DNA from: an uncultured virus (IMG/VR IMGVR_UViG_3300001580_000009)
Lineage: Duplodnaviria; Heunggongvirae; Uroviricota; Caudoviricetes
IMG/VR virus record: IMGVR_UViG_3300001580_000009
Reading direction: 5' to 3' (one strand)
DNA: 64,000 nucleotides
In this document: piece after piece, positions 1 through 64,000 of the stretch
How the letters are laid out: every line of letters begins with the position of its first letter
How positions within the stretch are numbered: position 1 is the stretch's first letter
Program-made: the position numbers and the translations under genes
The notes under the pieces: generated by a model
What the model saw: only the letters and a program-made list of their open reading frames with translations
Databases searched by the model: none
What the model was told of the DNA's origin: nothing

Positions 1-520
1 AGTAAATGTCATCATTAGCTCTTAGTATGTTAGCAGCATCAAAGGCAGGTTCAGTTTCGTTAAGTGCCAATATATCAGGGTTACCGATACAATTCTTATT
101 GTATAATTTTGTTGGGTCAGGTCTTAACGCATATGTTATGTCACCAAACATATGCAACGCTTCTTCCATACTAGTGTATTCATTTACTCTTGATAACAAT
201 GGAGTAGGTGTCGCTAGTATCAAATTTTCATGTATGAATGTGTCTCTTGGGCAATAGTTGTAATATTCTGGTATTACATTTTTGTTCGGGCGATATACCA
301 CAACACCTAAACTTATTAAGAATTCAGTGAGTGTTTGTAAGTCTTCATTTGCTTCATCAATTACTTGTTGTGGATAAGGTCCTTGAGGTATTAAGTTGAC
401 ATTATCAACGTGTGCGTAATTAACAGTTCTCAAGCTGTCATCTAAAAAAGGTATTGTTGCGTAATCTGCTCTACCAACGATAACTGATTTTAACGGGTCC
501 CATTCATTTTTACTTAACAT
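1..520 (-). CDS. Amidinotransferase (glycine/inosamine-phosphate amidinotransferase family), 5' part; runs off the window
   Basis: Not in the ORF track. Manual translation from ATG at 520 gives MLSKNEWDPLKSVIVGRADYA...YYNYCPRDTF...EPAFDAANILR. The NEWDPLxxVIVG, CPRD and PxFDAAN motifs are typical of L-arginine amidinotransferases (AGAT/StrB1). Overlaps the stop of the upstream gene. Confidence 0.85.
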   Translation of the reverse strand, partial: MLSKNEWDPLKSVIVGRADYATIPFLDDSLRTVNYAHVDNVNLIPQGPYPQQVIDEANEDLQTLTEFLISLGVVVYRPNKNVIPEYYNYCPRDTFIHENLILATPTPLLSRVNEYTSMEEALHMFGDITYALRPDPTKLYNKNCIGNPDILALNETEPAFDAANILRANDDIY

Positions 521-1103
521 GGTCAAATACTTTCAATTCACTAATATCAGGATAATCTTTGTATGACCATTGTCTAGGTGGAGTATCTTTTACTTCATGA
601 AATCGTTGTATACCTAGCATAGCCGTTTCAGGTGTCATATAATAATGATAACCTAGCATGTCTACATCTTGTTCAGCCCATGGTATATCAGGACTACGAC
701 CATCGTAACTCATCTTTTTCAACTTAACGTAGTCTTCATCATTATCTACCAATATCATTCCACCGCGACTTAAACCTAAATGTTTCTTAAACTGAAAACT
801 TAAACACATTAATGTGCCGGGTATATATCCATCTTCTTGCCAATGTACCGCAGCATCAACGATGTTTGAGTTGCCAATGAAATAATACTTCTCCCATTGG
901 TTATCAACGAATGCCCAGTTTAAATTTAACTTCTCAAAAGTCATAGGTATACTTAGGTAAGTATGTTTAGGGCATGAAGTTTGTTTTATTCCTAGAAAAC
1001 GTAAACACAATTCAATTGCATGTGTGCAACTATCAGTAGCCACAGCATAAGGAGCATTGTAATAATCTGCTATTAATTCTTCAAATTGTTTTACTAGTTT
1101 CAT
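510..1103 (-). CDS. Short DegT/DnrJ/EryC1/StrS-family PLP-dependent sugar aminotransferase
   Basis: Motifs FEELIADY..AVATDSCTHAIELCL, IVDAA, SFQFKKHL..GGMI (candidate Schiff-base Lys) and GYHYYMTPETAMLG. Only 197 aa. Confidence 0.8.
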   Translation of the reverse strand: MKLVKQFEELIADYYNAPYAVATDSCTHAIELCLRFLGIKQTSCPKHTYLSIPMTFEKLNLNWAFVDNQWEKYYFIGNSNIVDAAVHWQEDGYIPGTLMCLSFQFKKHLGLSRGGMILVDNDEDYVKLKKMSYDGRSPDIPWAEQDVDMLGYHYYMTPETAMLGIQRFHEVKDTPPRQWSYKDYPDISELKVFDHVK

Positions 1104-3385
1104 AATGGAAATTGTGCTTTTCTTGCTCTGCGAATGTCCGCAATAGAAACGCTTTGAACTGCAGGTTCTATCTTAGGTGGAGCAAAATCTTCAGATTGAT
1201 ATGCTTGTTTTTCTGGAATCTCAGCACGTTTAACATTAGAAACTTCTACATGAAATTCTGAGAAGTTGCCCCAATCACCATGACCTTTCCAATGTAGTTC
1301 AAATGAAAAATCAACTGTGGCATTTAATTCCGCTTCCTCACGTAATAAATCAGAGAAGTCTTGACCACTACGTCCCTCGTCGTCACTCCATTTTGGCTTT
1401 GCTAGTTTTCTAGCGCGTTTTGCGGTGTTACTTTGTAAACGTGAGTAGTCTTGCGCGTAGAAAGGACCCTTACGGCCTGCAGGTGGACGCTCACGTTCAT
1501 CATATGGATTATCGATCTGATCAAACTTAATGTTGAAGTCAGCTTCCCATTTACCAGCCTCGTCAATCTTAAATTTATAAACAGCATTGTACATGCCCGG
1601 ACCATACTGTGTTCCGAACTCTTTTAGATCAATCTCAGGGTTGAAATATACCTCAGCAGTGTAACCACCGCGAATCTTCCATAACATACGGAAGAACGGC
1701 CACATTTCATTTACTAAATGATCCGCAAAAGTATTGATATTAGGTTTGATTATCATGTAATCAAACTTTTCGTACTCAATCTCACGCATCAAGGTAGGAT
1801 TGTCGAACTCAATCTTATAATGTTCTTTAGCAAGGTTAACTCTTACGGGATATGAGATAGGCACTTCGGTTAAACCCTGAAACATATCTAACCACATGTG
1901 AATTGTTTTCACTCGGGTCATAACATGTGTGCCGCCCTTTGTAAAGTCATTGCTAATCCAGTGACCTTGATATTTGTGCCATGACACATTGTAGTCATGA
2001 GGATTCTGACCCACGATTGTTTCAGGACCTAGACCATACCCAACACCTAGTCCCATGTTATTGACGTTGTTGTTACGCATACGCCACATGAATGTCATTG
2101 TGTCTGCGAAGTCTTGATAGTCCTCAGTGGGGAATCCTACAATCCAATTAGTAGCACACCAGATGCCTACCTTCTTGCAGTCAATAAAATTCTGTTCCAT
2201 TTCTTGAACAGTAACGCCCTTGTGCATATCATCTAACACTTTTTGACTGCCGCTTTCGCAACCAAAGTTAAACATGATACAACCACCATCGGCTAAATCT
2301 TGTAGATACGCAAGATCCATGCGACCATCGCAACGAGCATAACCTGTCCAACGAACTTTTAGGTCTTTTGTCTTAAGTGCTAAAGCAAACGCACGTAGTT
2401 CTTTTAGGTTACCATTGATTAAACTATCAATGAACCAAATGATATCAGTGCCTTTATTATAGTACAACCATTCTACTTCGGTAACTAAGTCAACACTTTG
2501 ACGTTGACGATATTTCCAGAAGTGTGTTTCTTCGCAGAATGTACACTTTGCTGTACAGCCTCTACTGATTTCACTGTTGACACCGTTAGGTACTTCGTAT
2601 TCGCTGAAGTCAATAGATTCATAGTCTGGCATCGGCAGACCGTTAATGTTAATACGTTGATCTTCAGGCTGTGTTAGTACTCTGGGATATGAAACTTCTT
2701 TCTTTTCTTCAATTTCATCAAGCATTACTAATAGATTGTTTTCACCTTCACCGATAACAATGTAATCGTAATACTTTTGAATGGGGAACCAACTCTTATG
2801 TACATTTGGTCCACCTACAGCAATCTTAATGTGAGGTGCTCTACGCTTGATTTCTTGACACATCCACTTAGTAGGTTCTTCACTGATATAGTAAACACTA
2901 AAGCCCACAACGTCAGGATTCTTTTCAAGAATCTCATCAACTGCTTTGCTTAGTATTGGCTCTAATACTGGGTGAATGTCCTTCATGTAAGTATCACCTA
3001 GCCAGTGCCAACTTGCACTAGGATCCCAAAGTCTAAATGGTAATTTACGGTTCGGCCACCAATCATCACGGAAAGCGTTATATGCTTTTACGTTTAGATC
3101 CATGATATGTGTTTCATACCCTGCGCTCTTAGCGACACCACTCAGTCTAGCCAAGCTGAACGGGGGCATATACGGGCTCCATTCGGGGCATAACACTAGT
3201 ACTAACTTGGTATTACGTGTCTTATAGTCTACATAAACCGGTGTTAAGTTTTTCTGCACCGTAGGTTTGGCATACGGGGCAATGGCTTCCATCATCGCAC
3301 GATGGCGAACATCCGCAACGTCCTCGGTAGGTCTTTCCTTGGGTTTTAATTCATCGGTTGCTAAATGTCTAAGGGTGAAATCCAA
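1100..3385 (-). CDS. Cobalamin-dependent (class B) radical SAM enzyme, putative methyltransferase
   Basis: N-terminal B12-binding-type region (PPFSLARL, DLN, PDVVGFSVY, VGGPN, GEGE), then SRGCTAKCTFC, GCESGSQKVL and WIVGFPTE. TTG start preceded by GGAG. Confidence 0.88.
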   Translation of the reverse strand: MDFTLRHLATDELKPKERPTEDVADVRHRAMMEAIAPYAKPTVQKNLTPVYVDYKTRNTKLVLVLCPEWSPYMPPFSLARLSGVAKSAGYETHIMDLNVKAYNAFRDDWWPNRKLPFRLWDPSASWHWLGDTYMKDIHPVLEPILSKAVDEILEKNPDVVGFSVYYISEEPTKWMCQEIKRRAPHIKIAVGGPNVHKSWFPIQKYYDYIVIGEGENNLLVMLDEIEEKKEVSYPRVLTQPEDQRININGLPMPDYESIDFSEYEVPNGVNSEISRGCTAKCTFCEETHFWKYRQRQSVDLVTEVEWLYYNKGTDIIWFIDSLINGNLKELRAFALALKTKDLKVRWTGYARCDGRMDLAYLQDLADGGCIMFNFGCESGSQKVLDDMHKGVTVQEMEQNFIDCKKVGIWCATNWIVGFPTEDYQDFADTMTFMWRMRNNNVNNMGLGVGYGLGPETIVGQNPHDYNVSWHKYQGHWISNDFTKGGTHVMTRVKTIHMWLDMFQGLTEVPISYPVRVNLAKEHYKIEFDNPTLMREIEYEKFDYMIIKPNINTFADHLVNEMWPFFRMLWKIRGGYTAEVYFNPEIDLKEFGTQYGPGMYNAVYKFKIDEAGKWEADFNIKFDQIDNPYDERERPPAGRKGPFYAQDYSRLQSNTAKRARKLAKPKWSDDEGRSGQDFSDLLREEAELNATVDFSFELHWKGHGDWGNFSEFHVEVSNVKRAEIPEKQAYQSEDFAPPKIEPAVQSVSIADIRRARKAQFPL

Positions 3386-3397
3386 AATTAAGCTCCA

Positions 3398-4519
3398 TTA
3401 ATCTTTGAACAAGTATTCTATATTTAGACTATATCTGTAGTCGTCGTTAGAAAAGAAATGGTGCTGGTTATAATCAACTATGTCCTTTACCTTATATTGC
3501 CATTCAAGCATTTCTTCGGGTGTGAAACTACACAGTCGGCTTATTTCTTTTGTTATTAGATTAAACCGTTCATAATCATCTTCTACGGTGTCGTAATCCT
3601 CGTTAATATAAGGTGCAAACGTTTTAAACCCCTGTTTTCTAAGTGCGGCAAGCGAGAATGGCCTGGCTAATAATATAAATGGATGCGGTAATACAAAACA
3701 CCTATATACTTTTTCAGTAAAGAATATACATTCTAGTTGCTGTGCAATATGATGTTTACCGTTACGGTTATTTTCTGAAAAATAATTAGTTTCGGTTACT
3801 ACTGAAAATGCACTGTTTTGAAAATAGTAGAAATCATCAGGTCTAATGTCAACCGGGTTAGAACGTTCTTCAGTGATATTCAAACGCAACGGCAACATAT
3901 GCCTATTCATGCGAATATGAGGGAAAAGATTTCCTGAATTTTGCAATAATCTATTCCAGTCCCCATCACCTTCAAATGAATAAAAAGCCTTTTGAATAAG
4001 ATCAGTTGCCAACATTTTCTCAAACAACATCAGCCTGTGTTCTCTGCTCAGTTTATTAAAGCAAATAAAATATTTTTCTTTTACTGAGGGCTCATAACGA
4101 ACCATGTATTCATAACCCCTGGAACTTTGTCTAGTATAAAATTTAAACGAATTGCCAGAAAGAACCGATATTCTTTTATTCCAATTCATCTTATCTGCGA
4201 ACTTTGAATACACTTCTTCGGTATCCATAGCCCCTGACAGGTAAAATAAATCTTTGCTATCTACTTCATTTTCTAATACATCTGCTATACGATGTATTTT
4301 CTGTATGATGTGGCCCATGACTCCTTCAGCCATGCCATGGAATAGAAATTTAGATTTACCTTTTTGCTTGGCTTCACGGATATCATTAATGATATCCGTG
4401 AAAGACCTCATCATAAAACTATGTTGACTATGGACGCCAGCATATATCGGGTATATTTTATCATCGAACTGTCTTAATTCTGGCCAGATATTATAGATGT
4501 GTTCGAGGTGGGCATCCAA
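3398..4519 (-). CDS. Glycosyltransferase-like protein (VTET/TEK family, GT10-like C-terminal motif)
   Basis: FICFNKLSREHR...FSVVTET...FFTEKVY...HPFILL...LRKQGFKTF...NEDYD. Paralogous to four other genes in the cluster. TTG start is uncertain. Confidence 0.55.
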   Translation of the reverse strand: MDAHLEHIYNIWPELRQFDDKIYPIYAGVHSQHSFMMRSFTDIINDIREAKQKGKSKFLFHGMAEGVMGHIIQKIHRIADVLENEVDSKDLFYLSGAMDTEEVYSKFADKMNWNKRISVLSGNSFKFYTRQSSRGYEYMVRYEPSVKEKYFICFNKLSREHRLMLFEKMLATDLIQKAFYSFEGDGDWNRLLQNSGNLFPHIRMNRHMLPLRLNITEERSNPVDIRPDDFYYFQNSAFSVVTETNYFSENNRNGKHHIAQQLECIFFTEKVYRCFVLPHPFILLARPFSLAALRKQGFKTFAPYINEDYDTVEDDYERFNLITKEISRLCSFTPEEMLEWQYKVKDIVDYNQHHFFSNDDYRYSLNIEYLFKD

Positions 4520-4530
4520 TTCTTGTTGTT

Positions 4531-5721
4531 CTACCTCATACTTTTTTTTGGACGAGTGTCTCCGTAATGAACTACTTCAACCCCTTGCAATTCCATCTTA
4601 CGCCATGGATCAATGATCGTGGCATGATTAGGAAATGCAATACGTTCAACGTAATCTTCCCAATAACCAATCAAGAACACTTGAGTCCAATCAGGTTTTA
4701 GGTCTAGATCACCGGTGTGAATGTCGTAATAATTTACAGTGCCGCCATGTTGTTCAATATAATGACCAACTAGCATACTTGCAGAACCGTGCGTATATGG
4801 GACCTTTGGCTTATAGGCTTTACCAACGATAGTAACATTCTTGCCGTATTCTAAGCACTTCTTAGCCATGCGTTCAGCTTGTACTTCTCTGGCACGCATG
4901 ATTGCGTCAAATAGGTCATAGCCTAAGCCTAAACGATCGGCTAGATAGCGTAGTGCGATGTTATCGCGTGGGTGACACGCACCTGCATCACCTAAGCCGG
5001 CCTTCATATAAGCAGGACCTGTAATGCGATAGGTACTCTTTGCTAATGCGTTAGTAACAACATCAACATTCATGTTACCGTTCGTTTCCGCTACGTCTTG
5101 TATCATGTTAACTAGTGCTAGCTTAGTACTGATGAACGTATTATAGAAAATCTTGATAGCTTCCGCTTCATCCCATGTACCAACTTCGTAGCGAGGATCG
5201 TTTTCCATTAATGGGCGATAGAATTCAATTAATTCGTGTGCGTCACCTGTCAAGCTACCATCTTCAGTACCAATGATAACCATTTCAGGATTCTTCATAT
5301 CCCATTTGATCGTGCCCATAGCAATCAAGTATGGATTATAAATGAAACGTGCGTTAGTAATACAAGGCTCTAAATGTCTGCGAACAGTACCCGGTAATAC
5401 AGTGCTAATTAATACGACTAGTTGATTCTTGTTGACATACTTATTAACTTCGTTAAGGATGTCCATAACGATAGTGTAGTCAAAGTCTTTATTGGGTAAA
5501 TGACTACTAGGTGTTTCTCCACCATAGATAGGATCATGCGGTGTGGGTGCAGCGATGAAGATAATATCTCTATCACTAACTGCATCTTGAATCGTACTAC
5601 GCATAGGGAACGCAGGATTTCTAGGTTCTACATCGTAACCTACTACATCATACTTTTCTGCCATTACTTCAGCACAATCTTGGCCTAGTTTACCAACGCC
5701 GATCATCGCCACTTTCTTCAT
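4531..5721 (-). CDS. UDP-glucose/GDP-mannose 6-dehydrogenase family protein
   Basis: IGVGKLG Rossmann motif, IAAPTP, STVLPGT, YNP, AEAIKIFYNTF and GDAGACHPRD (catalytic Cys). SD AGGAGA. Confidence 0.9.
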   Translation of the reverse strand: MKKVAMIGVGKLGQDCAEVMAEKYDVVGYDVEPRNPAFPMRSTIQDAVSDRDIIFIAAPTPHDPIYGGETPSSHLPNKDFDYTIVMDILNEVNKYVNKNQLVVLISTVLPGTVRRHLEPCITNARFIYNPYLIAMGTIKWDMKNPEMVIIGTEDGSLTGDAHELIEFYRPLMENDPRYEVGTWDEAEAIKIFYNTFISTKLALVNMIQDVAETNGNMNVDVVTNALAKSTYRITGPAYMKAGLGDAGACHPRDNIALRYLADRLGLGYDLFDAIMRAREVQAERMAKKCLEYGKNVTIVGKAYKPKVPYTHGSASMLVGHYIEQHGGTVNYYDIHTGDLDLKPDWTQVFLIGYWEDYVERIAFPNHATIIDPWRKMELQGVEVVHYGDTRPKKSMR

Positions 5722-5744
5722 ATTTTCTCCTGATATCTTGATTT

Positions 5745-5752
5745 TATTTATA
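5745..5752 (-). promoter_or_regulatory. T4-type late promoter TATAAATA
   Basis: Exact T4 late consensus in the short intergenic gap upstream of the dehydrogenase. gp55 is encoded in the window. Confidence 0.7.
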
Positions 5753-5771
5753 GACTAATGAGTTATCCAAA

Positions 5772-6569
5772 TTAAAACATATTCTCATATGCAATATCTC
5801 GTATTTTCCATTCACGGGCAAATTCTCTTTCTAAGTCCTTATGGGTCTTACAATATGATAGCCTATCTTCTACGTTTTGCACGTAGTCTTCACTTGCTTG
5901 TGTTAGAGGCATTCCTATTTTTTCTAGATAATTTTTGTACCTGCGTGGTCTAGGGTGCGGATCGTGCATCAAATGCCCCTCATTATTTAAATAAGAAACT
6001 TGTGTAGACCAAGCATTTCCAAATTCCAAATCAAACAACGAAGGATGAAACTTTGTTAAAGTTTTTTCATAGATGGCAAAGGCTTCTTTTTCGATGTGGC
6101 CACCGAAGTCTCCATGCTTACGCTCACAGTCCCAACCCGTAGCCATCATAAAATGAGAATCGCACTCTAATGACTCAATGTATCGTCTAGAGGATTCTAT
6201 TAATGCTAAATCTCTAATAACATAACCTGCCGGATCGGCATACTTTCTCACAAATGCGTCATCATATGTAACATTGTTATAAATATTCCCGCCTAATTTC
6301 CAGCCACCGTCAAACCATCGGTCTTCCCTATAAAATGTACTATACATGACCATTATTAGGTCGTCCTTATTAAAATTAAAACGCATGTTAGCTTCGGCTA
6401 AACGAACCGTTATGAACAAATTGCCGCCGCCTGAACAACCCAAATTATGATATTCGGCGTTTGGCATTTCACTAGACATAACATCCGCCCATGTAGGATA
6501 TATGTGGCTTGTAAAACTACATCCGAAAGCGAAGAAGCGTTTGTATTTGTTAAAATCAATGGATATCAT
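5772..6569 (-). CDS. SGNH/GDSL-like protein (putative acyl-transferase/esterase)
   Basis: FGCSFT (block I variant GCS), NLGCSGGGN (block II) and DPHP (block V DxxH-like). Confidence 0.55.
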   Translation of the reverse strand: MISIDFNKYKRFFAFGCSFTSHIYPTWADVMSSEMPNAEYHNLGCSGGGNLFITVRLAEANMRFNFNKDDLIMVMYSTFYREDRWFDGGWKLGGNIYNNVTYDDAFVRKYADPAGYVIRDLALIESSRRYIESLECDSHFMMATGWDCERKHGDFGGHIEKEAFAIYEKTLTKFHPSLFDLEFGNAWSTQVSYLNNEGHLMHDPHPRPRRYKNYLEKIGMPLTQASEDYVQNVEDRLSYCKTHKDLEREFAREWKIRDIAYENMF

Positions 6570-8637
6570 TTTTATACCTTTTTACTTCAGTAATCTGTGT
6601 TAGTGTCGATTCAGCTCCTGCTAAGAAAAGTCTATCTTTTAAATCTAAAACGTCTTTGGGCCAGTTATCAAACACATACGATAACGCCAATTGCCTATTA
6701 AAAACTAATTTATCTTTAATTTTTTCACGAAGCTCTGTTAAATTTTGATGCTTCAATCGATTCAAGTTTTGTACTATTCCTTCATACCTAGTTTCTAGGT
6801 CATGTTCTGAATCAAAACTATAGTCAAAGATTTCGTCATAGAGTTTAAATCCAAATGACTCTAGAATTTTGTGGAAGTTAACACAACCGGCTACCAAAAA
6901 CGGTTTATTGAATAATAAGGGAACCGCGGTTTTTTCTGTCAGAAAGAAATCTTCTTCGTCGGTTTCAGGAACTAACTGCATAAAACTATGCTTATACTGA
7001 ATGGGTAATATTTCCTGATTAAATTTAGTTTCTTTAGTTTGATCTAATATTAAAACTTCAGGCTTCCAGTACCTATAGGGGTAACCTACATACTCACTGT
7101 CTGTTATCCCTTCAGGAATAAGGTGTCTTACCGCATCTAGATTACGCTGGCGGTCAAGCCATGCGATTGCGCCGTGCCGCAGCAGTTGATGCTTAGCCAA
7201 CAAGTCCATGAGAAGGCACCGATGATTTTTAGATAAATTGTTTAAAGACACGAACAAAAATTTAAACTCATCAGTACTCAAACACACCGAGTTTTCAGAA
7301 ATGTCCATACCATTATTATTATTAATATTTTTATTATTCGGCATGGACATGTAATAAAAAGTTCTTACCAGCCAATATAGTGGCCACGATATCATCCTTA
7401 CTTTTCTCCACCTAACATCCCTCATGAGGCTAAATGGTTTGTTAATTTGACCAGAATAAGGTGATACTAATTGTACTTCAATATGATATTGATTGCACAA
7501 TTCTAAACAATTTTCCAAAAACGAACCCATGTATGTACAATTTAATTCTGTTAGGCTATCCAACACCACAGTATGTATGGTGTCCTTCTCATTACTGATT
7601 TCATCTAAGAACTTGTTATGATCGTCATGCCACCGAGGTATGACTTTTATTGTTTTGGTTTGATTGACGAACATCGTATAACCATAATTAAATTCAGGAT
7701 TATTTTTATGCTCGTTTACTACATCTTTTACAATTTGAGGAATCAATGTACCATCACGAATGATTTCTAATGCTCTATTATAATTGTATAGTATTTTATC
7801 TTTCAATCGGTTATACAACAGAGTTGTATTGGTATCGCATAGTTTATGCAACTGCTCAACTAACATGCTTATGCGTGTGTTTAAGTCAGGTTCTTGATCA
7901 AAACTATAATCTATTATTTCATCATAAAGTTTAAACCCTAGTTCAACCAATCGCTGATGAAACCCAGGTAAAGAAACGACTGCAAATGGTTTCTTCAGCA
8001 AAATTGGTGTAACCGTTTTCTCTGTTATGAAATTAACTGTGGTGGTGGCCTCCGTTACTAAATGAAAGAATGCGTCATGAAATTCATCGGGCAATAAAAA
8101 TGAATCACGTTTAACATCGAATCCGTCATTTAGAATACGTTTTTTGGTCCTATCAAAAAAGACAAAAGGATAATTAGGATTCTCATTCAAAAAATCATGC
8201 CAAGTCACGATTCCTTTATCGATAAGACCAGTTTTAGCTAATTCTTCAATGGTAGCGCATCGATGAAAGTGCGCTCGATTGTTTAAACAAATGAAGGGGT
8301 ATTTGAATTGGGCCGACGGTTCATATTCTGAATGCCTCATTACGCTTTTAAATTGTAGCTCGGACAAATTAAACCATGCCGTATTCCAAAAGTGCAAATT
8401 TGAATATTCTAGACCTACGGACTGACACATTTCTTTATAGTATTCCCCGTTGAAGCTACCATAAAGTATGTGCAAATTAATATTAGCCTCTTTCAGTGCA
8501 TCTATTGTGTCTTTACCACCAAACCTACATTCCCATTCTTTATCAAACAATATAACAATGTCTCGATCCCCCGCCGCATTGGACTTCTGAATTAGAATTT
8601 CTTTGGAAAACGGTTCTGATATATCAATAAAAATCAT
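6556..8637 (-). CDS. Tandem two-domain glycosyltransferase-like protein (VTET/TEK family)
   Basis: Two homologous halves: CLNNRAHFHRC..LVTEAT..FITEKT..KPF..GFKLYDEIIDYSFD and SLNNLSKNHRC..LVPETD..FLTEKT..KPF..GFKLYDEIFDYSFD. Confidence 0.6.
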   Translation of the reverse strand: MIFIDISEPFSKEILIQKSNAAGDRDIVILFDKEWECRFGGKDTIDALKEANINLHILYGSFNGEYYKEMCQSVGLEYSNLHFWNTAWFNLSELQFKSVMRHSEYEPSAQFKYPFICLNNRAHFHRCATIEELAKTGLIDKGIVTWHDFLNENPNYPFVFFDRTKKRILNDGFDVKRDSFLLPDEFHDAFFHLVTEATTTVNFITEKTVTPILLKKPFAVVSLPGFHQRLVELGFKLYDEIIDYSFDQEPDLNTRISMLVEQLHKLCDTNTTLLYNRLKDKILYNYNRALEIIRDGTLIPQIVKDVVNEHKNNPEFNYGYTMFVNQTKTIKVIPRWHDDHNKFLDEISNEKDTIHTVVLDSLTELNCTYMGSFLENCLELCNQYHIEVQLVSPYSGQINKPFSLMRDVRWRKVRMISWPLYWLVRTFYYMSMPNNKNINNNNGMDISENSVCLSTDEFKFLFVSLNNLSKNHRCLLMDLLAKHQLLRHGAIAWLDRQRNLDAVRHLIPEGITDSEYVGYPYRYWKPEVLILDQTKETKFNQEILPIQYKHSFMQLVPETDEEDFFLTEKTAVPLLFNKPFLVAGCVNFHKILESFGFKLYDEIFDYSFDSEHDLETRYEGIVQNLNRLKHQNLTELREKIKDKLVFNRQLALSYVFDNWPKDVLDLKDRLFLAGAESTLTQITEVKRYKNDIH

Positions 8638-9832
8638 TTTGGTTTTCAGTTAGTACATGTAATTCAGAACTAGCCAACAGCTTGGCGTGATTATGCAATC
8701 TTGCTTCAAGAGTGTTTTGTTGAAGCTCAAGCCAATCCAAATCACTAAATTTTTTGCACATATGCTCGACTATATCCATTATTTTCTGAAGCCTAAGCTC
8801 ATCGTCTTCTATGTCATCGTATGATTCATCGATAAAAGGTGAAAACGTTTTGTAGCCTATATCCCGCAGATGCTTCAATATATGCGGGCGTCCAACGATA
8901 ATGAAAGGGTGCTTAGCCATNATNGGNCNAAANGTTTTTTCAGTGNTAAAAAAGCAATCCATAGATACTTCATCCATTNGATTTTTGTTCTTCNCGAAGC
9001 ACAANGTTTCANTTACGAGACTAAAATAAGTTTCATTGTATAATGGNACATCATCTGGNGTTACATAATGCTTAGGATTTGACACNGGATAGTTAAGNAG
9101 CATGGGAAACTTGTCCGCGTNTGATATTANTGCAGTTTTAATTTCATCAAACTTAACTGATGACATATTGTTTTCTTCTACTACCTGACGCAAAGTTTCC
9201 ATTTCTTNAATAATAGGACTTCTATTTAAGAAAGAATAATGGGCGCACGATAACAAATTTCTAATTATAAATTCACCAACCACATATAATCTATGTGCCC
9301 TAGAAACTCCGTTCAAGCATAAAACTTTTTTCTTTTTTACTATGGGTTCGGTAACAATGTTTTCAACTTCAGGTAGACTTAAATTTAAATTAAAACTTCC
9401 ACTACTTTCCCACATGTTAGATAGATGCAGTTTGACTGGAAGCCATCCAAATTTGTCACAATACTCTTTATACAAATCAAAATTATGTTTAACTGGACTA
9501 GCACCTAAAAGTAAATGAAAATATTCATCTGATATATTGTATTTTTCTTTCAAAATTTTAAAAATAGTATCAGCCTGCTGAATATAGCTACCGGGAAAAC
9601 CCTCACTAGATATAGCTATAACTATTTCAGCAGGGTTTTTTCTAAACTTATTAGCAATTAAACAAGCAACTATCCTCGGTGACCATATTCCATTAGAATG
9701 CGTGTTACTACCGATGACTGCTCCATTAGCAACAATAGCATTGGAAAATAAATATTGCCGCACTACCCTCTTGTCGTGCTGATCAACATCCTCTAAATCT
9801 ACATACCTTAAGGTTTTATTTTCGTTATCCAT
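8624..9832 (-). CDS. Glycosyltransferase-like protein (VTET/TEK family); contains ambiguous bases
   Basis: CLNGVSRAHR...FSLVxE...FFxTEK...KHPFIIVG...GYKTFSPFIDESYD. 17 N bases at 8921-9208. Confidence 0.55.
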   Translation of the reverse strand: MDNENKTLRYVDLEDVDQHDKRVVRQYLFSNAIVANGAVIGSNTHSNGIWSPRIVACLIANKFRKNPAEIVIAISSEGFPGSYIQQADTIFKILKEKYNISDEYFHLLLGASPVKHNFDLYKEYCDKFGWLPVKLHLSNMWESSGSFNLNLSLPEVENIVTEPIVKKKKVLCLNGVSRAHRLYVVGEFIIRNLLSCAHYSFLNRSPIIXEMETLRQVVEENNMSSVKFDEIKTAXISXADKFPMXLNYXVSNPKHYVXPDDXPLYNETYFSLVXEXLCFXKNKNXMDEVSMDCFFXTEKXFXXXMAKHPFIIVGRPHILKHLRDIGYKTFSPFIDESYDDIEDDELRLQKIMDIVEHMCKKFSDLDWLELQQNTLEARLHNHAKLLASSELHVLTENQNDFY

Positions 9833-11745
9833 GACTTGCCAAAATTTCTTCTTCTAGCAAAAAATATTTGCTCACAATATCTTTCTAACGACTGTTGCTT
9901 ATCTTCAGGGAAATCAAATTCATACTTCACCGAATTCACTAATTCTTTGCCTTGATCCTGTACATATCCAAAAATATCATGCTTGAATTCAATATATTTG
10001 GGATAGTTAGCGATTTGTTTATAGTCAATCAGGTATGTCTTTTGGAACAATATAAGTTCAGTAAGCAATGATTCTTCCAAGTCAAATTCATTTCTTAAAA
10101 ACTGTTCCACGATATTAAAAATGTGTTCATGTTTGTCTTCGCTATGTAGACTAATAATAGTGCTGTGTATTAAGTTCCAACCGTGTATTTCTACACCCCT
10201 AATAGGCGTATGGTCAATCTTACCATGAATCGTCCAATTACTATAATGTTCAGCGATTCGGTCAGCTTCGCTGTTTAACCATGGATCCGCTTTTACATAG
10301 TTCCATAACTTTTCGTAGAACTCTCTATATTCAATGCCGTACATCTTATATAATACGCGACTGATATACGTTGTAATTCCATTGATATGGAAAGTATTCA
10401 TGAACCAGCTGTGTAGTTGTGCTTGAACCATTTTTTCTTTAGGTAAATCTCGGGTAGAAACGATTACTTCAACACCTTCACGCAATTCATGTTCATTGTA
10501 TGTGCCAACTAGATAATCATAAACAACACGACCTTCAAGCTTATATAATTTACGCTGTAATAAATTCATTTCAGCATTTTCTAATAACTGTGCTTGGTAC
10601 ACAGTTATACCAGTATGATTGCCACTCTTGTATAACTTATAGAAGTTTTCTTTCCAACTATCCAATGTCTCACCTGGTAGTCCCAGAATCAATTCAGTGT
10701 AAAGAGGTATATTGTGTTCCTCACACATTTTGAATACTTCTTCAATCTTATTCATTTCTAGGTTCTTGCGTTTGATGATGTCTAATACATTCTCATCCAT
10801 TGTTTGAACTGAAAGATTAAGACCTATCTTGGCACCACCTTCATAAATCAACTTACGAACAATATCAACAACTTCTTGCTTTTGATTCTTTGCCCATGCG
10901 ATTGTGTATGCTTTTGGGTTACCATACTTCTTTTGAACTTCAATTAATTTGTCAGCAATCAAACCATCACGTTTTTCAAAGATACCAAAGTTAGCATCCG
11001 TAAAGCTTACAAAGTCTAAGCCATTCTTACCAATCCATTCTAATTCATCAAACACACGCTGTAAGTCAAAGACCTTAACTTTATTATATGTTAAGCTTCC
11101 CCAATCACAGAATGTACATGCGTAGGGGCAACCACGATTTGTTTCTAATGTTGCGTTCCATCTAATCTCAGGATGCTTAGCCATTAACTTATCAAACAAG
11201 CCCGTTAAGTAAGGACTCGGTATTGTGTCTAAATCATCAATACGAACGCTTTCACCAGTGTCGATTGTCTTACCATTATCATTGATAAGAATACCTGGGA
11301 TAGATTTGTAATCAGGATTCTCTTTACTATGTTCTTCTAATATTCTCCTGAAAGATTTCTCACCTTCTAACTTTACACAGATATCAATGTGGGGGAACTT
11401 TTCAAAGAAGTTAGGTTGCTCAATGGGATATTCTGGTCCACCTGCAACAATGAAAACATTTGGATTAGCTTTCTTTAATTCTCTGCCTAAAACTGTACTA
11501 TAGCTTCTATTCCAAACATAGGTACTGAAACCCACAACATCACTATGTCTAAGTGTTTCAACCGCATCTTCAATTTTATCACGGCGCCAAATGAATTCCC
11601 CGATTTCGTAGTTGTCTTTGACTTCATCGAACTGCGATACATAGCACCAAAGAACCGCAGCACTATACGGAAGATAGTATGCGTTGAACTCTTTAGGTCC
11701 TTGCTGAAAGTTTGGGTTTACGAAGCTTACAATTTTTTTAGGCAT
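9808..11745 (-). CDS. Cobalamin-dependent radical SAM enzyme
   Basis: YLPYS, DVVGFSTYVWN, GGPE, EGE, ETNRGCPYACTFCDWG, DANFG and ELILGLPGET. Probable start MPKK at 11745 (the track extends it to 11751). Confidence 0.88.
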   Translation of the reverse strand: MPKKIVSFVNPNFQQGPKEFNAYYLPYSAAVLWCYVSQFDEVKDNYEIGEFIWRRDKIEDAVETLRHSDVVGFSTYVWNRSYSTVLGRELKKANPNVFIVAGGPEYPIEQPNFFEKFPHIDICVKLEGEKSFRRILEEHSKENPDYKSIPGILINDNGKTIDTGESVRIDDLDTIPSPYLTGLFDKLMAKHPEIRWNATLETNRGCPYACTFCDWGSLTYNKVKVFDLQRVFDELEWIGKNGLDFVSFTDANFGIFEKRDGLIADKLIEVQKKYGNPKAYTIAWAKNQKQEVVDIVRKLIYEGGAKIGLNLSVQTMDENVLDIIKRKNLEMNKIEEVFKMCEEHNIPLYTELILGLPGETLDSWKENFYKLYKSGNHTGITVYQAQLLENAEMNLLQRKLYKLEGRVVYDYLVGTYNEHELREGVEVIVSTRDLPKEKMVQAQLHSWFMNTFHINGITTYISRVLYKMYGIEYREFYEKLWNYVKADPWLNSEADRIAEHYSNWTIHGKIDHTPIRGVEIHGWNLIHSTIISLHSEDKHEHIFNIVEQFLRNEFDLEESLLTELILFQKTYLIDYKQIANYPKYIEFKHDIFGYVQDQGKELVNSVKYEFDFPEDKQQSLERYCEQIFFARRRNFGKSWITKIKP

Positions 11746-12604
11746 ATCCACGCTGTCTTATAAATTTTGCTAGCTCATCACCTATAACTTTATAGCCATC
11801 TATAGTTGGGTGTGCGCCTTCGCAGTTAGTTAGATATTTACTCGGCCAGGTTCTTTCAAAGTAAAACCGATGAAAATTCATCCAATCTTGTGCCGGTAAA
11901 ATACCATCCAACTCAACTAACTTTTGTACAAACGCCATGTAATCTACTGAGTTATGTAAATAACATGACCAATCGAACTTATCGACTATCGAACCTGCAT
12001 TTTCTCTTAGATAAGGAATAATGCCTTCGTTACGTTGATTGAAGGCATTGGCTACTACTAATTTAAAGTTCTTAGACTTAGCAAAAGCCTGCAAATTCAA
12101 TAAGTTTATCATTTGTGTTGTTGCTACAAATCTTTCTGACCATATTTCTTTAGCGTATAATTTCCAAAAGTTATTAGGACTGTCGAAAGGCCATGCAGTT
12201 TGCCATTTGTAATGATTGAACTCTCCGTTACTATATCCATCATCCTGACCATTGGGATGTGTATGGGTACCGAAAAGGTCTAAACGCTCAAATCCACTGA
12301 GTAACAGGATAATAATACCTTCGCTGTTATTCCAATCTACCCGATCACAAAAATGTAATTGTTCCACGGCTGCTCTATTACCGATACCCTTAATACCTAA
12401 ATTCATAGGAATATGATCAGTGAAATGATCACGGCATAATACATTGACCCAACTGTTTTCATGCTCATAATGTCTAATATGGTAATCATCTTTACCACGT
12501 AAACTCATTTGAGGACGACCGTTGTACTGGTGCCATATATGATCTGGGTATCCTCCTTCTCCCTGAGTCCAACTACAACCTAAACCAATAATATACTTTT
12601 TCAT
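11738..12604 (-). CDS. SGNH/GDSL-like protein
   Basis: LGCSWTQGEG, NLGIKGIGN and EGAHPTIDGYKVIG. SD GAGGAG. Confidence 0.6.
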   Translation of the reverse strand: MKKYIIGLGCSWTQGEGGYPDHIWHQYNGRPQMSLRGKDDYHIRHYEHENSWVNVLCRDHFTDHIPMNLGIKGIGNRAAVEQLHFCDRVDWNNSEGIIILLLSGFERLDLFGTHTHPNGQDDGYSNGEFNHYKWQTAWPFDSPNNFWKLYAKEIWSERFVATTQMINLLNLQAFAKSKNFKLVVANAFNQRNEGIIPYLRENAGSIVDKFDWSCYLHNSVDYMAFVQKLVELDGILPAQDWMNFHRFYFERTWPSKYLTNCEGAHPTIDGYKVIGDELAKFIRQRGYA

Positions 12605-12613
12605 TTATTCTCC

Positions 12614-13630
12614 TCACAAATACGAAAGAATCGGAGTCAATGTGTCCCCGAAGAATTCAATCCCAGAACGTTTCATTTCAATTAGTTCCTTAGGTACAAA
12701 AGATTTATCTTCACGTAATTGTATAAATGCATCTCTGTTCGACCTTAATTTATTCTCAATCAGTGTGTGTAGTTCTTTAAGCTGCGTTTGAGTCAAATTT
12801 CTAAGACGCAACAAATTGCTAATAATACCTTCCATTCGGTGCTGAATATCAATCTCGGCATCAAACGAATAGTCGAACAGTTCATCGTAGAGTTCTATCC
12901 CATATTTCTCTTTAAGATGCCTATGAATATAGGGAGGACCATATATTAAAAATGGTTTCAAAGTTCCGATAGCCTTGCCGGTTTTCTCGGTGATGAAAAA
13001 TTCCCCTAAACCGTACGTAGATTCTGAAACGATGTCCACAAAACCCCTCATATAACTGCGAGGTATGCTGCCGGCGCCATACGGTATTGACGCATTTAGT
13101 ACAAAATCTACTTCATCAAATAATGGTTCCCCAGTATGATACTTGAATACGTAGGGTGTGCCATCGGGCATGAACATTCTATCAGGTCTATTTAACGTAA
13201 CGATTCCGTCTTTTAATAAATCATACTTAACAAATTGATCAACTAACATCGCTCGTTGATATTTGGCATTGTTATTATAATTCGTGAACAGTACAGAATC
13301 GTCGGCAAATTTAAAAGCCTCATTATTTTTTCTGAAATTATCCACCATGCCCACACCCCAATGGTAATACCCCATTGTTTCAACAAAGTCAGCATGTTTT
13401 GGGAATGGGTTGACCACTGGCACGAACGGCCCGAAAAACAGTAATTTTTGATTGATTGAATTTAAATAAGGAGCAATCGATTCGACAAAGGACCCGAACA
13501 GGCATTTATAATCATATTCTTCTAGAGAACAGCAAATAATCTTATCAGGCTTTGATTTTTGAATTTCATCTATTACCTGATCTTTTCGCTCAGGAAGACT
13601 AGCATGATTAACAACGTAGTACCGCAGCAT
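12614..13630 (-). CDS. Glycosyltransferase-like protein (VTET/TEK family)
   Basis: NYNNNAKYQR...DIVSEST...FFITEKTGK...KPFLIYG...GIELYDELFDYSFD. Confidence 0.55.
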   Translation of the reverse strand: MLRYYVVNHASLPERKDQVIDEIQKSKPDKIICCSLEEYDYKCLFGSFVESIAPYLNSINQKLLFFGPFVPVVNPFPKHADFVETMGYYHWGVGMVDNFRKNNEAFKFADDSVLFTNYNNNAKYQRAMLVDQFVKYDLLKDGIVTLNRPDRMFMPDGTPYVFKYHTGEPLFDEVDFVLNASIPYGAGSIPRSYMRGFVDIVSESTYGLGEFFITEKTGKAIGTLKPFLIYGPPYIHRHLKEKYGIELYDELFDYSFDAEIDIQHRMEGIISNLLRLRNLTQTQLKELHTLIENKLRSNRDAFIQLREDKSFVPKELIEMKRSGIEFFGDTLTPILSYL

Positions 13631-14598
13631 TATACGTCTTTTGCGTTACTAGCAATTTGTTCATAAACCCAATCATAGGTCTTCTTTAATCCGAGTTCTA
13701 AATTTTCTTGGGGAGCCCAACCAATCTTTTCTCTTATTGCTCTGTTATCGCTATTTCTACCCATTACTCCAACAGGTCCGGGAACGTTTTTGACAGTGAT
13801 TTCTTTACCCGCAATATTAGCTATAAGTTTTGCTAAATCATTCATAGAAATCATACGTTCACTGCCTAGGTTTAATGGCTGATCATAGTCACTTTCCATA
13901 ATACGATAGATGCCATCGATGCACTCGTCAATGAACAAGAAACTGCGGGTTTGAATGCCCGGACCCCATACTTCAACTTCACCGTTACTCATAGCTACTT
14001 TACGACATAAAGCAGCCGGCGCTTTTTCTTTACCGTTGTTCCATGAACCTTTAGGACCAAAGATGTTGTGGAATCTCGCAATGCGTGAACGTATGCCATA
14101 GTTTCTAGCATATGTTAGGTAGAGTCTTTCGCTGAATAGTTTTTCCCAGCCATATTCACTGTCAGGGTTCGCAGGGTACGCACTGTCTTCAGCAAGCAAC
14201 GGGTTATTAGGATCTGTCTGGTTGTGCATTGGATACATACATGCGCTACTACTGTAAAAAACTTTTCTGACATCATTCTTCACCATTGCATCTAAGATGT
14301 TCAAATTTATTTGCGCTGAGTTATGCATAATGTCTGCGTCATGGGTACCGACAAACACATAGCCTGCGCCACCCATGTCAGCAGCTAATTGATAAATCTC
14401 ATCTATTTCATGGGTGACTAACCAATTGACGTTATTCTGAACTCGTAAATCGAGAATATAAAATTCATCAGCAACTGTCTTTTCATATAACGGATATTTT
14501 AGATCAGCACCTATTACATAGTGACCCTTAGCTTTTAAACTCTCTACTAAATGCGATCCGATAAATCCCCCTGCACCGCACACTAATATATTTTTCAT
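13630..14598 (-). CDS. GDP-mannose 3,5-epimerase-like extended SDR
   Basis: GAGGFIGSH, LAADMGG, YSSSACMYP, YGWEK, RFHNIFGP, EKAPAALCRK, QTRSFLFIDEC and GRNSDN. This motif set, including the catalytic Cys and Lys, is characteristic of the GME subfamily. Confidence 0.85.
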   Translation of the reverse strand: MKNILVCGAGGFIGSHLVESLKAKGHYVIGADLKYPLYEKTVADEFYILDLRVQNNVNWLVTHEIDEIYQLAADMGGAGYVFVGTHDADIMHNSAQINLNILDAMVKNDVRKVFYSSSACMYPMHNQTDPNNPLLAEDSAYPANPDSEYGWEKLFSERLYLTYARNYGIRSRIARFHNIFGPKGSWNNGKEKAPAALCRKVAMSNGEVEVWGPGIQTRSFLFIDECIDGIYRIMESDYDQPLNLGSERMISMNDLAKLIANIAGKEITVKNVPGPVGVMGRNSDNRAIREKIGWAPQENLELGLKKTYDWVYEQIASNAKDV

Positions 14599-15926
14599 GG
14601 CTTGCTGTTCTTTCTAATGATATCTTTGATTTTGTTCGCGACCATACCAGCAACATCTTCCCATAGTAATTTATAGTTATGCTCTAATATAGGCTTAACC
14701 CGGCGTCTAAAATCTAAAATCTTTTGCTGATCCCAACTACCTATTTCTTTACAGACGCGAGCTATTTCTTGTAAACGTGTTGCAGGGTTCTGTATTGTGT
14801 CGTATTCTTCACTCCAAAAATCACTAAAAGTCTTGAATCCCATTTCTCGCATAGTTTTCAATGCGCCCGGTACACCTACAATAATGAAGGGGTGCTTTTC
14901 TTTAGAAGGTTTGAATGATTTTTCAGTAAGAGTTAGTTGTGGCAAGTCGAAATTAGTTTCAGTCACAATACTAACTAAACTGTTTTGATAGAAAGGTCTA
15001 GCCGCATTATCAAAGTCTTCGCACATCTTGACTACATTAGTTTCACCATCAATAACCAATGGTAACTTCATGTATAAATTCATTGCGTCATTAGCGTCAA
15101 TACCCATATTATACATGTAAGCTTCATGTTGTTTATAAAAGTCTTTAGATGGCGTTTCTGGATCTACTTTTCCCATGCTAACGTAACTTCTATCAACTAA
15201 ACCCATTTGATCTAACTTAGTAGCCAATTCAATTCTATGCGGTCGATAACGACGGTTCCACATCAATAATACTTTTTCGGGAACATGATTAGGATCGTAT
15301 ATTGGTTCATCTTTGCCGCTTTCCATCGTATGCAAATAAGTTGCAAATATTTGCTTTGCTGAAGGATAAGTAATTACATTCATGCGATTTACAGGATTAT
15401 CTGGGATTCCGTGGCGTTGGCAGAAATCTTCATAGATATCTGATGCATTCATACAGCCCGTGACGTAGATGATTTTATTCATAGGTATACCATGAATATT
15501 ACGGAAATACGTGTCCATTGCCAACAGTTGATCATCCTGCATAAATGCTTCTGCATTCAAATCAATTAAGAAGAAACCATTGCCATTGCGCACATGCCAA
15601 ATAACGTTTCCTGTAACATGACCAAATTCTAATATTCCAGTTTTACCTAAGAAATAACTGGTCATTGGAATGCGCCAAGTCAATGAGAAGGGGTAAACGA
15701 ACACATCTAGGTTGCCGCGATCACCTAAATGCACTGACGGATATAGTTCGTAATCTTCTGATTTAGGCTTAAAGATGCGTGTCCATGCATCGTCAGCCCA
15801 CCACATGTGTGAGGTAGTATTGCCACCGTCAGCGACGTTAGCAAAAGATAAAACATTAGGTAATTCAGTGTTCCATATAGGACCCCTGGGTCCTATCCAT
15901 GCATATGCTACTTTGATTCTTTCCAT
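14595..15926 (-). CDS. Glycosyltransferase-like protein (VTET/TEK family)
   Basis: MWNRRYRPHR...VSIVTETNF...LTEKSFKP...HPFIIVG...MGFKTFSDFWSEEYD. Confidence 0.55.
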   Translation of the reverse strand: MERIKVAYAWIGPRGPIWNTELPNVLSFANVADGGNTTSHMWWADDAWTRIFKPKSEDYELYPSVHLGDRGNLDVFVYPFSLTWRIPMTSYFLGKTGILEFGHVTGNVIWHVRNGNGFFLIDLNAEAFMQDDQLLAMDTYFRNIHGIPMNKIIYVTGCMNASDIYEDFCQRHGIPDNPVNRMNVITYPSAKQIFATYLHTMESGKDEPIYDPNHVPEKVLLMWNRRYRPHRIELATKLDQMGLVDRSYVSMGKVDPETPSKDFYKQHEAYMYNMGIDANDAMNLYMKLPLVIDGETNVVKMCEDFDNAARPFYQNSLVSIVTETNFDLPQLTLTEKSFKPSKEKHPFIIVGVPGALKTMREMGFKTFSDFWSEEYDTIQNPATRLQEIARVCKEIGSWDQQKILDFRRRVKPILEHNYKLLWEDVAGMVANKIKDIIRKNSKP

Positions 15927-15932
15927 AATAAT

Positions 15933-15939
15933 TATTTAT
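15933..15939 (-). promoter_or_regulatory. Putative late promoter ATAAATA
   Basis: Fills the 12-bp gap between two cluster genes, 6 nt before the ATG. Confidence 0.5.
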
Positions 15940-16919
15940 TATTGGGCAATAGCGTCAGGATTAAACTTAGGGATGATAATGTCTGTGCCGCAGTGACAAT
16001 GTTCTTTCTCGCATACAATTTGTTTCGGGCCCACTCTGTTGATATCTGTTAGAATGTGACCTACATAACCTCCCATGCCACAGCTAGCTAAACTCATTTC
16101 TCCCACTGGATTAATGAAAATACAATCACCTACGTTGCAATTCCAACCACTAAAGAAGTTATTTCCCGCTACGATGACTTCGTTACTATTGCAAACTTCA
16201 GTTGACCCGTCATCGTACTTGTTATAACTTACAGTCAATGTTGTACGCTTCATGGGTTTGCGCTTTGTTTGCTGCATTTCAGTCGTATGTTCTCTTAACC
16301 ATTGCTCTTTAGCAGGATCTTTATAGTGCCACGGACCAGTATTCACCGACATTTCATCAAACAACGGGGTCCATTCAATGAAGTAATTGGGCATTACTGT
16401 TTTCAAGTAATTACCGTACTCAACAACTTCCCAGAACCGTTCTTCGTGCATCAGCATTTTCGTACTTAAGTAATTAACTTTGTCACAAAGGAAAATGCTA
16501 TTTTCTTCGTACTTCTTTTTATCTGCAAACTCAACGTGGAAGCTACCCACTACGTCATCAAATAAATGATAGTGCTTTTCCCACCATGCTAAGGGCCGAC
16601 TTAAGTTAGTATTGACCGCTAATGTAGCTCTAGGTAAAGCTTCATAAATCCATTCACAGATGGGTATGAAGTTTTTCCAAGCAGTGGGTTCGCCACCGCT
16701 GAAAAAGAACTTAAAGTTCTTGTAACCTACTTTTTTGTAGCGGTTGATAATAGTCTCTAAGTTCTTTAGGTAAATATCTAAGTTACCTTCGTTACGATCG
16801 GTTCCTCCCCAGTTACCCGGGTTACAATAACTGCAACGATAATTACAGAAATTGTTAACTTGCCATGTAACTGCTAGGTAAGGCTGAGGAGCCTCAATTG
16901 CTATTAACTTTTTGCCCAC
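15939..16919 (-). CDS. Radical SAM enzyme with C-terminal twitch/SPASM-like Cys cluster
   Basis: NFCNYRCSYC, FSGGEPT, NTNLSR; C-terminal WNC..IFINPVG...SC...C...CHCGTD. Confidence 0.88.
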   Translation of the reverse strand: MGKKLIAIEAPQPYLAVTWQVNNFCNYRCSYCNPGNWGGTDRNEGNLDIYLKNLETIINRYKKVGYKNFKFFFSGGEPTAWKNFIPICEWIYEALPRATLAVNTNLSRPLAWWEKHYHLFDDVVGSFHVEFADKKKYEENSIFLCDKVNYLSTKMLMHEERFWEVVEYGNYLKTVMPNYFIEWTPLFDEMSVNTGPWHYKDPAKEQWLREHTTEMQQTKRKPMKRTTLTVSYNKYDDGSTEVCNSNEVIVAGNNFFSGWNCNVGDCIFINPVGEMSLASCGMGGYVGHILTDINRVGPKQIVCEKEHCHCGTDIIIPKFNPDAIAQ

Positions 16920-18175
16920 TCGTAGACCTCTTTAAGTTCTGGTACAATATCTACCAATTTTTCTTTTCTAAACTCATCTAACTCATCATTGAATTTAATA
17001 AACTCTTGAACACCGCCCTTATTTTCATCGCCGACGTTTAAGTTGTAGATAATCATCTTGAATCCATTATAGATATCAATGTTATCTTTATAACGATTTT
17101 GATAGACACGATACAATTCAACTAATCTACGCTTTACACTTACAGGCATAATCATGATATTCGCATACCATGGGTTCGTGGCTAAGTTAAAGCGTGGGCT
17201 GGATTTAGTGTCAATGAACCCCTCTTTGACCATGTAATCAAAGAAGTCAGGGAAGGTGAACACGTTCCAAATGCTGATCGTTGGAGTAATCTGAAATTCA
17301 GCATGAGGAACCTGTTCTTTAACTGTTTTAATATTCTTTACAATTTTATTCCAATCAGTTCCTTTTCTAATACACTCAGCTACTTTACCGTGTGCATCTA
17401 AGCTAGCCCAAATCTTTAGCTTGGGGAACTTCTTCCAATATTCAATCAAGTCTTTATCTTTGTAACCTTTTAGTGTACTAAAGTTAGTTGTATAAGTTAA
17501 CTCAATTTGTTCATTTAAACCGTTTTCAATCCAGTAGTCAAGACATTCATAATGTTCAGGGGTGATAATGATTTCGCCACCTGCGAAATAAACCTCAGTC
17601 ACATCCTTTAGATATGGCTTTAATTTATTCATGAAGCTCATTTCTTCGGCAGCGTTGACAACGATCTTAGTTGTTTTGAAATACTTTTCGTAATTTTCCA
17701 TACCCACACGATCTACGAACTCTTGTGCCCATTGACTGGAGCAACCAGGACCACAACTACGACATTTCATATTACAGATGCTACTAAAACGTAGATCCAT
17801 GTACTTCATTTCAAAATGTTTTAAGCTACCATCGTCATTAGTGTTTTCAGCAATGTACTTGACATACTCCAATCCCTTGCGCTTNTTATGACTTTGGCGC
17901 ATAGTCCACGTNCCCATAAGNTCTAGNTCATAGCAACGNTTACATGCTTCNACNGGTTCATCATTCATCATAGCNACACGTAACTTTTTATAGTCACTGC
18001 TATTCATCATTTGAATNATNGANTCNCCATNNTTTAAATCTGCNACNGGCATATTNCTGTCNGCAACACAGCAGGGCATNACTCTGCCATCNGGCCATGA
18101 GTGGAAATGNACCCAGGGCAANACACAGAAATGCTTGCCATGCTTGACAAGACTTTCAACCGTTATAGTATCCAT
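16904..18175 (-). CDS. Radical SAM enzyme with N-terminal twitch-like domain
   Basis: FCxLPW.H...MPCC...ACxRCY, then CNMKCRSC, FAGGE, YTTN and SLD. 22 N bases at 17885-18122. Confidence 0.85.
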   Translation of the reverse strand: MDTITVESLVKHGKHFCXLPWXHFHSWXDGRXMPCCVXDXNMXXADLXXXXXXIQMMNSSDYKKLRXAMMNDEXXEACXRCYXLXLMXTWTMRQSHXKRKGLEYVKYIAENTNDDGSLKHFEMKYMDLRFSSICNMKCRSCGPGCSSQWAQEFVDRVGMENYEKYFKTTKIVVNAAEEMSFMNKLKPYLKDVTEVYFAGGEIIITPEHYECLDYWIENGLNEQIELTYTTNFSTLKGYKDKDLIEYWKKFPKLKIWASLDAHGKVAECIRKGTDWNKIVKNIKTVKEQVPHAEFQITPTISIWNVFTFPDFFDYMVKEGFIDTKSSPRFNLATNPWYANIMIMPVSVKRRLVELYRVYQNRYKDNIDIYNGFKMIIYNLNVGDENKGGVQEFIKFNDELDEFRKEKLVDIVPELKEVYEWAKS

Positions 18176-18178
18176 TGA

Positions 18179-19408
18179 TTACTCCAGTAAATCAGCTAAA
18201 TTATTTAACTCGGGGAACGTTTTCCAGAAACTTTCTTGACGTATTCTATCTAATGATTTGGTGTGCCCCAAGAATTGCTCACGCACACTTGACCATTGAT
18301 CACCCTCAGTAGCAAAGTTTACAGCATCACGGACTAAACGTGACAAACTTGTACCGTCATTTTCATTCGCATCTGCCCATTTTAATGCTTTCTCGGCAGC
18401 TACTGGTTTTAATGATTTTGGTAAGCTCTTTGCGCTATAATATAAAGGGTGAACTGCTAGATATAGACTATGATACCAATCTTCTCTGCGAATAATGTTC
18501 TTATCTTTAAGGTACTGATAGAACTCACCGATTGTAGAATAATTGAAAATTGAGAATACAGTATTCATTTGAAAACTTACATAGTCCAATTCTCTGAAAG
18601 TAAGCAAATTGCTTTCTACTTTACCCCAATCAGTTCCGCTACGTAAGAATTCAGCACGTTCACCATAATGGTCAACACTACAACTTAGTTCAATGCGTTT
18701 AAAGTGTTTCCATAATTCTAAGATATCATGCTTCTTATAACGTATATTGCTAGCATTAGTGTTGTAGCGAAGTGTAATGTCCGTTCTACCTGTACGGATC
18801 ATTTCTTCTAAGATAGTATAATGCTCATCGGTAATTAGCGGTTCGCCTCCCGCGAAATACGCTAGATCAATATGTTCAACGTGAGTTAATACTTCTTTCA
18901 GTAAATCACCCTTACCATCATCAGCATGAATTACGATAGGGTGATTCTTATCGTAATTCTTGTTCATTTCCATACCCCATTGACTACTGAATTCGCTTCC
19001 GCAAGTTCTACACTTGAAGTTACAGATATTGCTGAAACGAATATCAAAGTAGCGCATCTTGAATTCATCTACTGTACCATCTTCTTTGGTTGTAGGCACA
19101 ACTTCATCAAAGTACTTTCCAAAATGCTCTTTACTATAGTTACGGAAACTATGGGGACCTGCTTCTTCGTGCTTATAGCAGAAATTACAAATGTCATTCT
19201 TACGTTCATTCAACATATCCAAACGAAGTTGTTTCATTTGTTCGCTGTTGAATGCTTTATGTAAGGTAATCTCTTTTGTATTTCCAAACGGTTTAGTATA
19301 GTCGTTACTACAGCAAGGGTAGATATCACCTTTGGGTGTCACGTTCAAATGAACCCACGGGAACATGCAAAATGTTTTGCTATCGTTTAGTAAAAAATTC
19401 TTGTCCAT
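18179..19408 (-). CDS. Radical SAM enzyme with N-terminal twitch-like domain
   Basis: FCMFPWVH...YPCC...CNFCYKHE, then CNFKCRTC and FAGGEPL. Probable start MDKNF at 19408 (TAATG coupling). Confidence 0.88.
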   Translation of the reverse strand: MDKNFLLNDSKTFCMFPWVHLNVTPKGDIYPCCSNDYTKPFGNTKEITLHKAFNSEQMKQLRLDMLNERKNDICNFCYKHEEAGPHSFRNYSKEHFGKYFDEVVPTTKEDGTVDEFKMRYFDIRFSNICNFKCRTCGSEFSSQWGMEMNKNYDKNHPIVIHADDGKGDLLKEVLTHVEHIDLAYFAGGEPLITDEHYTILEEMIRTGRTDITLRYNTNASNIRYKKHDILELWKHFKRIELSCSVDHYGERAEFLRSGTDWGKVESNLLTFRELDYVSFQMNTVFSIFNYSTIGEFYQYLKDKNIIRREDWYHSLYLAVHPLYYSAKSLPKSLKPVAAEKALKWADANENDGTSLSRLVRDAVNFATEGDQWSSVREQFLGHTKSLDRIRQESFWKTFPELNNLADLLE

Positions 19409-20679
19409 TAAACAGGCCACAATCTCTTTTTATCAGGTAAAGCCAACGTAGCAATTTCGGGAAAAGTTTGTTTAAAATTTTCACCGCGTAGTTTATCTAA
19501 TCTTCGTATTTCATCTCTAAATTTGTTCTTCTGCTGTTCCCATGTATCCTGAGAAGACACCCACGGTATTGTTACTTCCAATTGATTAACTTTTTCTTTG
19601 CTAAACTTTTTGCTACGCATTAAGGTAATAGCACCTTTCATTTTAGTTTTTCCGATAGCTTTCAATTCAGGGGGCAATATATGTGCTGTTAGATGCTCGG
19701 GCGTAGACATACAATATAATGTATATACGCTATCCAATGCATCATACAAACCCTTGTCTATCAAATATGAGTAAAATTCATAAATGGTCAAGTAGTTGAA
19801 TACACTAAGAACCGTATTCATTTGAACTGACAAGAATGGCGTTTGTTTAGCTATATGGAAGTTTTCTTCTACTCTTGCCCAGTTGGTCCCGTGACGAATG
19901 TATTCTGCTCTGTCACCATAATGGTCAATGCTAGCGTAGATATCAATACGTTTCTTGAAATGCTTCCACAAACTCAACAGGTCTTTATCTTTGAACTTAA
20001 GATTGGATAAGTTTGTATTGTAACGCAAGTTGATATCTGTTCTGCCACGCCTGATCATCTCCTCAAGCATAATGTAATGCTCATCAGTGATCAATGGTTC
20101 GCCACCGGCAAAATATGCCGTCTCAATATGATCAATTTGATCTATGACATCCTTTAAGAATTCTTTATTGTCATTCTTGGGAATTTGTCTAGCATAGAAT
20201 ACTTTAGACTTTAAATCTTCTTGTTCCCATTGCGTACTAAAACCTGATCCGCACGTGCGGCACTTAAAGTTACAGATATTGCTGAAACGGATATCAAAAT
20301 AACGCATCTTGAAATCAGTTAACTCACCCGTTTCGGGATTGGTATATCCCATTACTTCGTCAAAATGATGCTTATGTTCGTCATTGAACATTTGCCTAAA
20401 GCTACGAACTTTTTGTTTCTCATGGTTGTGGCATTTAACACATTCTGGATTCTTAACTCCACTAAGCATATCTAAGCGAAGCTGTTTCATTTTAGGACTA
20501 TTTACTAATTCAGAGAGGCGCTGTGTCCTAGAATTACCCACTCCATCTTCTGTTGCACACGATTCGGCAATACAACAAGGAGCAGCGACACCCGTAGGTG
20601 TTGTATGGATGTGTGTCCACGGTACCATACAAAACGTCTGGCTTTGTTCTAGCATTAGCTTTTTAAATACGTCACTCAT
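19408..20679 (-). CDS. Radical SAM enzyme with N-terminal twitch-like domain
   Basis: FCMVPWTH...APCC...CVKCHNHE, then CNFKCRTC and FAGGEPL. Close paralog of the next gene. Confidence 0.88.
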   Translation of the reverse strand: MSDVFKKLMLEQSQTFCMVPWTHIHTTPTGVAAPCCIAESCATEDGVGNSRTQRLSELVNSPKMKQLRLDMLSGVKNPECVKCHNHEKQKVRSFRQMFNDEHKHHFDEVMGYTNPETGELTDFKMRYFDIRFSNICNFKCRTCGSGFSTQWEQEDLKSKVFYARQIPKNDNKEFLKDVIDQIDHIETAYFAGGEPLITDEHYIMLEEMIRRGRTDINLRYNTNLSNLKFKDKDLLSLWKHFKKRIDIYASIDHYGDRAEYIRHGTNWARVEENFHIAKQTPFLSVQMNTVLSVFNYLTIYEFYSYLIDKGLYDALDSVYTLYCMSTPEHLTAHILPPELKAIGKTKMKGAITLMRSKKFSKEKVNQLEVTIPWVSSQDTWEQQKNKFRDEIRRLDKLRGENFKQTFPEIATLALPDKKRLWPV

Positions 20680-22082
20680 AATGGGTTCAACCGATTAGTT
20701 TCTTGGCACAATCTATAAAAACCCTTCATTTCAGGGAACACACTTAACAGATCAGTGTCGCGGCGCTCGTCTAATTCATTGAACCAATTATAAAAGTCTC
20801 GTCTACCTTCAATTAGTTTTTCTTCGGAATAAACTGTATCACGCATATAATCAACAACACGCTTGAACTTTTCATATTCAATAGAACTGAACTTGTTCCC
20901 AGCTTTGTCGTCAACGTTATCTTCCATAAACTTGAGTGCTTCATACATATAGGGCATGAACTCATCTTTAGGTAGAATGTTCATATCGTACTGAATGGGT
21001 TCACGAAGGTATGGTGTATCAAAGCGTACACGATGCTGCGGATTAACAGGGTCATCGTACCAACCATAAATATTGCGCCATTCTAAAATCTTCTCAAGCA
21101 ATGACTTAAAGGTGGTCACTGAGAAGATATTGAATGTCATCATGAAAGTGATTGGACTATTCGTACCAGTTAGATATGTGTGAAAGTTTTCTTCCCATAC
21201 GTCTAGGTCAAGCCCTGTACGAATATACTCAGCACGTGGACCCCAGGTATCCATACTTGTGAATAGTTTGAAGCTTTGAATTTTGTTTTCAGTTGTGAGT
21301 TTCTTTACCTTATCAGCAAGTCTTTGAATTAAAACGTTTTTAGTACCTAAGTTACTATTGACGTTTAACTCTAACCAAGGCATAGGATCACTGTCAATTG
21401 ATTCTAATAGTTGCCATGTACTCTTGTGTAGAGTAGGTTCGCCGCCCGTAACACGCAAGATGTTTAGTGTCTTACGCATTTCAGGCCACCATTCCCAGAA
21501 TGCATCAACGTACGGGTTTTCTTCTTCGCGTTGATACAAACGCATCCAGTCAATGTCACAACGATGATTCTTGACCGAAGTAACGGGGCCAAAGTCTTCA
21601 ATCTCTTTATAGAAACGTGTACTATACTTGGGATGACAATAACCACATTTGAAATTACATTCGTTACCGAAGTTGATTTCAATGTATTCTGGATTAATGT
21701 TTTGATCCCACGGTCCTTTAACCGTTTGTTCAAATCGGTCTTCTGTAAAAATAGAACTATTTCTAATATGCCTATCACTGAGATAGTCGGGACCCATGGC
21801 TTCAATGTTCCAGCAATACTGACAACCTTCAGGCTTGCCGCCCTCAAGCATTTGCTTACGTTCAAGCTTTTTGTATGAGGTATTGTGCAATGCGCTAGGA
21901 TTATCTTTCAATTCTGATAACGGTATCTTATGTGGGCGCGGGTGATAACAACTATGTGTCTCACCCGATTGAAGATACATTGTTACATGATGCCATTTAG
22001 CAAGGCAGAAAGTAGGACCGGCTTCGTTTTCGACTTTGATCCTAATTGTTTTAATTCGTTTTTGTTCGTGACTGTCGCTCAT
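20676..22082 (-). CDS. Radical SAM enzyme with N-terminal twitch-like domain (divergent paralog)
   Basis: FCLAKWHH...HSCYH...GCQYCW, then CNFKCGYC and TGGEPT. Probable start at 22082 (TAATG coupling). Confidence 0.85.
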   Translation of the reverse strand: MSDSHEQKRIKTIRIKVENEAGPTFCLAKWHHVTMYLQSGETHSCYHPRPHKIPLSELKDNPSALHNTSYKKLERKQMLEGGKPEGCQYCWNIEAMGPDYLSDRHIRNSSIFTEDRFEQTVKGPWDQNINPEYIEINFGNECNFKCGYCHPKYSTRFYKEIEDFGPVTSVKNHRCDIDWMRLYQREEENPYVDAFWEWWPEMRKTLNILRVTGGEPTLHKSTWQLLESIDSDPMPWLELNVNSNLGTKNVLIQRLADKVKKLTTENKIQSFKLFTSMDTWGPRAEYIRTGLDLDVWEENFHTYLTGTNSPITFMMTFNIFSVTTFKSLLEKILEWRNIYGWYDDPVNPQHRVRFDTPYLREPIQYDMNILPKDEFMPYMYEALKFMEDNVDDKAGNKFSSIEYEKFKRVVDYMRDTVYSEEKLIEGRRDFYNWFNELDERRDTDLLSVFPEMKGFYRLCQETNRLNPL

Positions 22083-23032
22083 TACCAACCTTCAATTTTT
22101 CGAATAACTTCCATTTCAGTAATCAACGGACCCAAATTATGCTTATCAGCATTATAGTGACGCTTGAAGAACTTACTTTGATCTGGTGTCAGTGTGCAAA
22201 TGGGTAGCCCTAATTTTGCGCTTAGTTGTTCGCCGATAAAATCTGCCTCAATCATAGGATCTTTTTCTTTGTACTCATCCCACATTTCAACATAGTTATC
22301 AAACCACTGAACCTTAGTGTGTTCCCAATCAGTTAGCATGGTCATGTATGTACCTAGACGAGCACCATAGATAGCCCAATGCCCATTGTCTGCATCAGCA
22401 CCTACGTTATGCCAGATAGTAAGATTATTTAGATTGCGCGTAGCTACCGTTTCTTTGAATGCGTCAATAGATGGTCTAGAACCACGATCTAAACACATCT
22501 TAACACCCTCACGAAATCCTGCGCGCCAGGCTTGGAATGGTGTATAGTTGGGATATGTAGTTGAGTAGCAATCATACATTGCCCAATAGAGGTTATCTTT
22601 ACTATCTAAGCAGAAATCAGCAATACGAGTAATGTCACCGTCAGTTTGTGCTTCATGTGTTTTCATATTGGCCACATAAGTCTTTGTCCAAGAACTCATG
22701 CCACCGTTACCATAACGAAGACCATTAATAGCATTAATAGACTTCCAACGAAATTGTGCTTTGTGGTAATTGGCATCCTTACCAGTGAAGTCTAGTTGAA
22801 TATTGAAGAATGATTCTTCGGGCAACGTGTCACCGTCAATTAGAATGAATCTCTCAGTATCACTAGCTTCACCTGCAGCTTTATGTGCTGCATCACTTCC
22901 TTTAACGCCGTCTACTCTAACTGCCCAAGGGATCATGTTCTTAATCTTGAGCCAAAATTCTTCTTTTTGTGGCTCGTCGTAAGAAAGGTAAATAACTGAA
23001 AGGTCGGCAACGTCAATGATATCTTCACGCAT
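22082..23032 (-). CDS. GT-A fold glycosyltransferase-like protein
   Basis: VIYLSYDEP...VDGVKGSDAAHKAA...FILIDGD (DxD)...YGNGG...QAWRAGFREGVK. Confidence 0.5.
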   Translation of the reverse strand: MREDIIDVADLSVIYLSYDEPQKEEFWLKIKNMIPWAVRVDGVKGSDAAHKAAGEASDTERFILIDGDTLPEESFFNIQLDFTGKDANYHKAQFRWKSINAINGLRYGNGGMSSWTKTYVANMKTHEAQTDGDITRIADFCLDSKDNLYWAMYDCYSTTYPNYTPFQAWRAGFREGVKMCLDRGSRPSIDAFKETVATRNLNNLTIWHNVGADADNGHWAIYGARLGTYMTMLTDWEHTKVQWFDNYVEMWDEYKEKDPMIEADFIGEQLSAKLGLPICTLTPDQSKFFKRHYNADKHNLGPLITEMEVIRKIEGW

Positions 23033-23041
23033 AATAAATCC

Positions 23042-23401
23042 TCATCTAATCTCGTAGATGTTAAGTTTCCACTTTTGTTTCTTTATAGGGTCTTTACTAG
23101 AAACAACAACACTAATGTCTTCCATAGCACACACACGCCCTTTGGACTTGTCTGGCATTAATTTGGTAATTACGGCGTGCGGTGCTACGGTTGACAACTT
23201 TCCATCGACAACTCTAACATCAGGTCTTGCCTGAGCGAATGTCATAGCGTCGATTATAATATAATTCCCGTCTAACTTCTCGCATGTATATGTGATCACA
23301 TGCCCTTTTTCATCGTAGTAAAGTCTGAACTCTGGCTTTTCAAGCTTCGGTGCTTCCCAAATGATTACATAATCTTGATTGTCATTTTGTTCTGTTGTCA
23401 T
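23042..23401 (-). CDS. Hypothetical protein
   Basis: 119-aa ORF, translationally coupled (ATGA) to the upstream gene. Confidence 0.7.
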   Translation of the reverse strand: MTTEQNDNQDYVIIWEAPKLEKPEFRLYYDEKGHVITYTCEKLDGNYIIIDAMTFAQARPDVRVVDGKLSTVAPHAVITKLMPDKSKGRVCAMEDISVVVSSKDPIKKQKWKLNIYEIR

Positions 23402-24195
23402 TTGTAAACTTTCATAAGTTTATCAGAAAAGTTCTTGATGTTATAGTGAAAAGGATAACGCTGGGGGAATGTGTTTATCCTGATCGTATGAGGCAGTAGT
23501 TCGTATATCAGTGTGTCAGTCCAGTTCTCAGTGGGCAATCCATTGATAAACTGTTTCATGTGAACCATGCTCATGTCTTTGAATTGAGGCAGTGTTGTAA
23601 GCTCTTCCCCAACAATGTGACTGGCTAACGCATATACCCAGTCAGTTGTTGCCTTTTCGTCAGCATTACACTGCAATACTGCTCTGTAATCTTCCCAGTT
23701 TTCAAAAATAGTTTTAACATTTTGAAAGAACCATTCGGCTACAAGACCTTTCTTGAAATAAGTAATAGCATTATAGGTATCGGGTAACTTATTATCTGTT
23801 ATAAATCTACGGTAAGCTTTTACATCACTTATTTCTTGTTTGAAATTGCGAATAGTAGTAGAAATGACCACTTCACGTTTAGTTAAAACGTCCCACCAAT
23901 AATCAATTGATGTCGGGACAAACATGTCCGCTTCTAGTTTAATCGTATATTCATATGGGCTAGCTTCATATACTTGCCAGTCATTGATTAGTTTCCAATC
24001 ACTGTCGGATGCAAGGTCACCATAGGGTAACTTAACCACTTGGTCAAATGCCTTTGACTTCTTAACGTCATTTGATATAAGAGTAACATTGGCATCAGGC
24101 ATTACTCTTTTGATGCTTTTAGCCAAAACTTCTGCGCACTGAACATAGTTAACTTTGTCTGTGTTTTGCGCTAACACTACAAAACCTTTATTCAT
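23398..24195 (-). CDS. GT8-like glycosyltransferase
   Basis: GFVVLAQN..YVQCAEVLAKSIK..VTLIS...SPYEYTIKLEADM...MVHMK. Paralog of the upstream gene. Confidence 0.6.
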   Translation of the reverse strand: MNKGFVVLAQNTDKVNYVQCAEVLAKSIKRVMPDANVTLISNDVKKSKAFDQVVKLPYGDLASDSDWKLINDWQVYEASPYEYTIKLEADMFVPTSIDYWWDVLTKREVVISTTIRNFKQEISDVKAYRRFITDNKLPDTYNAITYFKKGLVAEWFFQNVKTIFENWEDYRAVLQCNADEKATTDWVYALASHIVGEELTTLPQFKDMSMVHMKQFINGLPTENWTDTLIYELLPHTIRINTFPQRYPFHYNIKNFSDKLMKVYK

Positions 24196-25018
24196 TGATT
24201 AACTCCACAAAGTTATCTTTGTTCATAACGTGAAAGTCCATGTCTTTTATCGTTATGTATTCTTTACGAATCTTACCCTTTTGCCAATTGTCAAATAGTA
24301 TCGTATACTTAGTATTAAATGGATCATTGTTTTCAGCATAGATATGTGTGTTCTTACCTATGTGCATTAGATTCCAAGGAATAATGTCATTGGGTATAGT
24401 ACAATGGCCATTGGCAATTCTTAGTGCTAATGTCAGTGCATAGTCGTTTCTATATACACCAGCAACGAAACTATGAATGTCCGCATAATGTGCGTAATTC
24501 TCTTGAACCATTTTTAAACAATTAAAAATCTGTTCTGCCCTACTTGTTTTCTTAAACGCAACAACAGTAGCCCACAATGTCTTATAGCTATATGAGCTAA
24601 GAACTTCTTGGGCTGCTCCGGGCTGCATAAAGAAACCTGTATTGTCATGACAGCAGAAATCGTCCATTACATCAAATGTTTTTAACACTTTATCAGAATT
24701 GACCATATAGTCAACGTCCAATAATAGAGTTTCATCATACGGGCTTAGATCATACGCTTGATATCTACCCTTATTAATCCAAACACTGTAATCTCTTACA
24801 TTCGTAGTATCAGGTGTTACTTTAATTACCTTGTCGAATTTATAAGTTTGACGCAATGGTATAGAACTGTCGTCAGTAACTAGCGTGACAGGTAGATTTA
24901 AAAAGTGGTTAATGCGTCTGGCTGTATAAACAGCCATATCGTAATAATTATACTTAGGTGAATTGAAGGCGAAAAGTATCGCGCCCCGATTTATCTTTTT
25001 GTTTCTAGTTCTTGCCAT
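24188..25018 (-). CDS. GT8-like glycosyltransferase
   Basis: GAILFAFN..YYDMAVYTARRI..VTLVTD...SPYDETLLLDVDY (DxD)...RNDYA...FHVMNK. Confidence 0.62.
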   Translation of the reverse strand: MARTRNKKINRGAILFAFNSPKYNYYDMAVYTARRINHFLNLPVTLVTDDSSIPLRQTYKFDKVIKVTPDTTNVRDYSVWINKGRYQAYDLSPYDETLLLDVDYMVNSDKVLKTFDVMDDFCCHDNTGFFMQPGAAQEVLSSYSYKTLWATVVAFKKTSRAEQIFNCLKMVQENYAHYADIHSFVAGVYRNDYALTLALRIANGHCTIPNDIIPWNLMHIGKNTHIYAENNDPFNTKYTILFDNWQKGKIRKEYITIKDMDFHVMNKDNFVELINE

Positions 25019-25296
25019 TCAGTGTGCCACTCTTTCATTACGGTTTGATATGTTTCTTGTAATTTGGTTAATAACTTACTTCTATCAACTTCTACAGGGT
25101 TCCCGAAAGTATCTATCATGACTACTTGTTTACCCTTCATAGAACTAAGGAAAGATATGGTTGGCATGTCGGCGGACCATAGCCCACCTTGTTCAGCTAC
25201 GATTAGCTTATTGTTGTATTTTTCTTTTAAATAGGCTTTAGCAGAATTATGACTAAATCTGGCTTTGGCTTCAGAAATTAAGATTTTAGTATCCAT
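24991..25296 (-). CDS. Hypothetical protein, first gene of the modification cluster
   Basis: 101-aa ORF with SD AGGAG and an upstream CTAAATA box. Confidence 0.7.
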   Translation of the reverse strand: MDTKILISEAKARFSHNSAKAYLKEKYNNKLIVAEQGGLWSADMPTISFLSSMKGKQVVMIDTFGNPVEVDRSKLLTKLQETYQTVMKEWHTEWQELETKR

Positions 25297-25312
25297 CGAT
25301 TACTCCTAAGAG

Positions 25313-25319
25313 TATTTAG
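25313..25319 (-). promoter_or_regulatory. Putative late promoter variant CTAAATA
   Basis: Intergenic, 16 nt before the ATG of the first cluster gene. Confidence 0.45.
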
Positions 25320-25344
25320 ATGGATACTAACTCAATTTTAAAAA

Positions 25345-26295
25345 TTATGCGCCGGTTACTGAACCGGTTAGTGTGACTGTGCCCCAGCTATTAGCTAGGT
25401 TAGTAGTTTCTGGGTATTTAACGGTTAGTGTCGTAGCCGATCCGGTCGCTACTACCAACCCATCCGGAACTTCGTCCCAAATTGTGTAGATAGTAATGAC
25501 GGCCCCGTTGTCTCCATTTCCACCAGTAGGTGTACTTGTCTTAGCGATGAAACGTAAGAACGTACTTAAATATCCTGATGGTCCGGTGCTTGCGGTCTGA
25601 GTGAACACCGTAGAGTTAGCAGTAGAAAGACCATAATAGCCCTTAGAACTATCTATAGTAGGAGCATTACCACCTCCACCGATCTTTGTTATACCATTAT
25701 AGCTTACACTAGCAACAGTAACTGAACCGCTGCTAGGAGCACTCATTACAACAGTACCTACGTTTGAGCATAAGTTGTTGAATAGTAAATTAATACCCGT
25801 ACCAGTTGGGTGAGATACGGTCATAGCCAACTGACCACCAGAATTAAAGAAATATCTAGCGGCATCACCGTTAGCGAATGTAGCAGTATGCGTAAACGTT
25901 AGTGCCTGACTCCACGTAGAACCGTAAGTAGCAGTATTAGCAGTAGTAGAACCTTGAGTAGCAGCGTTCAATCTGTTAGAGTAGATAGAAGATAAGTTCG
26001 TGGGGATAGCAGACAAATATGTGATCGTGCCCCCAGAGACAGGTGCGCTTACGCTAGAAATACTAGTACCTTGGTGTGACGCGGCCGATGCTGTGTTGCT
26101 AACAAGAGTTGCCCACTTGGCTGCGGTTACTGTTTCACCGACTGCTACGTTGGCGATTGCTGTTTGACCGTAACCTGATGTTCCCGATCCGGTAGCCCAT
26201 GTAGTATTCAGTAAATTCGCCCCTGAGCCGGGGTTGGGACCTATCAAATTATTGAAGTCCGTACTTTGAATTAGTCCAAACTGTGCGTAAGTCAT
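25345..26295 (-). CDS. Virion structural protein (Ser/Thr/Gly-rich, tail-fibre associated)
   Basis: Very low charge and beta-rich composition; GYGQTA, WATLV and AARYFFNSGG motifs; follows the fibre gene. Confidence 0.6.
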   Translation of the reverse strand: MTYAQFGLIQSTDFNNLIGPNPGSGANLLNTTWATGSGTSGYGQTAIANVAVGETVTAAKWATLVSNTASAASHQGTSISSVSAPVSGGTITYLSAIPTNLSSIYSNRLNAATQGSTTANTATYGSTWSQALTFTHTATFANGDAARYFFNSGGQLAMTVSHPTGTGINLLFNNLCSNVGTVVMSAPSSGSVTVASVSYNGITKIGGGGNAPTIDSSKGYYGLSTANSTVFTQTASTGPSGYLSTFLRFIAKTSTPTGGNGDNGAVITIYTIWDEVPDGLVVATGSATTLTVKYPETTNLANSWGTVTLTGSVTGA

Positions 26296-26305
26296 GTTAT
26301 AATCC

Positions 26306-27532
26306 TTATCTTATTACGACAATAGCTTCAACTGTACCAACACCGTCGGACTTTTTATCTTCCAATGCTCTACCGATTGTATTAAATGCTGTGGTTTCTT
26401 CAGGTTTTGCGCCCCGTGCCATACCATTTCCCGCACTGACTAGGCGCTGGCCTTTAGATACTTTGCCCACAACTTTAACCTGCACCCGTCCACTGACTGC
26501 GACCGGCGGATGTGTTTTGTCCTCACCTGCGCCCGCGTTCATCAAGTACGCAGCAGTATCAGATATAACACCAAAAACATCTTCTGATAGTTCATACTTA
26601 ACGGCGGTGATTTCTTTTTCACCGCCCAATTGAACTACCGTGCCCGGTTCATACATAGTATCAGCCTCGAATCTTTCTGCCAAGTCAGCGTATGTTGCTT
26701 GTAGTCTAGATCCTGCCGTCAATGTCCAGTTACCGGTCATCGAACCTGCTGTTGTATTAGCGCCGGTAGTAATACCAGTCATCGTGACTGTTGTTGCTAA
26801 AATCTGTCCATTATATACGGGTAAGTAGCCTGCAACGTTACTGTTACTATATGTTCCAGCAAAGCTTACGGGCAAACCATTAGCATAATAATAATTGTCT
26901 GTTCTGATACCTACATTCGCTCCGCCTGCTACAACTAAGTTACCATTAGTTACGACCAAACTAGTAGTACCGTATGATCCTACTGTTCCTCCACCGTTAG
27001 CTGTCCAAGTACCTACGATTTGACCAGGTGTTGTCTGAGATCCGGTAGTAATATAAGTTGTTGTTAAGTTTCCTGTAACGTTAGCTGAAGACATTGTAGT
27101 CGCAGCTAAATTAGCATTAGCGGATACTGTCAAGTAAGCGCAAGAAATTGAATTGGCTGTCACTCCGTTTGTAGCAGTAACGTTATTGGCCAACAAATTA
27201 CCAGTTACAGTAACGGCGCCGAACGTAGTGTTACCTCCGGATGAGGTTGCTGTTAACGCTAACCATGCAAGAGCATTTGCTTCGCCGTCAATTGGGCAAA
27301 CATACATTGTACTATCACTTGTGTTGAACCACAACTGACCGCGCATTGGGTTAGGGGGTGGATTGTTATCCGCGAAATTTTCAACAATATGAACAAAGTT
27401 ATTATCTAACGTTTGTCCGTACCCGGCATAGTTTCTGCCGGGTAGACCTAAAGAGGTACTTGTTGTGTTAATTGTACCGTCAGCGATAGTTGTTAGTAGA
27501 GTACCGTCGCTTTTAACAATCGTATATGCCAT
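26306..27532 (-). CDS. Tail fibre with C-terminal intramolecular chaperone/autocleavage-like domain
   Basis: N-terminal attachment region (GRNYAGYG..NF..IVENFA...PPPNP.RGQLWFN), T/N/G-rich shaft, and C-terminal YADLAERFEAD..PGTVV..FGVIS..PVAVSGRV.VKV (Peptidase_G2/IMC-like). Confidence 0.75.
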   Translation of the reverse strand: MAYTIVKSDGTLLTTIADGTINTTSTSLGLPGRNYAGYGQTLDNNFVHIVENFADNNPPPNPMRGQLWFNTSDSTMYVCPIDGEANALAWLALTATSSGGNTTFGAVTVTGNLLANNVTATNGVTANSISCAYLTVSANANLAATTMSSANVTGNLTTTYITTGSQTTPGQIVGTWTANGGGTVGSYGTTSLVVTNGNLVVAGGANVGIRTDNYYYANGLPVSFAGTYSNSNVAGYLPVYNGQILATTVTMTGITTGANTTAGSMTGNWTLTAGSRLQATYADLAERFEADTMYEPGTVVQLGGEKEITAVKYELSEDVFGVISDTAAYLMNAGAGEDKTHPPVAVSGRVQVKVVGKVSKGQRLVSAGNGMARGAKPEETTAFNTIGRALEDKKSDGVGTVEAIVVIR

Positions 27533-27554
27533 TTTTCAATTACTCCGTTATCTT

Positions 27555-27561
27555 TATTTAT
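27555..27561 (-). promoter_or_regulatory. Putative late promoter ATAAATA
   Basis: Intergenic, upstream of the fibre gene SD (GGAG). Confidence 0.55.
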
Positions 27562-27563
27562 CT

Positions 27564-28184
27564 TTAAATAGTAACTAGGTTTGTCAGACTTTGAATTCTT
27601 ATGGTATAATCAATCTGAATTTGTCTGTTTAGCGATTTTTGAACCGGGTGAAATATCACATGGGTCAATAATCTTGTGATTACGTTGCCCTCACTATCGG
27701 TTCCGTAGTTGGCCAATAACCCTAGCTCATCGAAGATATATTCCGAGTCCGTCTGAGTGCTATTATCAAATGCTGCTTGTCCTGCGGGTTCACCGTAGTC
27801 TAATAAGCACTGAACCAATATATCCGTATAAATCTTACCTGTAGTATGTAACACCGTCATTTTATTACGAGTAGGATCTAAGTTAAAAACACTTGTATCA
27901 TCTACTATTTTGGCGTAAGTTTCGTTGTACAAAGAGGCTGTTTGACCATTGACATTGGGCGGGAGATATGTAATAACCCCGGTTTCATCAACGCTTGCGC
28001 CACCGTTACCAAAAGCCATTTGATAAATTTCACCATACCCTCGACTACTTAACGTGTCGGCCATTGCTTCAGACATATTTTCGTAATTAATGGCATTATG
28101 CTTATCTACGAAAATTTCCCCGTTATTGGGGTCGTAGATTTTCAAAAACCCTTGTATTTTGTATGATAAAGTTATTCCGGACAT
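27564..28184 (-). CDS. Tail collar/baseplate-associated structural protein
   Basis: MAFGNGG...SLYNE...FDELGL...LLTHVIFHPVQKSLNRQIQIDYTI resembles tail-collar fibre N-terminal domains. Lies among structural genes. Confidence 0.55.
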   Translation of the reverse strand: MSGITLSYKIQGFLKIYDPNNGEIFVDKHNAINYENMSEAMADTLSSRGYGEIYQMAFGNGGASVDETGVITYLPPNVNGQTASLYNETYAKIVDDTSVFNLDPTRNKMTVLHTTGKIYTDILVQCLLDYGEPAGQAAFDNSTQTDSEYIFDELGLLANYGTDSEGNVITRLLTHVIFHPVQKSLNRQIQIDYTIRIQSLTNLVTI

Positions 28185-28345
28185 CAGTTATCGCCTCGTT
28201 TTTGTACTATGACTTTTTGGGTATTAGGGTCAAATATTTTCAAATGCGACGACAAATAGAAACCCCCAACTTCATCCGGTTTTCTTTCAACTTTCTGATT
28301 TTGAGGGGCTTCTTTCCCCGTATTCTTTGACTTATATTCTTCCAT
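28184..28345 (-). CDS. 53-aa small protein missed by the ORF track
   Basis: MEEYKSKNTGKEAPQNQKVERKPDEVGGFYLSSHLKIFDPNTQKVIVQKRGDN*. Fills the gap exactly, has TGATG coupling to the next gene and a late box upstream. Confidence 0.7.
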   Translation of the reverse strand: MEEYKSKNTGKEAPQNQKVERKPDEVGGFYLSSHLKIFDPNTQKVIVQKRGDN

Positions 28346-28347
28346 AT

Positions 28348-28358
28348 TATTTATTTAT
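28348..28358 (-). promoter_or_regulatory. Putative late promoter (overlapping ATAAATA boxes)
   Basis: ATAAATAAATA between the giant gene stop and the small ORF start. Confidence 0.5.
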
Positions 28359-28361
28359 CTA

Positions 28362-31300
28362 TTAAGAAACATCTCCATTTAGGAATTCCGCAGTACTTGT
28401 GAGACTAATTTGTAACGGATCTCCTGAAGTTGGATTGTATACATAAGAATTCCACGTTTGGTTATATTCTTCTGGCGATAGTAAATTGCGTGACAACAGA
28501 CCATAAACTTCAGAATAATTTGCCATAAACGGTACAACACCGGTGCCATTTACACCTCTTTCGATACCATTGATCGTATTGGCTATCGGATCAACTGATG
28601 CGAATCTTATTTCTTCACCGTTAATATAAATTAGATTACCTTCTAATTGAGTAATTACAAGTGAATCTCCCTCAGAAATATATGCTCCTGCTACAATCTT
28701 CATAATCGGGGCTAAATCCTCAATTACGATATCGAAATAAGCATTGGAAATGTACTGACCAGTAGTACTATTAAATACTGTCACTCCGGTCAATGTTCTC
28801 TTATCTGCTGTTAGACCGATATTGTATTGATTATCGATTGCCGCAGGAGTAATTGCATTCTGTGTTATTACGTCAGTAATCCTAGTAACGTCATTGACGT
28901 AAATTACATCATGATAATCATACAATGCTCTAGTCAACCATGTTCTAGATTGACTATTTACACGGTATACATCTGGAGTACCATCCTGACTGACTTGCAT
29001 TAACATTACTTCTTCGCTAGGTGTAGCGGACGGGACAATACTAGTAATGATAACTTCATCACCGGATTCGATAACTTGTAGGATACCTACATCATTGTTT
29101 TCATATAGACGAACGTTGGATGCCATTACCTTGTAACCGTTTACAGTGACCCATAAACGGTCTACATTTGTCTGTTCCCATTGAGTAACACCCATCATAC
29201 CAGTATCATCAGATAGAACTAGAGTGTCACCGTCACGAACCTCAGAAATCGTAAACTCGGTTGAGTTGACTATAGATTTCACAAAATATTGCTGACCTAT
29301 TACTAATCCGCTAAGAGTCGTTTCTCCGACTATGAGACCAGTTTCGCTGAAATAAACCGGTGTTCCTTCGATTAATTCAGAAGTACTATCGACAACAATG
29401 CGATTACTTGTTGATTTAGTTTCAGATGCGGTTGCTGTAGTAAGAGTGAATAATCCTGACTTCCATGCATAGCCACCAGATATATATGCTGTAGTTTCTA
29501 CTACTGGTTGATTTGGTACTAACGGTACGAATGCTGGATCATACGGGGTTGTATATAAATCAAACTGAGTAGGATTAATGACCTTAGCATAATATCTTCT
29601 GCCGTTCAACTGCACGGCGCCCAGGATTCCGTCCATTGTAACAACATCATTCTCAGAGAACAAGTGAGGAATACCTGTTGTTACGCGAATTGCGGGCAAT
29701 CCACCTACTTCCACTGACATATTGCCAGTAGCTGTAGTTACTGTCACTAATGTACCTGCACTATCTTGGATAGTAAATTTGTTTGTTAGATCGTTGACTG
29801 ATCGGACGTAGTAAACTAGTCCATCCGTGTCAATACCACCAAATGTTGTTCCTTTGAATATTACTGTTTGACCAACCGCGAATCCTTCTACTGATTCTGC
29901 AGTAATTTCATTAGTACCGCTATCCGATGCGATTGCTCTTGTTACGGCTATCGGCGCTGTTATTGTATTGTTTATATCTACGATATTTGATACAGCAGTT
30001 CCGCTTAGAATACTAGTTTCAGTATGGATATACTGTCTGTCCGTAGAGTTGAACGTTTTAACTGCGATTGTCGAACCGGATGCTGGAATAGAACTTAAGA
30101 ATGTTATAGTTTGTGTTCCTGCATTGATAATGTATGAAGATAATGATTGCCTTACACCGTCAACTTCTACAATCGCATTTGTAGAGTTAGTTCCGCCCAA
30201 ATAATTATCTAAGCTATATGAAGCAACCCCAGTTGATTCGAATACTTGAGTTTCAGGCAATGTGTAATCATATTGATCAGGAACTGTTTCACCAAACAAT
30301 GTATAAGTGATGTAATCTGTTTCAACATGATATTCTTTAGCAAACACTATTCTAGCAGTTATACCGTCTGGTGTTAATGCGAATGAGTAGTCATTAGTAA
30401 TGAATTGGGCTCCGCCTGTAGCATCAGTGAGAACAACAACCGGACCACCTACAGTTTCGGAAACAGTAAACTCATTAGCATCAATAATACTTTCAATATA
30501 GTATGTTTGCTTCGGAACTAAAACGCCGCCGAACACACATAAACAGAATGTGATCGGATCACCGACTACCATACCTGCCGTTGTTACACAAGTAATTGCG
30601 TTGTTACTAGACTTAGTTCTGGTTATTGTACCGATCTTACCATATACTAGTTTGTTACCATTATGATAAACGATAGGCTCAGACCACACAAGTCCAGTGC
30701 CTACTTGAATGATCGCGTTCATCAAACCAGCGTCAGTAGTCAATGTGTACACAGGACCTGCGACTCCAGTTGGTGTTAGTGGGGGCAATGACACAGTTAT
30801 AGTTTTGTTGATTGCGCTTATAGTTTTGACAATGTATACTTCATCCTCAACTAATCCGCCCAATACACCACCTGAGAATGTTACTGGTTGATTCAATACG
30901 AACCCTTCTACGCTGTCAACTGTAATCTCGTTGGTAATTCCGTTTGTAGCAGTAGCGAATACTTCGGTTGTAATTGTATCTGGTCTAATAATGCCGCCAC
31001 CAGCGAATCTGGTTGCACTGTAGTTACAACTTAAATAGATTTCATACCAACCGGGTTGAGGATTATATCTAATCGGATCGCTTAGTGTGCTAGACTTGAC
31101 CAACTGATTTCCGTTACCGACTTCATAGATATTGATACCTAATAGATCCTTTACAGGAGCGAAAGATATTGGATTATTCAATATTACATTTTGACTGACC
31201 CAATCAATAGTGTAGTCTATGTCACGGTACAATGTTGTGCTGACTTGTGTTGTACCGTTAATAACATAAACAGACATAGATACTGGATTGTTAACAATAT

Positions 31301-34300
31301 TAGCAAAACTGTAAGCCACTTGAGAAGCATCAGTAGGTGCAATTGTTCTAGAAACAACGTTGAATCCAGAATGAGCGTATTCAACTGTAGGCCAATTTGT
31401 ACCCGGGCGAGTTGTTACGATCATTGTCAACTTATCTTTAGTGACGCCTGCTACCAATTCTTCAGGGGCATAACCAGCTAAGAATTGATCACCTTGCACA
31501 TTATAGAATGTTGGATCTACCGCAAGTACGGATGTGTTGTTCCAAACAACGCCATCTGTGCTAGTCAAGATGTTGTTGTTGTCACCTACTACAACAAACA
31601 TATTTTCACTAGAATTGAACGTGACTCCGTTCAAATCATTGGTTGTATTTGTAGTTCTAGTTGTCCAAACGAAACCGTCAACTGAAGTTTTGATGGTTCC
31701 GTTGTCCCCTACAGCAACAAACATCCCGTTAGCATATAGAACATCACGTAGAGTACTTTCAGTTGGGTACTTATACATTAATGTTTGTGCTACGGGAGTG
31801 TTAACATCCAATGCGATTGCTGATCCACCTACTGTGTCAGTAATAGTCAATTGGGTGGCAGAAATGATAGATTCAACGTAATAGGTCGTTGTGGTAATAA
31901 TCGGATCACCTGAACCTATCGGTGTGAATTCTTGTGTAAATCTGATTGCATCACCGACGGTAAAGTTAGATGTATCGCTTACGTTTAGTATGTTCAATGC
32001 ACTGTTGACACTTAATACCAATGTTTCATTGACACCTGACCACACTGTGCCGTCGATACTTGTATAAATGATACCATTTTCACCGACTACCACAATTTTT
32101 GTGCCGTCACTGGTAACACCATACATACCATTACCAGTCAACGAATTAACTTCTGTCCATTGAATTCCATTAACTGAATTAAACAACAGATTAGTATCTA
32201 CTAGCTGAGTTACTCCTGTTGAGTAATCAGGACGTTGTCCTTTACCTACGGCTATAAATCCAGTAAATGCACTTGCAGTAACGGCATCTACACCGTATAA
32301 TTGATTATTATAGGTATTCAAGAAATTATAAGCATCAGACCATAAGTATGTGTCTGTGCTAGTAACAATCTTGTCTCCTACTGCTACATATAGACCATTA
32401 CGGAATGTAACTGAATTCATTTTCAATCCAGCAATATTCAATGCTGTGATATCGAATGGGGTATCGTCAAACGGTGTTGCACCGAATGGGGTGAAGTAAC
32501 CATTCGTAGTCCAATTAACACCGTCATTACTTCTAAAGATCGGGGTAGCGGTATTTCTTGAAGTCATCACATACATACCGCCAGCAAATATTATATCGGT
32601 TAGATTCAAATTATTATTTGCTAATTTTGAAATGTTCCAACTTCCTGTAGGATTAGCCGATGTAACTATTGCTGAATAGTTAGGAATGTTCAATGCGTCA
32701 GGGATGTTGGCTGCCGTAATGTATTCAATGCCATTCCACAATACAGACACGATATTGACGTTAGTAGGATAGAAAGGCTGATCTTGCAGAATAGTATCTA
32801 ACGTGAATTGTTGATCTGGTTCGAATGGGTTACCCAAATATGTAGAATTAGGATATGTTACTCCATAGAACAACTGCGTTAGATCAACGCCGGGCATATT
32901 ATCAGTTGGCTGATAGTAACCCATGACGCGATCCATAGCGTTTAAACGCTGATCATCGGATCTTAGCAATTGCCATTTACCGAATACGAATTCAGTATCA
33001 TTATTACTGATAGTACATACATACACACGATTGTTAAACTTAACAATACTCTGATTGAAATAGAACGGTTCGGGTAGTAAAGCGTATGAACCATTCTTCG
33101 TCATCGTAAACGACTCAGTAGTAGTACCGAAAGTTAACAACACCGGAGATGGTATCGTTGTTGGTTCTTCTAGCAATTGAACGCTAATAGGTGTCAAGTT
33201 ATATAGATAGTATGTTTTACCTGCAACGATTCCACTGGGTACATTTCCAGTAAAGATTACGGGGTCAAATTCTACGAATCCAGTCGTGTCTACGTTAATA
33301 ACGTTAGGAGCAGTACTCGTAGCATTTGCGGATGTGAATCCAGTGAACGGGAACTCATCAAACGGCACTGGTAATGTTAACTGCTCGTTGTAATATACCT
33401 CTACATCCGTAGCTGATACTACCTTGAAGTAGTATTGATTAGATGTGTCAGGAGCCTTACCTGAACGAATTACCTTTTTAATTCCACCGTATGTGTCTAC
33501 TGCATCCACAGTCAATGTTAGATCGTTGCGCGGTGAAGTGCCACCGATTTCAGTACCCGAAATAACAATCTTGTTACCTACAGCAAAACCACTACCAGGA
33601 TGTGTAATGATAGTTCTATATCCGCCTAACACATAGCTTACATCAAATACCGGAAGATCAGCTGGATTGTATGTTTGAGTTAAGTTAACTGTTTTTACTT
33701 CAGTTGTTAGCGGGGTTAAGTTATCGACTTTGATATACTGATTACCTGAACCGTTCATTACACCGTTGTCTACAGCCCAAACCATAGCAGATGATCCTGG
33801 AATATCAGAAATGCTAAATCTCTGCTGATCTGGTTCGATGCTGACGACATAGTATAGATCACTAATGACTACACCGCCTAAACCTGTGCCAGTGAATATA
33901 ATTGGCATACCGACATATAGAGAATCAGTATCACCTACATTTTCGCAAGTCAAATAGATACCCGAAGTGTTGACTACTTTAACTTGAATGGTTCCGATTT
34001 CTGTTACGTAGTATGTAGTAGCAGCCAATAAACCTCCGATTGGGCTATCGAATATAACGGGCATGTTAACACTCATATTTTGAGTGCCTTCACCGTATAT
34101 ATTGAGTGCAACCAAGTCTTGGTTGTTACCGACTACCGCATCTGCTGTGCGCTCTAGTAGATTTTGTATTTGTCCATTGTTAATATTCGGATACTGTCTG
34201 GAAGTCTGATATAAGGTAAAGCGTTGTCCGTTAATCTGACCTGGACTTACTGGAAGCGAAACGTTGATAGTCATGTTACCAGTAGCAGTGGATAGCTTAA

Positions 34301-37300
34301 CAGTATTCTTTTGATTTGTTACTGTCATTTCACCGGTATCATTAGTAACTACTAAAGGTGTACCGCTAGTATCAGCAATGATTAACTTATTACCGTCAAC
34401 AACTTCAAGAATGTAGTATAGTTGGCCAGCTACGATGTTTCCGAACTCAGTTCCCATGAAGATTAACGGATCATTTCTGTAGAAACCAGTTGTAGAATCG
34501 ACAACAACGTAGTTAGAGCCAGCAATAGTCTCGACTGCAGTTGTTATAATGGGGTTTTGTGTTTCAGACATGGTAAATGTCTGACCATCAATCACCGTAG
34601 TTACATAGTATACCTGATTCTCACGAATATTACCAAAAACGTTACCGGTAAAGAAGATTGGTAGATCAGTATAGAAGCCGTATGTACCACCTGTACCTGT
34701 CAAATTAATAGGAATCGTTAACGCATTAGTTATTGCCTGAGTATTGGTTACATTAAGGATACCAGGATAATTAATAGTCAATCTGGTTGTATCTACTACT
34801 TCACCGACAAAGCAACTCATGCCGGCTACCGGGACTGTTGCTTCTACCAATGGTAATACAGAACCATTCTCAGTTAATGACACTGCAAATTGATTTTGGT
34901 TGTAAATCTCAGCGACATAATAGATTTGATCTACTGCTAACCCACCAACCACTGATCCTGAGAACTTGATCGGCATACCAACATAGAAGCCAATTGTTGT
35001 TCCAGAAGCATTTGTGTTGTTTGATCCATCATCTAGTGAAATCAATGTGATACTATTTGGTGCGCTAGAAGTAAAATCTGTGGTACCTGATACTTTTCTG
35101 ACGAATGAAGACCATGTTAATTGCATATCATCATTGACTGCGGCTACTTCAAATCCGATGCCTTGCGCGCTGGCTAGGATTGAGCTAATATTTGGCTCTG
35201 TACTTTGTAGCTTGATTGATGAGCTAGAAACCTGATCACTGTTATAGTAATTACCTGCAAAGTAAGCACCATAATACACTCCTGCTTCCCAATCTATAAC
35301 CTTTGAGTTGTAAGTTGTTCTGTCGTAGCGCAGAGTGATGTTGTTTTCTCTGATTGGGGAAGAACTGGTGATAGCAGATGCCTTAGCACCTAGGTTAAAT
35401 AGGTTATCTGAGCTTGATCCTGCGGAATGCAATTGAATACGGTTACGATCATTTACCGCATCTCTGTAAGAGGCATATAATCCTATCACTGTGCTAGGAT
35501 TTGTCTCTAGCAAGCCAATGTAATACCATTGACCGTCAGTTAAACCACCAACCCCAATTCCAGTTCCTTGCTTATACTGTACAACATCACCTGTTATCAA
35601 ATAAGGTGCGTACAATTGAATTGTATTAAGAGATATATTTACTGTAGAACCGGAGAAGTAAATCTTTGCTGCCGGATCGATAACAATCTCAGGGGCGACA
35701 ACATAGCCTTCACCCGGATCAATTACATTGATAGACAGTATTGAATCCAAACTCATCACTGCTTCAAGCACAGCAGGTTTACGAGGAGCGGGGTACTTGG
35801 TCAGATCAACATACGCAGTAACCTTCGGAGGTTCAGTGTACCCCCTACCTCCATCCAATACTAATACCGGCGGTAGATCAATAGAAATCATTTCACCGGG
35901 ATAATGATCCGAAACTGTTGTATTGTTAACCCCTCTAGTTAAACCAATAAGAATGTTTAGTCCTCGGTCAACCGATGAATAACCAATTTGTTCATCGCCT
36001 ACAGTAATGATTCCGTTAATCGGAAAACCTTGAGCATTCTGCACTGACATGAAATTAGAACTTAATGTTACATACGATTCTAGTTTCGTAATTTGATAAT
36101 CAAGTTGACCAGTTAATCTTACACCAAAGTTATTGTACCAATCAATATATGAGTCTGTGCCCCAAATTGCGTTGTTAGGCAAAAACTGATTATCCCCGCT
36201 AGGACTAGAATAAACTAATTCAGGGGTTACAAATTTCTGAATACCTGTATTATAAGTAGCAGGTAAATCAAAGTCAGTGACGCTACCTTCATATACGTCA
36301 GTACCGGTGTACTTGAATACGAACTCCTTAATAACAACGTGATAAGGTTTAACTTCATTGATATAACCTGCTAAGAAATCTTGATTGTCACTCTGATATA
36401 CTTCGATAGGACGTAGCTCACGAATTGTATGAGCAACGTCAACTAATGAAGTTTTGTTCAACCACGGTAGATAATTTTGATTCTCTGATGATTCAGATTG
36501 AATGTATTCAAACAATAATATTAGGCTCTTGTTTCTATAAATCTGTAGATCATCGATATAAATCTGTTCGTTTAATGCACGAACAATGTAACGAGTTTCT
36601 GTGCTTGGATATTGATCAAATAAACTTGTATCAAAGAAATTATCACCGAAACCAAGTTTAGCTGAATTATAATCCCATAGTGCAGTCTTAAATCTTATTG
36701 TACCATTTGTCAATCCGATTCTAGTCCAAACGTTATTACCGTCATATCTATATGTTTCTGATTTGCCATTAACGCTGTCTGCTACAGCCACGATGGTTCC
36801 AGCTGGTACTTGCAGTGTACTTAAGTCAGCATACATAGGAACTTGTAATACCGCCTTAGTATTGTCGTTATAACCGGCTGCCCACCAATTTGCGAATTCC
36901 CAATAATCGGCAGTGTCAAAGAACTCTCCTGATTCATACAAGAATGATGGGTTGCGAGTCTCTGTTATAGGGAACTGAGCTAAGATTTCATTAGCATATG
37001 TCAAATAATTCTTGACAGCCAAATATCTATTATAGAAGAAACTTTGTCTTGGGCGAGCCAATACACCTGACTGTACTGCTTTCGGCAGATATGGATCCGG
37101 AACAACTGCGCCCAACTCATCTGCACCTGAAATACTATCCAACAACTTGTCGTATAGATAATTAGGTACGGTTGAAGTTCCAAACTTAGGAACTCCGGGC
37201 AAGAAGTCATCGGGGTTGTTTGCTCTTATCAATGTAAATTCATTGTGTACCGGATCGTCGCTTGTGCCCGAAGCGTACCCAATATGTAACACACTGTCAT

Positions 37301-40300
37301 TAGCATTGATATACTCTCCTGAATTATAAAGAGCAAATGTGTTCGGCAGTAGAGGAGCAAAGTAACTAATACCAGATGATTTTGGTTTAGCAATATATTG
37401 CTCGATAATACTGTCGGCTAATGTTTTACCGCGCTTTCTATCAATAATATTGCTATTTCTTACCCAGAAATAATAAACAGGAACAACAATGTTAGAACTG
37501 TTTAAAACGGTCTTAACACTGTATAACAATGAGTCGAACGGTGTGCCATTGCCTTGATATTCAGCAGGAGGAACATTGCTTTCTATCCATGTGTAAACTG
37601 CAACATCGCTGCCCGGGAATACTGTCCCCCAATATTGACTATTGTAGACAACATCATTCTGATGGTAGTTCATGAATCTAACGTTGTAAGTATTGAACCA
37701 TACTTGACCAACTTGTTCGGGACCCCATACCATATTACGCTGTTCTACTAATCCATTATTGTATCCTGCAGGGTCAATGTTTGAAACATAATCAATATTT
37801 TGTCTTACTGAACCCAACAATTTACCTTGCATTGGGTCTAGATAATCCAAATTGATTAAAGTATTGTTAGTCTCAGCACTAAAGATTTGAGTATTCTGTA
37901 CTCTTTCGATATCGACGATAGGAGAACTACTTCTAAAGACACTCCAATCTTTAACTCCCGCATTGTTAACGTATGTCGTTACTTGACCGTTGACGGGGCC
38001 GGGCATGAAATTGGGAGTACCGATAACAACACGATTATCCCGGAAGTCCAATGCTTGACCATAACGAGGCTGTGAACCATATTCTTGATTCAAGTTGTTA
38101 ACGCTTTGAGCATATACAAATTGGCCTGCGTTAATTAAACTTTCATTGTACATCGGTAGATAATCAAACATGTAGACGGCACCTGCATTTATTGAGGTGT
38201 CAATCCACTGTGTTGCGTTATTGTCAAATACTGTGTCGTCGTCTAATGTAGAATTTTCAATGTAGTCGAATGTAGTTGCACTATAACGAGTACCAGTAGG
38301 TGCTGCAATGACTACTGAATCAAAATTATTAAACTTAACCGTTGACCCAAACTGTGTTGATCCTTGCTCATGCGGGCAAGTAATAGTTTGAGTTGCAGTG
38401 TACACAGAGATTCCCAATTCAGTTAATGTGTTAGAATCGGTTACTGTCAACAATAGTTTTTCGTTAGCTAGTGCCAAGTTAGCATCAATGATCTGAATGA
38501 CAAGTTTGTTATCGCTAGTTGCAGATGCTTGGACGTTTGTAATCTTAGCAGCATTTATTGTGTTGGCTACATGTGTAGCATTTCCTGCTGTCAATTGAAC
38601 ATAGTATCCATTTAGCAATAAGTTTCTAGTAGTCGTAATGTTACATGGACTTGTTCCAATAATTACACCGTACTTGCCGCCACCGTTTGTGTAGCGATAT
38701 ACTGCACCTTCTTGATTAGTACTGCTTAATTGGAAGGGTGCGCCAACTAGAATTTCGCTAGCTGATTTTGTTACATCTAATCCAGTGCCGTACTTGACGC
38801 CGATTCTAGGAGCTTCACTTGAAGTAAGAGTTTGAACTAGTGTAAATTTATTGCCACCGATAGATATAACATCGCCTGCATTTAGAGTACCTGTGTAAAT
38901 GAATAAATTACCGATAGCACCGTAATTATTGTCCTGCACAAAGGAACCGTTAACACAAACACACAATGGAGATATTTGTACGTGAACACTAATATCCACA
39001 GCTCCTGCAGCAAGTGTTAATGCTGATCCTTCTCTTGATAAACCAATCTTTATTTTGTTGGTAGATGCAGATAGGATGTAATAAACCGTGTCAGGTGAAA
39101 TGCCACTATTAGCGAAGTCTGCTCCCGTAAACATTACGGGTAACCCAACATAACTGGTCATCGTAGAGCTACATACGATTTCATTTGACGCATTGACAAC
39201 CGTAGAGGTTATTGATCCTGTTTGATCAGGAGTCCATGCTAAAGCAAATGATTGTGTAGATCCTAGTGTAGAATTGTACTGTACTTCTACATTTTCAACT
39301 GCACGGCTGTAAATGTATGCTGATCCCCAATTCTCGATAGAACCTGAGAAATCTTTATTAGGAGCACTGACAACTAATGTGTCACCGTTATAATCAGTAG
39401 AGACAGCAGATCCAAAGCCATCACCAATTGACAAATCAATACGATCAATTATAGTTGATAACTCATATGAGCATTGTGTTGCTTTACCAGTGCCGGTGCC
39501 TGCTCCTGTTGCAATAAAGCTTAAACCTGCTTCGCTTGTAAACGCACCAATAGCTTCAAAATCAGTGTCACCTACTTCGGTAATCGTATATGTCTGACCT
39601 ACTTTGAAGAATCCTGCTGAAGTGTGAATGTTTTGTTTTCTGTAAACATAAACTTTATTGACATCAACAGCAGATACATATAACCAATTTGTATCTTCTG
39701 ATATTGCCAATCCAGTACCCCAGTTAGTAACACCGACTGGAGCATTAATTGTTTGATACGGTAATAGATCATCAACCAATTTGCTGTTAGCAAGTGAATA
39801 CACATAGACTTTTGGTGTTGCGCTTGTGGGCTCAGATACTACAAATATATCTTTACCGCGTGCAATCTTAGCACCGAATGAGGATCCATTAGTAATGGTC
39901 TGATTTAGCACCCATTGCTTGGCCAAGTCGTTATAAACATAACGATAAATCTGACCCTCACCCTGGTCACCTACTAAGTAACCAATTCTATTTCCTGTAG
40001 CTACTGCACTACCGAACAACTCACTAACGTCTTTGGTTATCTCTTGTTCATGTTTATAATTTAATTCTTTCTTGAATACAGCCCAAGAACCGTCTGCGTT
40101 TTCGTCTACCCATACAGTATTTGCCGTGAATTCTGAACTTAGTAATGGTAGAGAGTTAATTGCAGCCGGTGTAGATACACGTTGCTGTTGGAATTGCAGA
40201 CCGATACCCTGACCAATAATTTCTTGTGTCGCAGAACCATCTAACGACAAGTTGATTAGAATTCTGTATGGATCTAATAATTGAGTGACTAAGTGATAGC

Positions 40301-43300
40301 CGTCAACATTAACATCAAAGTTAACAATCGCAAATATCTGATATTTTGTTAAATTATGTGGCTTGTTGAACGTAATTGTCACTGTTCCATTTAAGTTTGG
40401 ACGTGCGCTTATTACTTGACCAATTGATGCAGGAGAATAGACTTGCCATTTCTCTAAGTAATTTGCTAACCAAACATAATCTCTAACATAGAAGTCAGTG
40501 AGTGGGACATTGACGCCATTCTTATTGACTGCTTGATTCAAGTTAGAGAAGAAATAAGCAGCCATCTTCACATCATTAAAGTTTACATAACCAGCATCAG
40601 GGTAAACTTTTGAGGGTGAACTGTTAGGAATGACCGAAAGTATATTAGCAGAAGTTACTGGTCTAGCGTAATTGTAGATAGAGTACAAAGGTACTTCCTG
40701 CTGAGATCCTTCAGTGTATAGACCTTCAGTTAAAGATACGATAGATGGGTTACCTGTTAACTTAGATTCGTTTAGTTTGAATTCAACAAAGTTGTCATTC
40801 AATACACCGCCGAATGTCCCTGCATTGATTGCCCAATTTTCATAAACTTCGTAGTCAATTCCACCTTGAGGTAGAGTAGCACCCTTGAATGCGCTTACAG
40901 CATTCAATGTACCCTTACTCTTGATCATGTTTTGATAAACGTTGATCTGTGTGATATCAGTTAAATCGGCTAATGCCAAATAATCACGTGGTCTGTAACC
41001 AATCAAGCTAAAGCTCAATAGGTCAGCATCGGACTCTAAGTTGGCTCTGTTAGAATCATAATACAAGGTACTTTCGTATGAACGTGTGCTACTGTTAGGT
41101 AGCATACCCTTCTGAACTTCATTGTAATCTGTTACGCGCCACTCTTTTTCGTTGAACTTTTCTTGTGGTTGCACGATTTGTAGAGCGACCCAGTACTTGT
41201 TCTTGTACTTAACGATTTCACCCTTTGTGTATTTTCTTTCTTTAGTCCATTCAACAACATTGTCTTGATTGAGGATAAAGCCGCTAGCGGTAATAGTACC
41301 GTTCCATTCTGCAGTCTTAGTACCACGAACTAAAATTCTTTGTTGACGTAAACCAGTTGTAAGATTGTAAATTACGTCATCGAATAAAGTGACGTTATCA
41401 AATACAATACCGTGCTCAAAGTTTGTTAGATTGAACTGTCCATAAGCGATGGTGTCACCTTCATTTAATGGTTTAACATTAAACACTGTGCCGTCACGAA
41501 GTATAGACAAATCAATGTTAGGGATAGGATACAAATCTTGATTTAGAATGAAGTTTGACTGCTGCATTGTCAATGGTTGAACAATACTACTATCCTTATC
41601 AAACATAAATGATTTTGCAGCGGGGTTAAGAGTAGTGATACTACCTTCTTCCCAACCAATTTGAGCCCAGTACAAGAATTCAGCTACCATTTGTAGCCAA
41701 TTAATTTCTAGTCCGAACTCTATTTCATTAAACTTAACACCCTTATTTTCTAACCAGGCGGAATAGCTCATTAAGAACTGAGCTACTTCTTGTGGGGTTG
41801 AGTAAACAGTGCCATATGGTACAATGACTTCATCCGTTGTATAATTCTGAGCAGTTTTAGCTTCTAATTTTTCAACGATTGTATTATCCCAACGACCATC
41901 AATCTTAGGAGCTAAAGTTCTGAAGTATGCATAATTCTGTGAGTTACCGTATACAGCATAACCACCCTTACGAATCTGAATTACAACACCACTGTATGTT
42001 AATTCAGTGAATGGTTGATTGTCGTATAAGAGTACGCTATAGCTTTCATCTGGAATTAACAAACTAGCGTTCTTAGTATTAGGTGTTCCTTTTTCAACGT
42101 AGAACTTTAACAATGTCTTGTCACTGAAACCGGCTAGACGATATACCAAACGAACGTCTAGGTTGTTTAGTAGAGTCTTAATTTCAGTTGTAGCATCAAC
42201 ACCCAATTGTTTCTCATAGTCAACGATCCAGTTGATATAGCTAGTTTTTGGTGTGCCGTTACCATAGATTTCAATATTATTGATTACTAAATGGCTTCTG
42301 TCGTTGACAAGATACTGATTAAATTCTTCGTTGTACTTGTAATTGTCTAAATCAGCACCTAAGTTAAAGAATTCTGCCGGCTTTGTTAAAGCTAGAAGTT
42401 TCATTAGGTCAAACGGCCAAGTGCTGCTTCTACGATAGCTTAACTCAGCAGGTGCATCATCACCGATCTTCCAATCTCTACGGAACAGTAAGCTGTTGTA
42501 GTTACCAACAATTACTTTTAATGGTGAGAGCAATGTGCCTGCAGTATCTACCGGAATTACTTTCAATAGATTTGGTCTAACGTACTCTGGCATTACATAT
42601 GAATCACCGTTATTCCAGTTTAGACCTTCAGCTAAGTCATTCCATAGAATTAAGTTTTCACTTGTGTATGGGGCAGGACCATATCTATCTTCCCACCATA
42701 CTGGTTGACTAGTAAACCCTAACATTTCCCATGGGGTTGTGTTGGGTGTTGTAGTGTCGTAGTAGAACTGATAGATACCACGCCAGAAACCTTGCTCAAT
42801 TGGCTTCTTGTCTATTCTGTTACCACTCTCAAAATAGTTGTAAGTCCACTCATCATATGAGTTATAGAACTGCTCTTTGTATTCAATACGGTTCTGACCT
42901 ACCCAATTCAAGAAATTGTAACTATACATTTCTAGAATTTCATTGTATGCGTAGTCTGTTTCTCTGAAGAAGCCAGGAATGACTTCAGTTTCTTTAATTG
43001 GTAATGCACCACTCAACTTGAGGTTGTTGTAAACACGCTTTTCAAATTCAAACAATGCCTGATCACGATAGTCAGTTAGAATACCTGTTACAGGGTTGTA
43101 GTTACCATAAAGTTTATTGTATGAACCATCATGTCCTACGATAAACCATGTAGGTTGCATGTACTGACTGTCTTGCAATACCTTAGGCATTGTAGCAGGA
43201 TACAGACCCAACTTAGTCGGTGTGTTAGGTACATATGAACCATATGTTTGGTTGTATTCTTTGACTATGATCTTGTCGCCGGCTACCAAATCAGTTGTCA

Positions 43301-46300
43301 CTGTAATAGATGGTGCATCAGTACTAATGGTATAATCAACACCCTTAACTAATTGAGTAGTATTAACAATACCTTGAACTGTTCTAACCAAGTAAACTAG
43401 TACACCGTAGTAATTTGCTTTAGTGAAATCGTAAACTCTGCTTAATGGGTAGATTGTCGTGTCGGCACTATTTTTGAACGTATATACGTTGGTAACAAAT
43501 GCTGACTTAGAGGGTAGCATGTCACTCCAGAAGAATGCACTAGCTTCACTCTTAGAAGCAGAAATTTGATCTAATGCATCATCTAGAATGTAAGATGGGT
43601 CAAAACGTTGTTGATAGCTGGTCTTATTGATAGTATCAATTAATAATGCTTTAAACTTGATGTATTCGCGGCTGTTGAATAACAAAGCATCAAACAAGTT
43701 GTGATTTTGTTTACGCAAGAATGCGCCTGGTAGAACTAAGCTAGCACTATTCTGAATAATTCTGGTACCGTAAGGAACTAAGTTACCCAAATCTCTGAAA
43801 TTGTTAGGTCCAAACATTACACCAGATGTATTTGGTGAGTTTGTAAAGATGCTCTGATAGTGACCACGAATATCACCGATGTTTGCTTTAGTGATATCGC
43901 TATTCAATGGGTTGTTGTTTAAGTTAATAGGTACAGTATAGTAAGCTTGGTTGCTTACTTCGTTACTCAACAACAATACTTGAACTAATGTTGTAGTAGA
44001 AATTTGTTCTGTTACTGTTACTTCAGTAGTTTTATCTGTTGAAACTACTGAATATTGATCAGCAGTCAATAAAACATTGTTAACGTAAACTTGTATAGTA
44101 GGCCAATTGGTTTCAGCATCATCAAGTTTAGGTATATCACATGTAAATGTGTAATTCGGGCTCAATAGGTCAAACTTGAATTCAAATGCTTGATACTGTA
44201 CGCTAGGTGATACTGCGGTTTGCCAACCTAACTGTCTAGTATATAAATCTCTTGCTTGATAGTTGTAAACATACCCAGTATTAACTTTTTGTGTGACTGG
44301 ACTGTTTTGACTTACGTATGTAAATTCATCAGTATTAAGTGAAACGTCAAAGCTGATATCGCCTACGTTCTCAACCGAGCTATAACGAATGGGGAAGCCC
44401 AAAATGTTGTCGTCGGGACCATCACCCAATCCATAATTGAATAATTTACATCCAGCAAAGGATGTGCCGACATATACTTCAGCATCACCAAAACTAATAG
44501 CGTTGTCATCAAATATATCGAACAACGGTGCTTGGTTAACTGTGGCTTTTTGTTGGGCAGATGTCCAATTAATACCGTCAAACCAGTAACTGGTACCTGC
44601 ATGTTCAAACCCTCTAGTAACGTAAATCTGATCATCAGGTAAAACACTACCGTTATAAACTTCAGTTAGAGTAATAACAGCAGGTTGCCCAACAGAAACT
44701 TTAGAGAATTCAGCAACATAAATTGTATTACGTACTGCTACGTCTTCGTCAGCAGCAAAGACAATTTTAGCACCGGGGAATAGAGCATAGTTGTCTACTG
44801 TAGTGTCTGTGCCGATAATTGCCGCTCCCACTGATGCAGTCACTGTAGAATCTGACGACCATTGAACTTTTAATGTGATGGTTGTTGATTCAGTTATTTC
44901 TACAATTTGTGTATTTCTAGGCAAAGCGTTAGTAGAGTCAGCTACAAACTGTCCTATTTGGAAAGTTCCGACTACGCTGCTTGCCGGAAGTTCAATCGTA
45001 GTGCTAGTAGGTGTAACTACAAAGTCTACGGGTAATAATGGGATGGGTGGCCAATCTTCTAATGCTACCACTGCTCCATTTTGTTCGGCTGAAATAGTGA
45101 AATGTGTATTGTCAACAATTTCACTAATGTAATAGATAGCGTCGGGTGTTAGACCAGCAAATCCGTAAGTGCTCCAAATATTAAACACAACCTGATCATT
45201 GACTTCAAAACCAGCCGTTGAAGTACATGTAATTTGATTTGTTGCTGCACTTGATGAAAGTGCTGACCCGGCTATAGTAGCACCGGAGCTATAAATGACA
45301 GCATCGTACCCGGTGTATGTTTCTACATCGGGGTAATAATTTTGTTGTCCGGCTACTAGACTTAATGCGTCTTTTGTTCTAGTATCAATAAAATCAATAG
45401 CTTGTTTACCTATAGCACCAGAATTAAACAATTTTAGATTAGGATAAAATTCAATAATTGGGCGCTTGGCTTTATTAATTGCTTGTGTATAAATTGTAGC
45501 GATATCAGGATTGTTGTTATACTGTGCAGTAGCATTAATAACATCAACGTGGAACCAACGATTACCTCTAGACCATGCATTTTTGCTGATACTATTACGA
45601 GCAATTGTAATATAGTCCGGGTCTACGGGAACAAACAAGTCACTATCAAAGTTTCCTGCATCAAAAGCGACGGTATCGTAGGGAATGTAATCCCCTTTTG
45701 TGTATGGTTCTGATGCTATCAAATCCGAGACTGCGATTAGCTCAATTGCAGTTCCTACTCCTTCAACATAATACTCACCCAATAGATAACTACTAGGAAT
45801 AACATCACCATCAAAACGAACTTTTAATCCATTAGTAAAGACAACTCCGTTAGTAGACGTAAAGTTTTTCTTACCTAAAATTTCAGACTCAACATCTAAA
45901 GTATTGGATGTGTTGCTCTCAATTAATTTGATTATACCTACTTTATTAGGAGAAGTACCATCTTGATAATACAAAGTATCTAAAGGTGCGCTGATATACG
46001 GGATCAATGATATTACCCCTAGCGTGTTTCTATAGAAACGACGATTGGTCCATTGAACACCGTAGTTTGCAGTAATTTTTTCATTATCGGGAACTGACTC
46101 AATCGGAATTAATCTTAGCGTTGGGTTTTCAGTGTCACCTACGTAGGTGATACGATAGAAGTTCTCGCTTACATTTGTGTAGAATCCACCTTCATACAAA
46201 CCAGCGTTGATAATGCCAGTCATTGTTCCAGACTGAACTCCAAATACTTCTGCAGTTCCGTTTAGTGTGGTTGACACAGAGAATTCAGTAGAACTAATAA

Positions 46301-47423
46301 TATCAGAAATGTAATATACGGCTCCGGCTACTACTCCGCCAATCGGTACTCCGGTAAAGGTAATAGTATTGCCTACACTCCAGCTGGATGTAGTTCCGGA
46401 AGCTAACGTTAATGTTGATCCGTTTACTTGATTAACTAGGATACTAACACTAGGAGTTATTTCTGGGTTATTAATGTCAAAATTTGTTTCCCCGAAGAAT
46501 GTAGAAACAAAGCCCTGCTCATTAGGAATACCTGTGTTATAGAATAAAACAGTTAAACCTTCTAACGCAGTAATACCGTCAATGTTGTTAACTGTACTTA
46601 AGGTTTGACCATCAATAGTATCAAATGGTCTTGTGCAAATTAAGTCAGTGAAATTATTGCCTGGAAAATTATAATCATCTTGTGCATTCTTAAATGGGAC
46701 TGTGAAGGTTACAACCCCTTGTGTAGAACCGTTATTAGAAACACCATATATGTCTCTTACGGGAAGATTAGGTTGTGTAATGCTATAACCATCTACACCA
46801 GGCTCGCCTTGAATCCAAAATTGGCTGTCTTGGCTAACTATGAAGTTGTAGGTGCCGCCGCGTAACAATGTTAATGTAGGGTTAATAGAACCTGCACTAG
46901 CACCTAAAGCGCGGATATTATAGCCATTTATTTGATCTTCCACGACATAATCGGTAGTAGCATAAACCGTTGCTGCTGCTACGGTTACTGCAGGCAACCC
47001 CTTAGGTGCCCAGTAGTATTGATTATAGTTGATCAGCTTATCTAAGTTAGCAAAACTATCCCAAGAATAGAACTGACTATTGAATAGTCTATTATTATTA
47101 TCTACGATGCCGCCTTCTAATTTTAAAGCGTCTAGAATTCCAGGGTAACTAATGAAATCTTTAGCCACTGACTCATTAGTCTTTGTAAATACCACACCAG
47201 GTTCAAGTTGATAATCTGTTCTGACTTTATTTGGTTCAGTAACATAATAATCATTGGCGTTTATGCCATACCCTAACCTTGATCCTATGTAACCCTCTAT
47301 TCTCTTAGTGATAGGTGGATTAACAATTTGATCCAGCGTAGCTCCTAAGAACTGTGCGTTAGTAGGAGTTTGAAATACTTCTGGTAGAAAATTTAATGTT
47401 CTGATTCTTGTAGGTGTAACCAT
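28362..47423 (-). CDS. Giant 6353-aa multidomain virion/baseplate protein
   Basis: Uninterrupted ORF directly after gp6-like. Contains wedge-like motifs (INEVKPYHVVIKEF), at least 15 repeated small beta modules, FG-GAP-like and Asp-box propeller repeats, and a CBM5/12-like WTKERKYTKGEIVKYKNKYW segment. Confidence 0.8.
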   Translation of the reverse strand: MVTPTRIRTLNFLPEVFQTPTNAQFLGATLDQIVNPPITKRIEGYIGSRLGYGINANDYYVTEPNKVRTDYQLEPGVVFTKTNESVAKDFISYPGILDALKLEGGIVDNNNRLFNSQFYSWDSFANLDKLINYNQYYWAPKGLPAVTVAAATVYATTDYVVEDQINGYNIRALGASAGSINPTLTLLRGGTYNFIVSQDSQFWIQGEPGVDGYSITQPNLPVRDIYGVSNNGSTQGVVTFTVPFKNAQDDYNFPGNNFTDLICTRPFDTIDGQTLSTVNNIDGITALEGLTVLFYNTGIPNEQGFVSTFFGETNFDINNPEITPSVSILVNQVNGSTLTLASGTTSSWSVGNTITFTGVPIGGVVAGAVYYISDIISSTEFSVSTTLNGTAEVFGVQSGTMTGIINAGLYEGGFYTNVSENFYRITYVGDTENPTLRLIPIESVPDNEKITANYGVQWTNRRFYRNTLGVISLIPYISAPLDTLYYQDGTSPNKVGIIKLIESNTSNTLDVESEILGKKNFTSTNGVVFTNGLKVRFDGDVIPSSYLLGEYYVEGVGTAIELIAVSDLIASEPYTKGDYIPYDTVAFDAGNFDSDLFVPVDPDYITIARNSISKNAWSRGNRWFHVDVINATAQYNNNPDIATIYTQAINKAKRPIIEFYPNLKLFNSGAIGKQAIDFIDTRTKDALSLVAGQQNYYPDVETYTGYDAVIYSSGATIAGSALSSSAATNQITCTSTAGFEVNDQVVFNIWSTYGFAGLTPDAIYYISEIVDNTHFTISAEQNGAVVALEDWPPIPLLPVDFVVTPTSTTIELPASSVVGTFQIGQFVADSTNALPRNTQIVEITESTTITLKVQWSSDSTVTASVGAAIIGTDTTVDNYALFPGAKIVFAADEDVAVRNTIYVAEFSKVSVGQPAVITLTEVYNGSVLPDDQIYVTRGFEHAGTSYWFDGINWTSAQQKATVNQAPLFDIFDDNAISFGDAEVYVGTSFAGCKLFNYGLGDGPDDNILGFPIRYSSVENVGDISFDVSLNTDEFTYVSQNSPVTQKVNTGYVYNYQARDLYTRQLGWQTAVSPSVQYQAFEFKFDLLSPNYTFTCDIPKLDDAETNWPTIQVYVNNVLLTADQYSVVSTDKTTEVTVTEQISTTTLVQVLLLSNEVSNQAYYTVPINLNNNPLNSDITKANIGDIRGHYQSIFTNSPNTSGVMFGPNNFRDLGNLVPYGTRIIQNSASLVLPGAFLRKQNHNLFDALLFNSREYIKFKALLIDTINKTSYQQRFDPSYILDDALDQISASKSEASAFFWSDMLPSKSAFVTNVYTFKNSADTTIYPLSRVYDFTKANYYGVLVYLVRTVQGIVNTTQLVKGVDYTISTDAPSITVTTDLVAGDKIIVKEYNQTYGSYVPNTPTKLGLYPATMPKVLQDSQYMQPTWFIVGHDGSYNKLYGNYNPVTGILTDYRDQALFEFEKRVYNNLKLSGALPIKETEVIPGFFRETDYAYNEILEMYSYNFLNWVGQNRIEYKEQFYNSYDEWTYNYFESGNRIDKKPIEQGFWRGIYQFYYDTTTPNTTPWEMLGFTSQPVWWEDRYGPAPYTSENLILWNDLAEGLNWNNGDSYVMPEYVRPNLLKVIPVDTAGTLLSPLKVIVGNYNSLLFRRDWKIGDDAPAELSYRRSSTWPFDLMKLLALTKPAEFFNLGADLDNYKYNEEFNQYLVNDRSHLVINNIEIYGNGTPKTSYINWIVDYEKQLGVDATTEIKTLLNNLDVRLVYRLAGFSDKTLLKFYVEKGTPNTKNASLLIPDESYSVLLYDNQPFTELTYSGVVIQIRKGGYAVYGNSQNYAYFRTLAPKIDGRWDNTIVEKLEAKTAQNYTTDEVIVPYGTVYSTPQEVAQFLMSYSAWLENKGVKFNEIEFGLEINWLQMVAEFLYWAQIGWEEGSITTLNPAAKSFMFDKDSSIVQPLTMQQSNFILNQDLYPIPNIDLSILRDGTVFNVKPLNEGDTIAYGQFNLTNFEHGIVFDNVTLFDDVIYNLTTGLRQQRILVRGTKTAEWNGTITASGFILNQDNVVEWTKERKYTKGEIVKYKNKYWVALQIVQPQEKFNEKEWRVTDYNEVQKGMLPNSSTRSYESTLYYDSNRANLESDADLLSFSLIGYRPRDYLALADLTDITQINVYQNMIKSKGTLNAVSAFKGATLPQGGIDYEVYENWAINAGTFGGVLNDNFVEFKLNESKLTGNPSIVSLTEGLYTEGSQQEVPLYSIYNYARPVTSANILSVIPNSSPSKVYPDAGYVNFNDVKMAAYFFSNLNQAVNKNGVNVPLTDFYVRDYVWLANYLEKWQVYSPASIGQVISARPNLNGTVTITFNKPHNLTKYQIFAIVNFDVNVDGYHLVTQLLDPYRILINLSLDGSATQEIIGQGIGLQFQQQRVSTPAAINSLPLLSSEFTANTVWVDENADGSWAVFKKELNYKHEQEITKDVSELFGSAVATGNRIGYLVGDQGEGQIYRYVYNDLAKQWVLNQTITNGSSFGAKIARGKDIFVVSEPTSATPKVYVYSLANSKLVDDLLPYQTINAPVGVTNWGTGLAISEDTNWLYVSAVDVNKVYVYRKQNIHTSAGFFKVGQTYTITEVGDTDFEAIGAFTSEAGLSFIATGAGTGTGKATQCSYELSTIIDRIDLSIGDGFGSAVSTDYNGDTLVVSAPNKDFSGSIENWGSAYIYSRAVENVEVQYNSTLGSTQSFALAWTPDQTGSITSTVVNASNEIVCSSTMTSYVGLPVMFTGADFANSGISPDTVYYILSASTNKIKIGLSREGSALTLAAGAVDISVHVQISPLCVCVNGSFVQDNNYGAIGNLFIYTGTLNAGDVISIGGNKFTLVQTLTSSEAPRIGVKYGTGLDVTKSASEILVGAPFQLSSTNQEGAVYRYTNGGGKYGVIIGTSPCNITTTRNLLLNGYYVQLTAGNATHVANTINAAKITNVQASATSDNKLVIQIIDANLALANEKLLLTVTDSNTLTELGISVYTATQTITCPHEQGSTQFGSTVKFNNFDSVVIAAPTGTRYSATTFDYIENSTLDDDTVFDNNATQWIDTSINAGAVYMFDYLPMYNESLINAGQFVYAQSVNNLNQEYGSQPRYGQALDFRDNRVVIGTPNFMPGPVNGQVTTYVNNAGVKDWSVFRSSSPIVDIERVQNTQIFSAETNNTLINLDYLDPMQGKLLGSVRQNIDYVSNIDPAGYNNGLVEQRNMVWGPEQVGQVWFNTYNVRFMNYHQNDVVYNSQYWGTVFPGSDVAVYTWIESNVPPAEYQGNGTPFDSLLYSVKTVLNSSNIVVPVYYFWVRNSNIIDRKRGKTLADSIIEQYIAKPKSSGISYFAPLLPNTFALYNSGEYINANDSVLHIGYASGTSDDPVHNEFTLIRANNPDDFLPGVPKFGTSTVPNYLYDKLLDSISGADELGAVVPDPYLPKAVQSGVLARPRQSFFYNRYLAVKNYLTYANEILAQFPITETRNPSFLYESGEFFDTADYWEFANWWAAGYNDNTKAVLQVPMYADLSTLQVPAGTIVAVADSVNGKSETYRYDGNNVWTRIGLTNGTIRFKTALWDYNSAKLGFGDNFFDTSLFDQYPSTETRYIVRALNEQIYIDDLQIYRNKSLILLFEYIQSESSENQNYLPWLNKTSLVDVAHTIRELRPIEVYQSDNQDFLAGYINEVKPYHVVIKEFVFKYTGTDVYEGSVTDFDLPATYNTGIQKFVTPELVYSSPSGDNQFLPNNAIWGTDSYIDWYNNFGVRLTGQLDYQITKLESYVTLSSNFMSVQNAQGFPINGIITVGDEQIGYSSVDRGLNILIGLTRGVNNTTVSDHYPGEMISIDLPPVLVLDGGRGYTEPPKVTAYVDLTKYPAPRKPAVLEAVMSLDSILSINVIDPGEGYVVAPEIVIDPAAKIYFSGSTVNISLNTIQLYAPYLITGDVVQYKQGTGIGVGGLTDGQWYYIGLLETNPSTVIGLYASYRDAVNDRNRIQLHSAGSSSDNLFNLGAKASAITSSSPIRENNITLRYDRTTYNSKVIDWEAGVYYGAYFAGNYYNSDQVSSSSIKLQSTEPNISSILASAQGIGFEVAAVNDDMQLTWSSFVRKVSGTTDFTSSAPNSITLISLDDGSNNTNASGTTIGFYVGMPIKFSGSVVGGLAVDQIYYVAEIYNQNQFAVSLTENGSVLPLVEATVPVAGMSCFVGEVVDTTRLTINYPGILNVTNTQAITNALTIPINLTGTGGTYGFYTDLPIFFTGNVFGNIRENQVYYVTTVIDGQTFTMSETQNPIITTAVETIAGSNYVVVDSTTGFYRNDPLIFMGTEFGNIVAGQLYYILEVVDGNKLIIADTSGTPLVVTNDTGEMTVTNQKNTVKLSTATGNMTINVSLPVSPGQINGQRFTLYQTSRQYPNINNGQIQNLLERTADAVVGNNQDLVALNIYGEGTQNMSVNMPVIFDSPIGGLLAATTYYVTEIGTIQVKVVNTSGIYLTCENVGDTDSLYVGMPIIFTGTGLGGVVISDLYYVVSIEPDQQRFSISDIPGSSAMVWAVDNGVMNGSGNQYIKVDNLTPLTTEVKTVNLTQTYNPADLPVFDVSYVLGGYRTIITHPGSGFAVGNKIVISGTEIGGTSPRNDLTLTVDAVDTYGGIKKVIRSGKAPDTSNQYYFKVVSATDVEVYYNEQLTLPVPFDEFPFTGFTSANATSTAPNVINVDTTGFVEFDPVIFTGNVPSGIVAGKTYYLYNLTPISVQLLEEPTTIPSPVLLTFGTTTESFTMTKNGSYALLPEPFYFNQSIVKFNNRVYVCTISNNDTEFVFGKWQLLRSDDQRLNAMDRVMGYYQPTDNMPGVDLTQLFYGVTYPNSTYLGNPFEPDQQFTLDTILQDQPFYPTNVNIVSVLWNGIEYITAANIPDALNIPNYSAIVTSANPTGSWNISKLANNNLNLTDIIFAGGMYVMTSRNTATPIFRSNDGVNWTTNGYFTPFGATPFDDTPFDITALNIAGLKMNSVTFRNGLYVAVGDKIVTSTDTYLWSDAYNFLNTYNNQLYGVDAVTASAFTGFIAVGKGQRPDYSTGVTQLVDTNLLFNSVNGIQWTEVNSLTGNGMYGVTSDGTKIVVVGENGIIYTSIDGTVWSGVNETLVLSVNSALNILNVSDTSNFTVGDAIRFTQEFTPIGSGDPIITTTTYYVESIISATQLTITDTVGGSAIALDVNTPVAQTLMYKYPTESTLRDVLYANGMFVAVGDNGTIKTSVDGFVWTTRTTNTTNDLNGVTFNSSENMFVVVGDNNNILTSTDGVVWNNTSVLAVDPTFYNVQGDQFLAGYAPEELVAGVTKDKLTMIVTTRPGTNWPTVEYAHSGFNVVSRTIAPTDASQVAYSFANIVNNPVSMSVYVINGTTQVSTTLYRDIDYTIDWVSQNVILNNPISFAPVKDLLGINIYEVGNGNQLVKSSTLSDPIRYNPQPGWYEIYLSCNYSATRFAGGGIIRPDTITTEVFATATNGITNEITVDSVEGFVLNQPVTFSGGVLGGLVEDEVYIVKTISAINKTITVSLPPLTPTGVAGPVYTLTTDAGLMNAIIQVGTGLVWSEPIVYHNGNKLVYGKIGTITRTKSSNNAITCVTTAGMVVGDPITFCLCVFGGVLVPKQTYYIESIIDANEFTVSETVGGPVVVLTDATGGAQFITNDYSFALTPDGITARIVFAKEYHVETDYITYTLFGETVPDQYDYTLPETQVFESTGVASYSLDNYLGGTNSTNAIVEVDGVRQSLSSYIINAGTQTITFLSSIPASGSTIAVKTFNSTDRQYIHTETSILSGTAVSNIVDINNTITAPIAVTRAIASDSGTNEITAESVEGFAVGQTVIFKGTTFGGIDTDGLVYYVRSVNDLTNKFTIQDSAGTLVTVTTATGNMSVEVGGLPAIRVTTGIPHLFSENDVVTMDGILGAVQLNGRRYYAKVINPTQFDLYTTPYDPAFVPLVPNQPVVETTAYISGGYAWKSGLFTLTTATASETKSTSNRIVVDSTSELIEGTPVYFSETGLIVGETTLSGLVIGQQYFVKSIVNSTEFTISEVRDGDTLVLSDDTGMMGVTQWEQTNVDRLWVTVNGYKVMASNVRLYENNDVGILQVIESGDEVIITSIVPSATPSEEVMLMQVSQDGTPDVYRVNSQSRTWLTRALYDYHDVIYVNDVTRITDVITQNAITPAAIDNQYNIGLTADKRTLTGVTVFNSTTGQYISNAYFDIVIEDLAPIMKIVAGAYISEGDSLVITQLEGNLIYINGEEIRFASVDPIANTINGIERGVNGTGVVPFMANYSEVYGLLSRNLLSPEEYNQTWNSYVYNPTSGDPLQISLTSTAEFLNGDVS

Positions 47424-47450
47424 TGTAATCTCTTAAATGCTATATATTAC

Positions 47451-50400
47451 TTATCTTATTTGTAACTCGGTGGGCGTGAGTGCAGATATTACCAACACAT
47501 CTGTTGCTTCGGCAGCGTTAACAAATATTTCATAAGGCTGGCATTTAATTTCATATAAGTCTCCAAATGATTTTGTAGGATCGTTAGGTACTAAAACAAC
47601 TGAGCTTACTAACTCTCCAACTTCAGCGTGTAGATACGCACTTAACTCTGAGAAGTAGAACGTGTCGCCAAAATTCCAATTGTTGATGTTAAAATAATCG
47701 TTCATGGCGCTTAATACAGCACTTCTGATTTCACTATCGCTAGCATTAGTTTTGCTTGCTTTAATAACTTTAATTGTTGCTCTCAATGCAGGTGCTGCTT
47801 TAGAACCAAATAATGGTTTGAATATAACACTGTTCAATACAACACTATCACTGAGCATTTTGTAATTGTTAACTTCTCCGTACTCTTGATTCAATTCATT
47901 GATAGTAGGTCTTGTTGGTTCTGGAACAGTACCGGTACTATCTTGAATCCAATTTTGATATGCGTTGTAGTAAGATTGAGTAACTACATACAAATCAATA
48001 ATGTTAGTTGTAGCCGGATCGATTCTAGTAGTATTATTACTATTATGTCTATACTGATATTGTAAACCTTGACGACCGGGCTTAACCGAATACTGCGGTT
48101 GTTCTATTAAAATATAGTAAGGTGTAGTTATGGTATTATCCTGCAGAGATTTATAAAACTTATTCTCTGCTGTAGCGTAAAATAACTGTCCTTCTGGATA
48201 ATCGTACTTTGAAATTTCAATTTGAGTTTTATTAGAATAAGAGTAAACCACACTTGACGAAGATATTAGTTGATATCTAGATAGATTAATAGGATCCTCA
48301 ATCAACTCAAAGAAAGCATACTTACCTAGTCCTGAGCCACCGGTAACATATCCAGTTACTAGAGAGAAGAAATCTGGGTTCAAAATAACTTGACGATTGT
48401 TTACGTCAGTTGACGATACTTCGACCTCAAAGTCATTGACATACCCATCACTTTCAACTGATTGACCGACAATGTTTACTTTAATTTCTTTGCCTAATGG
48501 ATAACTAGAACTATATTGAGTATTCGTAGGTAAAATATTAATGTAATCTTGAATGATCTTACCCGAGAACGGATCATAAACTAATTCATCAGCAGAGAAT
48601 GTAAATCTAGTATCGGTCACACTTCCAAACAAGTACTTCAATGACTTGTAAGTAATGCTATATCTGTTGCCACCCAAATTCAAAAATCTTACGAAATAGT
48701 TTTCATCATCATAGGGTCTAATAGACCAACGATCTAAGTTGATAGTAAGAGAGTTATTGAAAGTTAAAGAGAAATCTTGTTGAAGCTCCATACGTATAAC
48801 AGCGCCCTCAATAATCTCATTGGATAAGCTATTATCGAATACAGGAATTACTTTAGTTAGTATAGCAGTAGTCGGTACATATCCATTCAATACGACAGGA
48901 CCTGTTCCATTACTAAAGGCACCTTCACCGTTGTTGTTTCCGTCACCAATGACATTTAAAACCGTAGTCCATATTGATGTTGTTGAAGATGGCCCTGGGA
49001 TACCTGAGACTAGTCTATTATTACTATCAAAGTAATATCCCGGTGGAGCAACAAACTGAAGTAACGCACCGGTTGTTACATACTTAACGTTGTTAGTTGA
49101 GAATATACCCAATGGTATTGGTTGTACTAAGCTCCCGGTGACCGTGTAAAAATATCCGGATTCAGAATTTGCATCGACCGCACTAGTTTGCCAGTATACG
49201 GTACCGTCACCTGTTTGAGCGTTAACATTATAATTAGGATAATTTTGAATGTAATATTGGTATGCGCGGTTACTCTTTAACACGCTTGCCAATGTAGTGT
49301 TTAAGAAAGCCCTAATATCATTTTCAGTGTTTATGGTTAACGCCAAGTAACCATCAGTGCCATCTTGATATAAACCACCGTCATTACCAAAACTATTGAT
49401 GCTTGAATACTTACCAGTAGGATCCAATAAATCTAAGTTTTTAGATACACCTACGCTACTACGATTGATAGCTTTACTCTTAATAATTGAACTGTAGAGT
49501 GTGAATGGAAAATTGTTATAATCCTCTCCGTTAACCATTCTGTTTTGTGTGTAGTAACGAGTCGGGGCACGTTGTTTAATTTCTTGCAACGATTCGCGCT
49601 GTTGAGCGTTAGAAACCGTAGACTGAAGTTCTAGACCCAGTGTTAATGATTCTACTCTATTCTGTCTACTTATGTAAGAGAAGGTTACCGAGATACCTTG
49701 CATTTCTGTAGGGTCGATGACGTATGTTTGTGCATTGCTTGCGCGTACATATGCCCTATATGTACCAACAGGAATATCAGAAAAAATACCATCGCCGAAC
49801 ACATATGTTACTTGGTCGTTGGCTCTAGAACTTACTGAGAAAATTTTACGATTGCTAGATTCAGACTGCAAATATGCATCAGCGTATACATTTTCAACTA
49901 AAGTCCACAATGCTGAAGTACCGTTATTCAAGTCTAACTGATATAACCATGTGTCAGTATTATTAATACCTTGAATGTCAATGTTCACGGTTTGATTGGC
50001 AATTTGTTGTTCTAACGTGAAATCTGCGTTGCGTAGATTACCTTGTTTGAAATAGAAAAAGAAACCTGTATCTGGACTACCATACCCCAATTTGTCATTA
50101 CGATATAGCATGTTGAACTTGCCGGTTGGGGCAGGGGGAATTTCATAAAGATAATCTTTGTTAACGCTAGTAACACTAACCAATTCAAAGTTCATTGTTT
50201 GCCCATCGATACTTGAAGTAAAAGGTACGATAGGCAAACTGTTGTTAGGAATGCGAATAGCATATTCGCTAGTTGTAACACCCAATAAATCTGCGGTGTT
50301 ACCTGGACGACCAATACGTTGACTGTCAATCAACGCTGCGTTGATAATTGTGTTGAATTGCTCTAACCAATCTGGGTTAGCAGGATCGTTCCATAATATG

Positions 50401-50822
50401 TTTAAATTGCTTAAGTTCGTACCGTTGATATCGGTAAGATTTTGAGTAGTTTGAATGCTTGTTACTTTGAGATAACCCTGAGCGCAAAGATTTCGCTTTG
50501 GTGTGTAGCTTACAAGATTAGCTAGTTTGATAACACTATCCCTACGTTCGGCAGTGTCAATAAAGTTCTCACGGGCATTCAAGTCATTTCTGAATGCAAG
50601 ACCTTGCCCCATGAATGCAATAATATCAAGTAGGGCGATGAATTCGCTTGACTCGATATAGTCGTTGAACGTTTCTGGATAGTAAGCGCGAAGATAATCA
50701 ATGAAACTCTTACGCAGGGTTTCATAATCATAGCTTCTAAAATCTGCCTCACGGAATGTTTGGTAGATTGCTTTCCAGTCGTTTACGCCAAAAAGTGCTG
50801 ATTGTCTAGAACTTGTAGCCAT
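47451..50822 (-). CDS. gp6: Baseplate wedge subunit, T4 gp6-like
   Basis: DYETLRKSFIDYL...SEFIALLDIIAF...NARENFIDTAERRDSVIKLA, FGDGIF, and ESLQEIKQRAP.RYYTQNRMVNGEDY. Confidence 0.85.
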   Translation of the reverse strand: MATSSRQSALFGVNDWKAIYQTFREADFRSYDYETLRKSFIDYLRAYYPETFNDYIESSEFIALLDIIAFMGQGLAFRNDLNARENFIDTAERRDSVIKLANLVSYTPKRNLCAQGYLKVTSIQTTQNLTDINGTNLSNLNILWNDPANPDWLEQFNTIINAALIDSQRIGRPGNTADLLGVTTSEYAIRIPNNSLPIVPFTSSIDGQTMNFELVSVTSVNKDYLYEIPPAPTGKFNMLYRNDKLGYGSPDTGFFFYFKQGNLRNADFTLEQQIANQTVNIDIQGINNTDTWLYQLDLNNGTSALWTLVENVYADAYLQSESSNRKIFSVSSRANDQVTYVFGDGIFSDIPVGTYRAYVRASNAQTYVIDPTEMQGISVTFSYISRQNRVESLTLGLELQSTVSNAQQRESLQEIKQRAPTRYYTQNRMVNGEDYNNFPFTLYSSIIKSKAINRSSVGVSKNLDLLDPTGKYSSINSFGNDGGLYQDGTDGYLALTINTENDIRAFLNTTLASVLKSNRAYQYYIQNYPNYNVNAQTGDGTVYWQTSAVDANSESGYFYTVTGSLVQPIPLGIFSTNNVKYVTTGALLQFVAPPGYYFDSNNRLVSGIPGPSSTTSIWTTVLNVIGDGNNNGEGAFSNGTGPVVLNGYVPTTAILTKVIPVFDNSLSNEIIEGAVIRMELQQDFSLTFNNSLTINLDRWSIRPYDDENYFVRFLNLGGNRYSITYKSLKYLFGSVTDTRFTFSADELVYDPFSGKIIQDYINILPTNTQYSSSYPLGKEIKVNIVGQSVESDGYVNDFEVEVSSTDVNNRQVILNPDFFSLVTGYVTGGSGLGKYAFFELIEDPINLSRYQLISSSSVVYSYSNKTQIEISKYDYPEGQLFYATAENKFYKSLQDNTITTPYYILIEQPQYSVKPGRQGLQYQYRHNSNNTTRIDPATTNIIDLYVVTQSYYNAYQNWIQDSTGTVPEPTRPTINELNQEYGEVNNYKMLSDSVVLNSVIFKPLFGSKAAPALRATIKVIKASKTNASDSEIRSAVLSAMNDYFNINNWNFGDTFYFSELSAYLHAEVGELVSSVVLVPNDPTKSFGDLYEIKCQPYEIFVNAAEATDVLVISALTPTELQIR

Positions 50823-50840
50823 AGGTTTATCTCTTTTAAG

Positions 50841-50847
50841 TATTTAT
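50841..50847 (-). promoter_or_regulatory. Putative late promoter ATAAATA
   Basis: Intergenic, upstream of the gp6-like gene. Confidence 0.6.
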
Positions 50848-50874
50848 CATACCTAAAAAAGCGGTTTTTTAAGG

Positions 50875-51330
50875 TTAATACTGTATTGTAGCTTTGTTTA
50901 AGCTTTGATTGAAGAAAACACTGAGTACGTCAGGGGCGTTGAAGGGCTGAACGGCAATTTCTACCTCAATTAAAATACCATTTTCTTTGGGGAAAGCTTT
51001 AACAGTATTAATTTGAAGTCTCGGGTCCAAGCTAGCGACTCTACGAATTTCACTTTCTAATTTATACTGAACATCAGCGGTGTTAGGCTCAAAAATGAAG
51101 TTCCAGACTGTAGAACCATATTGCGGTTGTCCTACTTTTTCACCTTGACGTATATTCAGGGCATTAAGAAAGTCTTGAATCACTAATTGCTCGTCTACCG
51201 TACGGAACTTTTTACCGTATATGATTGGTTTGGTGATTCCGTTAGGTCCACCTTTAATACCAGGATTGGTATTAACCACCGTTCTAGGTAAATTAGCATT
51301 TATAGTACTGAATCCGATATATGTAGCCAT
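50875..51330 (-). CDS. gp25: Baseplate wedge subunit gp25-like
   Basis: LVIQDFLNALNIRQGEKVGQPQYGSTVWNFIFEP...IRRVASLDPRL. Confidence 0.88.
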   Translation of the reverse strand: MATYIGFSTINANLPRTVVNTNPGIKGGPNGITKPIIYGKKFRTVDEQLVIQDFLNALNIRQGEKVGQPQYGSTVWNFIFEPNTADVQYKLESEIRRVASLDPRLQINTVKAFPKENGILIEVEIAVQPFNAPDVLSVFFNQSLNKATIQY

Positions 51331-51334
51331 ACTG

Positions 51335-51342
51335 TATTTATA
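51335..51342 (-). promoter_or_regulatory. T4-type late promoter TATAAATA
   Basis: Exact consensus, 4 nt before the gp25-like ATG. Confidence 0.65.
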
Positions 51343-51347
51343 TTATT

Positions 51348-54300
51348 TTAACCCAGAGCTTTGTTAGCTCGTTCTTTTAATGCGATGTATGCAGGATCTT
51401 CAGTTAGATCAAACCAAGCTTTTTTGGCTGCTGCGATTTCCGGCGCACCTGCGGGATACGACTGCGCTGCTTTATTATAGGCTTTTCTAGCATCATCGAT
51501 CCTGTTATTCCAAGCCATTAATTCTCTAGCAATGTTAGCGTTATTGTCAGATTCTTCCATCTGTTTTTGTAAGTCTGACTTGGCTTGCTCTGATACTTCG
51601 CCTAGTAAGTTGGGTTTCGGAATACCCGGATCACCTAACAATGCGCTAATTTGTGATGTAATTCCACCTCTGTCTGTGGTGTTCAACCCAACTGTTGGTA
51701 ACTTTATTGGCACTGCACCACCAGAACCCAATGCTGCTATAGCAGAATTCAATTGTGCTGCTGCTCCAGGCGGGAGACCTGACATTAATGCGGACTTCAG
51801 GGAATTAGTTAAGAATCCAGCAGGATTGGGCATTCCATTCATCATAGCTGATGACGCATCCTTTATTAATGATGCTATAGGTGCTGCTCCGGGCACAGAA
51901 TTTATTGCTCCCATTGCACCATTTACTACAGAAGATACAACTTTCTGTCCGCCCGGTAAGTTGCTTATTCCGCTGGCCAAGCCAGATGCAGCACTAGCTA
52001 TTCCGCCTGTTGCGTTGGCGGCATTGCTCAATGAACCCATTACACCGGATGCACTATTCAATATCGCACCGCTACCTGCTAGCGAGCTTACTGCGCTTAG
52101 GCCGCTTCCTACAACAGAAGAAGTTAATGCTCCGGCTGCTCCTGCGGCAGCAGCGGCTAATATCGGCGGAGCTTTTCCTTGGGCAGCCATTGCTCCTACA
52201 GTAGATGCTGCTAATGCTCCCAATGCATTTGGAGCGTTATTGGTAGTTCCAGCTAATGCCCCGATTGTTGTCATTGCTGCAGTAGCAACCGTTCCCGATA
52301 CCTTGGCCTGAGAAAGTAATGATGCTCCAACCGAGCTTGCTACAGAACCTACAGAGGCACCAGCAGCTAATTTATCAGCAGCATTCGCTGCTGTCATGGC
52401 TAGTGCTGCCAAGTTCTGAGGTACCCCGGGTTTCAATGGTACGAAAGATTTAACTATCGCAGCAAAAGCTGATGCTGATACACCCTTTGTAGAGTCAAGT
52501 AGACTTGCCACACCTTGCACCTTGCTCATTGTGTTTAATGCTTTGGCTATGCCACCTAAACCACCTGTCATTGTTTGAGATAGTCCTGCAGCATAAGCTC
52601 CTTGACCTATTGTTTTTAGTACTGTTCCTGCAACTGCGTTTGCTGCCCCAAGAGTAGACGAGATTGCACCGGCTGCTGCGCCAATTGGTGCATAAGCTGA
52701 TGAAACGCTGCCCGCAAATCCCTTCACTGCGCTGATGGTAGAATCAATGCCCAATTTAGCACCAGACATGACTATGCCTGCGATCTGCTGCGGTGCTTCT
52801 TTTCCGGACAATGTACCTAAACTTTGTAACTGTTTCTGTGCTGCACTCAAATTAGCTACTTGGCTTATTGCTTGGGCAGCAGTGTTGTTTGCAAGACGAA
52901 CTAAGTTTTCGCCGCCGGGCTTGCCTGTAAACAGATTAGATGACAATGCGGATTGTACATTGGCACCTGACGCCACTAGTGAATCTACAAGGGTTGATGC
53001 TCCGGGTTTCACGAACCCACTTGTTTCTAAATTCTTAACTGTTTCTCCGAACGATCCCACTACCGCAACCTTGCCGGCTGCTGTTTGCGCTATACCGGCA
53101 CCTTGTTGTACTGCAGCAGCTAGAGGGCCAGTAGCAACATCATTGGCAATAGCTCCCAATGTTGCGCTGGTGACGTTCTTGTCCATTGCTGCGCTTACCG
53201 GGCTAGTAACGGGCATTGTAGCCGCAGTAGACACTGACACTGCGTTCGTTACACTATTCAAACCTGCTTGATTGGCGTCGGCTACACCGGCTGCAGGTGG
53301 CGAAGGTAAATTACCTTCAGCACTTAAATCTACTTTAACGTCTACTCCTTGGCCCGCATTAGCCCATGGGCAATGCGCTGGCGCTCTACTAGTAATACTC
53401 AATAGTTTACCGGGTGCAGCAACGAAGCCCTTCACCTTATCATGCAACGTATCTGTATGAACCATTATAGGCAAAGGTTTAACTTCTTGCGGTTTCGTTG
53501 AAGCAGAACCGGTATTAAGATTAATTTTAGATCCGTTTATGTAAGTAATATCTTTACTAACAAACGATGATTCGCCGCCTGATTCAAAACTCATTTGTTC
53601 ATCTACTTTAGTAGTCATTTGACCTAAAGTATGGACTTTATAATTTTGACCGATTCGTTGTAAGTAATCTTTATCTGCTACAGTGTGTATTTGTTCTGCT
53701 TGAATATTAAGATTTTTAGCAGCGTGAATATTAATATTGTTGTCTGCGTGTAAATTTAAATCACCCTGTGTTCTTAGGTTAATTGAGTTGGTAGAGTAAA
53801 CATCAACTGTGCCTTCTTTACCTAACTCAATGTATGATTGACCATTAGAATGCAACAGCATTAATGTTTGACCATCATCACTCATTAATATTTGGTGTCC
53901 TAATGCCGTACGAATTCTGATTAATTGATCACGACCAATTACATCGCCATCATCCATAACAATTGAATGGCCGCCGCGACGAGCGAGTACCCGCAACTGT
54001 TGATTTTTACTGTCATCTAAGTTACCGGCTACTGTATTATCATCAAAGCCACCTGAATATATAGGGCGACCGGGAGTGCTTACGCCCCAACCTACTCTAG
54101 ATGGTGTCTCTCGCTGTGAACTTGATGATATAGGTCCCCTAATAGGGTCTCTAATAATACCCTGCTGCGCCATGATCATGGCAGTATAGGTATGTACTGG
54201 TTTGGGTTCCTTTAAGTATTTGTCCGTATTGGCCACTCCCGGATTATTCATATTAATGTTAGTAACCGGAAGTCTTACAGCACCACCATAACTTTGTGCT

Positions 54301-54749
54301 TCTCCTTCATTTGCTATAATGTTTTCTGTAGCTCCAATGGCAGGCACCATTGTCAATGCTTCGGGTTCAGGGATCGCTCCTATGTAGAAGCCATAGTTCA
54401 TGTCACCGTTAACAAATATACAGATTACTCTTGTACCTATGTCCGGTGGTGAGCTCCAGTAACCATATGAACTAGAATTAGTTTTGTAACTCCCGTAACC
54501 TGTTTCACTTGATGTAGGTCTCACCAAACCATAGAAAGGACTTAAGAAAGAAACAGTGACCCAGTTTTTCTTATCATCAGGATCAAGACCGCTGTTGTCT
54601 GCAATGTAAACTTGAAGTCTACCTGCTCTAATCGGATCGATATTGTCCTTAACGATTCCTATGACAGGTGCTAAACGAGCATTGGCATTACCCGCAAACG
54701 GGGTACTAGCTCTTGTTGAACCTGACGGTTTGAAATAATCCTGTGCCAT
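51348..54749 (-). CDS. Baseplate central spike, gp5/VgrG-like, with long Ala/Gly/Ser-rich C-terminal extension
   Basis: OB-fold GIVKDNIDPIRAGRLQV...PPDIGTRV.C.F; beta-helix region RGGHSIVMDDG, RTALGHQILMSDD and INGSKINLN. Confidence 0.8.
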   Translation of the reverse strand: MAQDYFKPSGSTRASTPFAGNANARLAPVIGIVKDNIDPIRAGRLQVYIADNSGLDPDDKKNWVTVSFLSPFYGLVRPTSSETGYGSYKTNSSSYGYWSSPPDIGTRVICIFVNGDMNYGFYIGAIPEPEALTMVPAIGATENIIANEGEAQSYGGAVRLPVTNINMNNPGVANTDKYLKEPKPVHTYTAMIMAQQGIIRDPIRGPISSSSQRETPSRVGWGVSTPGRPIYSGGFDDNTVAGNLDDSKNQQLRVLARRGGHSIVMDDGDVIGRDQLIRIRTALGHQILMSDDGQTLMLLHSNGQSYIELGKEGTVDVYSTNSINLRTQGDLNLHADNNINIHAAKNLNIQAEQIHTVADKDYLQRIGQNYKVHTLGQMTTKVDEQMSFESGGESSFVSKDITYINGSKINLNTGSASTKPQEVKPLPIMVHTDTLHDKVKGFVAAPGKLLSITSRAPAHCPWANAGQGVDVKVDLSAEGNLPSPPAAGVADANQAGLNSVTNAVSVSTAATMPVTSPVSAAMDKNVTSATLGAIANDVATGPLAAAVQQGAGIAQTAAGKVAVVGSFGETVKNLETSGFVKPGASTLVDSLVASGANVQSALSSNLFTGKPGGENLVRLANNTAAQAISQVANLSAAQKQLQSLGTLSGKEAPQQIAGIVMSGAKLGIDSTISAVKGFAGSVSSAYAPIGAAAGAISSTLGAANAVAGTVLKTIGQGAYAAGLSQTMTGGLGGIAKALNTMSKVQGVASLLDSTKGVSASAFAAIVKSFVPLKPGVPQNLAALAMTAANAADKLAAGASVGSVASSVGASLLSQAKVSGTVATAAMTTIGALAGTTNNAPNALGALAASTVGAMAAQGKAPPILAAAAAGAAGALTSSVVGSGLSAVSSLAGSGAILNSASGVMGSLSNAANATGGIASAASGLASGISNLPGGQKVVSSVVNGAMGAINSVPGAAPIASLIKDASSAMMNGMPNPAGFLTNSLKSALMSGLPPGAAAQLNSAIAALGSGGAVPIKLPTVGLNTTDRGGITSQISALLGDPGIPKPNLLGEVSEQAKSDLQKQMEESDNNANIARELMAWNNRIDDARKAYNKAAQSYPAGAPEIAAAKKAWFDLTEDPAYIALKERANKALG

Positions 54750-54762
54750 TTAAATAAATCCT

Positions 54763-57246
54763 TTAAGGGTCTCGCTGATCTGTTTCTGTAGGTATAGTAT
54801 ACTCATCCGTAACCGCAGATGCATTAACCGGTTGCACCGGTGCTAGACCATTGCTACTAGTTGTTCCTGTGCCACCATTAGAGTTAGGTCCAGAGATTTG
54901 TTTGGCTCTATCTTCCCCGATTTTCTTAATTGCTTGGGAAGAGAAAGTACTTAATACACAATCTAACACTTGCGTAAACTTACCATTGTTAAATGTGCTT
55001 TCAACTCCTATAACCATATAACTTACACCTTTAATACCCAATTCGGCAGAGTTAGGGATAAAGGTGATCTGTTCATTTATAGTCATCAATCCAGTACCTT
55101 CAGAATCATAGTCGTATGGTTCTTTGAAATCTATCTCAATCAAAACTTGAGAACCATTTGGATTAACAGTATAACCATCAGGACCGTAATATCTATCGTA
55201 TTTGGCACCGGCGCCGGGATCTGCCTCATTCATTAATAAATCAGGATCACCTAATATAGTTATTTTTGCTTTTGAAAACGCACCCGGATCATACAAAATA
55301 GTTCTAATGTTATTTTGTGATTCTAATGTTCTCGGCTGACGTCCTTGACGATTTTGATCTGTAAATTTGTTAGGTAAGTTAGGTGTCTCAGCATAACCTT
55401 CAGGGTTATCACCAATCGCAGGGTTCAACGTTACGTTGAAAAAAGTATTGTCCAATTGCTGTTCATAGCCAATTACTTCACTGTTTTTACCAGTGTACCA
55501 ATATTCATATCGTTTATGCGGGCCCGGGTAAGGAGGAACTTTGCTAGCATACGCAGCCGGCAAAATCGGAGTTTCATATTTTTGAATTACGTATGTAATA
55601 TCGTATGCGTAATCGGATGTGTTGGGATCCCAACGTGGATTAGTAGCTCTAGGTGATACACTATACCAAGATACCGTTTGATTAGGATCAGGTGGTGTTG
55701 TAGGATAGTCTTTCTTTTGTGGATCCGGTGAGGTTGTTGATACGTAACTAACTTTTAATGCGTCACGCAAGAAAGAACTTTGTACGATAATTTGATCAAT
55801 AGCCTGCAATACTGCTGTGTCGTTTTTAAAAGTTAATTCTCTTTTATTGGTATTTGGAACCGCTTCTATAGCAATAGCGTCAGTTGATTCTTTTGAATTT
55901 GTAGCTCGGCTTGAAGGTGTCTTACTCTTTTCAGTATCATCTGGCAAAACTAATGATGCGTTTTCAATGAGCTTAACGTCCGGACCTATAAATTCTACGG
56001 CATAATTATTAATTTCTTTAATGCTGCCGGCATTTTTTAAATCTTGCTGTGCCGCTGTCATTTTCTTCAACATTTCACGAATGGCTTCACCTACAGTTCC
56101 TGCGGTAACTTTAGCCCCGTTGTCAACTCTGCCTCGCTTTACATTAAAAGCGACAATACTAGGCACCGGTGCAGCCTTAATTTGATACGTAGTTGCTTTA
56201 CCGTCAATTTTAAATTTAAGTGCGTTGATTAGTAAGTCGTAATACAATTCAAAAGTTCCGCCTGATTGCGGTGTTACTCTAGGATCTAATTGTATTGATT
56301 CTCCGGGAAACATTTCTTTACCTGTCAATATCTTCCCGTCATCACCGTAACCTAGAAAGCGTATTCCTAGTACAAAGAACTGCCTAGTAGGGTTCTTACC
56401 ACCTGCAGACATAGTAGGCTTGATAGTTTCTACTGCTTGTTTTAAACGAGATATCAATGAGAATCCGTAAGGTTCAGTAACCTGAAATGATATTTCCGTA
56501 GAGGTTGCTGCTGATTGAGTACCCTTACTCATCACCGTTTTAATTTTTAAATTATCTATATAAAAATCTTCAGCAAAGCCCGGCGCTCTTTGAGCCGGAT
56601 CCGTAATGCCACCACTCTGTAATATAAGTTTAGCTCCGGATATATCTCTGCGACCTGAATTTATAAAATCATCTCGGGCTCTAGGTGACATAACATACAA
56701 GGATAACTGGTATGTGTAGCTAGAGTACCACCCTAACGGATTTTTTAATCTCTTACCAGGTTTTGAGTCTCCCGCGCCGGCAGTAGTAGACGCGCCCACT
56801 GAAACTGAGCTTGAAGCTGTGCCGGGAGTGGGCGCTGAGTAATTGCTTAATCTGGCTGCTTCGGCTCTGTCGTTGCTACCATCATCGTCAGCGGTTCCCG
56901 TTAGTTCTGCTGTGGGCTCGGCGTTGGCCGTGGCCGGTGGTATCGGTTCGGCAGTGTTTGGTTGCGATGTTTCGGGTGGGGTTGCCGGCGGAGGGGCGGG
57001 AGGAGGGGTGGCTAATGCTTCTTTGACTTGTTCCCACTGACCTGAGGTTGCCATTTCAGTCATTGCCGCTTGGGCTGCAGGCGACAAATTAGGACTTGAA
57101 GCCAATCCAATGAATGATTGCGCTGATAATTTATTGATATTAGTGAGCATCATGCCGTAACTCGGGATGCCCGGACCTCTCACAATTACATTGCCGCTAG
57201 GGCTTAAATCATAGTTATAACCATTAACTGTAATGAAGTCTGCCAT
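54763..57246 (-). CDS. Baseplate hub-like structural protein (gp27-like position)
   Basis: NPLGWYSSYTYQLSLY, ISFQVTEPYG, KAKITILGDP and YMVIGVESTFNNGKFTQVL. Directly upstream of the spike. Pro/Ala-rich N-terminal linker. Confidence 0.6.
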   Translation of the reverse strand: MADFITVNGYNYDLSPSGNVIVRGPGIPSYGMMLTNINKLSAQSFIGLASSPNLSPAAQAAMTEMATSGQWEQVKEALATPPPAPPPATPPETSQPNTAEPIPPATANAEPTAELTGTADDDGSNDRAEAARLSNYSAPTPGTASSSVSVGASTTAGAGDSKPGKRLKNPLGWYSSYTYQLSLYVMSPRARDDFINSGRRDISGAKLILQSGGITDPAQRAPGFAEDFYIDNLKIKTVMSKGTQSAATSTEISFQVTEPYGFSLISRLKQAVETIKPTMSAGGKNPTRQFFVLGIRFLGYGDDGKILTGKEMFPGESIQLDPRVTPQSGGTFELYYDLLINALKFKIDGKATTYQIKAAPVPSIVAFNVKRGRVDNGAKVTAGTVGEAIREMLKKMTAAQQDLKNAGSIKEINNYAVEFIGPDVKLIENASLVLPDDTEKSKTPSSRATNSKESTDAIAIEAVPNTNKRELTFKNDTAVLQAIDQIIVQSSFLRDALKVSYVSTTSPDPQKKDYPTTPPDPNQTVSWYSVSPRATNPRWDPNTSDYAYDITYVIQKYETPILPAAYASKVPPYPGPHKRYEYWYTGKNSEVIGYEQQLDNTFFNVTLNPAIGDNPEGYAETPNLPNKFTDQNRQGRQPRTLESQNNIRTILYDPGAFSKAKITILGDPDLLMNEADPGAGAKYDRYYGPDGYTVNPNGSQVLIEIDFKEPYDYDSEGTGLMTINEQITFIPNSAELGIKGVSYMVIGVESTFNNGKFTQVLDCVLSTFSSQAIKKIGEDRAKQISGPNSNGGTGTTSSNGLAPVQPVNASAVTDEYTIPTETDQRDP

Positions 57247-57558
57247 TTAGATTCCCAATGCTGCTTTTAAGGTATCCATAGTAGGTATATATATTTTGAT
57301 GCCAGCCACAAAATCAAAATACGGATCCTTACTTAATTTATTAGGGTTGCGTTGAGCGAATACCCACCACAATCTAGAATCACCGTATAAGTCATACGCT
57401 AATAAATCAGGTCTATGTTCATACACTCTTGGCAATTCATAATAAACATCAGTTGATAATGCCGGGATTGGGCGAAACTCTAATACATCTAGATATCTAT
57501 TGTCTACAACGGACGTATTTCTAAATGGACTAGTTGACGGATATATGTTGTTTATCAT
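57247..57558 (-). CDS. gp53: Baseplate wedge protein gp53-like (LysM-like)
   Basis: YEHRPDLLAYDLYGDSRLWWVFAQRN...G.KIYIP. Probable start at 57558 (TAATG). Confidence 0.75.
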   Translation of the reverse strand: MINNIYPSTSPFRNTSVVDNRYLDVLEFRPIPALSTDVYYELPRVYEHRPDLLAYDLYGDSRLWWVFAQRNPNKLSKDPYFDFVAGIKIYIPTMDTLKAALGI

Positions 57559-59240
57559 TACCAAACTCCTGGCTTCTGTCTCTTAGAACCACGTAATAGC
57601 TCACCCGTAGCGTATTGCTTGACGCTAAAGTCATTACTAATTTGATTTCTACTAATCATCGGTGCTGCTGAGATTTGCAATTGAATTTTTGTTGGAACAT
57701 AAGTGGGTTCTTTTTGATTTTTAGGTCCCGCAGCAAATTGTACTGGAATCGGTCTTCCACCGGGGCTGATGCCCTTCAATCTAGTCTGTGATGCTGTTCC
57801 TGTAGTTCCTCCAGAATCAGGACCGATCTTAGTTTGTTCATTTATTGACGCACGTATATAATCAACATTATTCGGCAAATTATAATTAAACGAAGTGATT
57901 ACTAATGGGTGAGTGTCAAATTGAAACGCCCCTAAACCATGGAGATAACATAAAGGCGGGGGAGTTCCTGCTTTAGGATCTTTGTCCTGCGCATAAAACA
58001 TTTTTGTAACTGATCTAAAGAAATGAATTACAGCCAACAAATAATTAGCTTCAAACGTGTCTTGCGCCGTAAAGTCTCCCGTAATAGTTATATTATCTAT
58101 GCTACTGCTATTGTATTGGTATATTTTATAATTACTATGAGTTACCGTAGTTGGATCATAGTTTGCAACATATTGAACTTGAATTTGCGGAGTATACGGG
58201 AATATAACACCTTTAGTGTCTGCTAAGGGTGCAAGTATACCCGGAGAATCTTTATTTTCATATAGATAATACGCACCTTCTGCCAAAGATAATCTTACTC
58301 TCCAGTCTTTCTGTAAGTTGAAATTTACTTCATCTTGTGCGCTAGCCTGAGCATTTGGTGAGTTGACGTTTTGTAACCCTTGAACATTAGTTGCGGATCT
58401 AACGTCATCGTCAGTGGGCGGAATATATTCAGGTGTGTCGGCCATACCTGCGTCAGCCATTGCCGCTGTTTCGTCATCCAATGCGTCAATTACTGCTTGT
58501 TCAGTGGGGGGCTCCTGTTCTGATTGAGCCGCAATCATTTCTGACTGCAAGAATGGGTCTTCTTCAGCGTCAATTACTGCCTGTTCAGTAGGGGGCTCCT
58601 GTTCTGATTGAGCCGCAATCATTTCTGACTGCAAGAATGGGTCTTCTTCAGCGTCAATTACATCTTGCGAGGTCGGTTCTTCTACCGCTATTGGCTCTGC
58701 CATTGCCGCTGTTTCGTCATCTAATGCGTCAATTACTGTTTGTTCCGTCGGAGTTTCTGGTTCAGTTGCAGGCGGGCCCGCGGGATCAGAAGATGTCGTA
58801 ACCGGCAATTCCCCGTTTTGTTTTAGGTAGGCTACGGCTGCCGGTGAGGCTTGGGAAGGGTCTATTTTTGCTATTTCTATATCAATCGCAGCAGCCTCGT
58901 CTTGTTTGGCAATATAAGGTTTTCTAGCGTTGGTTCTCGCATCAAATGCTGCGTCCCGTGCAGCAAGTAATGGTTGGTACTCGGCTAATTGTGTATTCCA
59001 TTGAGTTTGTATCGCCAGGTACTGTTGTTGCAATGCCGCATTATTCGGATTGGCATCTGCCGCCTTTTTAGCGTCAATTACATCTCCCAAATCTAAATTG
59101 CCGGGACGCGATAGGAATGCATCTAATGCTGCTTGAGCCTGATTGAGTTTTACGTCTGCGGCTTCCGCGGCGGCCAGCAAAGGTACTAATTCTTGTTCTT
59201 TTATTGCTAACTGTGCCTTTAATTCTGCGACTGTGGCCAT
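57558..59240 (-). CDS. Tail tube initiator/baseplate junction protein (gp48/gp54-like) with N-terminal helical and acidic repeat region
   Basis: C-terminal DWRVRLS...GVIFPYTPQI...HSNY...ITGDFTAQ...HFFRSVTKMF...PPPL..LHG.G...P.VITSFNY.LP..VDYI. Confidence 0.6.
   Translation of the reverse strand: MATVAELKAQLAIKEQELVPLLAAAEAADVKLNQAQAALDAFLSRPGNLDLGDVIDAKKAADANPNNAALQQQYLAIQTQWNTQLAEYQPLLAARDAAFDARTNARKPYIAKQDEAAAIDIEIAKIDPSQASPAAVAYLKQNGELPVTTSSDPAGPPATEPETPTEQTVIDALDDETAAMAEPIAVEEPTSQDVIDAEEDPFLQSEMIAAQSEQEPPTEQAVIDAEEDPFLQSEMIAAQSEQEPPTEQAVIDALDDETAAMADAGMADTPEYIPPTDDDVRSATNVQGLQNVNSPNAQASAQDEVNFNLQKDWRVRLSLAEGAYYLYENKDSPGILAPLADTKGVIFPYTPQIQVQYVANYDPTTVTHSNYKIYQYNSSSIDNITITGDFTAQDTFEANYLLAVIHFFRSVTKMFYAQDKDPKAGTPPPLCYLHGLGAFQFDTHPLVITSFNYNLPNNVDYIRASINEQTKIGPDSGGTTGTASQTRLKGISPGGRPIPVQFAAGPKNQKEPTYVPTKIQLQISAAPMISRNQISNDFSVKQYATGELLRGSKRQKPGVW
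58456..58745 (-). repeat. In-frame direct repeats: 84-bp unit x2 (58483, 58567) flanked by two copies of a ~47-bp unit (58456, 58699)
   Basis: The repeats encode VIDAEEDPFLQSEMIAAQSEQEPPTEQA x2 and EQxVIDALDDETAAMA x2. The DNA copies differ at only ~2 positions each. Confidence 0.95.
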
Positions 59241-59263
59241 ACATTTTCACCTTTACTAAATAG

Positions 59264-59270
59264 TATTTAT
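59264..59270 (-). promoter_or_regulatory. Putative late promoter ATAAATA heading the baseplate module
   Basis: Upstream of SD AGGTG and the ATG at 59240. Confidence 0.65.
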
Positions 59271-59304
59271 CGCTAAAAAAGTCCCCATTTTTTACCCTAT
59301 AGTG

Positions 59305-59333
59305 TTGTAAAACCTATTAAACTATGCTATATT
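59305..59333 (+). promoter_or_regulatory. Sigma70-type promoter for gp55
   Basis: TTGTAA-N17-TATATT with extended TG; SD AAGGA before the ATG at 59360. Confidence 0.6.
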
Positions 59334-59359
59334 CTTAGCATTTGTTAACCTAAGGAACT

Positions 59360-60262
59360 ATGTCTACAATACCCGCAATCAAAAAACCCGTAAATTATCT
59401 AAACAATAAGGACATTCTCAAAGAGATTCATGAGAGCAAAAATTCTTATTGTTACTTTTCTAAGCAGGAATATCATCGTTACGATCTAATCGTCGATGCT
59501 GCCCACGATGAGTTAAACAAAGCACTAGAAACAGTGCTTAATCCCGAAAATATTCAAACAGCAAAAGAAAATCGAGCCAATCGACTTTCAGTAGAAACTG
59601 GTCAAAAGATTGACCCAAATGATATTCCTACTACTGATTTAGTATTTAGAGTGATGACTTGGGAGCATATTCCCGTTTCACCCAAGCAACCACGTAAAGT
59701 TACAAAAAAGAAAACGGCAAAGGACATCATTGAATTTGAAGATGATTCCGAAGATGAGCTATTTGCTGACTTAGAAGATTCTACAACCAAAGATGAAGTT
59801 GACGACATGGTGCATGTTAAGGTCAACTTCCCACCATTTCAGCATTTTAAGATTGACGAAAATGGTTCATTCAAATGTGTAGGCAAAAGTCATTGGATCG
59901 GCGGAATCAAAACTGGACATTTCAGCAAAGACCACGGTAGGATTACCGATAAGTTAGCCCGAATGTATATTCTTCTTTGCGAAAAATATTCAATGAAGTT
60001 CAATTGGCGCGGATATACTTACAACGATGAAATGCGCAATAGCGCCATTCTTCAGTTAACTTATGTAGGTTTACGATTCAACGAAGCTAAATCGGCTAAT
60101 CCATTTGCTTATTACACTGCTGCCATCAATAACAGTTTCTGTCGTGTATTGAATACCGAAAAACGCAATCAAAATATTCGTGATGATATTTTAGAATTGG
60201 CTGGGTTAAACCCAAGTTGGTCACGCCAGAGTATGAGTTCGGGCGCTTCATACGAAGAATAA
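59360..60262 (+). CDS. gp55: Late transcription sigma factor, T4 gp55-like
   Basis: NYLNNKDILKEI...NWRGYTYNDEM...FNEAKSANPFAYYT..INNSF.R.LN.EK.NQ.I. Adjacent to gp47. Confidence 0.88.
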   Translation: MSTIPAIKKPVNYLNNKDILKEIHESKNSYCYFSKQEYHRYDLIVDAAHDELNKALETVLNPENIQTAKENRANRLSVETGQKIDPNDIPTTDLVFRVMTWEHIPVSPKQPRKVTKKKTAKDIIEFEDDSEDELFADLEDSTTKDEVDDMVHVKVNFPPFQHFKIDENGSFKCVGKSHWIGGIKTGHFSKDHGRITDKLARMYILLCEKYSMKFNWRGYTYNDEMRNSAILQLTYVGLRFNEAKSANPFAYYTAAINNSFCRVLNTEKRNQNIRDDILELAGLNPSWSRQSMSSGASYEE

Positions 60263-60312
60263 CTTTACCGTTATTATAGCGGTCCTACACCATTATAATT
60301 TATAATTATCGA

Positions 60313-61329
60313 ATGACTAACCTATTCAAAAAAGCAGCCGTTTTTACGGATATTCACTATGGCCTAAAGTCAAACAGTCTTCAACATAACCAAGACTGTG
60401 CCAATTTCGTAGATTGGTTTATTACTACTGCCAAAAAAGAAGGGTGTGAAACTTGTTTTTTCTTGGGAGATTGGAATCACCATCGTGCAAGCATTAACAT
60501 TCACACACTACAGTTTGGTCTGCAAGCTTTAGAGAAACTAAGTAGGGCATTCGATAAAGTCTATTTTATTCCCGGAAATCACGATCTATATTATCGTGAT
60601 CGCAGGGACATTCATAGCGTAGAATGGGCTAAACATCTACCCAATTTAACAATCGTCAATGACTTTTTCTCAGAAGGTGATGTTGTCATTGCCCCATGGT
60701 TAGTACAAGAAGATTACAAAAAATTAAAGAAATACAGCGGGAAATACTTATTTGGGCATCTTGAACTACCACGTTTCTACATGAACGCAATGGTAGAAAT
60801 GCCCGATCACGGTGAAATTAACGAAGACCACATGACTGGCTTCGAAATGGTGTTCAGCGGTCACTTTCACAAGCGCCAAAGTCGTAAGAATATTTGGTAC
60901 ATCGGTAATGCTTTCCCGCATAACTATGCTGACGCAGGTGATGACGCACGAGGCATGATGATTTTAGAATGGGGTCAAGAACCTGTTTTTAAGTCATGGC
61001 CTCGTCAACCCATCTATCGTGTTTATAAGCTAAGTGAAGTATTAGATAAGCCAGAAGGCTATCTATTGATTGACTCACATGTGCGTGTTCACTTGGATAT
61101 AGACATAAGTTACGAAGAGGCTAATTTTTTGAGGGAGACTTTTATTCCAGAGTATAAACTCCGTGAGATGACTCTTATCCCCATCAAAAGCGAGGGAATA
61201 GAACAGGGCCAAAATTCTGATGGGTTGAAATTTGAATCAGTAGATCAAATTGTCATAGACCAGATTAATGCGATTGAGAGTAAGAACTTTGATAAGAAGG
61301 TTTTACTAGATATCTACAACAACTTATAA
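60313..61329 (+). CDS. gp47: Recombination endonuclease subunit gp47 (Mre11/SbcD-like)
   Basis: Metallophosphoesterase motifs DIHYG, LGDWNH, GNHD, FGHLE and SGHFH. Confidence 0.93.
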   Translation: MTNLFKKAAVFTDIHYGLKSNSLQHNQDCANFVDWFITTAKKEGCETCFFLGDWNHHRASINIHTLQFGLQALEKLSRAFDKVYFIPGNHDLYYRDRRDIHSVEWAKHLPNLTIVNDFFSEGDVVIAPWLVQEDYKKLKKYSGKYLFGHLELPRFYMNAMVEMPDHGEINEDHMTGFEMVFSGHFHKRQSRKNIWYIGNAFPHNYADAGDDARGMMILEWGQEPVFKSWPRQPIYRVYKLSEVLDKPEGYLLIDSHVRVHLDIDISYEEANFLRETFIPEYKLREMTLIPIKSEGIEQGQNSDGLKFESVDQIVIDQINAIESKNFDKKVLLDIYNNL

Positions 61330-61839
61330 GACAGGAGTCCAACCTTTGACAGCTTTTCGTTTTCCTTTGAAAATCTGATTGACTGTCCCTTTGTTGGCTC
61401 CATATGTCTGTATGAAATTGTATCTGGTCATGATTACTTCAGTTCCGTCTTTATGACGCCAAATATACTCTGTATGATTATACCTGTAATTTCGTTCACC
61501 TGTGTGAGCCAAAGAATTTTTAGTAAGAGTTTCGGTTGTTTTTTGAGGGTGATATTTGCCGCAAGCAAATCCCCCACCGTCTTCAGGAATAAGATTAGCC
61601 CATTGCTTACTCTCAGCAACCGACCATGCTTTGCTATAAAACAGGCCCCAACTTTTTAATGATTCTTTTGAAAAGCACTTTTGTAAAATGTATGTATCAT
61701 GCTCTTTGCCGTGCTTTTTAAGATGACGCTTCCAGACTGTTCCCGATCCTTTGTAATTGAATGGATTTTGTACAGTCTGACAAAGATATTTCAACCCAGT
61801 GATGCGGTGGGTCTTAACTAATAGGTAATAAATAGTCAT
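61324..61839 (-). mobile_element. Free-standing GIY-YIG-like (Seg-type) homing endonuclease gene, antisense to its neighbours
   Basis: IYYLLVKTH..TGLKYLCQT...YKGSG..W..HLKKHG...WANL..EDGGG, followed by NUMOD/HTH-like C-terminus. SD GAGGAG before the ATG at 61839. Confidence 0.72.
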
Positions 61840-61864
61840 GCTGATGCTCCTCAATAGCGTTAGA

Positions 61865-61894
61865 GTAGTTGGGAATCCCCATTCCGCGAACTAC
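61865..61894 (-). promoter_or_regulatory. Stem-loop in the leader of the endonuclease gene
   Basis: Minus strand reads GTAGTT-cgc-GGAAT-gggg-ATTCC-c-AACTAC, just downstream of an ATAAATA box at 61900-61906. Confidence 0.6.
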
Positions 61895-61916
61895 ACTTTT
61901 ATTTATGCCAATTTAG

Positions 61917-61945
61917 TTGAAATGTCTACACCTAATGTATACAAT
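61917..61945 (+). promoter_or_regulatory. Sigma70-type promoter for gp46
   Basis: TTGAAA-N17-TACAAT, 8 nt before the ATG at 61954. Confidence 0.6.
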
Positions 61946-61953
61946 GAGAAACT

Positions 61954-64000
61954 ATGGTAACAATTAAGAATATCACCCTGCGAAATTTTTTATCTATCGG
62001 AAATGTTACTCAAGCAGTAGATTTTGACAAAAAAGATATTACACTAATCTTAGGCGAAAACTTAGACTTAGGTGGCGACGGTGCTAGAAATGGCACCGGT
62101 AAAACCACTCTTATCCAAGGACTTAGTTATGCTTTGTTTGGTGTTCCCATTAATAGCATTCGCAAAGATAACTTAGTAAACCGTACTAATACTAAAGGTA
62201 TGATGGTTACACTTGAGTTTAACGTCAACGGAACTGAATACAAAATTGAGCGTGGTCGCAAGCCTAATATTCTTAAGTTCTACGTAAATAACGTACAGCA
62301 AAAGGCTACTGAAGACCAGCAAGGCGAGAATAAAGAAACCCAAGCTGCGATTGAGCGGGTACTGAACATGACACCCGAAATGTTCAAACATATTGTTGTT
62401 TTGAACACCTACAGCGAACCATTTTTAGCCCTAAAGAACAATGAACAACGTGAAATTATTGAACAACTTTTGGGCATCACTTTGCTTTCAGAGAAAGCCG
62501 AAGTCGTCAAGGATTTGATTCGCCAAAGCAAAGATGATATTCAACAAGAAGAATTTAGAATCAAAGCTGTTGAAGAAGCCAATAAGAGAGTCAAAGAACA
62601 AATTGATGCACTTAAGCGTAGACAAACGCTTTGGGTTAAAAAGCACGACGAAGACCTTAAAGCCTTAGTAGATGCATACGACGAATTGATCAAAATTGAT
62701 ATTGCAAAAGAACTACAAGCCCATAAGGACTTGGTCGTTTGGAATTCTCAAAAGCAACAACAGGATACCTATAACGCATTGCTTGCTAGGTCTACTGCTT
62801 GGAAGCAAAAGCACGACAAAGAAGTTGCCGCTGCGGAGAAGGCGTATCTAGACAAGAATCGTTACAATATTGATGATGAACTACACGCTTGGGCTCAGTT
62901 AAAACTATGGGAGCAAGAAAAAACTGTTCAAGATAATCTTGCTACTGAAATTGCTACCCAAACCAAAAACGTAGAAAAAGAAAAAAAATTAATTTCTAAA
63001 CTAGAAAAAGAGGTTCGGTCACTAGAAGATCACAAGTGTTATGCATGTGGTCAAGATTTCCATGATGAGCAGCACGACAAGGTTCTAAATACCAAGCGCG
63101 AGGATTTGAATCATGCAGTTACTCAGTTAACAGAGTTAAAGGCAAATCTAGATAAAAACAAAAGTCTCGTCAAAGAGCTAGGCCCCAAGCCTACAACTCT
63201 GTATAAGACAGAAGCTGAAGCTATTCGTCATTCTAGTGACCTTGAGAATCTTAAGAAAGCATTAGAAGAAAAAACAAGAGAAACAGACCCATATGCTGAA
63301 CAACTGTCGGAAATGACCGTTGTAGAAGTTGGTCCTATGCCGGTTACTCATTATGATACTGAGCGTGAGGCTATTGAGCATAAGAGTCAGTTGGCTAACT
63401 TAGTAGATCAAATCGAAAAGAAGGCTCATGAAACCGATCCATATACTGATCAAATTGCTGATATGGAGAAGGATGCGATCCAAGAAATCAGTTTTGCGAA
63501 AATCAATGAAATCACGAAAACCATGGAGCACCAAAAGTTTTTGCTTGAATTACTCACTAACAAAGATTCATTTGTTCGTAAGAAGATCATTGATCAAAAC
63601 CTTTCTTACCTAAATGCTCGTTTAACTAATTACATTGATAAGATCGGTTTACCTCATCAAGTTGTATTCAAGAATGACTTACAAGTTGAAATCACTGAAT
63701 TAGGTCGTGAACTTGACTTCGATAACTTAAGTCGCGGGGAACGAAACCGACTAATCTTGAGTCTAAGCTTCGCATTCCGTGACGTATGGGAGAACTTGTA
63801 CGCACCGATTAATACGCTGTTCATTGACGAATTGATTGACTCAGGTCTTGACACTATGGGTGTTGAGAACAGCATCGCCATCTTGAAAGACATGAGTCGT
63901 AGACGACAAAAGTCAATCTGGCTTGTTAGTCACCGTGAGGAACTTGCGGGGCGTGTACCTAGCGTACTCAAGGTTGTAAAAGAGGGCGGCTTCACAACAT
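61954..64000 (+). CDS. gp46: Recombination ATPase gp46 (Rad50/SbcC-like), runs off the window near its C-terminus
   Basis: Not in the ORF track. Manual translation gives MVTIKNITLRNFLSIGN...NGTGKTT (Walker A), CYAC zinc hook at 63037, LSRGE signature, LFIDE..DSGLD (Walker B/D-loop) and VSH. Confidence 0.93.
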   Translation, partial: MVTIKNITLRNFLSIGNVTQAVDFDKKDITLILGENLDLGGDGARNGTGKTTLIQGLSYALFGVPINSIRKDNLVNRTNTKGMMVTLEFNVNGTEYKIERGRKPNILKFYVNNVQQKATEDQQGENKETQAAIERVLNMTPEMFKHIVVLNTYSEPFLALKNNEQREIIEQLLGITLLSEKAEVVKDLIRQSKDDIQQEEFRIKAVEEANKRVKEQIDALKRRQTLWVKKHDEDLKALVDAYDELIKIDIAKELQAHKDLVVWNSQKQQQDTYNALLARSTAWKQKHDKEVAAAEKAYLDKNRYNIDDELHAWAQLKLWEQEKTVQDNLATEIATQTKNVEKEKKLISKLEKEVRSLEDHKCYACGQDFHDEQHDKVLNTKREDLNHAVTQLTELKANLDKNKSLVKELGPKPTTLYKTEAEAIRHSSDLENLKKALEEKTRETDPYAEQLSEMTVVEVGPMPVTHYDTEREAIEHKSQLANLVDQIEKKAHETDPYTDQIADMEKDAIQEISFAKINEITKTMEHQKFLLELLTNKDSFVRKKIIDQNLSYLNARLTNYIDKIGLPHQVVFKNDLQVEITELGRELDFDNLSRGERNRLILSLSFAFRDVWENLYAPINTLFIDELIDSGLDTMGVENSIAILKDMSRRRQKSIWLVSHREELAGRVPSVLKVVKEGGFTT

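Follow-up and report, generated by a model that had tools for sequence, protein, structure and literature searches.

Background

Islands in which glycosyltransferase and radical SAM genes adjoin the fibre genes of aquatic T4-like phages are already known in print. One study describes a 'host recognition cluster' in such phages, in which glycosyltransferase and UDP-glucose dehydrogenase genes, together with radical SAM cassettes, adjoin the fibre genes, and reads pelagimyophage islands of this type as modifying the host O-chain (PMC7029224). A smaller related cassette occurs in a cultured cyanophage, and the authors of the S-SCSM2R report named a related trio 'antibiotic synthesis genes' (PMC12801897). 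The related sub-cassette of cultured phage S-SCSM2R lies away from the fibre genes, unlike the island described here; this position, and the O-chain reading published in PMC7029224, count against virion proteins as the target. The initial annotation of the present locus knew of no characterised phage counterpart, which is correct as regards biochemical characterisation, but similar gene islands have been published in the two sources cited.

The window analysed here is a stretch of 64,000 nucleotides from an uncultured T4-like jumbo phage. The reading that we tentatively favour, at a little under an even chance, is that its island specifies a late cytoplasmic pathway that would decorate the virion fibres with a radical-edited glycan.

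Organization of the island and its linkage to fibre genes

Positions 1-25,319 of the window hold 23 ORFs, all on the minus strand and spanning positions 2 to 25,296. Fourteen of the 22 ORF junctions overlap, seven are gaps of ≤ 12 nt and one is a 50-nt gap, so that the earlier description of 23 co-directional, mostly overlapping genes was borne out. The window start truncates the island, and related genomes show further island genes beyond that edge; the island is longer than 30 kb, and the window shows one end of it. The gene block lies directly downstream of fibre-like genes, and the observation of a fibre-linked sugar/radical SAM island was confirmed as real. Features at the junction include:

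27564..47423, minus strand: upstream structural block made up of a conserved protein (206 aa), an ORF of 53 aa and a giant ORF of 6,353 aa, the last with marginal Pfam matches only and adjoining the gp6-like baseplate gene
26306..27532, minus strand: fibre/spike-like protein that ends in an intramolecular-chaperone (Peptidase_G2 IMC) domain (PF11962, 28.3 bits against a cut-off of 25); its N-terminus matches phrog_14394, a virion structural protein
25345..26295, minus strand: 316-aa protein (Ser/Thr 29%, Gly 12%), duplicated in some relatives, without a match in family searches; probably fibre-related
24991..25296, minus strand: conserved 101-aa protein, the first island gene, with aligned orthologs and no match in family searches
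23042..23401, minus strand: conserved 119-aa protein with 23 orthologs and no match in family searches

Of 37 related viral contigs, 21 retained the full order of nine genes from the fibre side into the island and two more kept eight of the nine in order; a complete 364-kb genome is among the contigs that keep the fibre-to-island order. Therefore, the comparison with related phages that had been proposed at the outset rules out a chimeric join with host DNA. Island gene content varies among the relatives. Eleven more distant related loci lack the conserved head and have upstream genes to which no name could be given; this observation counts against a virion target.

Protein-level scans covered 26 proteins of the window. 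The best 19-residue hydropathy was below 1.6 in all 26, with no membrane-like segment. None of the window's island genes was identified as a flippase, a polymerase or a lipid-carrier transferase in Pfam, NCBIfam and other family searches, and no exporter is present among them either. The island proteins all look soluble and cytoplasmic.

Late-promoter-like elements

25313..25319, minus strand: CTAAATA, a variant of the late box, 23 nt upstream of the first gene of the island
15933..15939, minus strand: ATAAATA, late-promoter-like box 13 nt before a start codon, overlapping the end of the upstream gene
5745..5752, minus strand: TATAAATA, late-promoter-like box 30 nt upstream of the start codon of the dehydrogenase gene

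The same late box had been claimed at all three sites, which holds for 5745 and 15933, while the site at 25313 is the variant. The element (T)CTAAATA(C) before the first island gene was kept in 23 of 23 related loci and the box at 15933 before its ortholog in 9 of 16; another ATAAATA box, 29 nt upstream of the 26306..27532 gene, was kept in 18 of 19 relatives. All nine minus-strand copies of ATAAATA lie ≤ 60 nt upstream of start codons, in windows that make up 3.3% of positions; two of the island genes are preceded by such a box, as are the baseplate genes for the gp6-like and gp25-like proteins. Neither sigma-70-like sites (64 against 66 expected) nor terminator-like sites (10 against 11.5 expected) were enriched. 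A gp55-like late sigma gene is located at 59360-60262, and T4-type (gp55) promoters probably drive late expression of the island jointly with the upstream tail-fibre genes. No RNA run was found to contain the sequence. The DNA-modification genes of T4 are early genes.

Sugar supply, amino and amidino enzymes

13630..14598, minus strand: GDP-mannose 3,5-epimerase homolog (2c59, E 4.1e-100; Pfam Epimerase, 2.2e-41)
4531..5721, minus strand: nucleotide-sugar 6-dehydrogenase of the UDP-glucose/GDP-mannose dehydrogenase family (Pfam PF00984 and PF03721)
510..1103, minus strand: short (197 aa) DegT/DnrJ/EryC1-like PLP enzyme (Pfam PF01041, E 2.6e-17)
2..526, minus strand: StrB1-type (inosamine-phosphate-like) amidinotransferase, N-terminal 175 aa of a gene that runs off the window start

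All four enzymes had been proposed in the initial annotation, and the family searches agreed. For the epimerase, the next enzyme class after GDP-mannose 3,5-epimerase reached only E 5e-26; the dehydrogenase matched phrog_9148 (E 1.9e-97) and, under the cut-off of 189.8, TIGR03026 (144.9 bits). The aminotransferase is a short DegT-like protein, whose length and SFQ(F/Y)KKH lysine motif are also found in the complete relative G001 and in S-SCSM2R. The amidinotransferase fragment has 57% identity to the N-terminal 174 aa of an ORF of 326 aa in G001. This ortholog matched StrB1 (1bwd, E 4.9e-69), HsvA (7.5e-39) and AGAT (1.3e-33), and its C-terminal FHC.TLD stretch was aligned as well. Relatives of the island also encode a NodU/TobZ-type carbamoyltransferase.

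Glycosyltransferase-like genes

3398..4519, minus strand: GT-B fold glycosyltransferase of family X, the member modelled (AF2)
6556..8637, minus strand: 693-aa protein with two tandem family-X GT-B domains (residues 31-312 and 362-664)
8624..9832, minus strand: family-X GT-B paralog, with 17 single N bases within the gene
12614..13630, minus strand: family-X GT-B paralog
14595..15926, minus strand: family-X GT-B paralog
22082..23032, minus strand: GT-A-like protein with an invariant DGD motif (D66 G67 D68)
23398-24195 and 24188-25018, minus strand: paralog pair, GT8/nucleotide-diphospho-sugar-transferase-like (language-model lead)

Family X consists of five paralogous genes with six domains, as identified by phmmer and profile searches, and modelling supports a GT-B fold for them. 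The AF2 model of the 3398..4519 protein (pLDDT 83, pTM 0.85) had GT-B enzymes as its best Foldseek matches (E 1e-4), and all 50 of 50 VIA-align rows were GT-B (Z 11.9 to 8.4). The first two were the T4 beta- and alpha-glucosyltransferases, which act on DNA (Z 11.9 and 11.0), but many other GT-B enzymes matched the same model at Z 10-10.7, within about 1 of the T4 enzymes. That the T4 enzymes head these matches counts against a virion target.

Of the eight glycosyltransferase-like genes claimed at the outset, the five GT-B paralogs stand on the fold model, whereas the three GT-A-like genes are more weakly backed. The 22082..23032 protein is the most conserved enzyme of the island head outside the radical SAM set; residues 4-143 of its model (pLDDT 63.7) aligned with GT-A and nucleotidyltransferase folds at Z ≤ 7.3, and among 25 sampled relatives two had a weak GT2 match and five were fused behind a GT-B domain. 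The two remaining genes are paralogous at E 1e-10, and their nearest named ESM-Atlas clusters (0.96) carry PF03407/PF01501, with 153-168 features in common; Pfam and PDB sequence searches gave no match for the pair, whose GT8-like identity is a lead only.

Radical SAM enzymes

1100..3385, minus strand: B12-binding radical SAM enzyme of 761 aa (B12-binding and Radical_SAM domains in Pfam; CxxxCxxC at residue 277)
9808..11751, minus strand: cobalamin-dependent radical SAM C-methyltransferase-like enzyme (TokK/CysS-like), 647 aa (PDB matches; Pfam B12-binding and Radical_SAM)
15939..16919, minus strand: short radical SAM enzyme, 326 aa (CxxxCxxC at residue 25; Pfam 29.4 bits against a cut-off of 29.5)
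16904-18175, 18179-19420, 19408-20679 and 20676-22088, minus strand: four tandem N-terminal-twitch radical SAM paralogs (NF033640)

Seven of the 26 scanned proteins combined CxxxCxxC with a Radical_SAM match in Pfam (E ≤ 0.001), three of them scoring under Pfam's own cut-off; motif, Pfam and NCBIfam evidence together showed that all seven radical SAM genes claimed earlier are real. They comprise four NF033640 twitch paralogs, two cobalamin-type enzymes, one of them TokK-like, and one short enzyme. The TokK-like protein matched 7kdx (TokK) at E 2e-82 and 9n1b (CysS) at E 2.2e-54, and scored 259.6 bits with the KedN5 family NF033712, under the cut-off of 700. For the 761-aa protein, every NCBIfam class-B radical SAM match was under its cut-off and the sole PDB match was 9ccb (E 4.6e-6). 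No auxiliary domain was recognised in the short enzyme and no PDB sequence match was found; its median identity was 81% across the 29 related loci in which the match spans over half of the query.

The four twitch paralogs scored 330.1, 372.0, 378.4 and 318.5 bits with NF033640 (cut-off 170), and share four invariant N-terminal Cys and a CNFKC..C motif; their N-terminal domain resembles the BtrN twitch domain (E 1.2e-4). Among five truly bacterial loci encoding relatives, two lie within polysaccharide clusters, a third adjoins a PMT-type GT-C gene, and two are surrounded by housekeeping genes. This division between polysaccharide and housekeeping genes counts against a virion target.

SGNH-like proteins

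5772..6569, minus strand: SGNH-like protein (consensus motifs GCSFT, G.SGGGN and DGHP)
11738..12604, minus strand: SGNH/GDSL-like protein (consensus motifs GCSWTQGEGG, GxxGxGN and EGAHPT)

Two SGNH-like proteins had been proposed, and their motifs were found, but family matches were sub-threshold or absent. Among 11 orthologs of the 11738..12604 protein, five gave sub-threshold Lipase_GDSL matches (E 0.004-0.13) and four gave DUF6071 matches (E 0.007-0.044), and the protein matched the PDB GDSL entry 4iyj only at E 0.45, a weak indication of SGNH/GDSL-like identity. The 5772..6569 protein appears SGNH-like at motif level only, with no GDSL match in its five orthologs; hhalign gave a probability of 56% between the two families. 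Both SGNH calls and three of the eight glycosyltransferase calls are weak, which counts against a virion target.

Alternative targets

It is unlikely that the island remodels the host surface (O-antigen, capsule or S-layer glycan) during infection through host lipid carrier and export machinery, perhaps to keep competitor phages from adsorbing or to hold progeny off debris. PMC7029224 reads the pelagimyophage fibre-adjacent islands in this way, bacterial twitch relatives occur inside sugar clusters in two of five loci and beside the PMT-type GT-C in a third, and variable gene content suits a surface arms race. However, the island genes in the window yielded no membrane protein, no initiating phosphoglycosyl transferase, and no flippase, polymerase or transporter, the island head is tightly linked with the fibre genes, and late-type boxes in a lytic T4-like phage would leave little time for a useful surface change.

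Synthesis of a free or secreted aminoglycoside-like small molecule acting on the host or on competitors, for instance a guanidino- or carbamoyl-decorated, C-methylated pseudo-oligosaccharide, is improbable. The label given to the S-SCSM2R trio (PMC12801897) points to such a product, as do the NodU/TobZ-type carbamoyltransferase of the relatives and an aminoglycoside-like set of StrB1-type amidinotransferase, DegT-type aminotransferase, BtrN-like twitch domain and cobalamin radical SAM methyltransferases. However, the part of the island inside the window gave no sign of a sugar-phosphate cyclase, an inositol enzyme, an exporter or a self-resistance gene, the number of transferase-like genes, eight, is high for a small glycoside, and a small molecule gives no account of the conserved position behind the fibre genes.

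It is very improbable that a complex glycan hypermodifies the phage DNA in the way known from hydroxymethyl-pyrimidines of T-even and some metagenomic phages. Multi-sugar DNA glycans built by viral transferases are reportedly on record in work by Pyle from 2024, and the T4 glucosyltransferases lead the matches of the GT-B model, although within about 1 Z unit of many unrelated GT-B enzymes. Each of two near-complete relatives has a single thymidylate-synthase-family gene, without a second, hydroxymethylase-like copy being found, and the G001 gene passes the thymidylate synthase equivalog cut-offs (338 bits against 327). No TGT/DpdA match was obtained in the two near-complete relatives; a search for TET/JBP also found none, but carries little weight, since its control was silent as well. 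Late boxes and fibre linkage are, moreover, unlike the early DNA-modification genes of T4.

There is only a slight chance that a peptide or protein is the direct substrate of the radical SAM enzymes, modified in a RiPP- or proteusin-like manner (C-methylation, epimerisation, cross-links), with the fibre proteins or the conserved 101-aa and 119-aa products of the island head as possible candidates and the sugar enzymes as a separate module: RiPP maturation is a typical role of SPASM/twitch and class-B radical SAM enzymes, and RiPP C-methyltransferase models are among the sub-threshold NCBIfam matches of the 761-aa and 647-aa proteins, but the best-defined matches are small-molecule or sugar enzymes (TokK, CysS, BtrN twitch domain), alignments of the two small proteins show no Cys-rich or repeat cores, and genes for sugar enzymes are interspersed among the radical SAM genes and translationally coupled to them.

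Proposed pathway

Decoration of virion proteins was suggested by the initial annotation as one outcome of a glycan assembly line, a reading that gains partial support from the enzyme content, the T4-type late boxes, the gp55-like gene and the conserved fibre join. The predicted enzyme set is consistent with a pathway of sugar-nucleotide supply, transfer and tailoring, in which the order of chemical steps is inferred from family resemblance only. The 6-dehydrogenase would provide a uronic acid nucleotide sugar and the epimerase GDP-L-galactose or GDP-L-gulose; the GT-A-type enzymes of the conserved head (22082, 23398 and 24188) may begin the glycan on the acceptor, and the five variable GT-B paralogs may extend the chain. 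The twitch-type paralogs may then oxidise or epimerise sugar carbons, as BtrN-like enzymes, and a keto group so formed could be converted to an amine by the short DegT-like enzyme. The StrB1-like amidinotransferase, with the carbamoyltransferase in relatives, would cap amino or hydroxyl groups, C-methylation would fall to the cobalamin radical SAM enzymes, and the SGNH-like proteins could put on or take off acyl groups. The acceptor would most likely be a virion protein, with the giant protein and the fibre-like proteins, whose genes lie immediately upstream, as the candidates. If this is true, the phage particle would bear a variable, unusual glycan.

Genomic context of the island

Every gene from 1 to 59,240 is located on the minus strand of the window, and PHROG profiles identified three T4-type baseplate genes and a late sigma factor gene, the latter followed by gp47/gp46-like nuclease genes that were also recognised by PHROG matches.

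T4-type genes identified in the window
47451-50822, minus strand, gp6-like baseplate gene (T4-type PHROG match)
50875-51330, minus strand, gp25-like baseplate gene (T4-type PHROG match)
51348-54749, minus strand, gp5-like baseplate gene (T4-type PHROG match)
59360-60262, gp55-like late sigma gene (phrog_12791, late sigma factor, E = 8.6e-73)

The gp6-like protein is 30-34% identical to the gp6 proteins of cultured jumbo phages, including Sinorhizobium phage Phosso, Serratia phage BF, the Erwinia pEa_SNUABM phages and Agrobacterium phage Atu_ph07, and a megablast search with window positions 1-25,000 found no match among cultured phages. Because of the T4-type genes, this level of gp6-like identity and the lack of a megablast match among cultured phages, the window is assigned on sequence grounds to an uncultured T4-like jumbo phage. 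Its lineage is that of a jumbo phage of about 350 kb; the complete relative, G001, has 364,247 bp and terminal repeats.

The island comprises 23 minus-strand ORFs between 2 and 25,296 (named here by their lower coordinate where convenient). The initial annotation had described 23 co-directional, mostly overlapping genes, and this arrangement was borne out, as 14 of the 22 junctions overlap, seven have a gap of at most 12 nt and one has a gap of 50 nt. The GC content is 0.34-0.40 across the island versus 0.37-0.46 in the structural part.

Several other features were noted in the structural region and in the assembly. A single ORF of 6,353 aa (28362-47423, minus strand) lies between the gp6-like baseplate gene and the fibre-like genes; Pfam returned no more than marginal matches for it (FG-GAP, CBM_5_12), and its product is presumably a giant baseplate or fibre protein. 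A 53-aa ORF (28184-28345, minus strand) is located behind two overlapping ATAAATA boxes at 28348-28358, and its C-terminal part (…LKIFDPNTQKVIVQK…) resembles an N-terminal motif of the next gene, 27564-28184 (…LKIYDPNNGEIFVDK…). A composition scan for stretches that could accept glycans gave nothing decisive except a Ser+Thr content of 29% in 25345-26295. There are also 39 isolated N bases in two stretches (8921-9208 and 17885-18122), falling on third codon positions in 21 of 22 cases in a radical SAM gene and in 9 of 17 cases in a GT-B gene, a pattern that resembles polymorphism between strains merged during assembly; in the radical SAM gene it would be largely synonymous, in the transferase less so.

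Conservation of the island in related phages

An IMG/VR scan with one of the four tandem twitch-type radical SAM enzymes of the island yielded 37 loci. A nine-gene order, consisting of the 27564 gene, the fibre-like gene, 25345, 24991, 24188, 23398, 23042, 22082 and the first twitch enzyme, was intact in 21 of these, and eight of the nine genes were in order in two more. Thus the junction of the cluster with the fibre genes that was pointed out in the initial annotation, when compared across relatives, holds as an unbroken fibre-plus-head order in 21 of 37 loci. A more distant clade accounted for 11 loci, in which the first twitch enzyme is 60-68% identical and the conserved head is missing; upstream of the island in this clade, one of 18 ORFs matched a PHROG (tail-fibre-assembly). 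The first twitch enzyme has no close counterpart (22% identity) in the three further loci.

Gene content varies between relatives in the distal part, behind the short radical SAM gene. The G001 island extends beyond the point at which the window ends and adds an amidinotransferase, a DUF6071 protein and a NodU-type carbamoyltransferase. This continuation (locus L043) also includes a 1,234-aa protein (13310-17014) with a domain like that of the 22082 product at its C-terminus, and a 594-aa protein (8443-10227) that ends in a GT-B domain of the paralog family described below; the N-terminal parts of both belong to no family.

Because the gene order recurs across related phage loci and the island continues in G001, the sequence comparison argues that the block is native phage DNA; a chimeric join of host DNA, which the initial annotation had named as one of the findings that would overturn its reading, is thereby ruled out. 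The observation is real and more than chance.

Late-promoter-like elements

The heptamer ATAAATA is rarer than expected, with 13 copies on the two strands of the window versus 27.9, and all nine minus-strand copies are located within 60 nt upstream of a minus-strand start codon, which is where 3.3% of the positions in the window fall. For 20 other 7-mers with the same base composition, at most 4 of 11 copies were so placed, except for the overlapping TAAATAA, with 7 of 9. The genes served by these boxes include those for the gp6-like and gp25-like proteins, a fibre-like gene, and the dehydrogenase and GT-B (14595-15926) genes of the island, whose boxes are at 5745 and 15933, respectively. The late box was originally reported at 25313, 15933 and 5745; the latter two positions do carry ATAAATA, and the box at 25313 is the variant CTAAATA. 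In relatives, the element (T)CTAAATA(C), some 21 nt ahead of the start codon, recurs in 23 of 23 loci; the box of the fibre gene recurs in 18 of 19 and the one at 15933 in 9 of 16. Neither sigma-70-like sites (64 versus 66.3 expected) nor terminator-like sites (10 versus 11.5 expected) were enriched.

In T4, boxes of the late-promoter consensus are gp55-dependent late promoters. Both components of such a system, TATAAATA-like boxes shortly upstream of genes and a gp55 homolog, were found in the window, and because of the T4 precedent and the presence of the gp55-like gene the boxes are read as putative gp55-dependent late promoters. It is these conserved sequence signals that suggest late expression of the island.

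Sugar-nucleotide supply and amine chemistry

The tally of the initial annotation, with eight glycosyltransferase-like and two SGNH-like proteins, seven radical SAM enzymes, a dehydrogenase, an epimerase, an aminotransferase and an amidinotransferase, was reproduced, the support ranging from strong to motif-level. Among the genes for sugar supply, 4531-5721 encodes a nucleotide-sugar 6-dehydrogenase. The product of 13630-14598 matched GDP-mannose 3,5-epimerase (GME; 2c59) with 338.5 bits (E = 4.1e-100) and reached at most 95 bits with UDP-glucose 4-epimerase, UXS and GDP-fucose synthase, the next class having an E-value of 5e-26; by sequence, it is a GDP-mannose 3,5-epimerase homolog, clearly above the other extended SDR classes.

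The gene 510-1103 encodes a DegT-like protein of 197 aa; two other phage lineages share its short length and its SFQ(F/Y)KKH lysine motif. The ORF at 2-526 is cut by the window edge, so that residues 1-175 are present, and these are 57% identical to the start of a 326-aa ORF of G001. This G001 ortholog matched StrB1 (1bwd, inosamine-phosphate amidinotransferase) over its full length (E = 4.9e-69), and its catalytic Cys stretch, GGCFHCVTLD, is aligned to GGGFHCATLD of StrB1. A distant amidinotransferase homolog, 25-28% identical, is encoded in 12 Campylobacter phage records (CP220, CPt10, CP20 and others).

Radical SAM enzymes

A CxxxCxxC motif together with a Pfam Radical_SAM match was found in seven of the 26 scanned proteins, three of these matches being below Pfam's own cut-off. 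Four tandem genes in 16904-22088 are members of NF033640 (NCBIfam N_Twi_rSAM, twitch domain-containing radical SAM protein), with scores of 330.1, 372.0, 378.4 and 318.5 bits against a curated whole-protein cut-off of 170 bits. Two of the four proteins have a Pfam SPASM match (residues 17-84) before the Radical_SAM match (128-303), and the invariant cysteines of the twitch alignment are C17, C35, C80 and C83, followed by C136, C140 and C143 of the CNFKC..C core. The twitch domain of BtrN (4m7t) aligned to positions 12-84 of the twitch-paralog profile (E = 1.2e-4). The island array therefore shares with NF033640 the 4-Cys twitch-type domain in front of the CxxxCxxC core, and differs in being a four-copy array in a phage. 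No tested function or characterised member of NF033640 was found in the literature. The short radical SAM protein encoded by 15939-16919 scored only 27.8 bits with NF033640, and hence is not a member; no solved relative was found for it among PDB sequences.

The remaining two radical SAM enzymes are of the cobalamin type. The product of 9808-11751 combines PF02310 (B12-binding) with PF04055 and matched TokK (7kdx) over residues 25-490 (E = 2e-82) and CysS (9n1b, E about 2e-54), a domain pair and full-length similarity that place it in class B with the TokK/CysS-type enzymes. It is related to the KedN5 family NF033712 but not a member (259.6 bits, cut-off 700). For 1100-3385, the B12-binding and radical SAM domain pair was the only assignment, the best PDB match being at 4.6e-6, with no close solved relative.

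Cultured phages were considered as close holders of the twitch enzymes and rejected, as the only matches (RsoM2USA, Vibrio K566/K567) were 22.6-23.5% identical; the RsoM2USA region with the match is annotated as hypothetical throughout. Bacterial relatives were found at 41 loci with 22-37% identity, except for one 1.7-kb MAG contig (L047) at 49%, mainly in Bacteroidota and Bdellovibrionota, with single Elusimicrobia and Polyangiaceae loci and five marginal hits elsewhere. Seven apparently bacterial contexts were examined, comprising two phage contigs, two sugar clusters, one site beside a PMT-type GT-C gene and two among housekeeping genes; each had one to three adjacent radical SAM genes, whereas the window has a four-copy array.

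The same island, together with a gp6-like gene of 53-54% identity, is present on two contigs of a Haliscomenobacter MAG (L068 and L069, i.e. contigs C1 and C3 of G006; 183 kb and 148 kb). They were left out as a host context because the gp6-like gene, about 20 kb upstream, indicates related jumbo-phage contigs, and their binning is at best a weak hint at a Saprospiraceae host.

Loci from Pseudobdellovibrionaceae and other Bdellovibrionota MAGs (L074-L080) are 45-56% identical to the most divergent twitch paralog, 20676-22088; the other three paralogs are 21-28% identical in these loci and at most 37% in any bacterial locus except L047. Because its bacterial relatives are much closer, the comparison suggests that 20676-22088 may be of separate origin or more recently exchanged.

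Glycosyltransferase-like, SGNH-like and small proteins

No Pfam family was assigned at E ≤ 0.001 to 13 of the 23 island ORFs, and NCBIfam at E ≤ 0.01 added nothing for these except a marginal sub-threshold match (E = 0.005) for 6556-8637. An all-against-all search grouped five paralogs, 3398, 6556 (two domains), 8624, 12614 and 14595. An AlphaFold2 model of the first, 3398-4519 (pLDDT 83, pTM 0.85, 27-sequence alignment), gave 20 Foldseek matches at E ≤ 0.001, all of them GT-B enzymes, and in a VIA search, which is independent of Foldseek, 50 of 50 rows were GT-B enzymes (Z 11.9 to 8.4). The top two rows were T4 beta-glucosyltransferase (Z 11.9) and alpha-glucosyltransferase (Z 11.0), with many others within about 1 Z. 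The other four genes were joined to 3398-4519 by phmmer and profile searches, and on the strength of the model the family is assigned to the GT-B glycosyltransferases. As to the CAZy family of the paralogs, GT10 is only a lead, at 0.77.

Profile searches of PDB sequences with the GT-B family, 22082, the 24188 pair and 11738 returned nothing significant. Among the other transferase candidates, the product of 22082-23032 has an invariant DGD motif. Its fold model (pLDDT 63.7) had no Foldseek match at E ≤ 0.001, and in VIA residues 4-143 of this weak model aligned with folds of GT-A enzymes and nucleotidyltransferases, with Z no higher than 7.3. At E ≤ 0.001 and 50% clustering, the family comprises 1,512 representatives. 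Of 25 relatives sampled among the best 150, 18 have no family; in five others the domain follows a GT-B domain of the GT1/GT28 type, and the remaining two show weak GT2 matches within the domain itself. The genes at 23398-25018 had no Pfam, NCBIfam or PDB sequence match; for the 23398/24188 pair, neighbouring ESM-Atlas clusters at 0.96 carry PF03407 and PF01501, a lead from the language model alone. The homolog search with 24188 found 1,202 relatives at E ≤ 0.001 in public data; of the 120 listed, not one had a Pfam domain or a name indicating a function.

In the consensus sequences of 5772 and 11738, the SGNH-like blocks I (GxSxT), II/III (G, GxN) and V (DxxH) are visible. GDSL matches, all of them sub-threshold, were obtained for five of 11 orthologs of 11738 and none of five orthologs of 5772, and the 11738 profile reached only E = 0.45 against PDB. 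Two small island proteins, of 101 aa and 119 aa, are conserved and belong to no family.

Comparison with published phage clusters

Zaragoza-Solas et al. (2020, PMC7029224) described a "host recognition cluster" (HRC) in pelagimyophages and cyanomyophages of the T4-like type. It contains tail fibres, glycosyltransferases (GT8 being the commonest), UDP-glucose 6-dehydrogenase and swappable radical SAM cassettes. The island corresponds to the HRC so described in both content and position, being a large variable region of a T4-like aquatic myophage with fibres, glycosyltransferases, LPS-type sugar genes such as the 6-dehydrogenase, and radical SAM genes. It differs from that description in belonging to a jumbo phage and in having a conserved nine-gene head, four NF033640 paralogs, two cobalamin radical SAM genes, GME and an amidinotransferase. 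Furthermore, 12 radical SAM genes were noted by Nishimura et al. (PMC5332604) in an environmental genome of the T4-like type. The "Moraphage" of PMC12619734 was considered as the same system and rejected, as it is of a different lineage and the paper does not mention radical SAM.

A reduced cassette is present in the cultured Synechococcus phage S-SCSM2R (PQ898602), in which genes for five annotated glycosyltransferases, a radical SAM protein, an amidinotransferase and the short DegT-like protein lie in a single co-directional run. The DegT-like protein (195 aa) shows 55% identity, and the amidinotransferase shares 58.7% identity with the G001 ortholog of the gene that is partial in the window. 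The cassette differs from the island in having about 10 genes, in that 2OG oxygenases replace most of the radical SAM enzymes, and in that fibre genes are not adjacent. The segment at 229579-236332 reads three glycosyltransferases, short DegT-like protein, radical SAM protein, glycosyltransferase, 2OG oxygenase, amidinotransferase and GT2.

A genomic feature of this kind has thus already been published, and the island is a richer variant of it from a jumbo phage. The initial annotation had stated that no characterised phage pathway of this complexity was known; this stands in so far as none of the island's kind was found characterised in the literature searched, but similar islands have been published (PMC7029224).

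Product and acceptor

There is good support for the reading that the island makes a sugar-based product and tailors it heavily. None of the 26 scanned proteins has a membrane-like segment, and the island genes include no recognisable initiating lipid-carrier transferase, flippase, polymerase or transporter; therefore, a cytoplasmic acceptor or the use of host machinery appears to be favoured.

Virion proteins are the acceptor with a probability that we put at a little under even. Chlorovirus PBCV-1 and mimivirus have their own glycosylation genes, and transferases of both were among the fold matches of modelled island proteins. Mycobacteriophage capsid and tail-tube glycans have reportedly been attributed to virus-encoded glycosylation (Freeman 2023). 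Viruses of this type decorate their own particle by means of their own cytoplasmic glycosyltransferases and sugar-nucleotide enzymes, and in the phage examples the transferase genes are located beside structural genes, as here. These systems work with a small number of transferases and are not known to employ radical SAM, cobalamin or amidino chemistry, whereas for the present phage glycosylation of the particle is what we infer.

Modification of the host surface is an unlikely alternative, which would agree with the proposal in PMC7029224 that the HRC modifies the host O-chain; the island differs in that no membrane or export step is encoded in it. A small-molecule product, which is less probable still, would fit the direct sequence similarity of island proteins to each of the aminoglycoside-type enzymes StrB1 (1bwd), BtrN (4m7t), TokK (7kdx) and CysS (9n1b), and the authors of S-SCSM2R read its cassette as "antibiotic synthesis" (PMC12801897). 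However, these four enzymes belong to bacterial secondary-metabolite clusters, not to phage structural regions, and no cyclitol-forming enzyme was seen in the island.

DNA is a decidedly improbable acceptor. DNA glycans have reportedly been described (Pyle 2024). Two phage-encoded enzymes, T4 alpha-glucosyltransferase (1y6f) and T4 beta-glucosyltransferase (1c3j), head the fold matches of the GT-B model, but their sequence identity to it is 7% and their scores are tied with those of many GT-B enzymes. In G001 and the near-complete relative G005, no second, hydroxymethylase-like copy was found beside the one PF00303 (thymidylate-synthase-family) gene of each, and the G001 gene passes the thymidylate synthase equivalog cut-offs (338.3 bits versus 327). 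There was no TGT/DpdA match in either genome, and a TET/JBP search had no match, its control also being silent. A route to a hydroxymethyl-pyrimidine or other modified-base acceptor, as DNA glycosylation would need, was not found in these two genomes. Direct tailoring of protein is given hardly any credence.

With virion proteins as the acceptor, it is tentatively proposed that the phage decorates its own fibres or the giant 6,353-aa protein with a glycan that is edited after assembly, i.e. by aminoglycoside-style chemistry on a virion glycoprotein. In this scheme, which borrows its logic by analogy from the StrB1, BtrN, TokK and CysS pathways, the radical SAM battery would oxidise sugars of the assembled glycan, the resulting keto groups would be transaminated and then amidinated or carbamoylated, C-methylation would also occur, and the coat would differ from one phage lineage to the next owing to the variable GT-B set. 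If true, this would be the first radical-SAM-tailored glycan of any virus and the first function for the NF033640 family.

In conclusion, the island represents a phage function without a known product that is widespread, because 24188 has 1,202 relatives and the 22082 family 1,512 representatives. For enzymology, it offers a compact soluble setting in which the role of the N-terminal-twitch radical SAM family can be probed, and it points to cobalamin-dependent sugar methylation and sugar amidination outside antibiotic pathways, with the cultured cyanophage S-SCSM2R and its reduced cassette as a possible experimental model. If the product is located on the virion, phages would build complex glycans on their particles, which would bear on host recognition, on the evolution of fibre diversity and on how phages are recognised and removed in nature.
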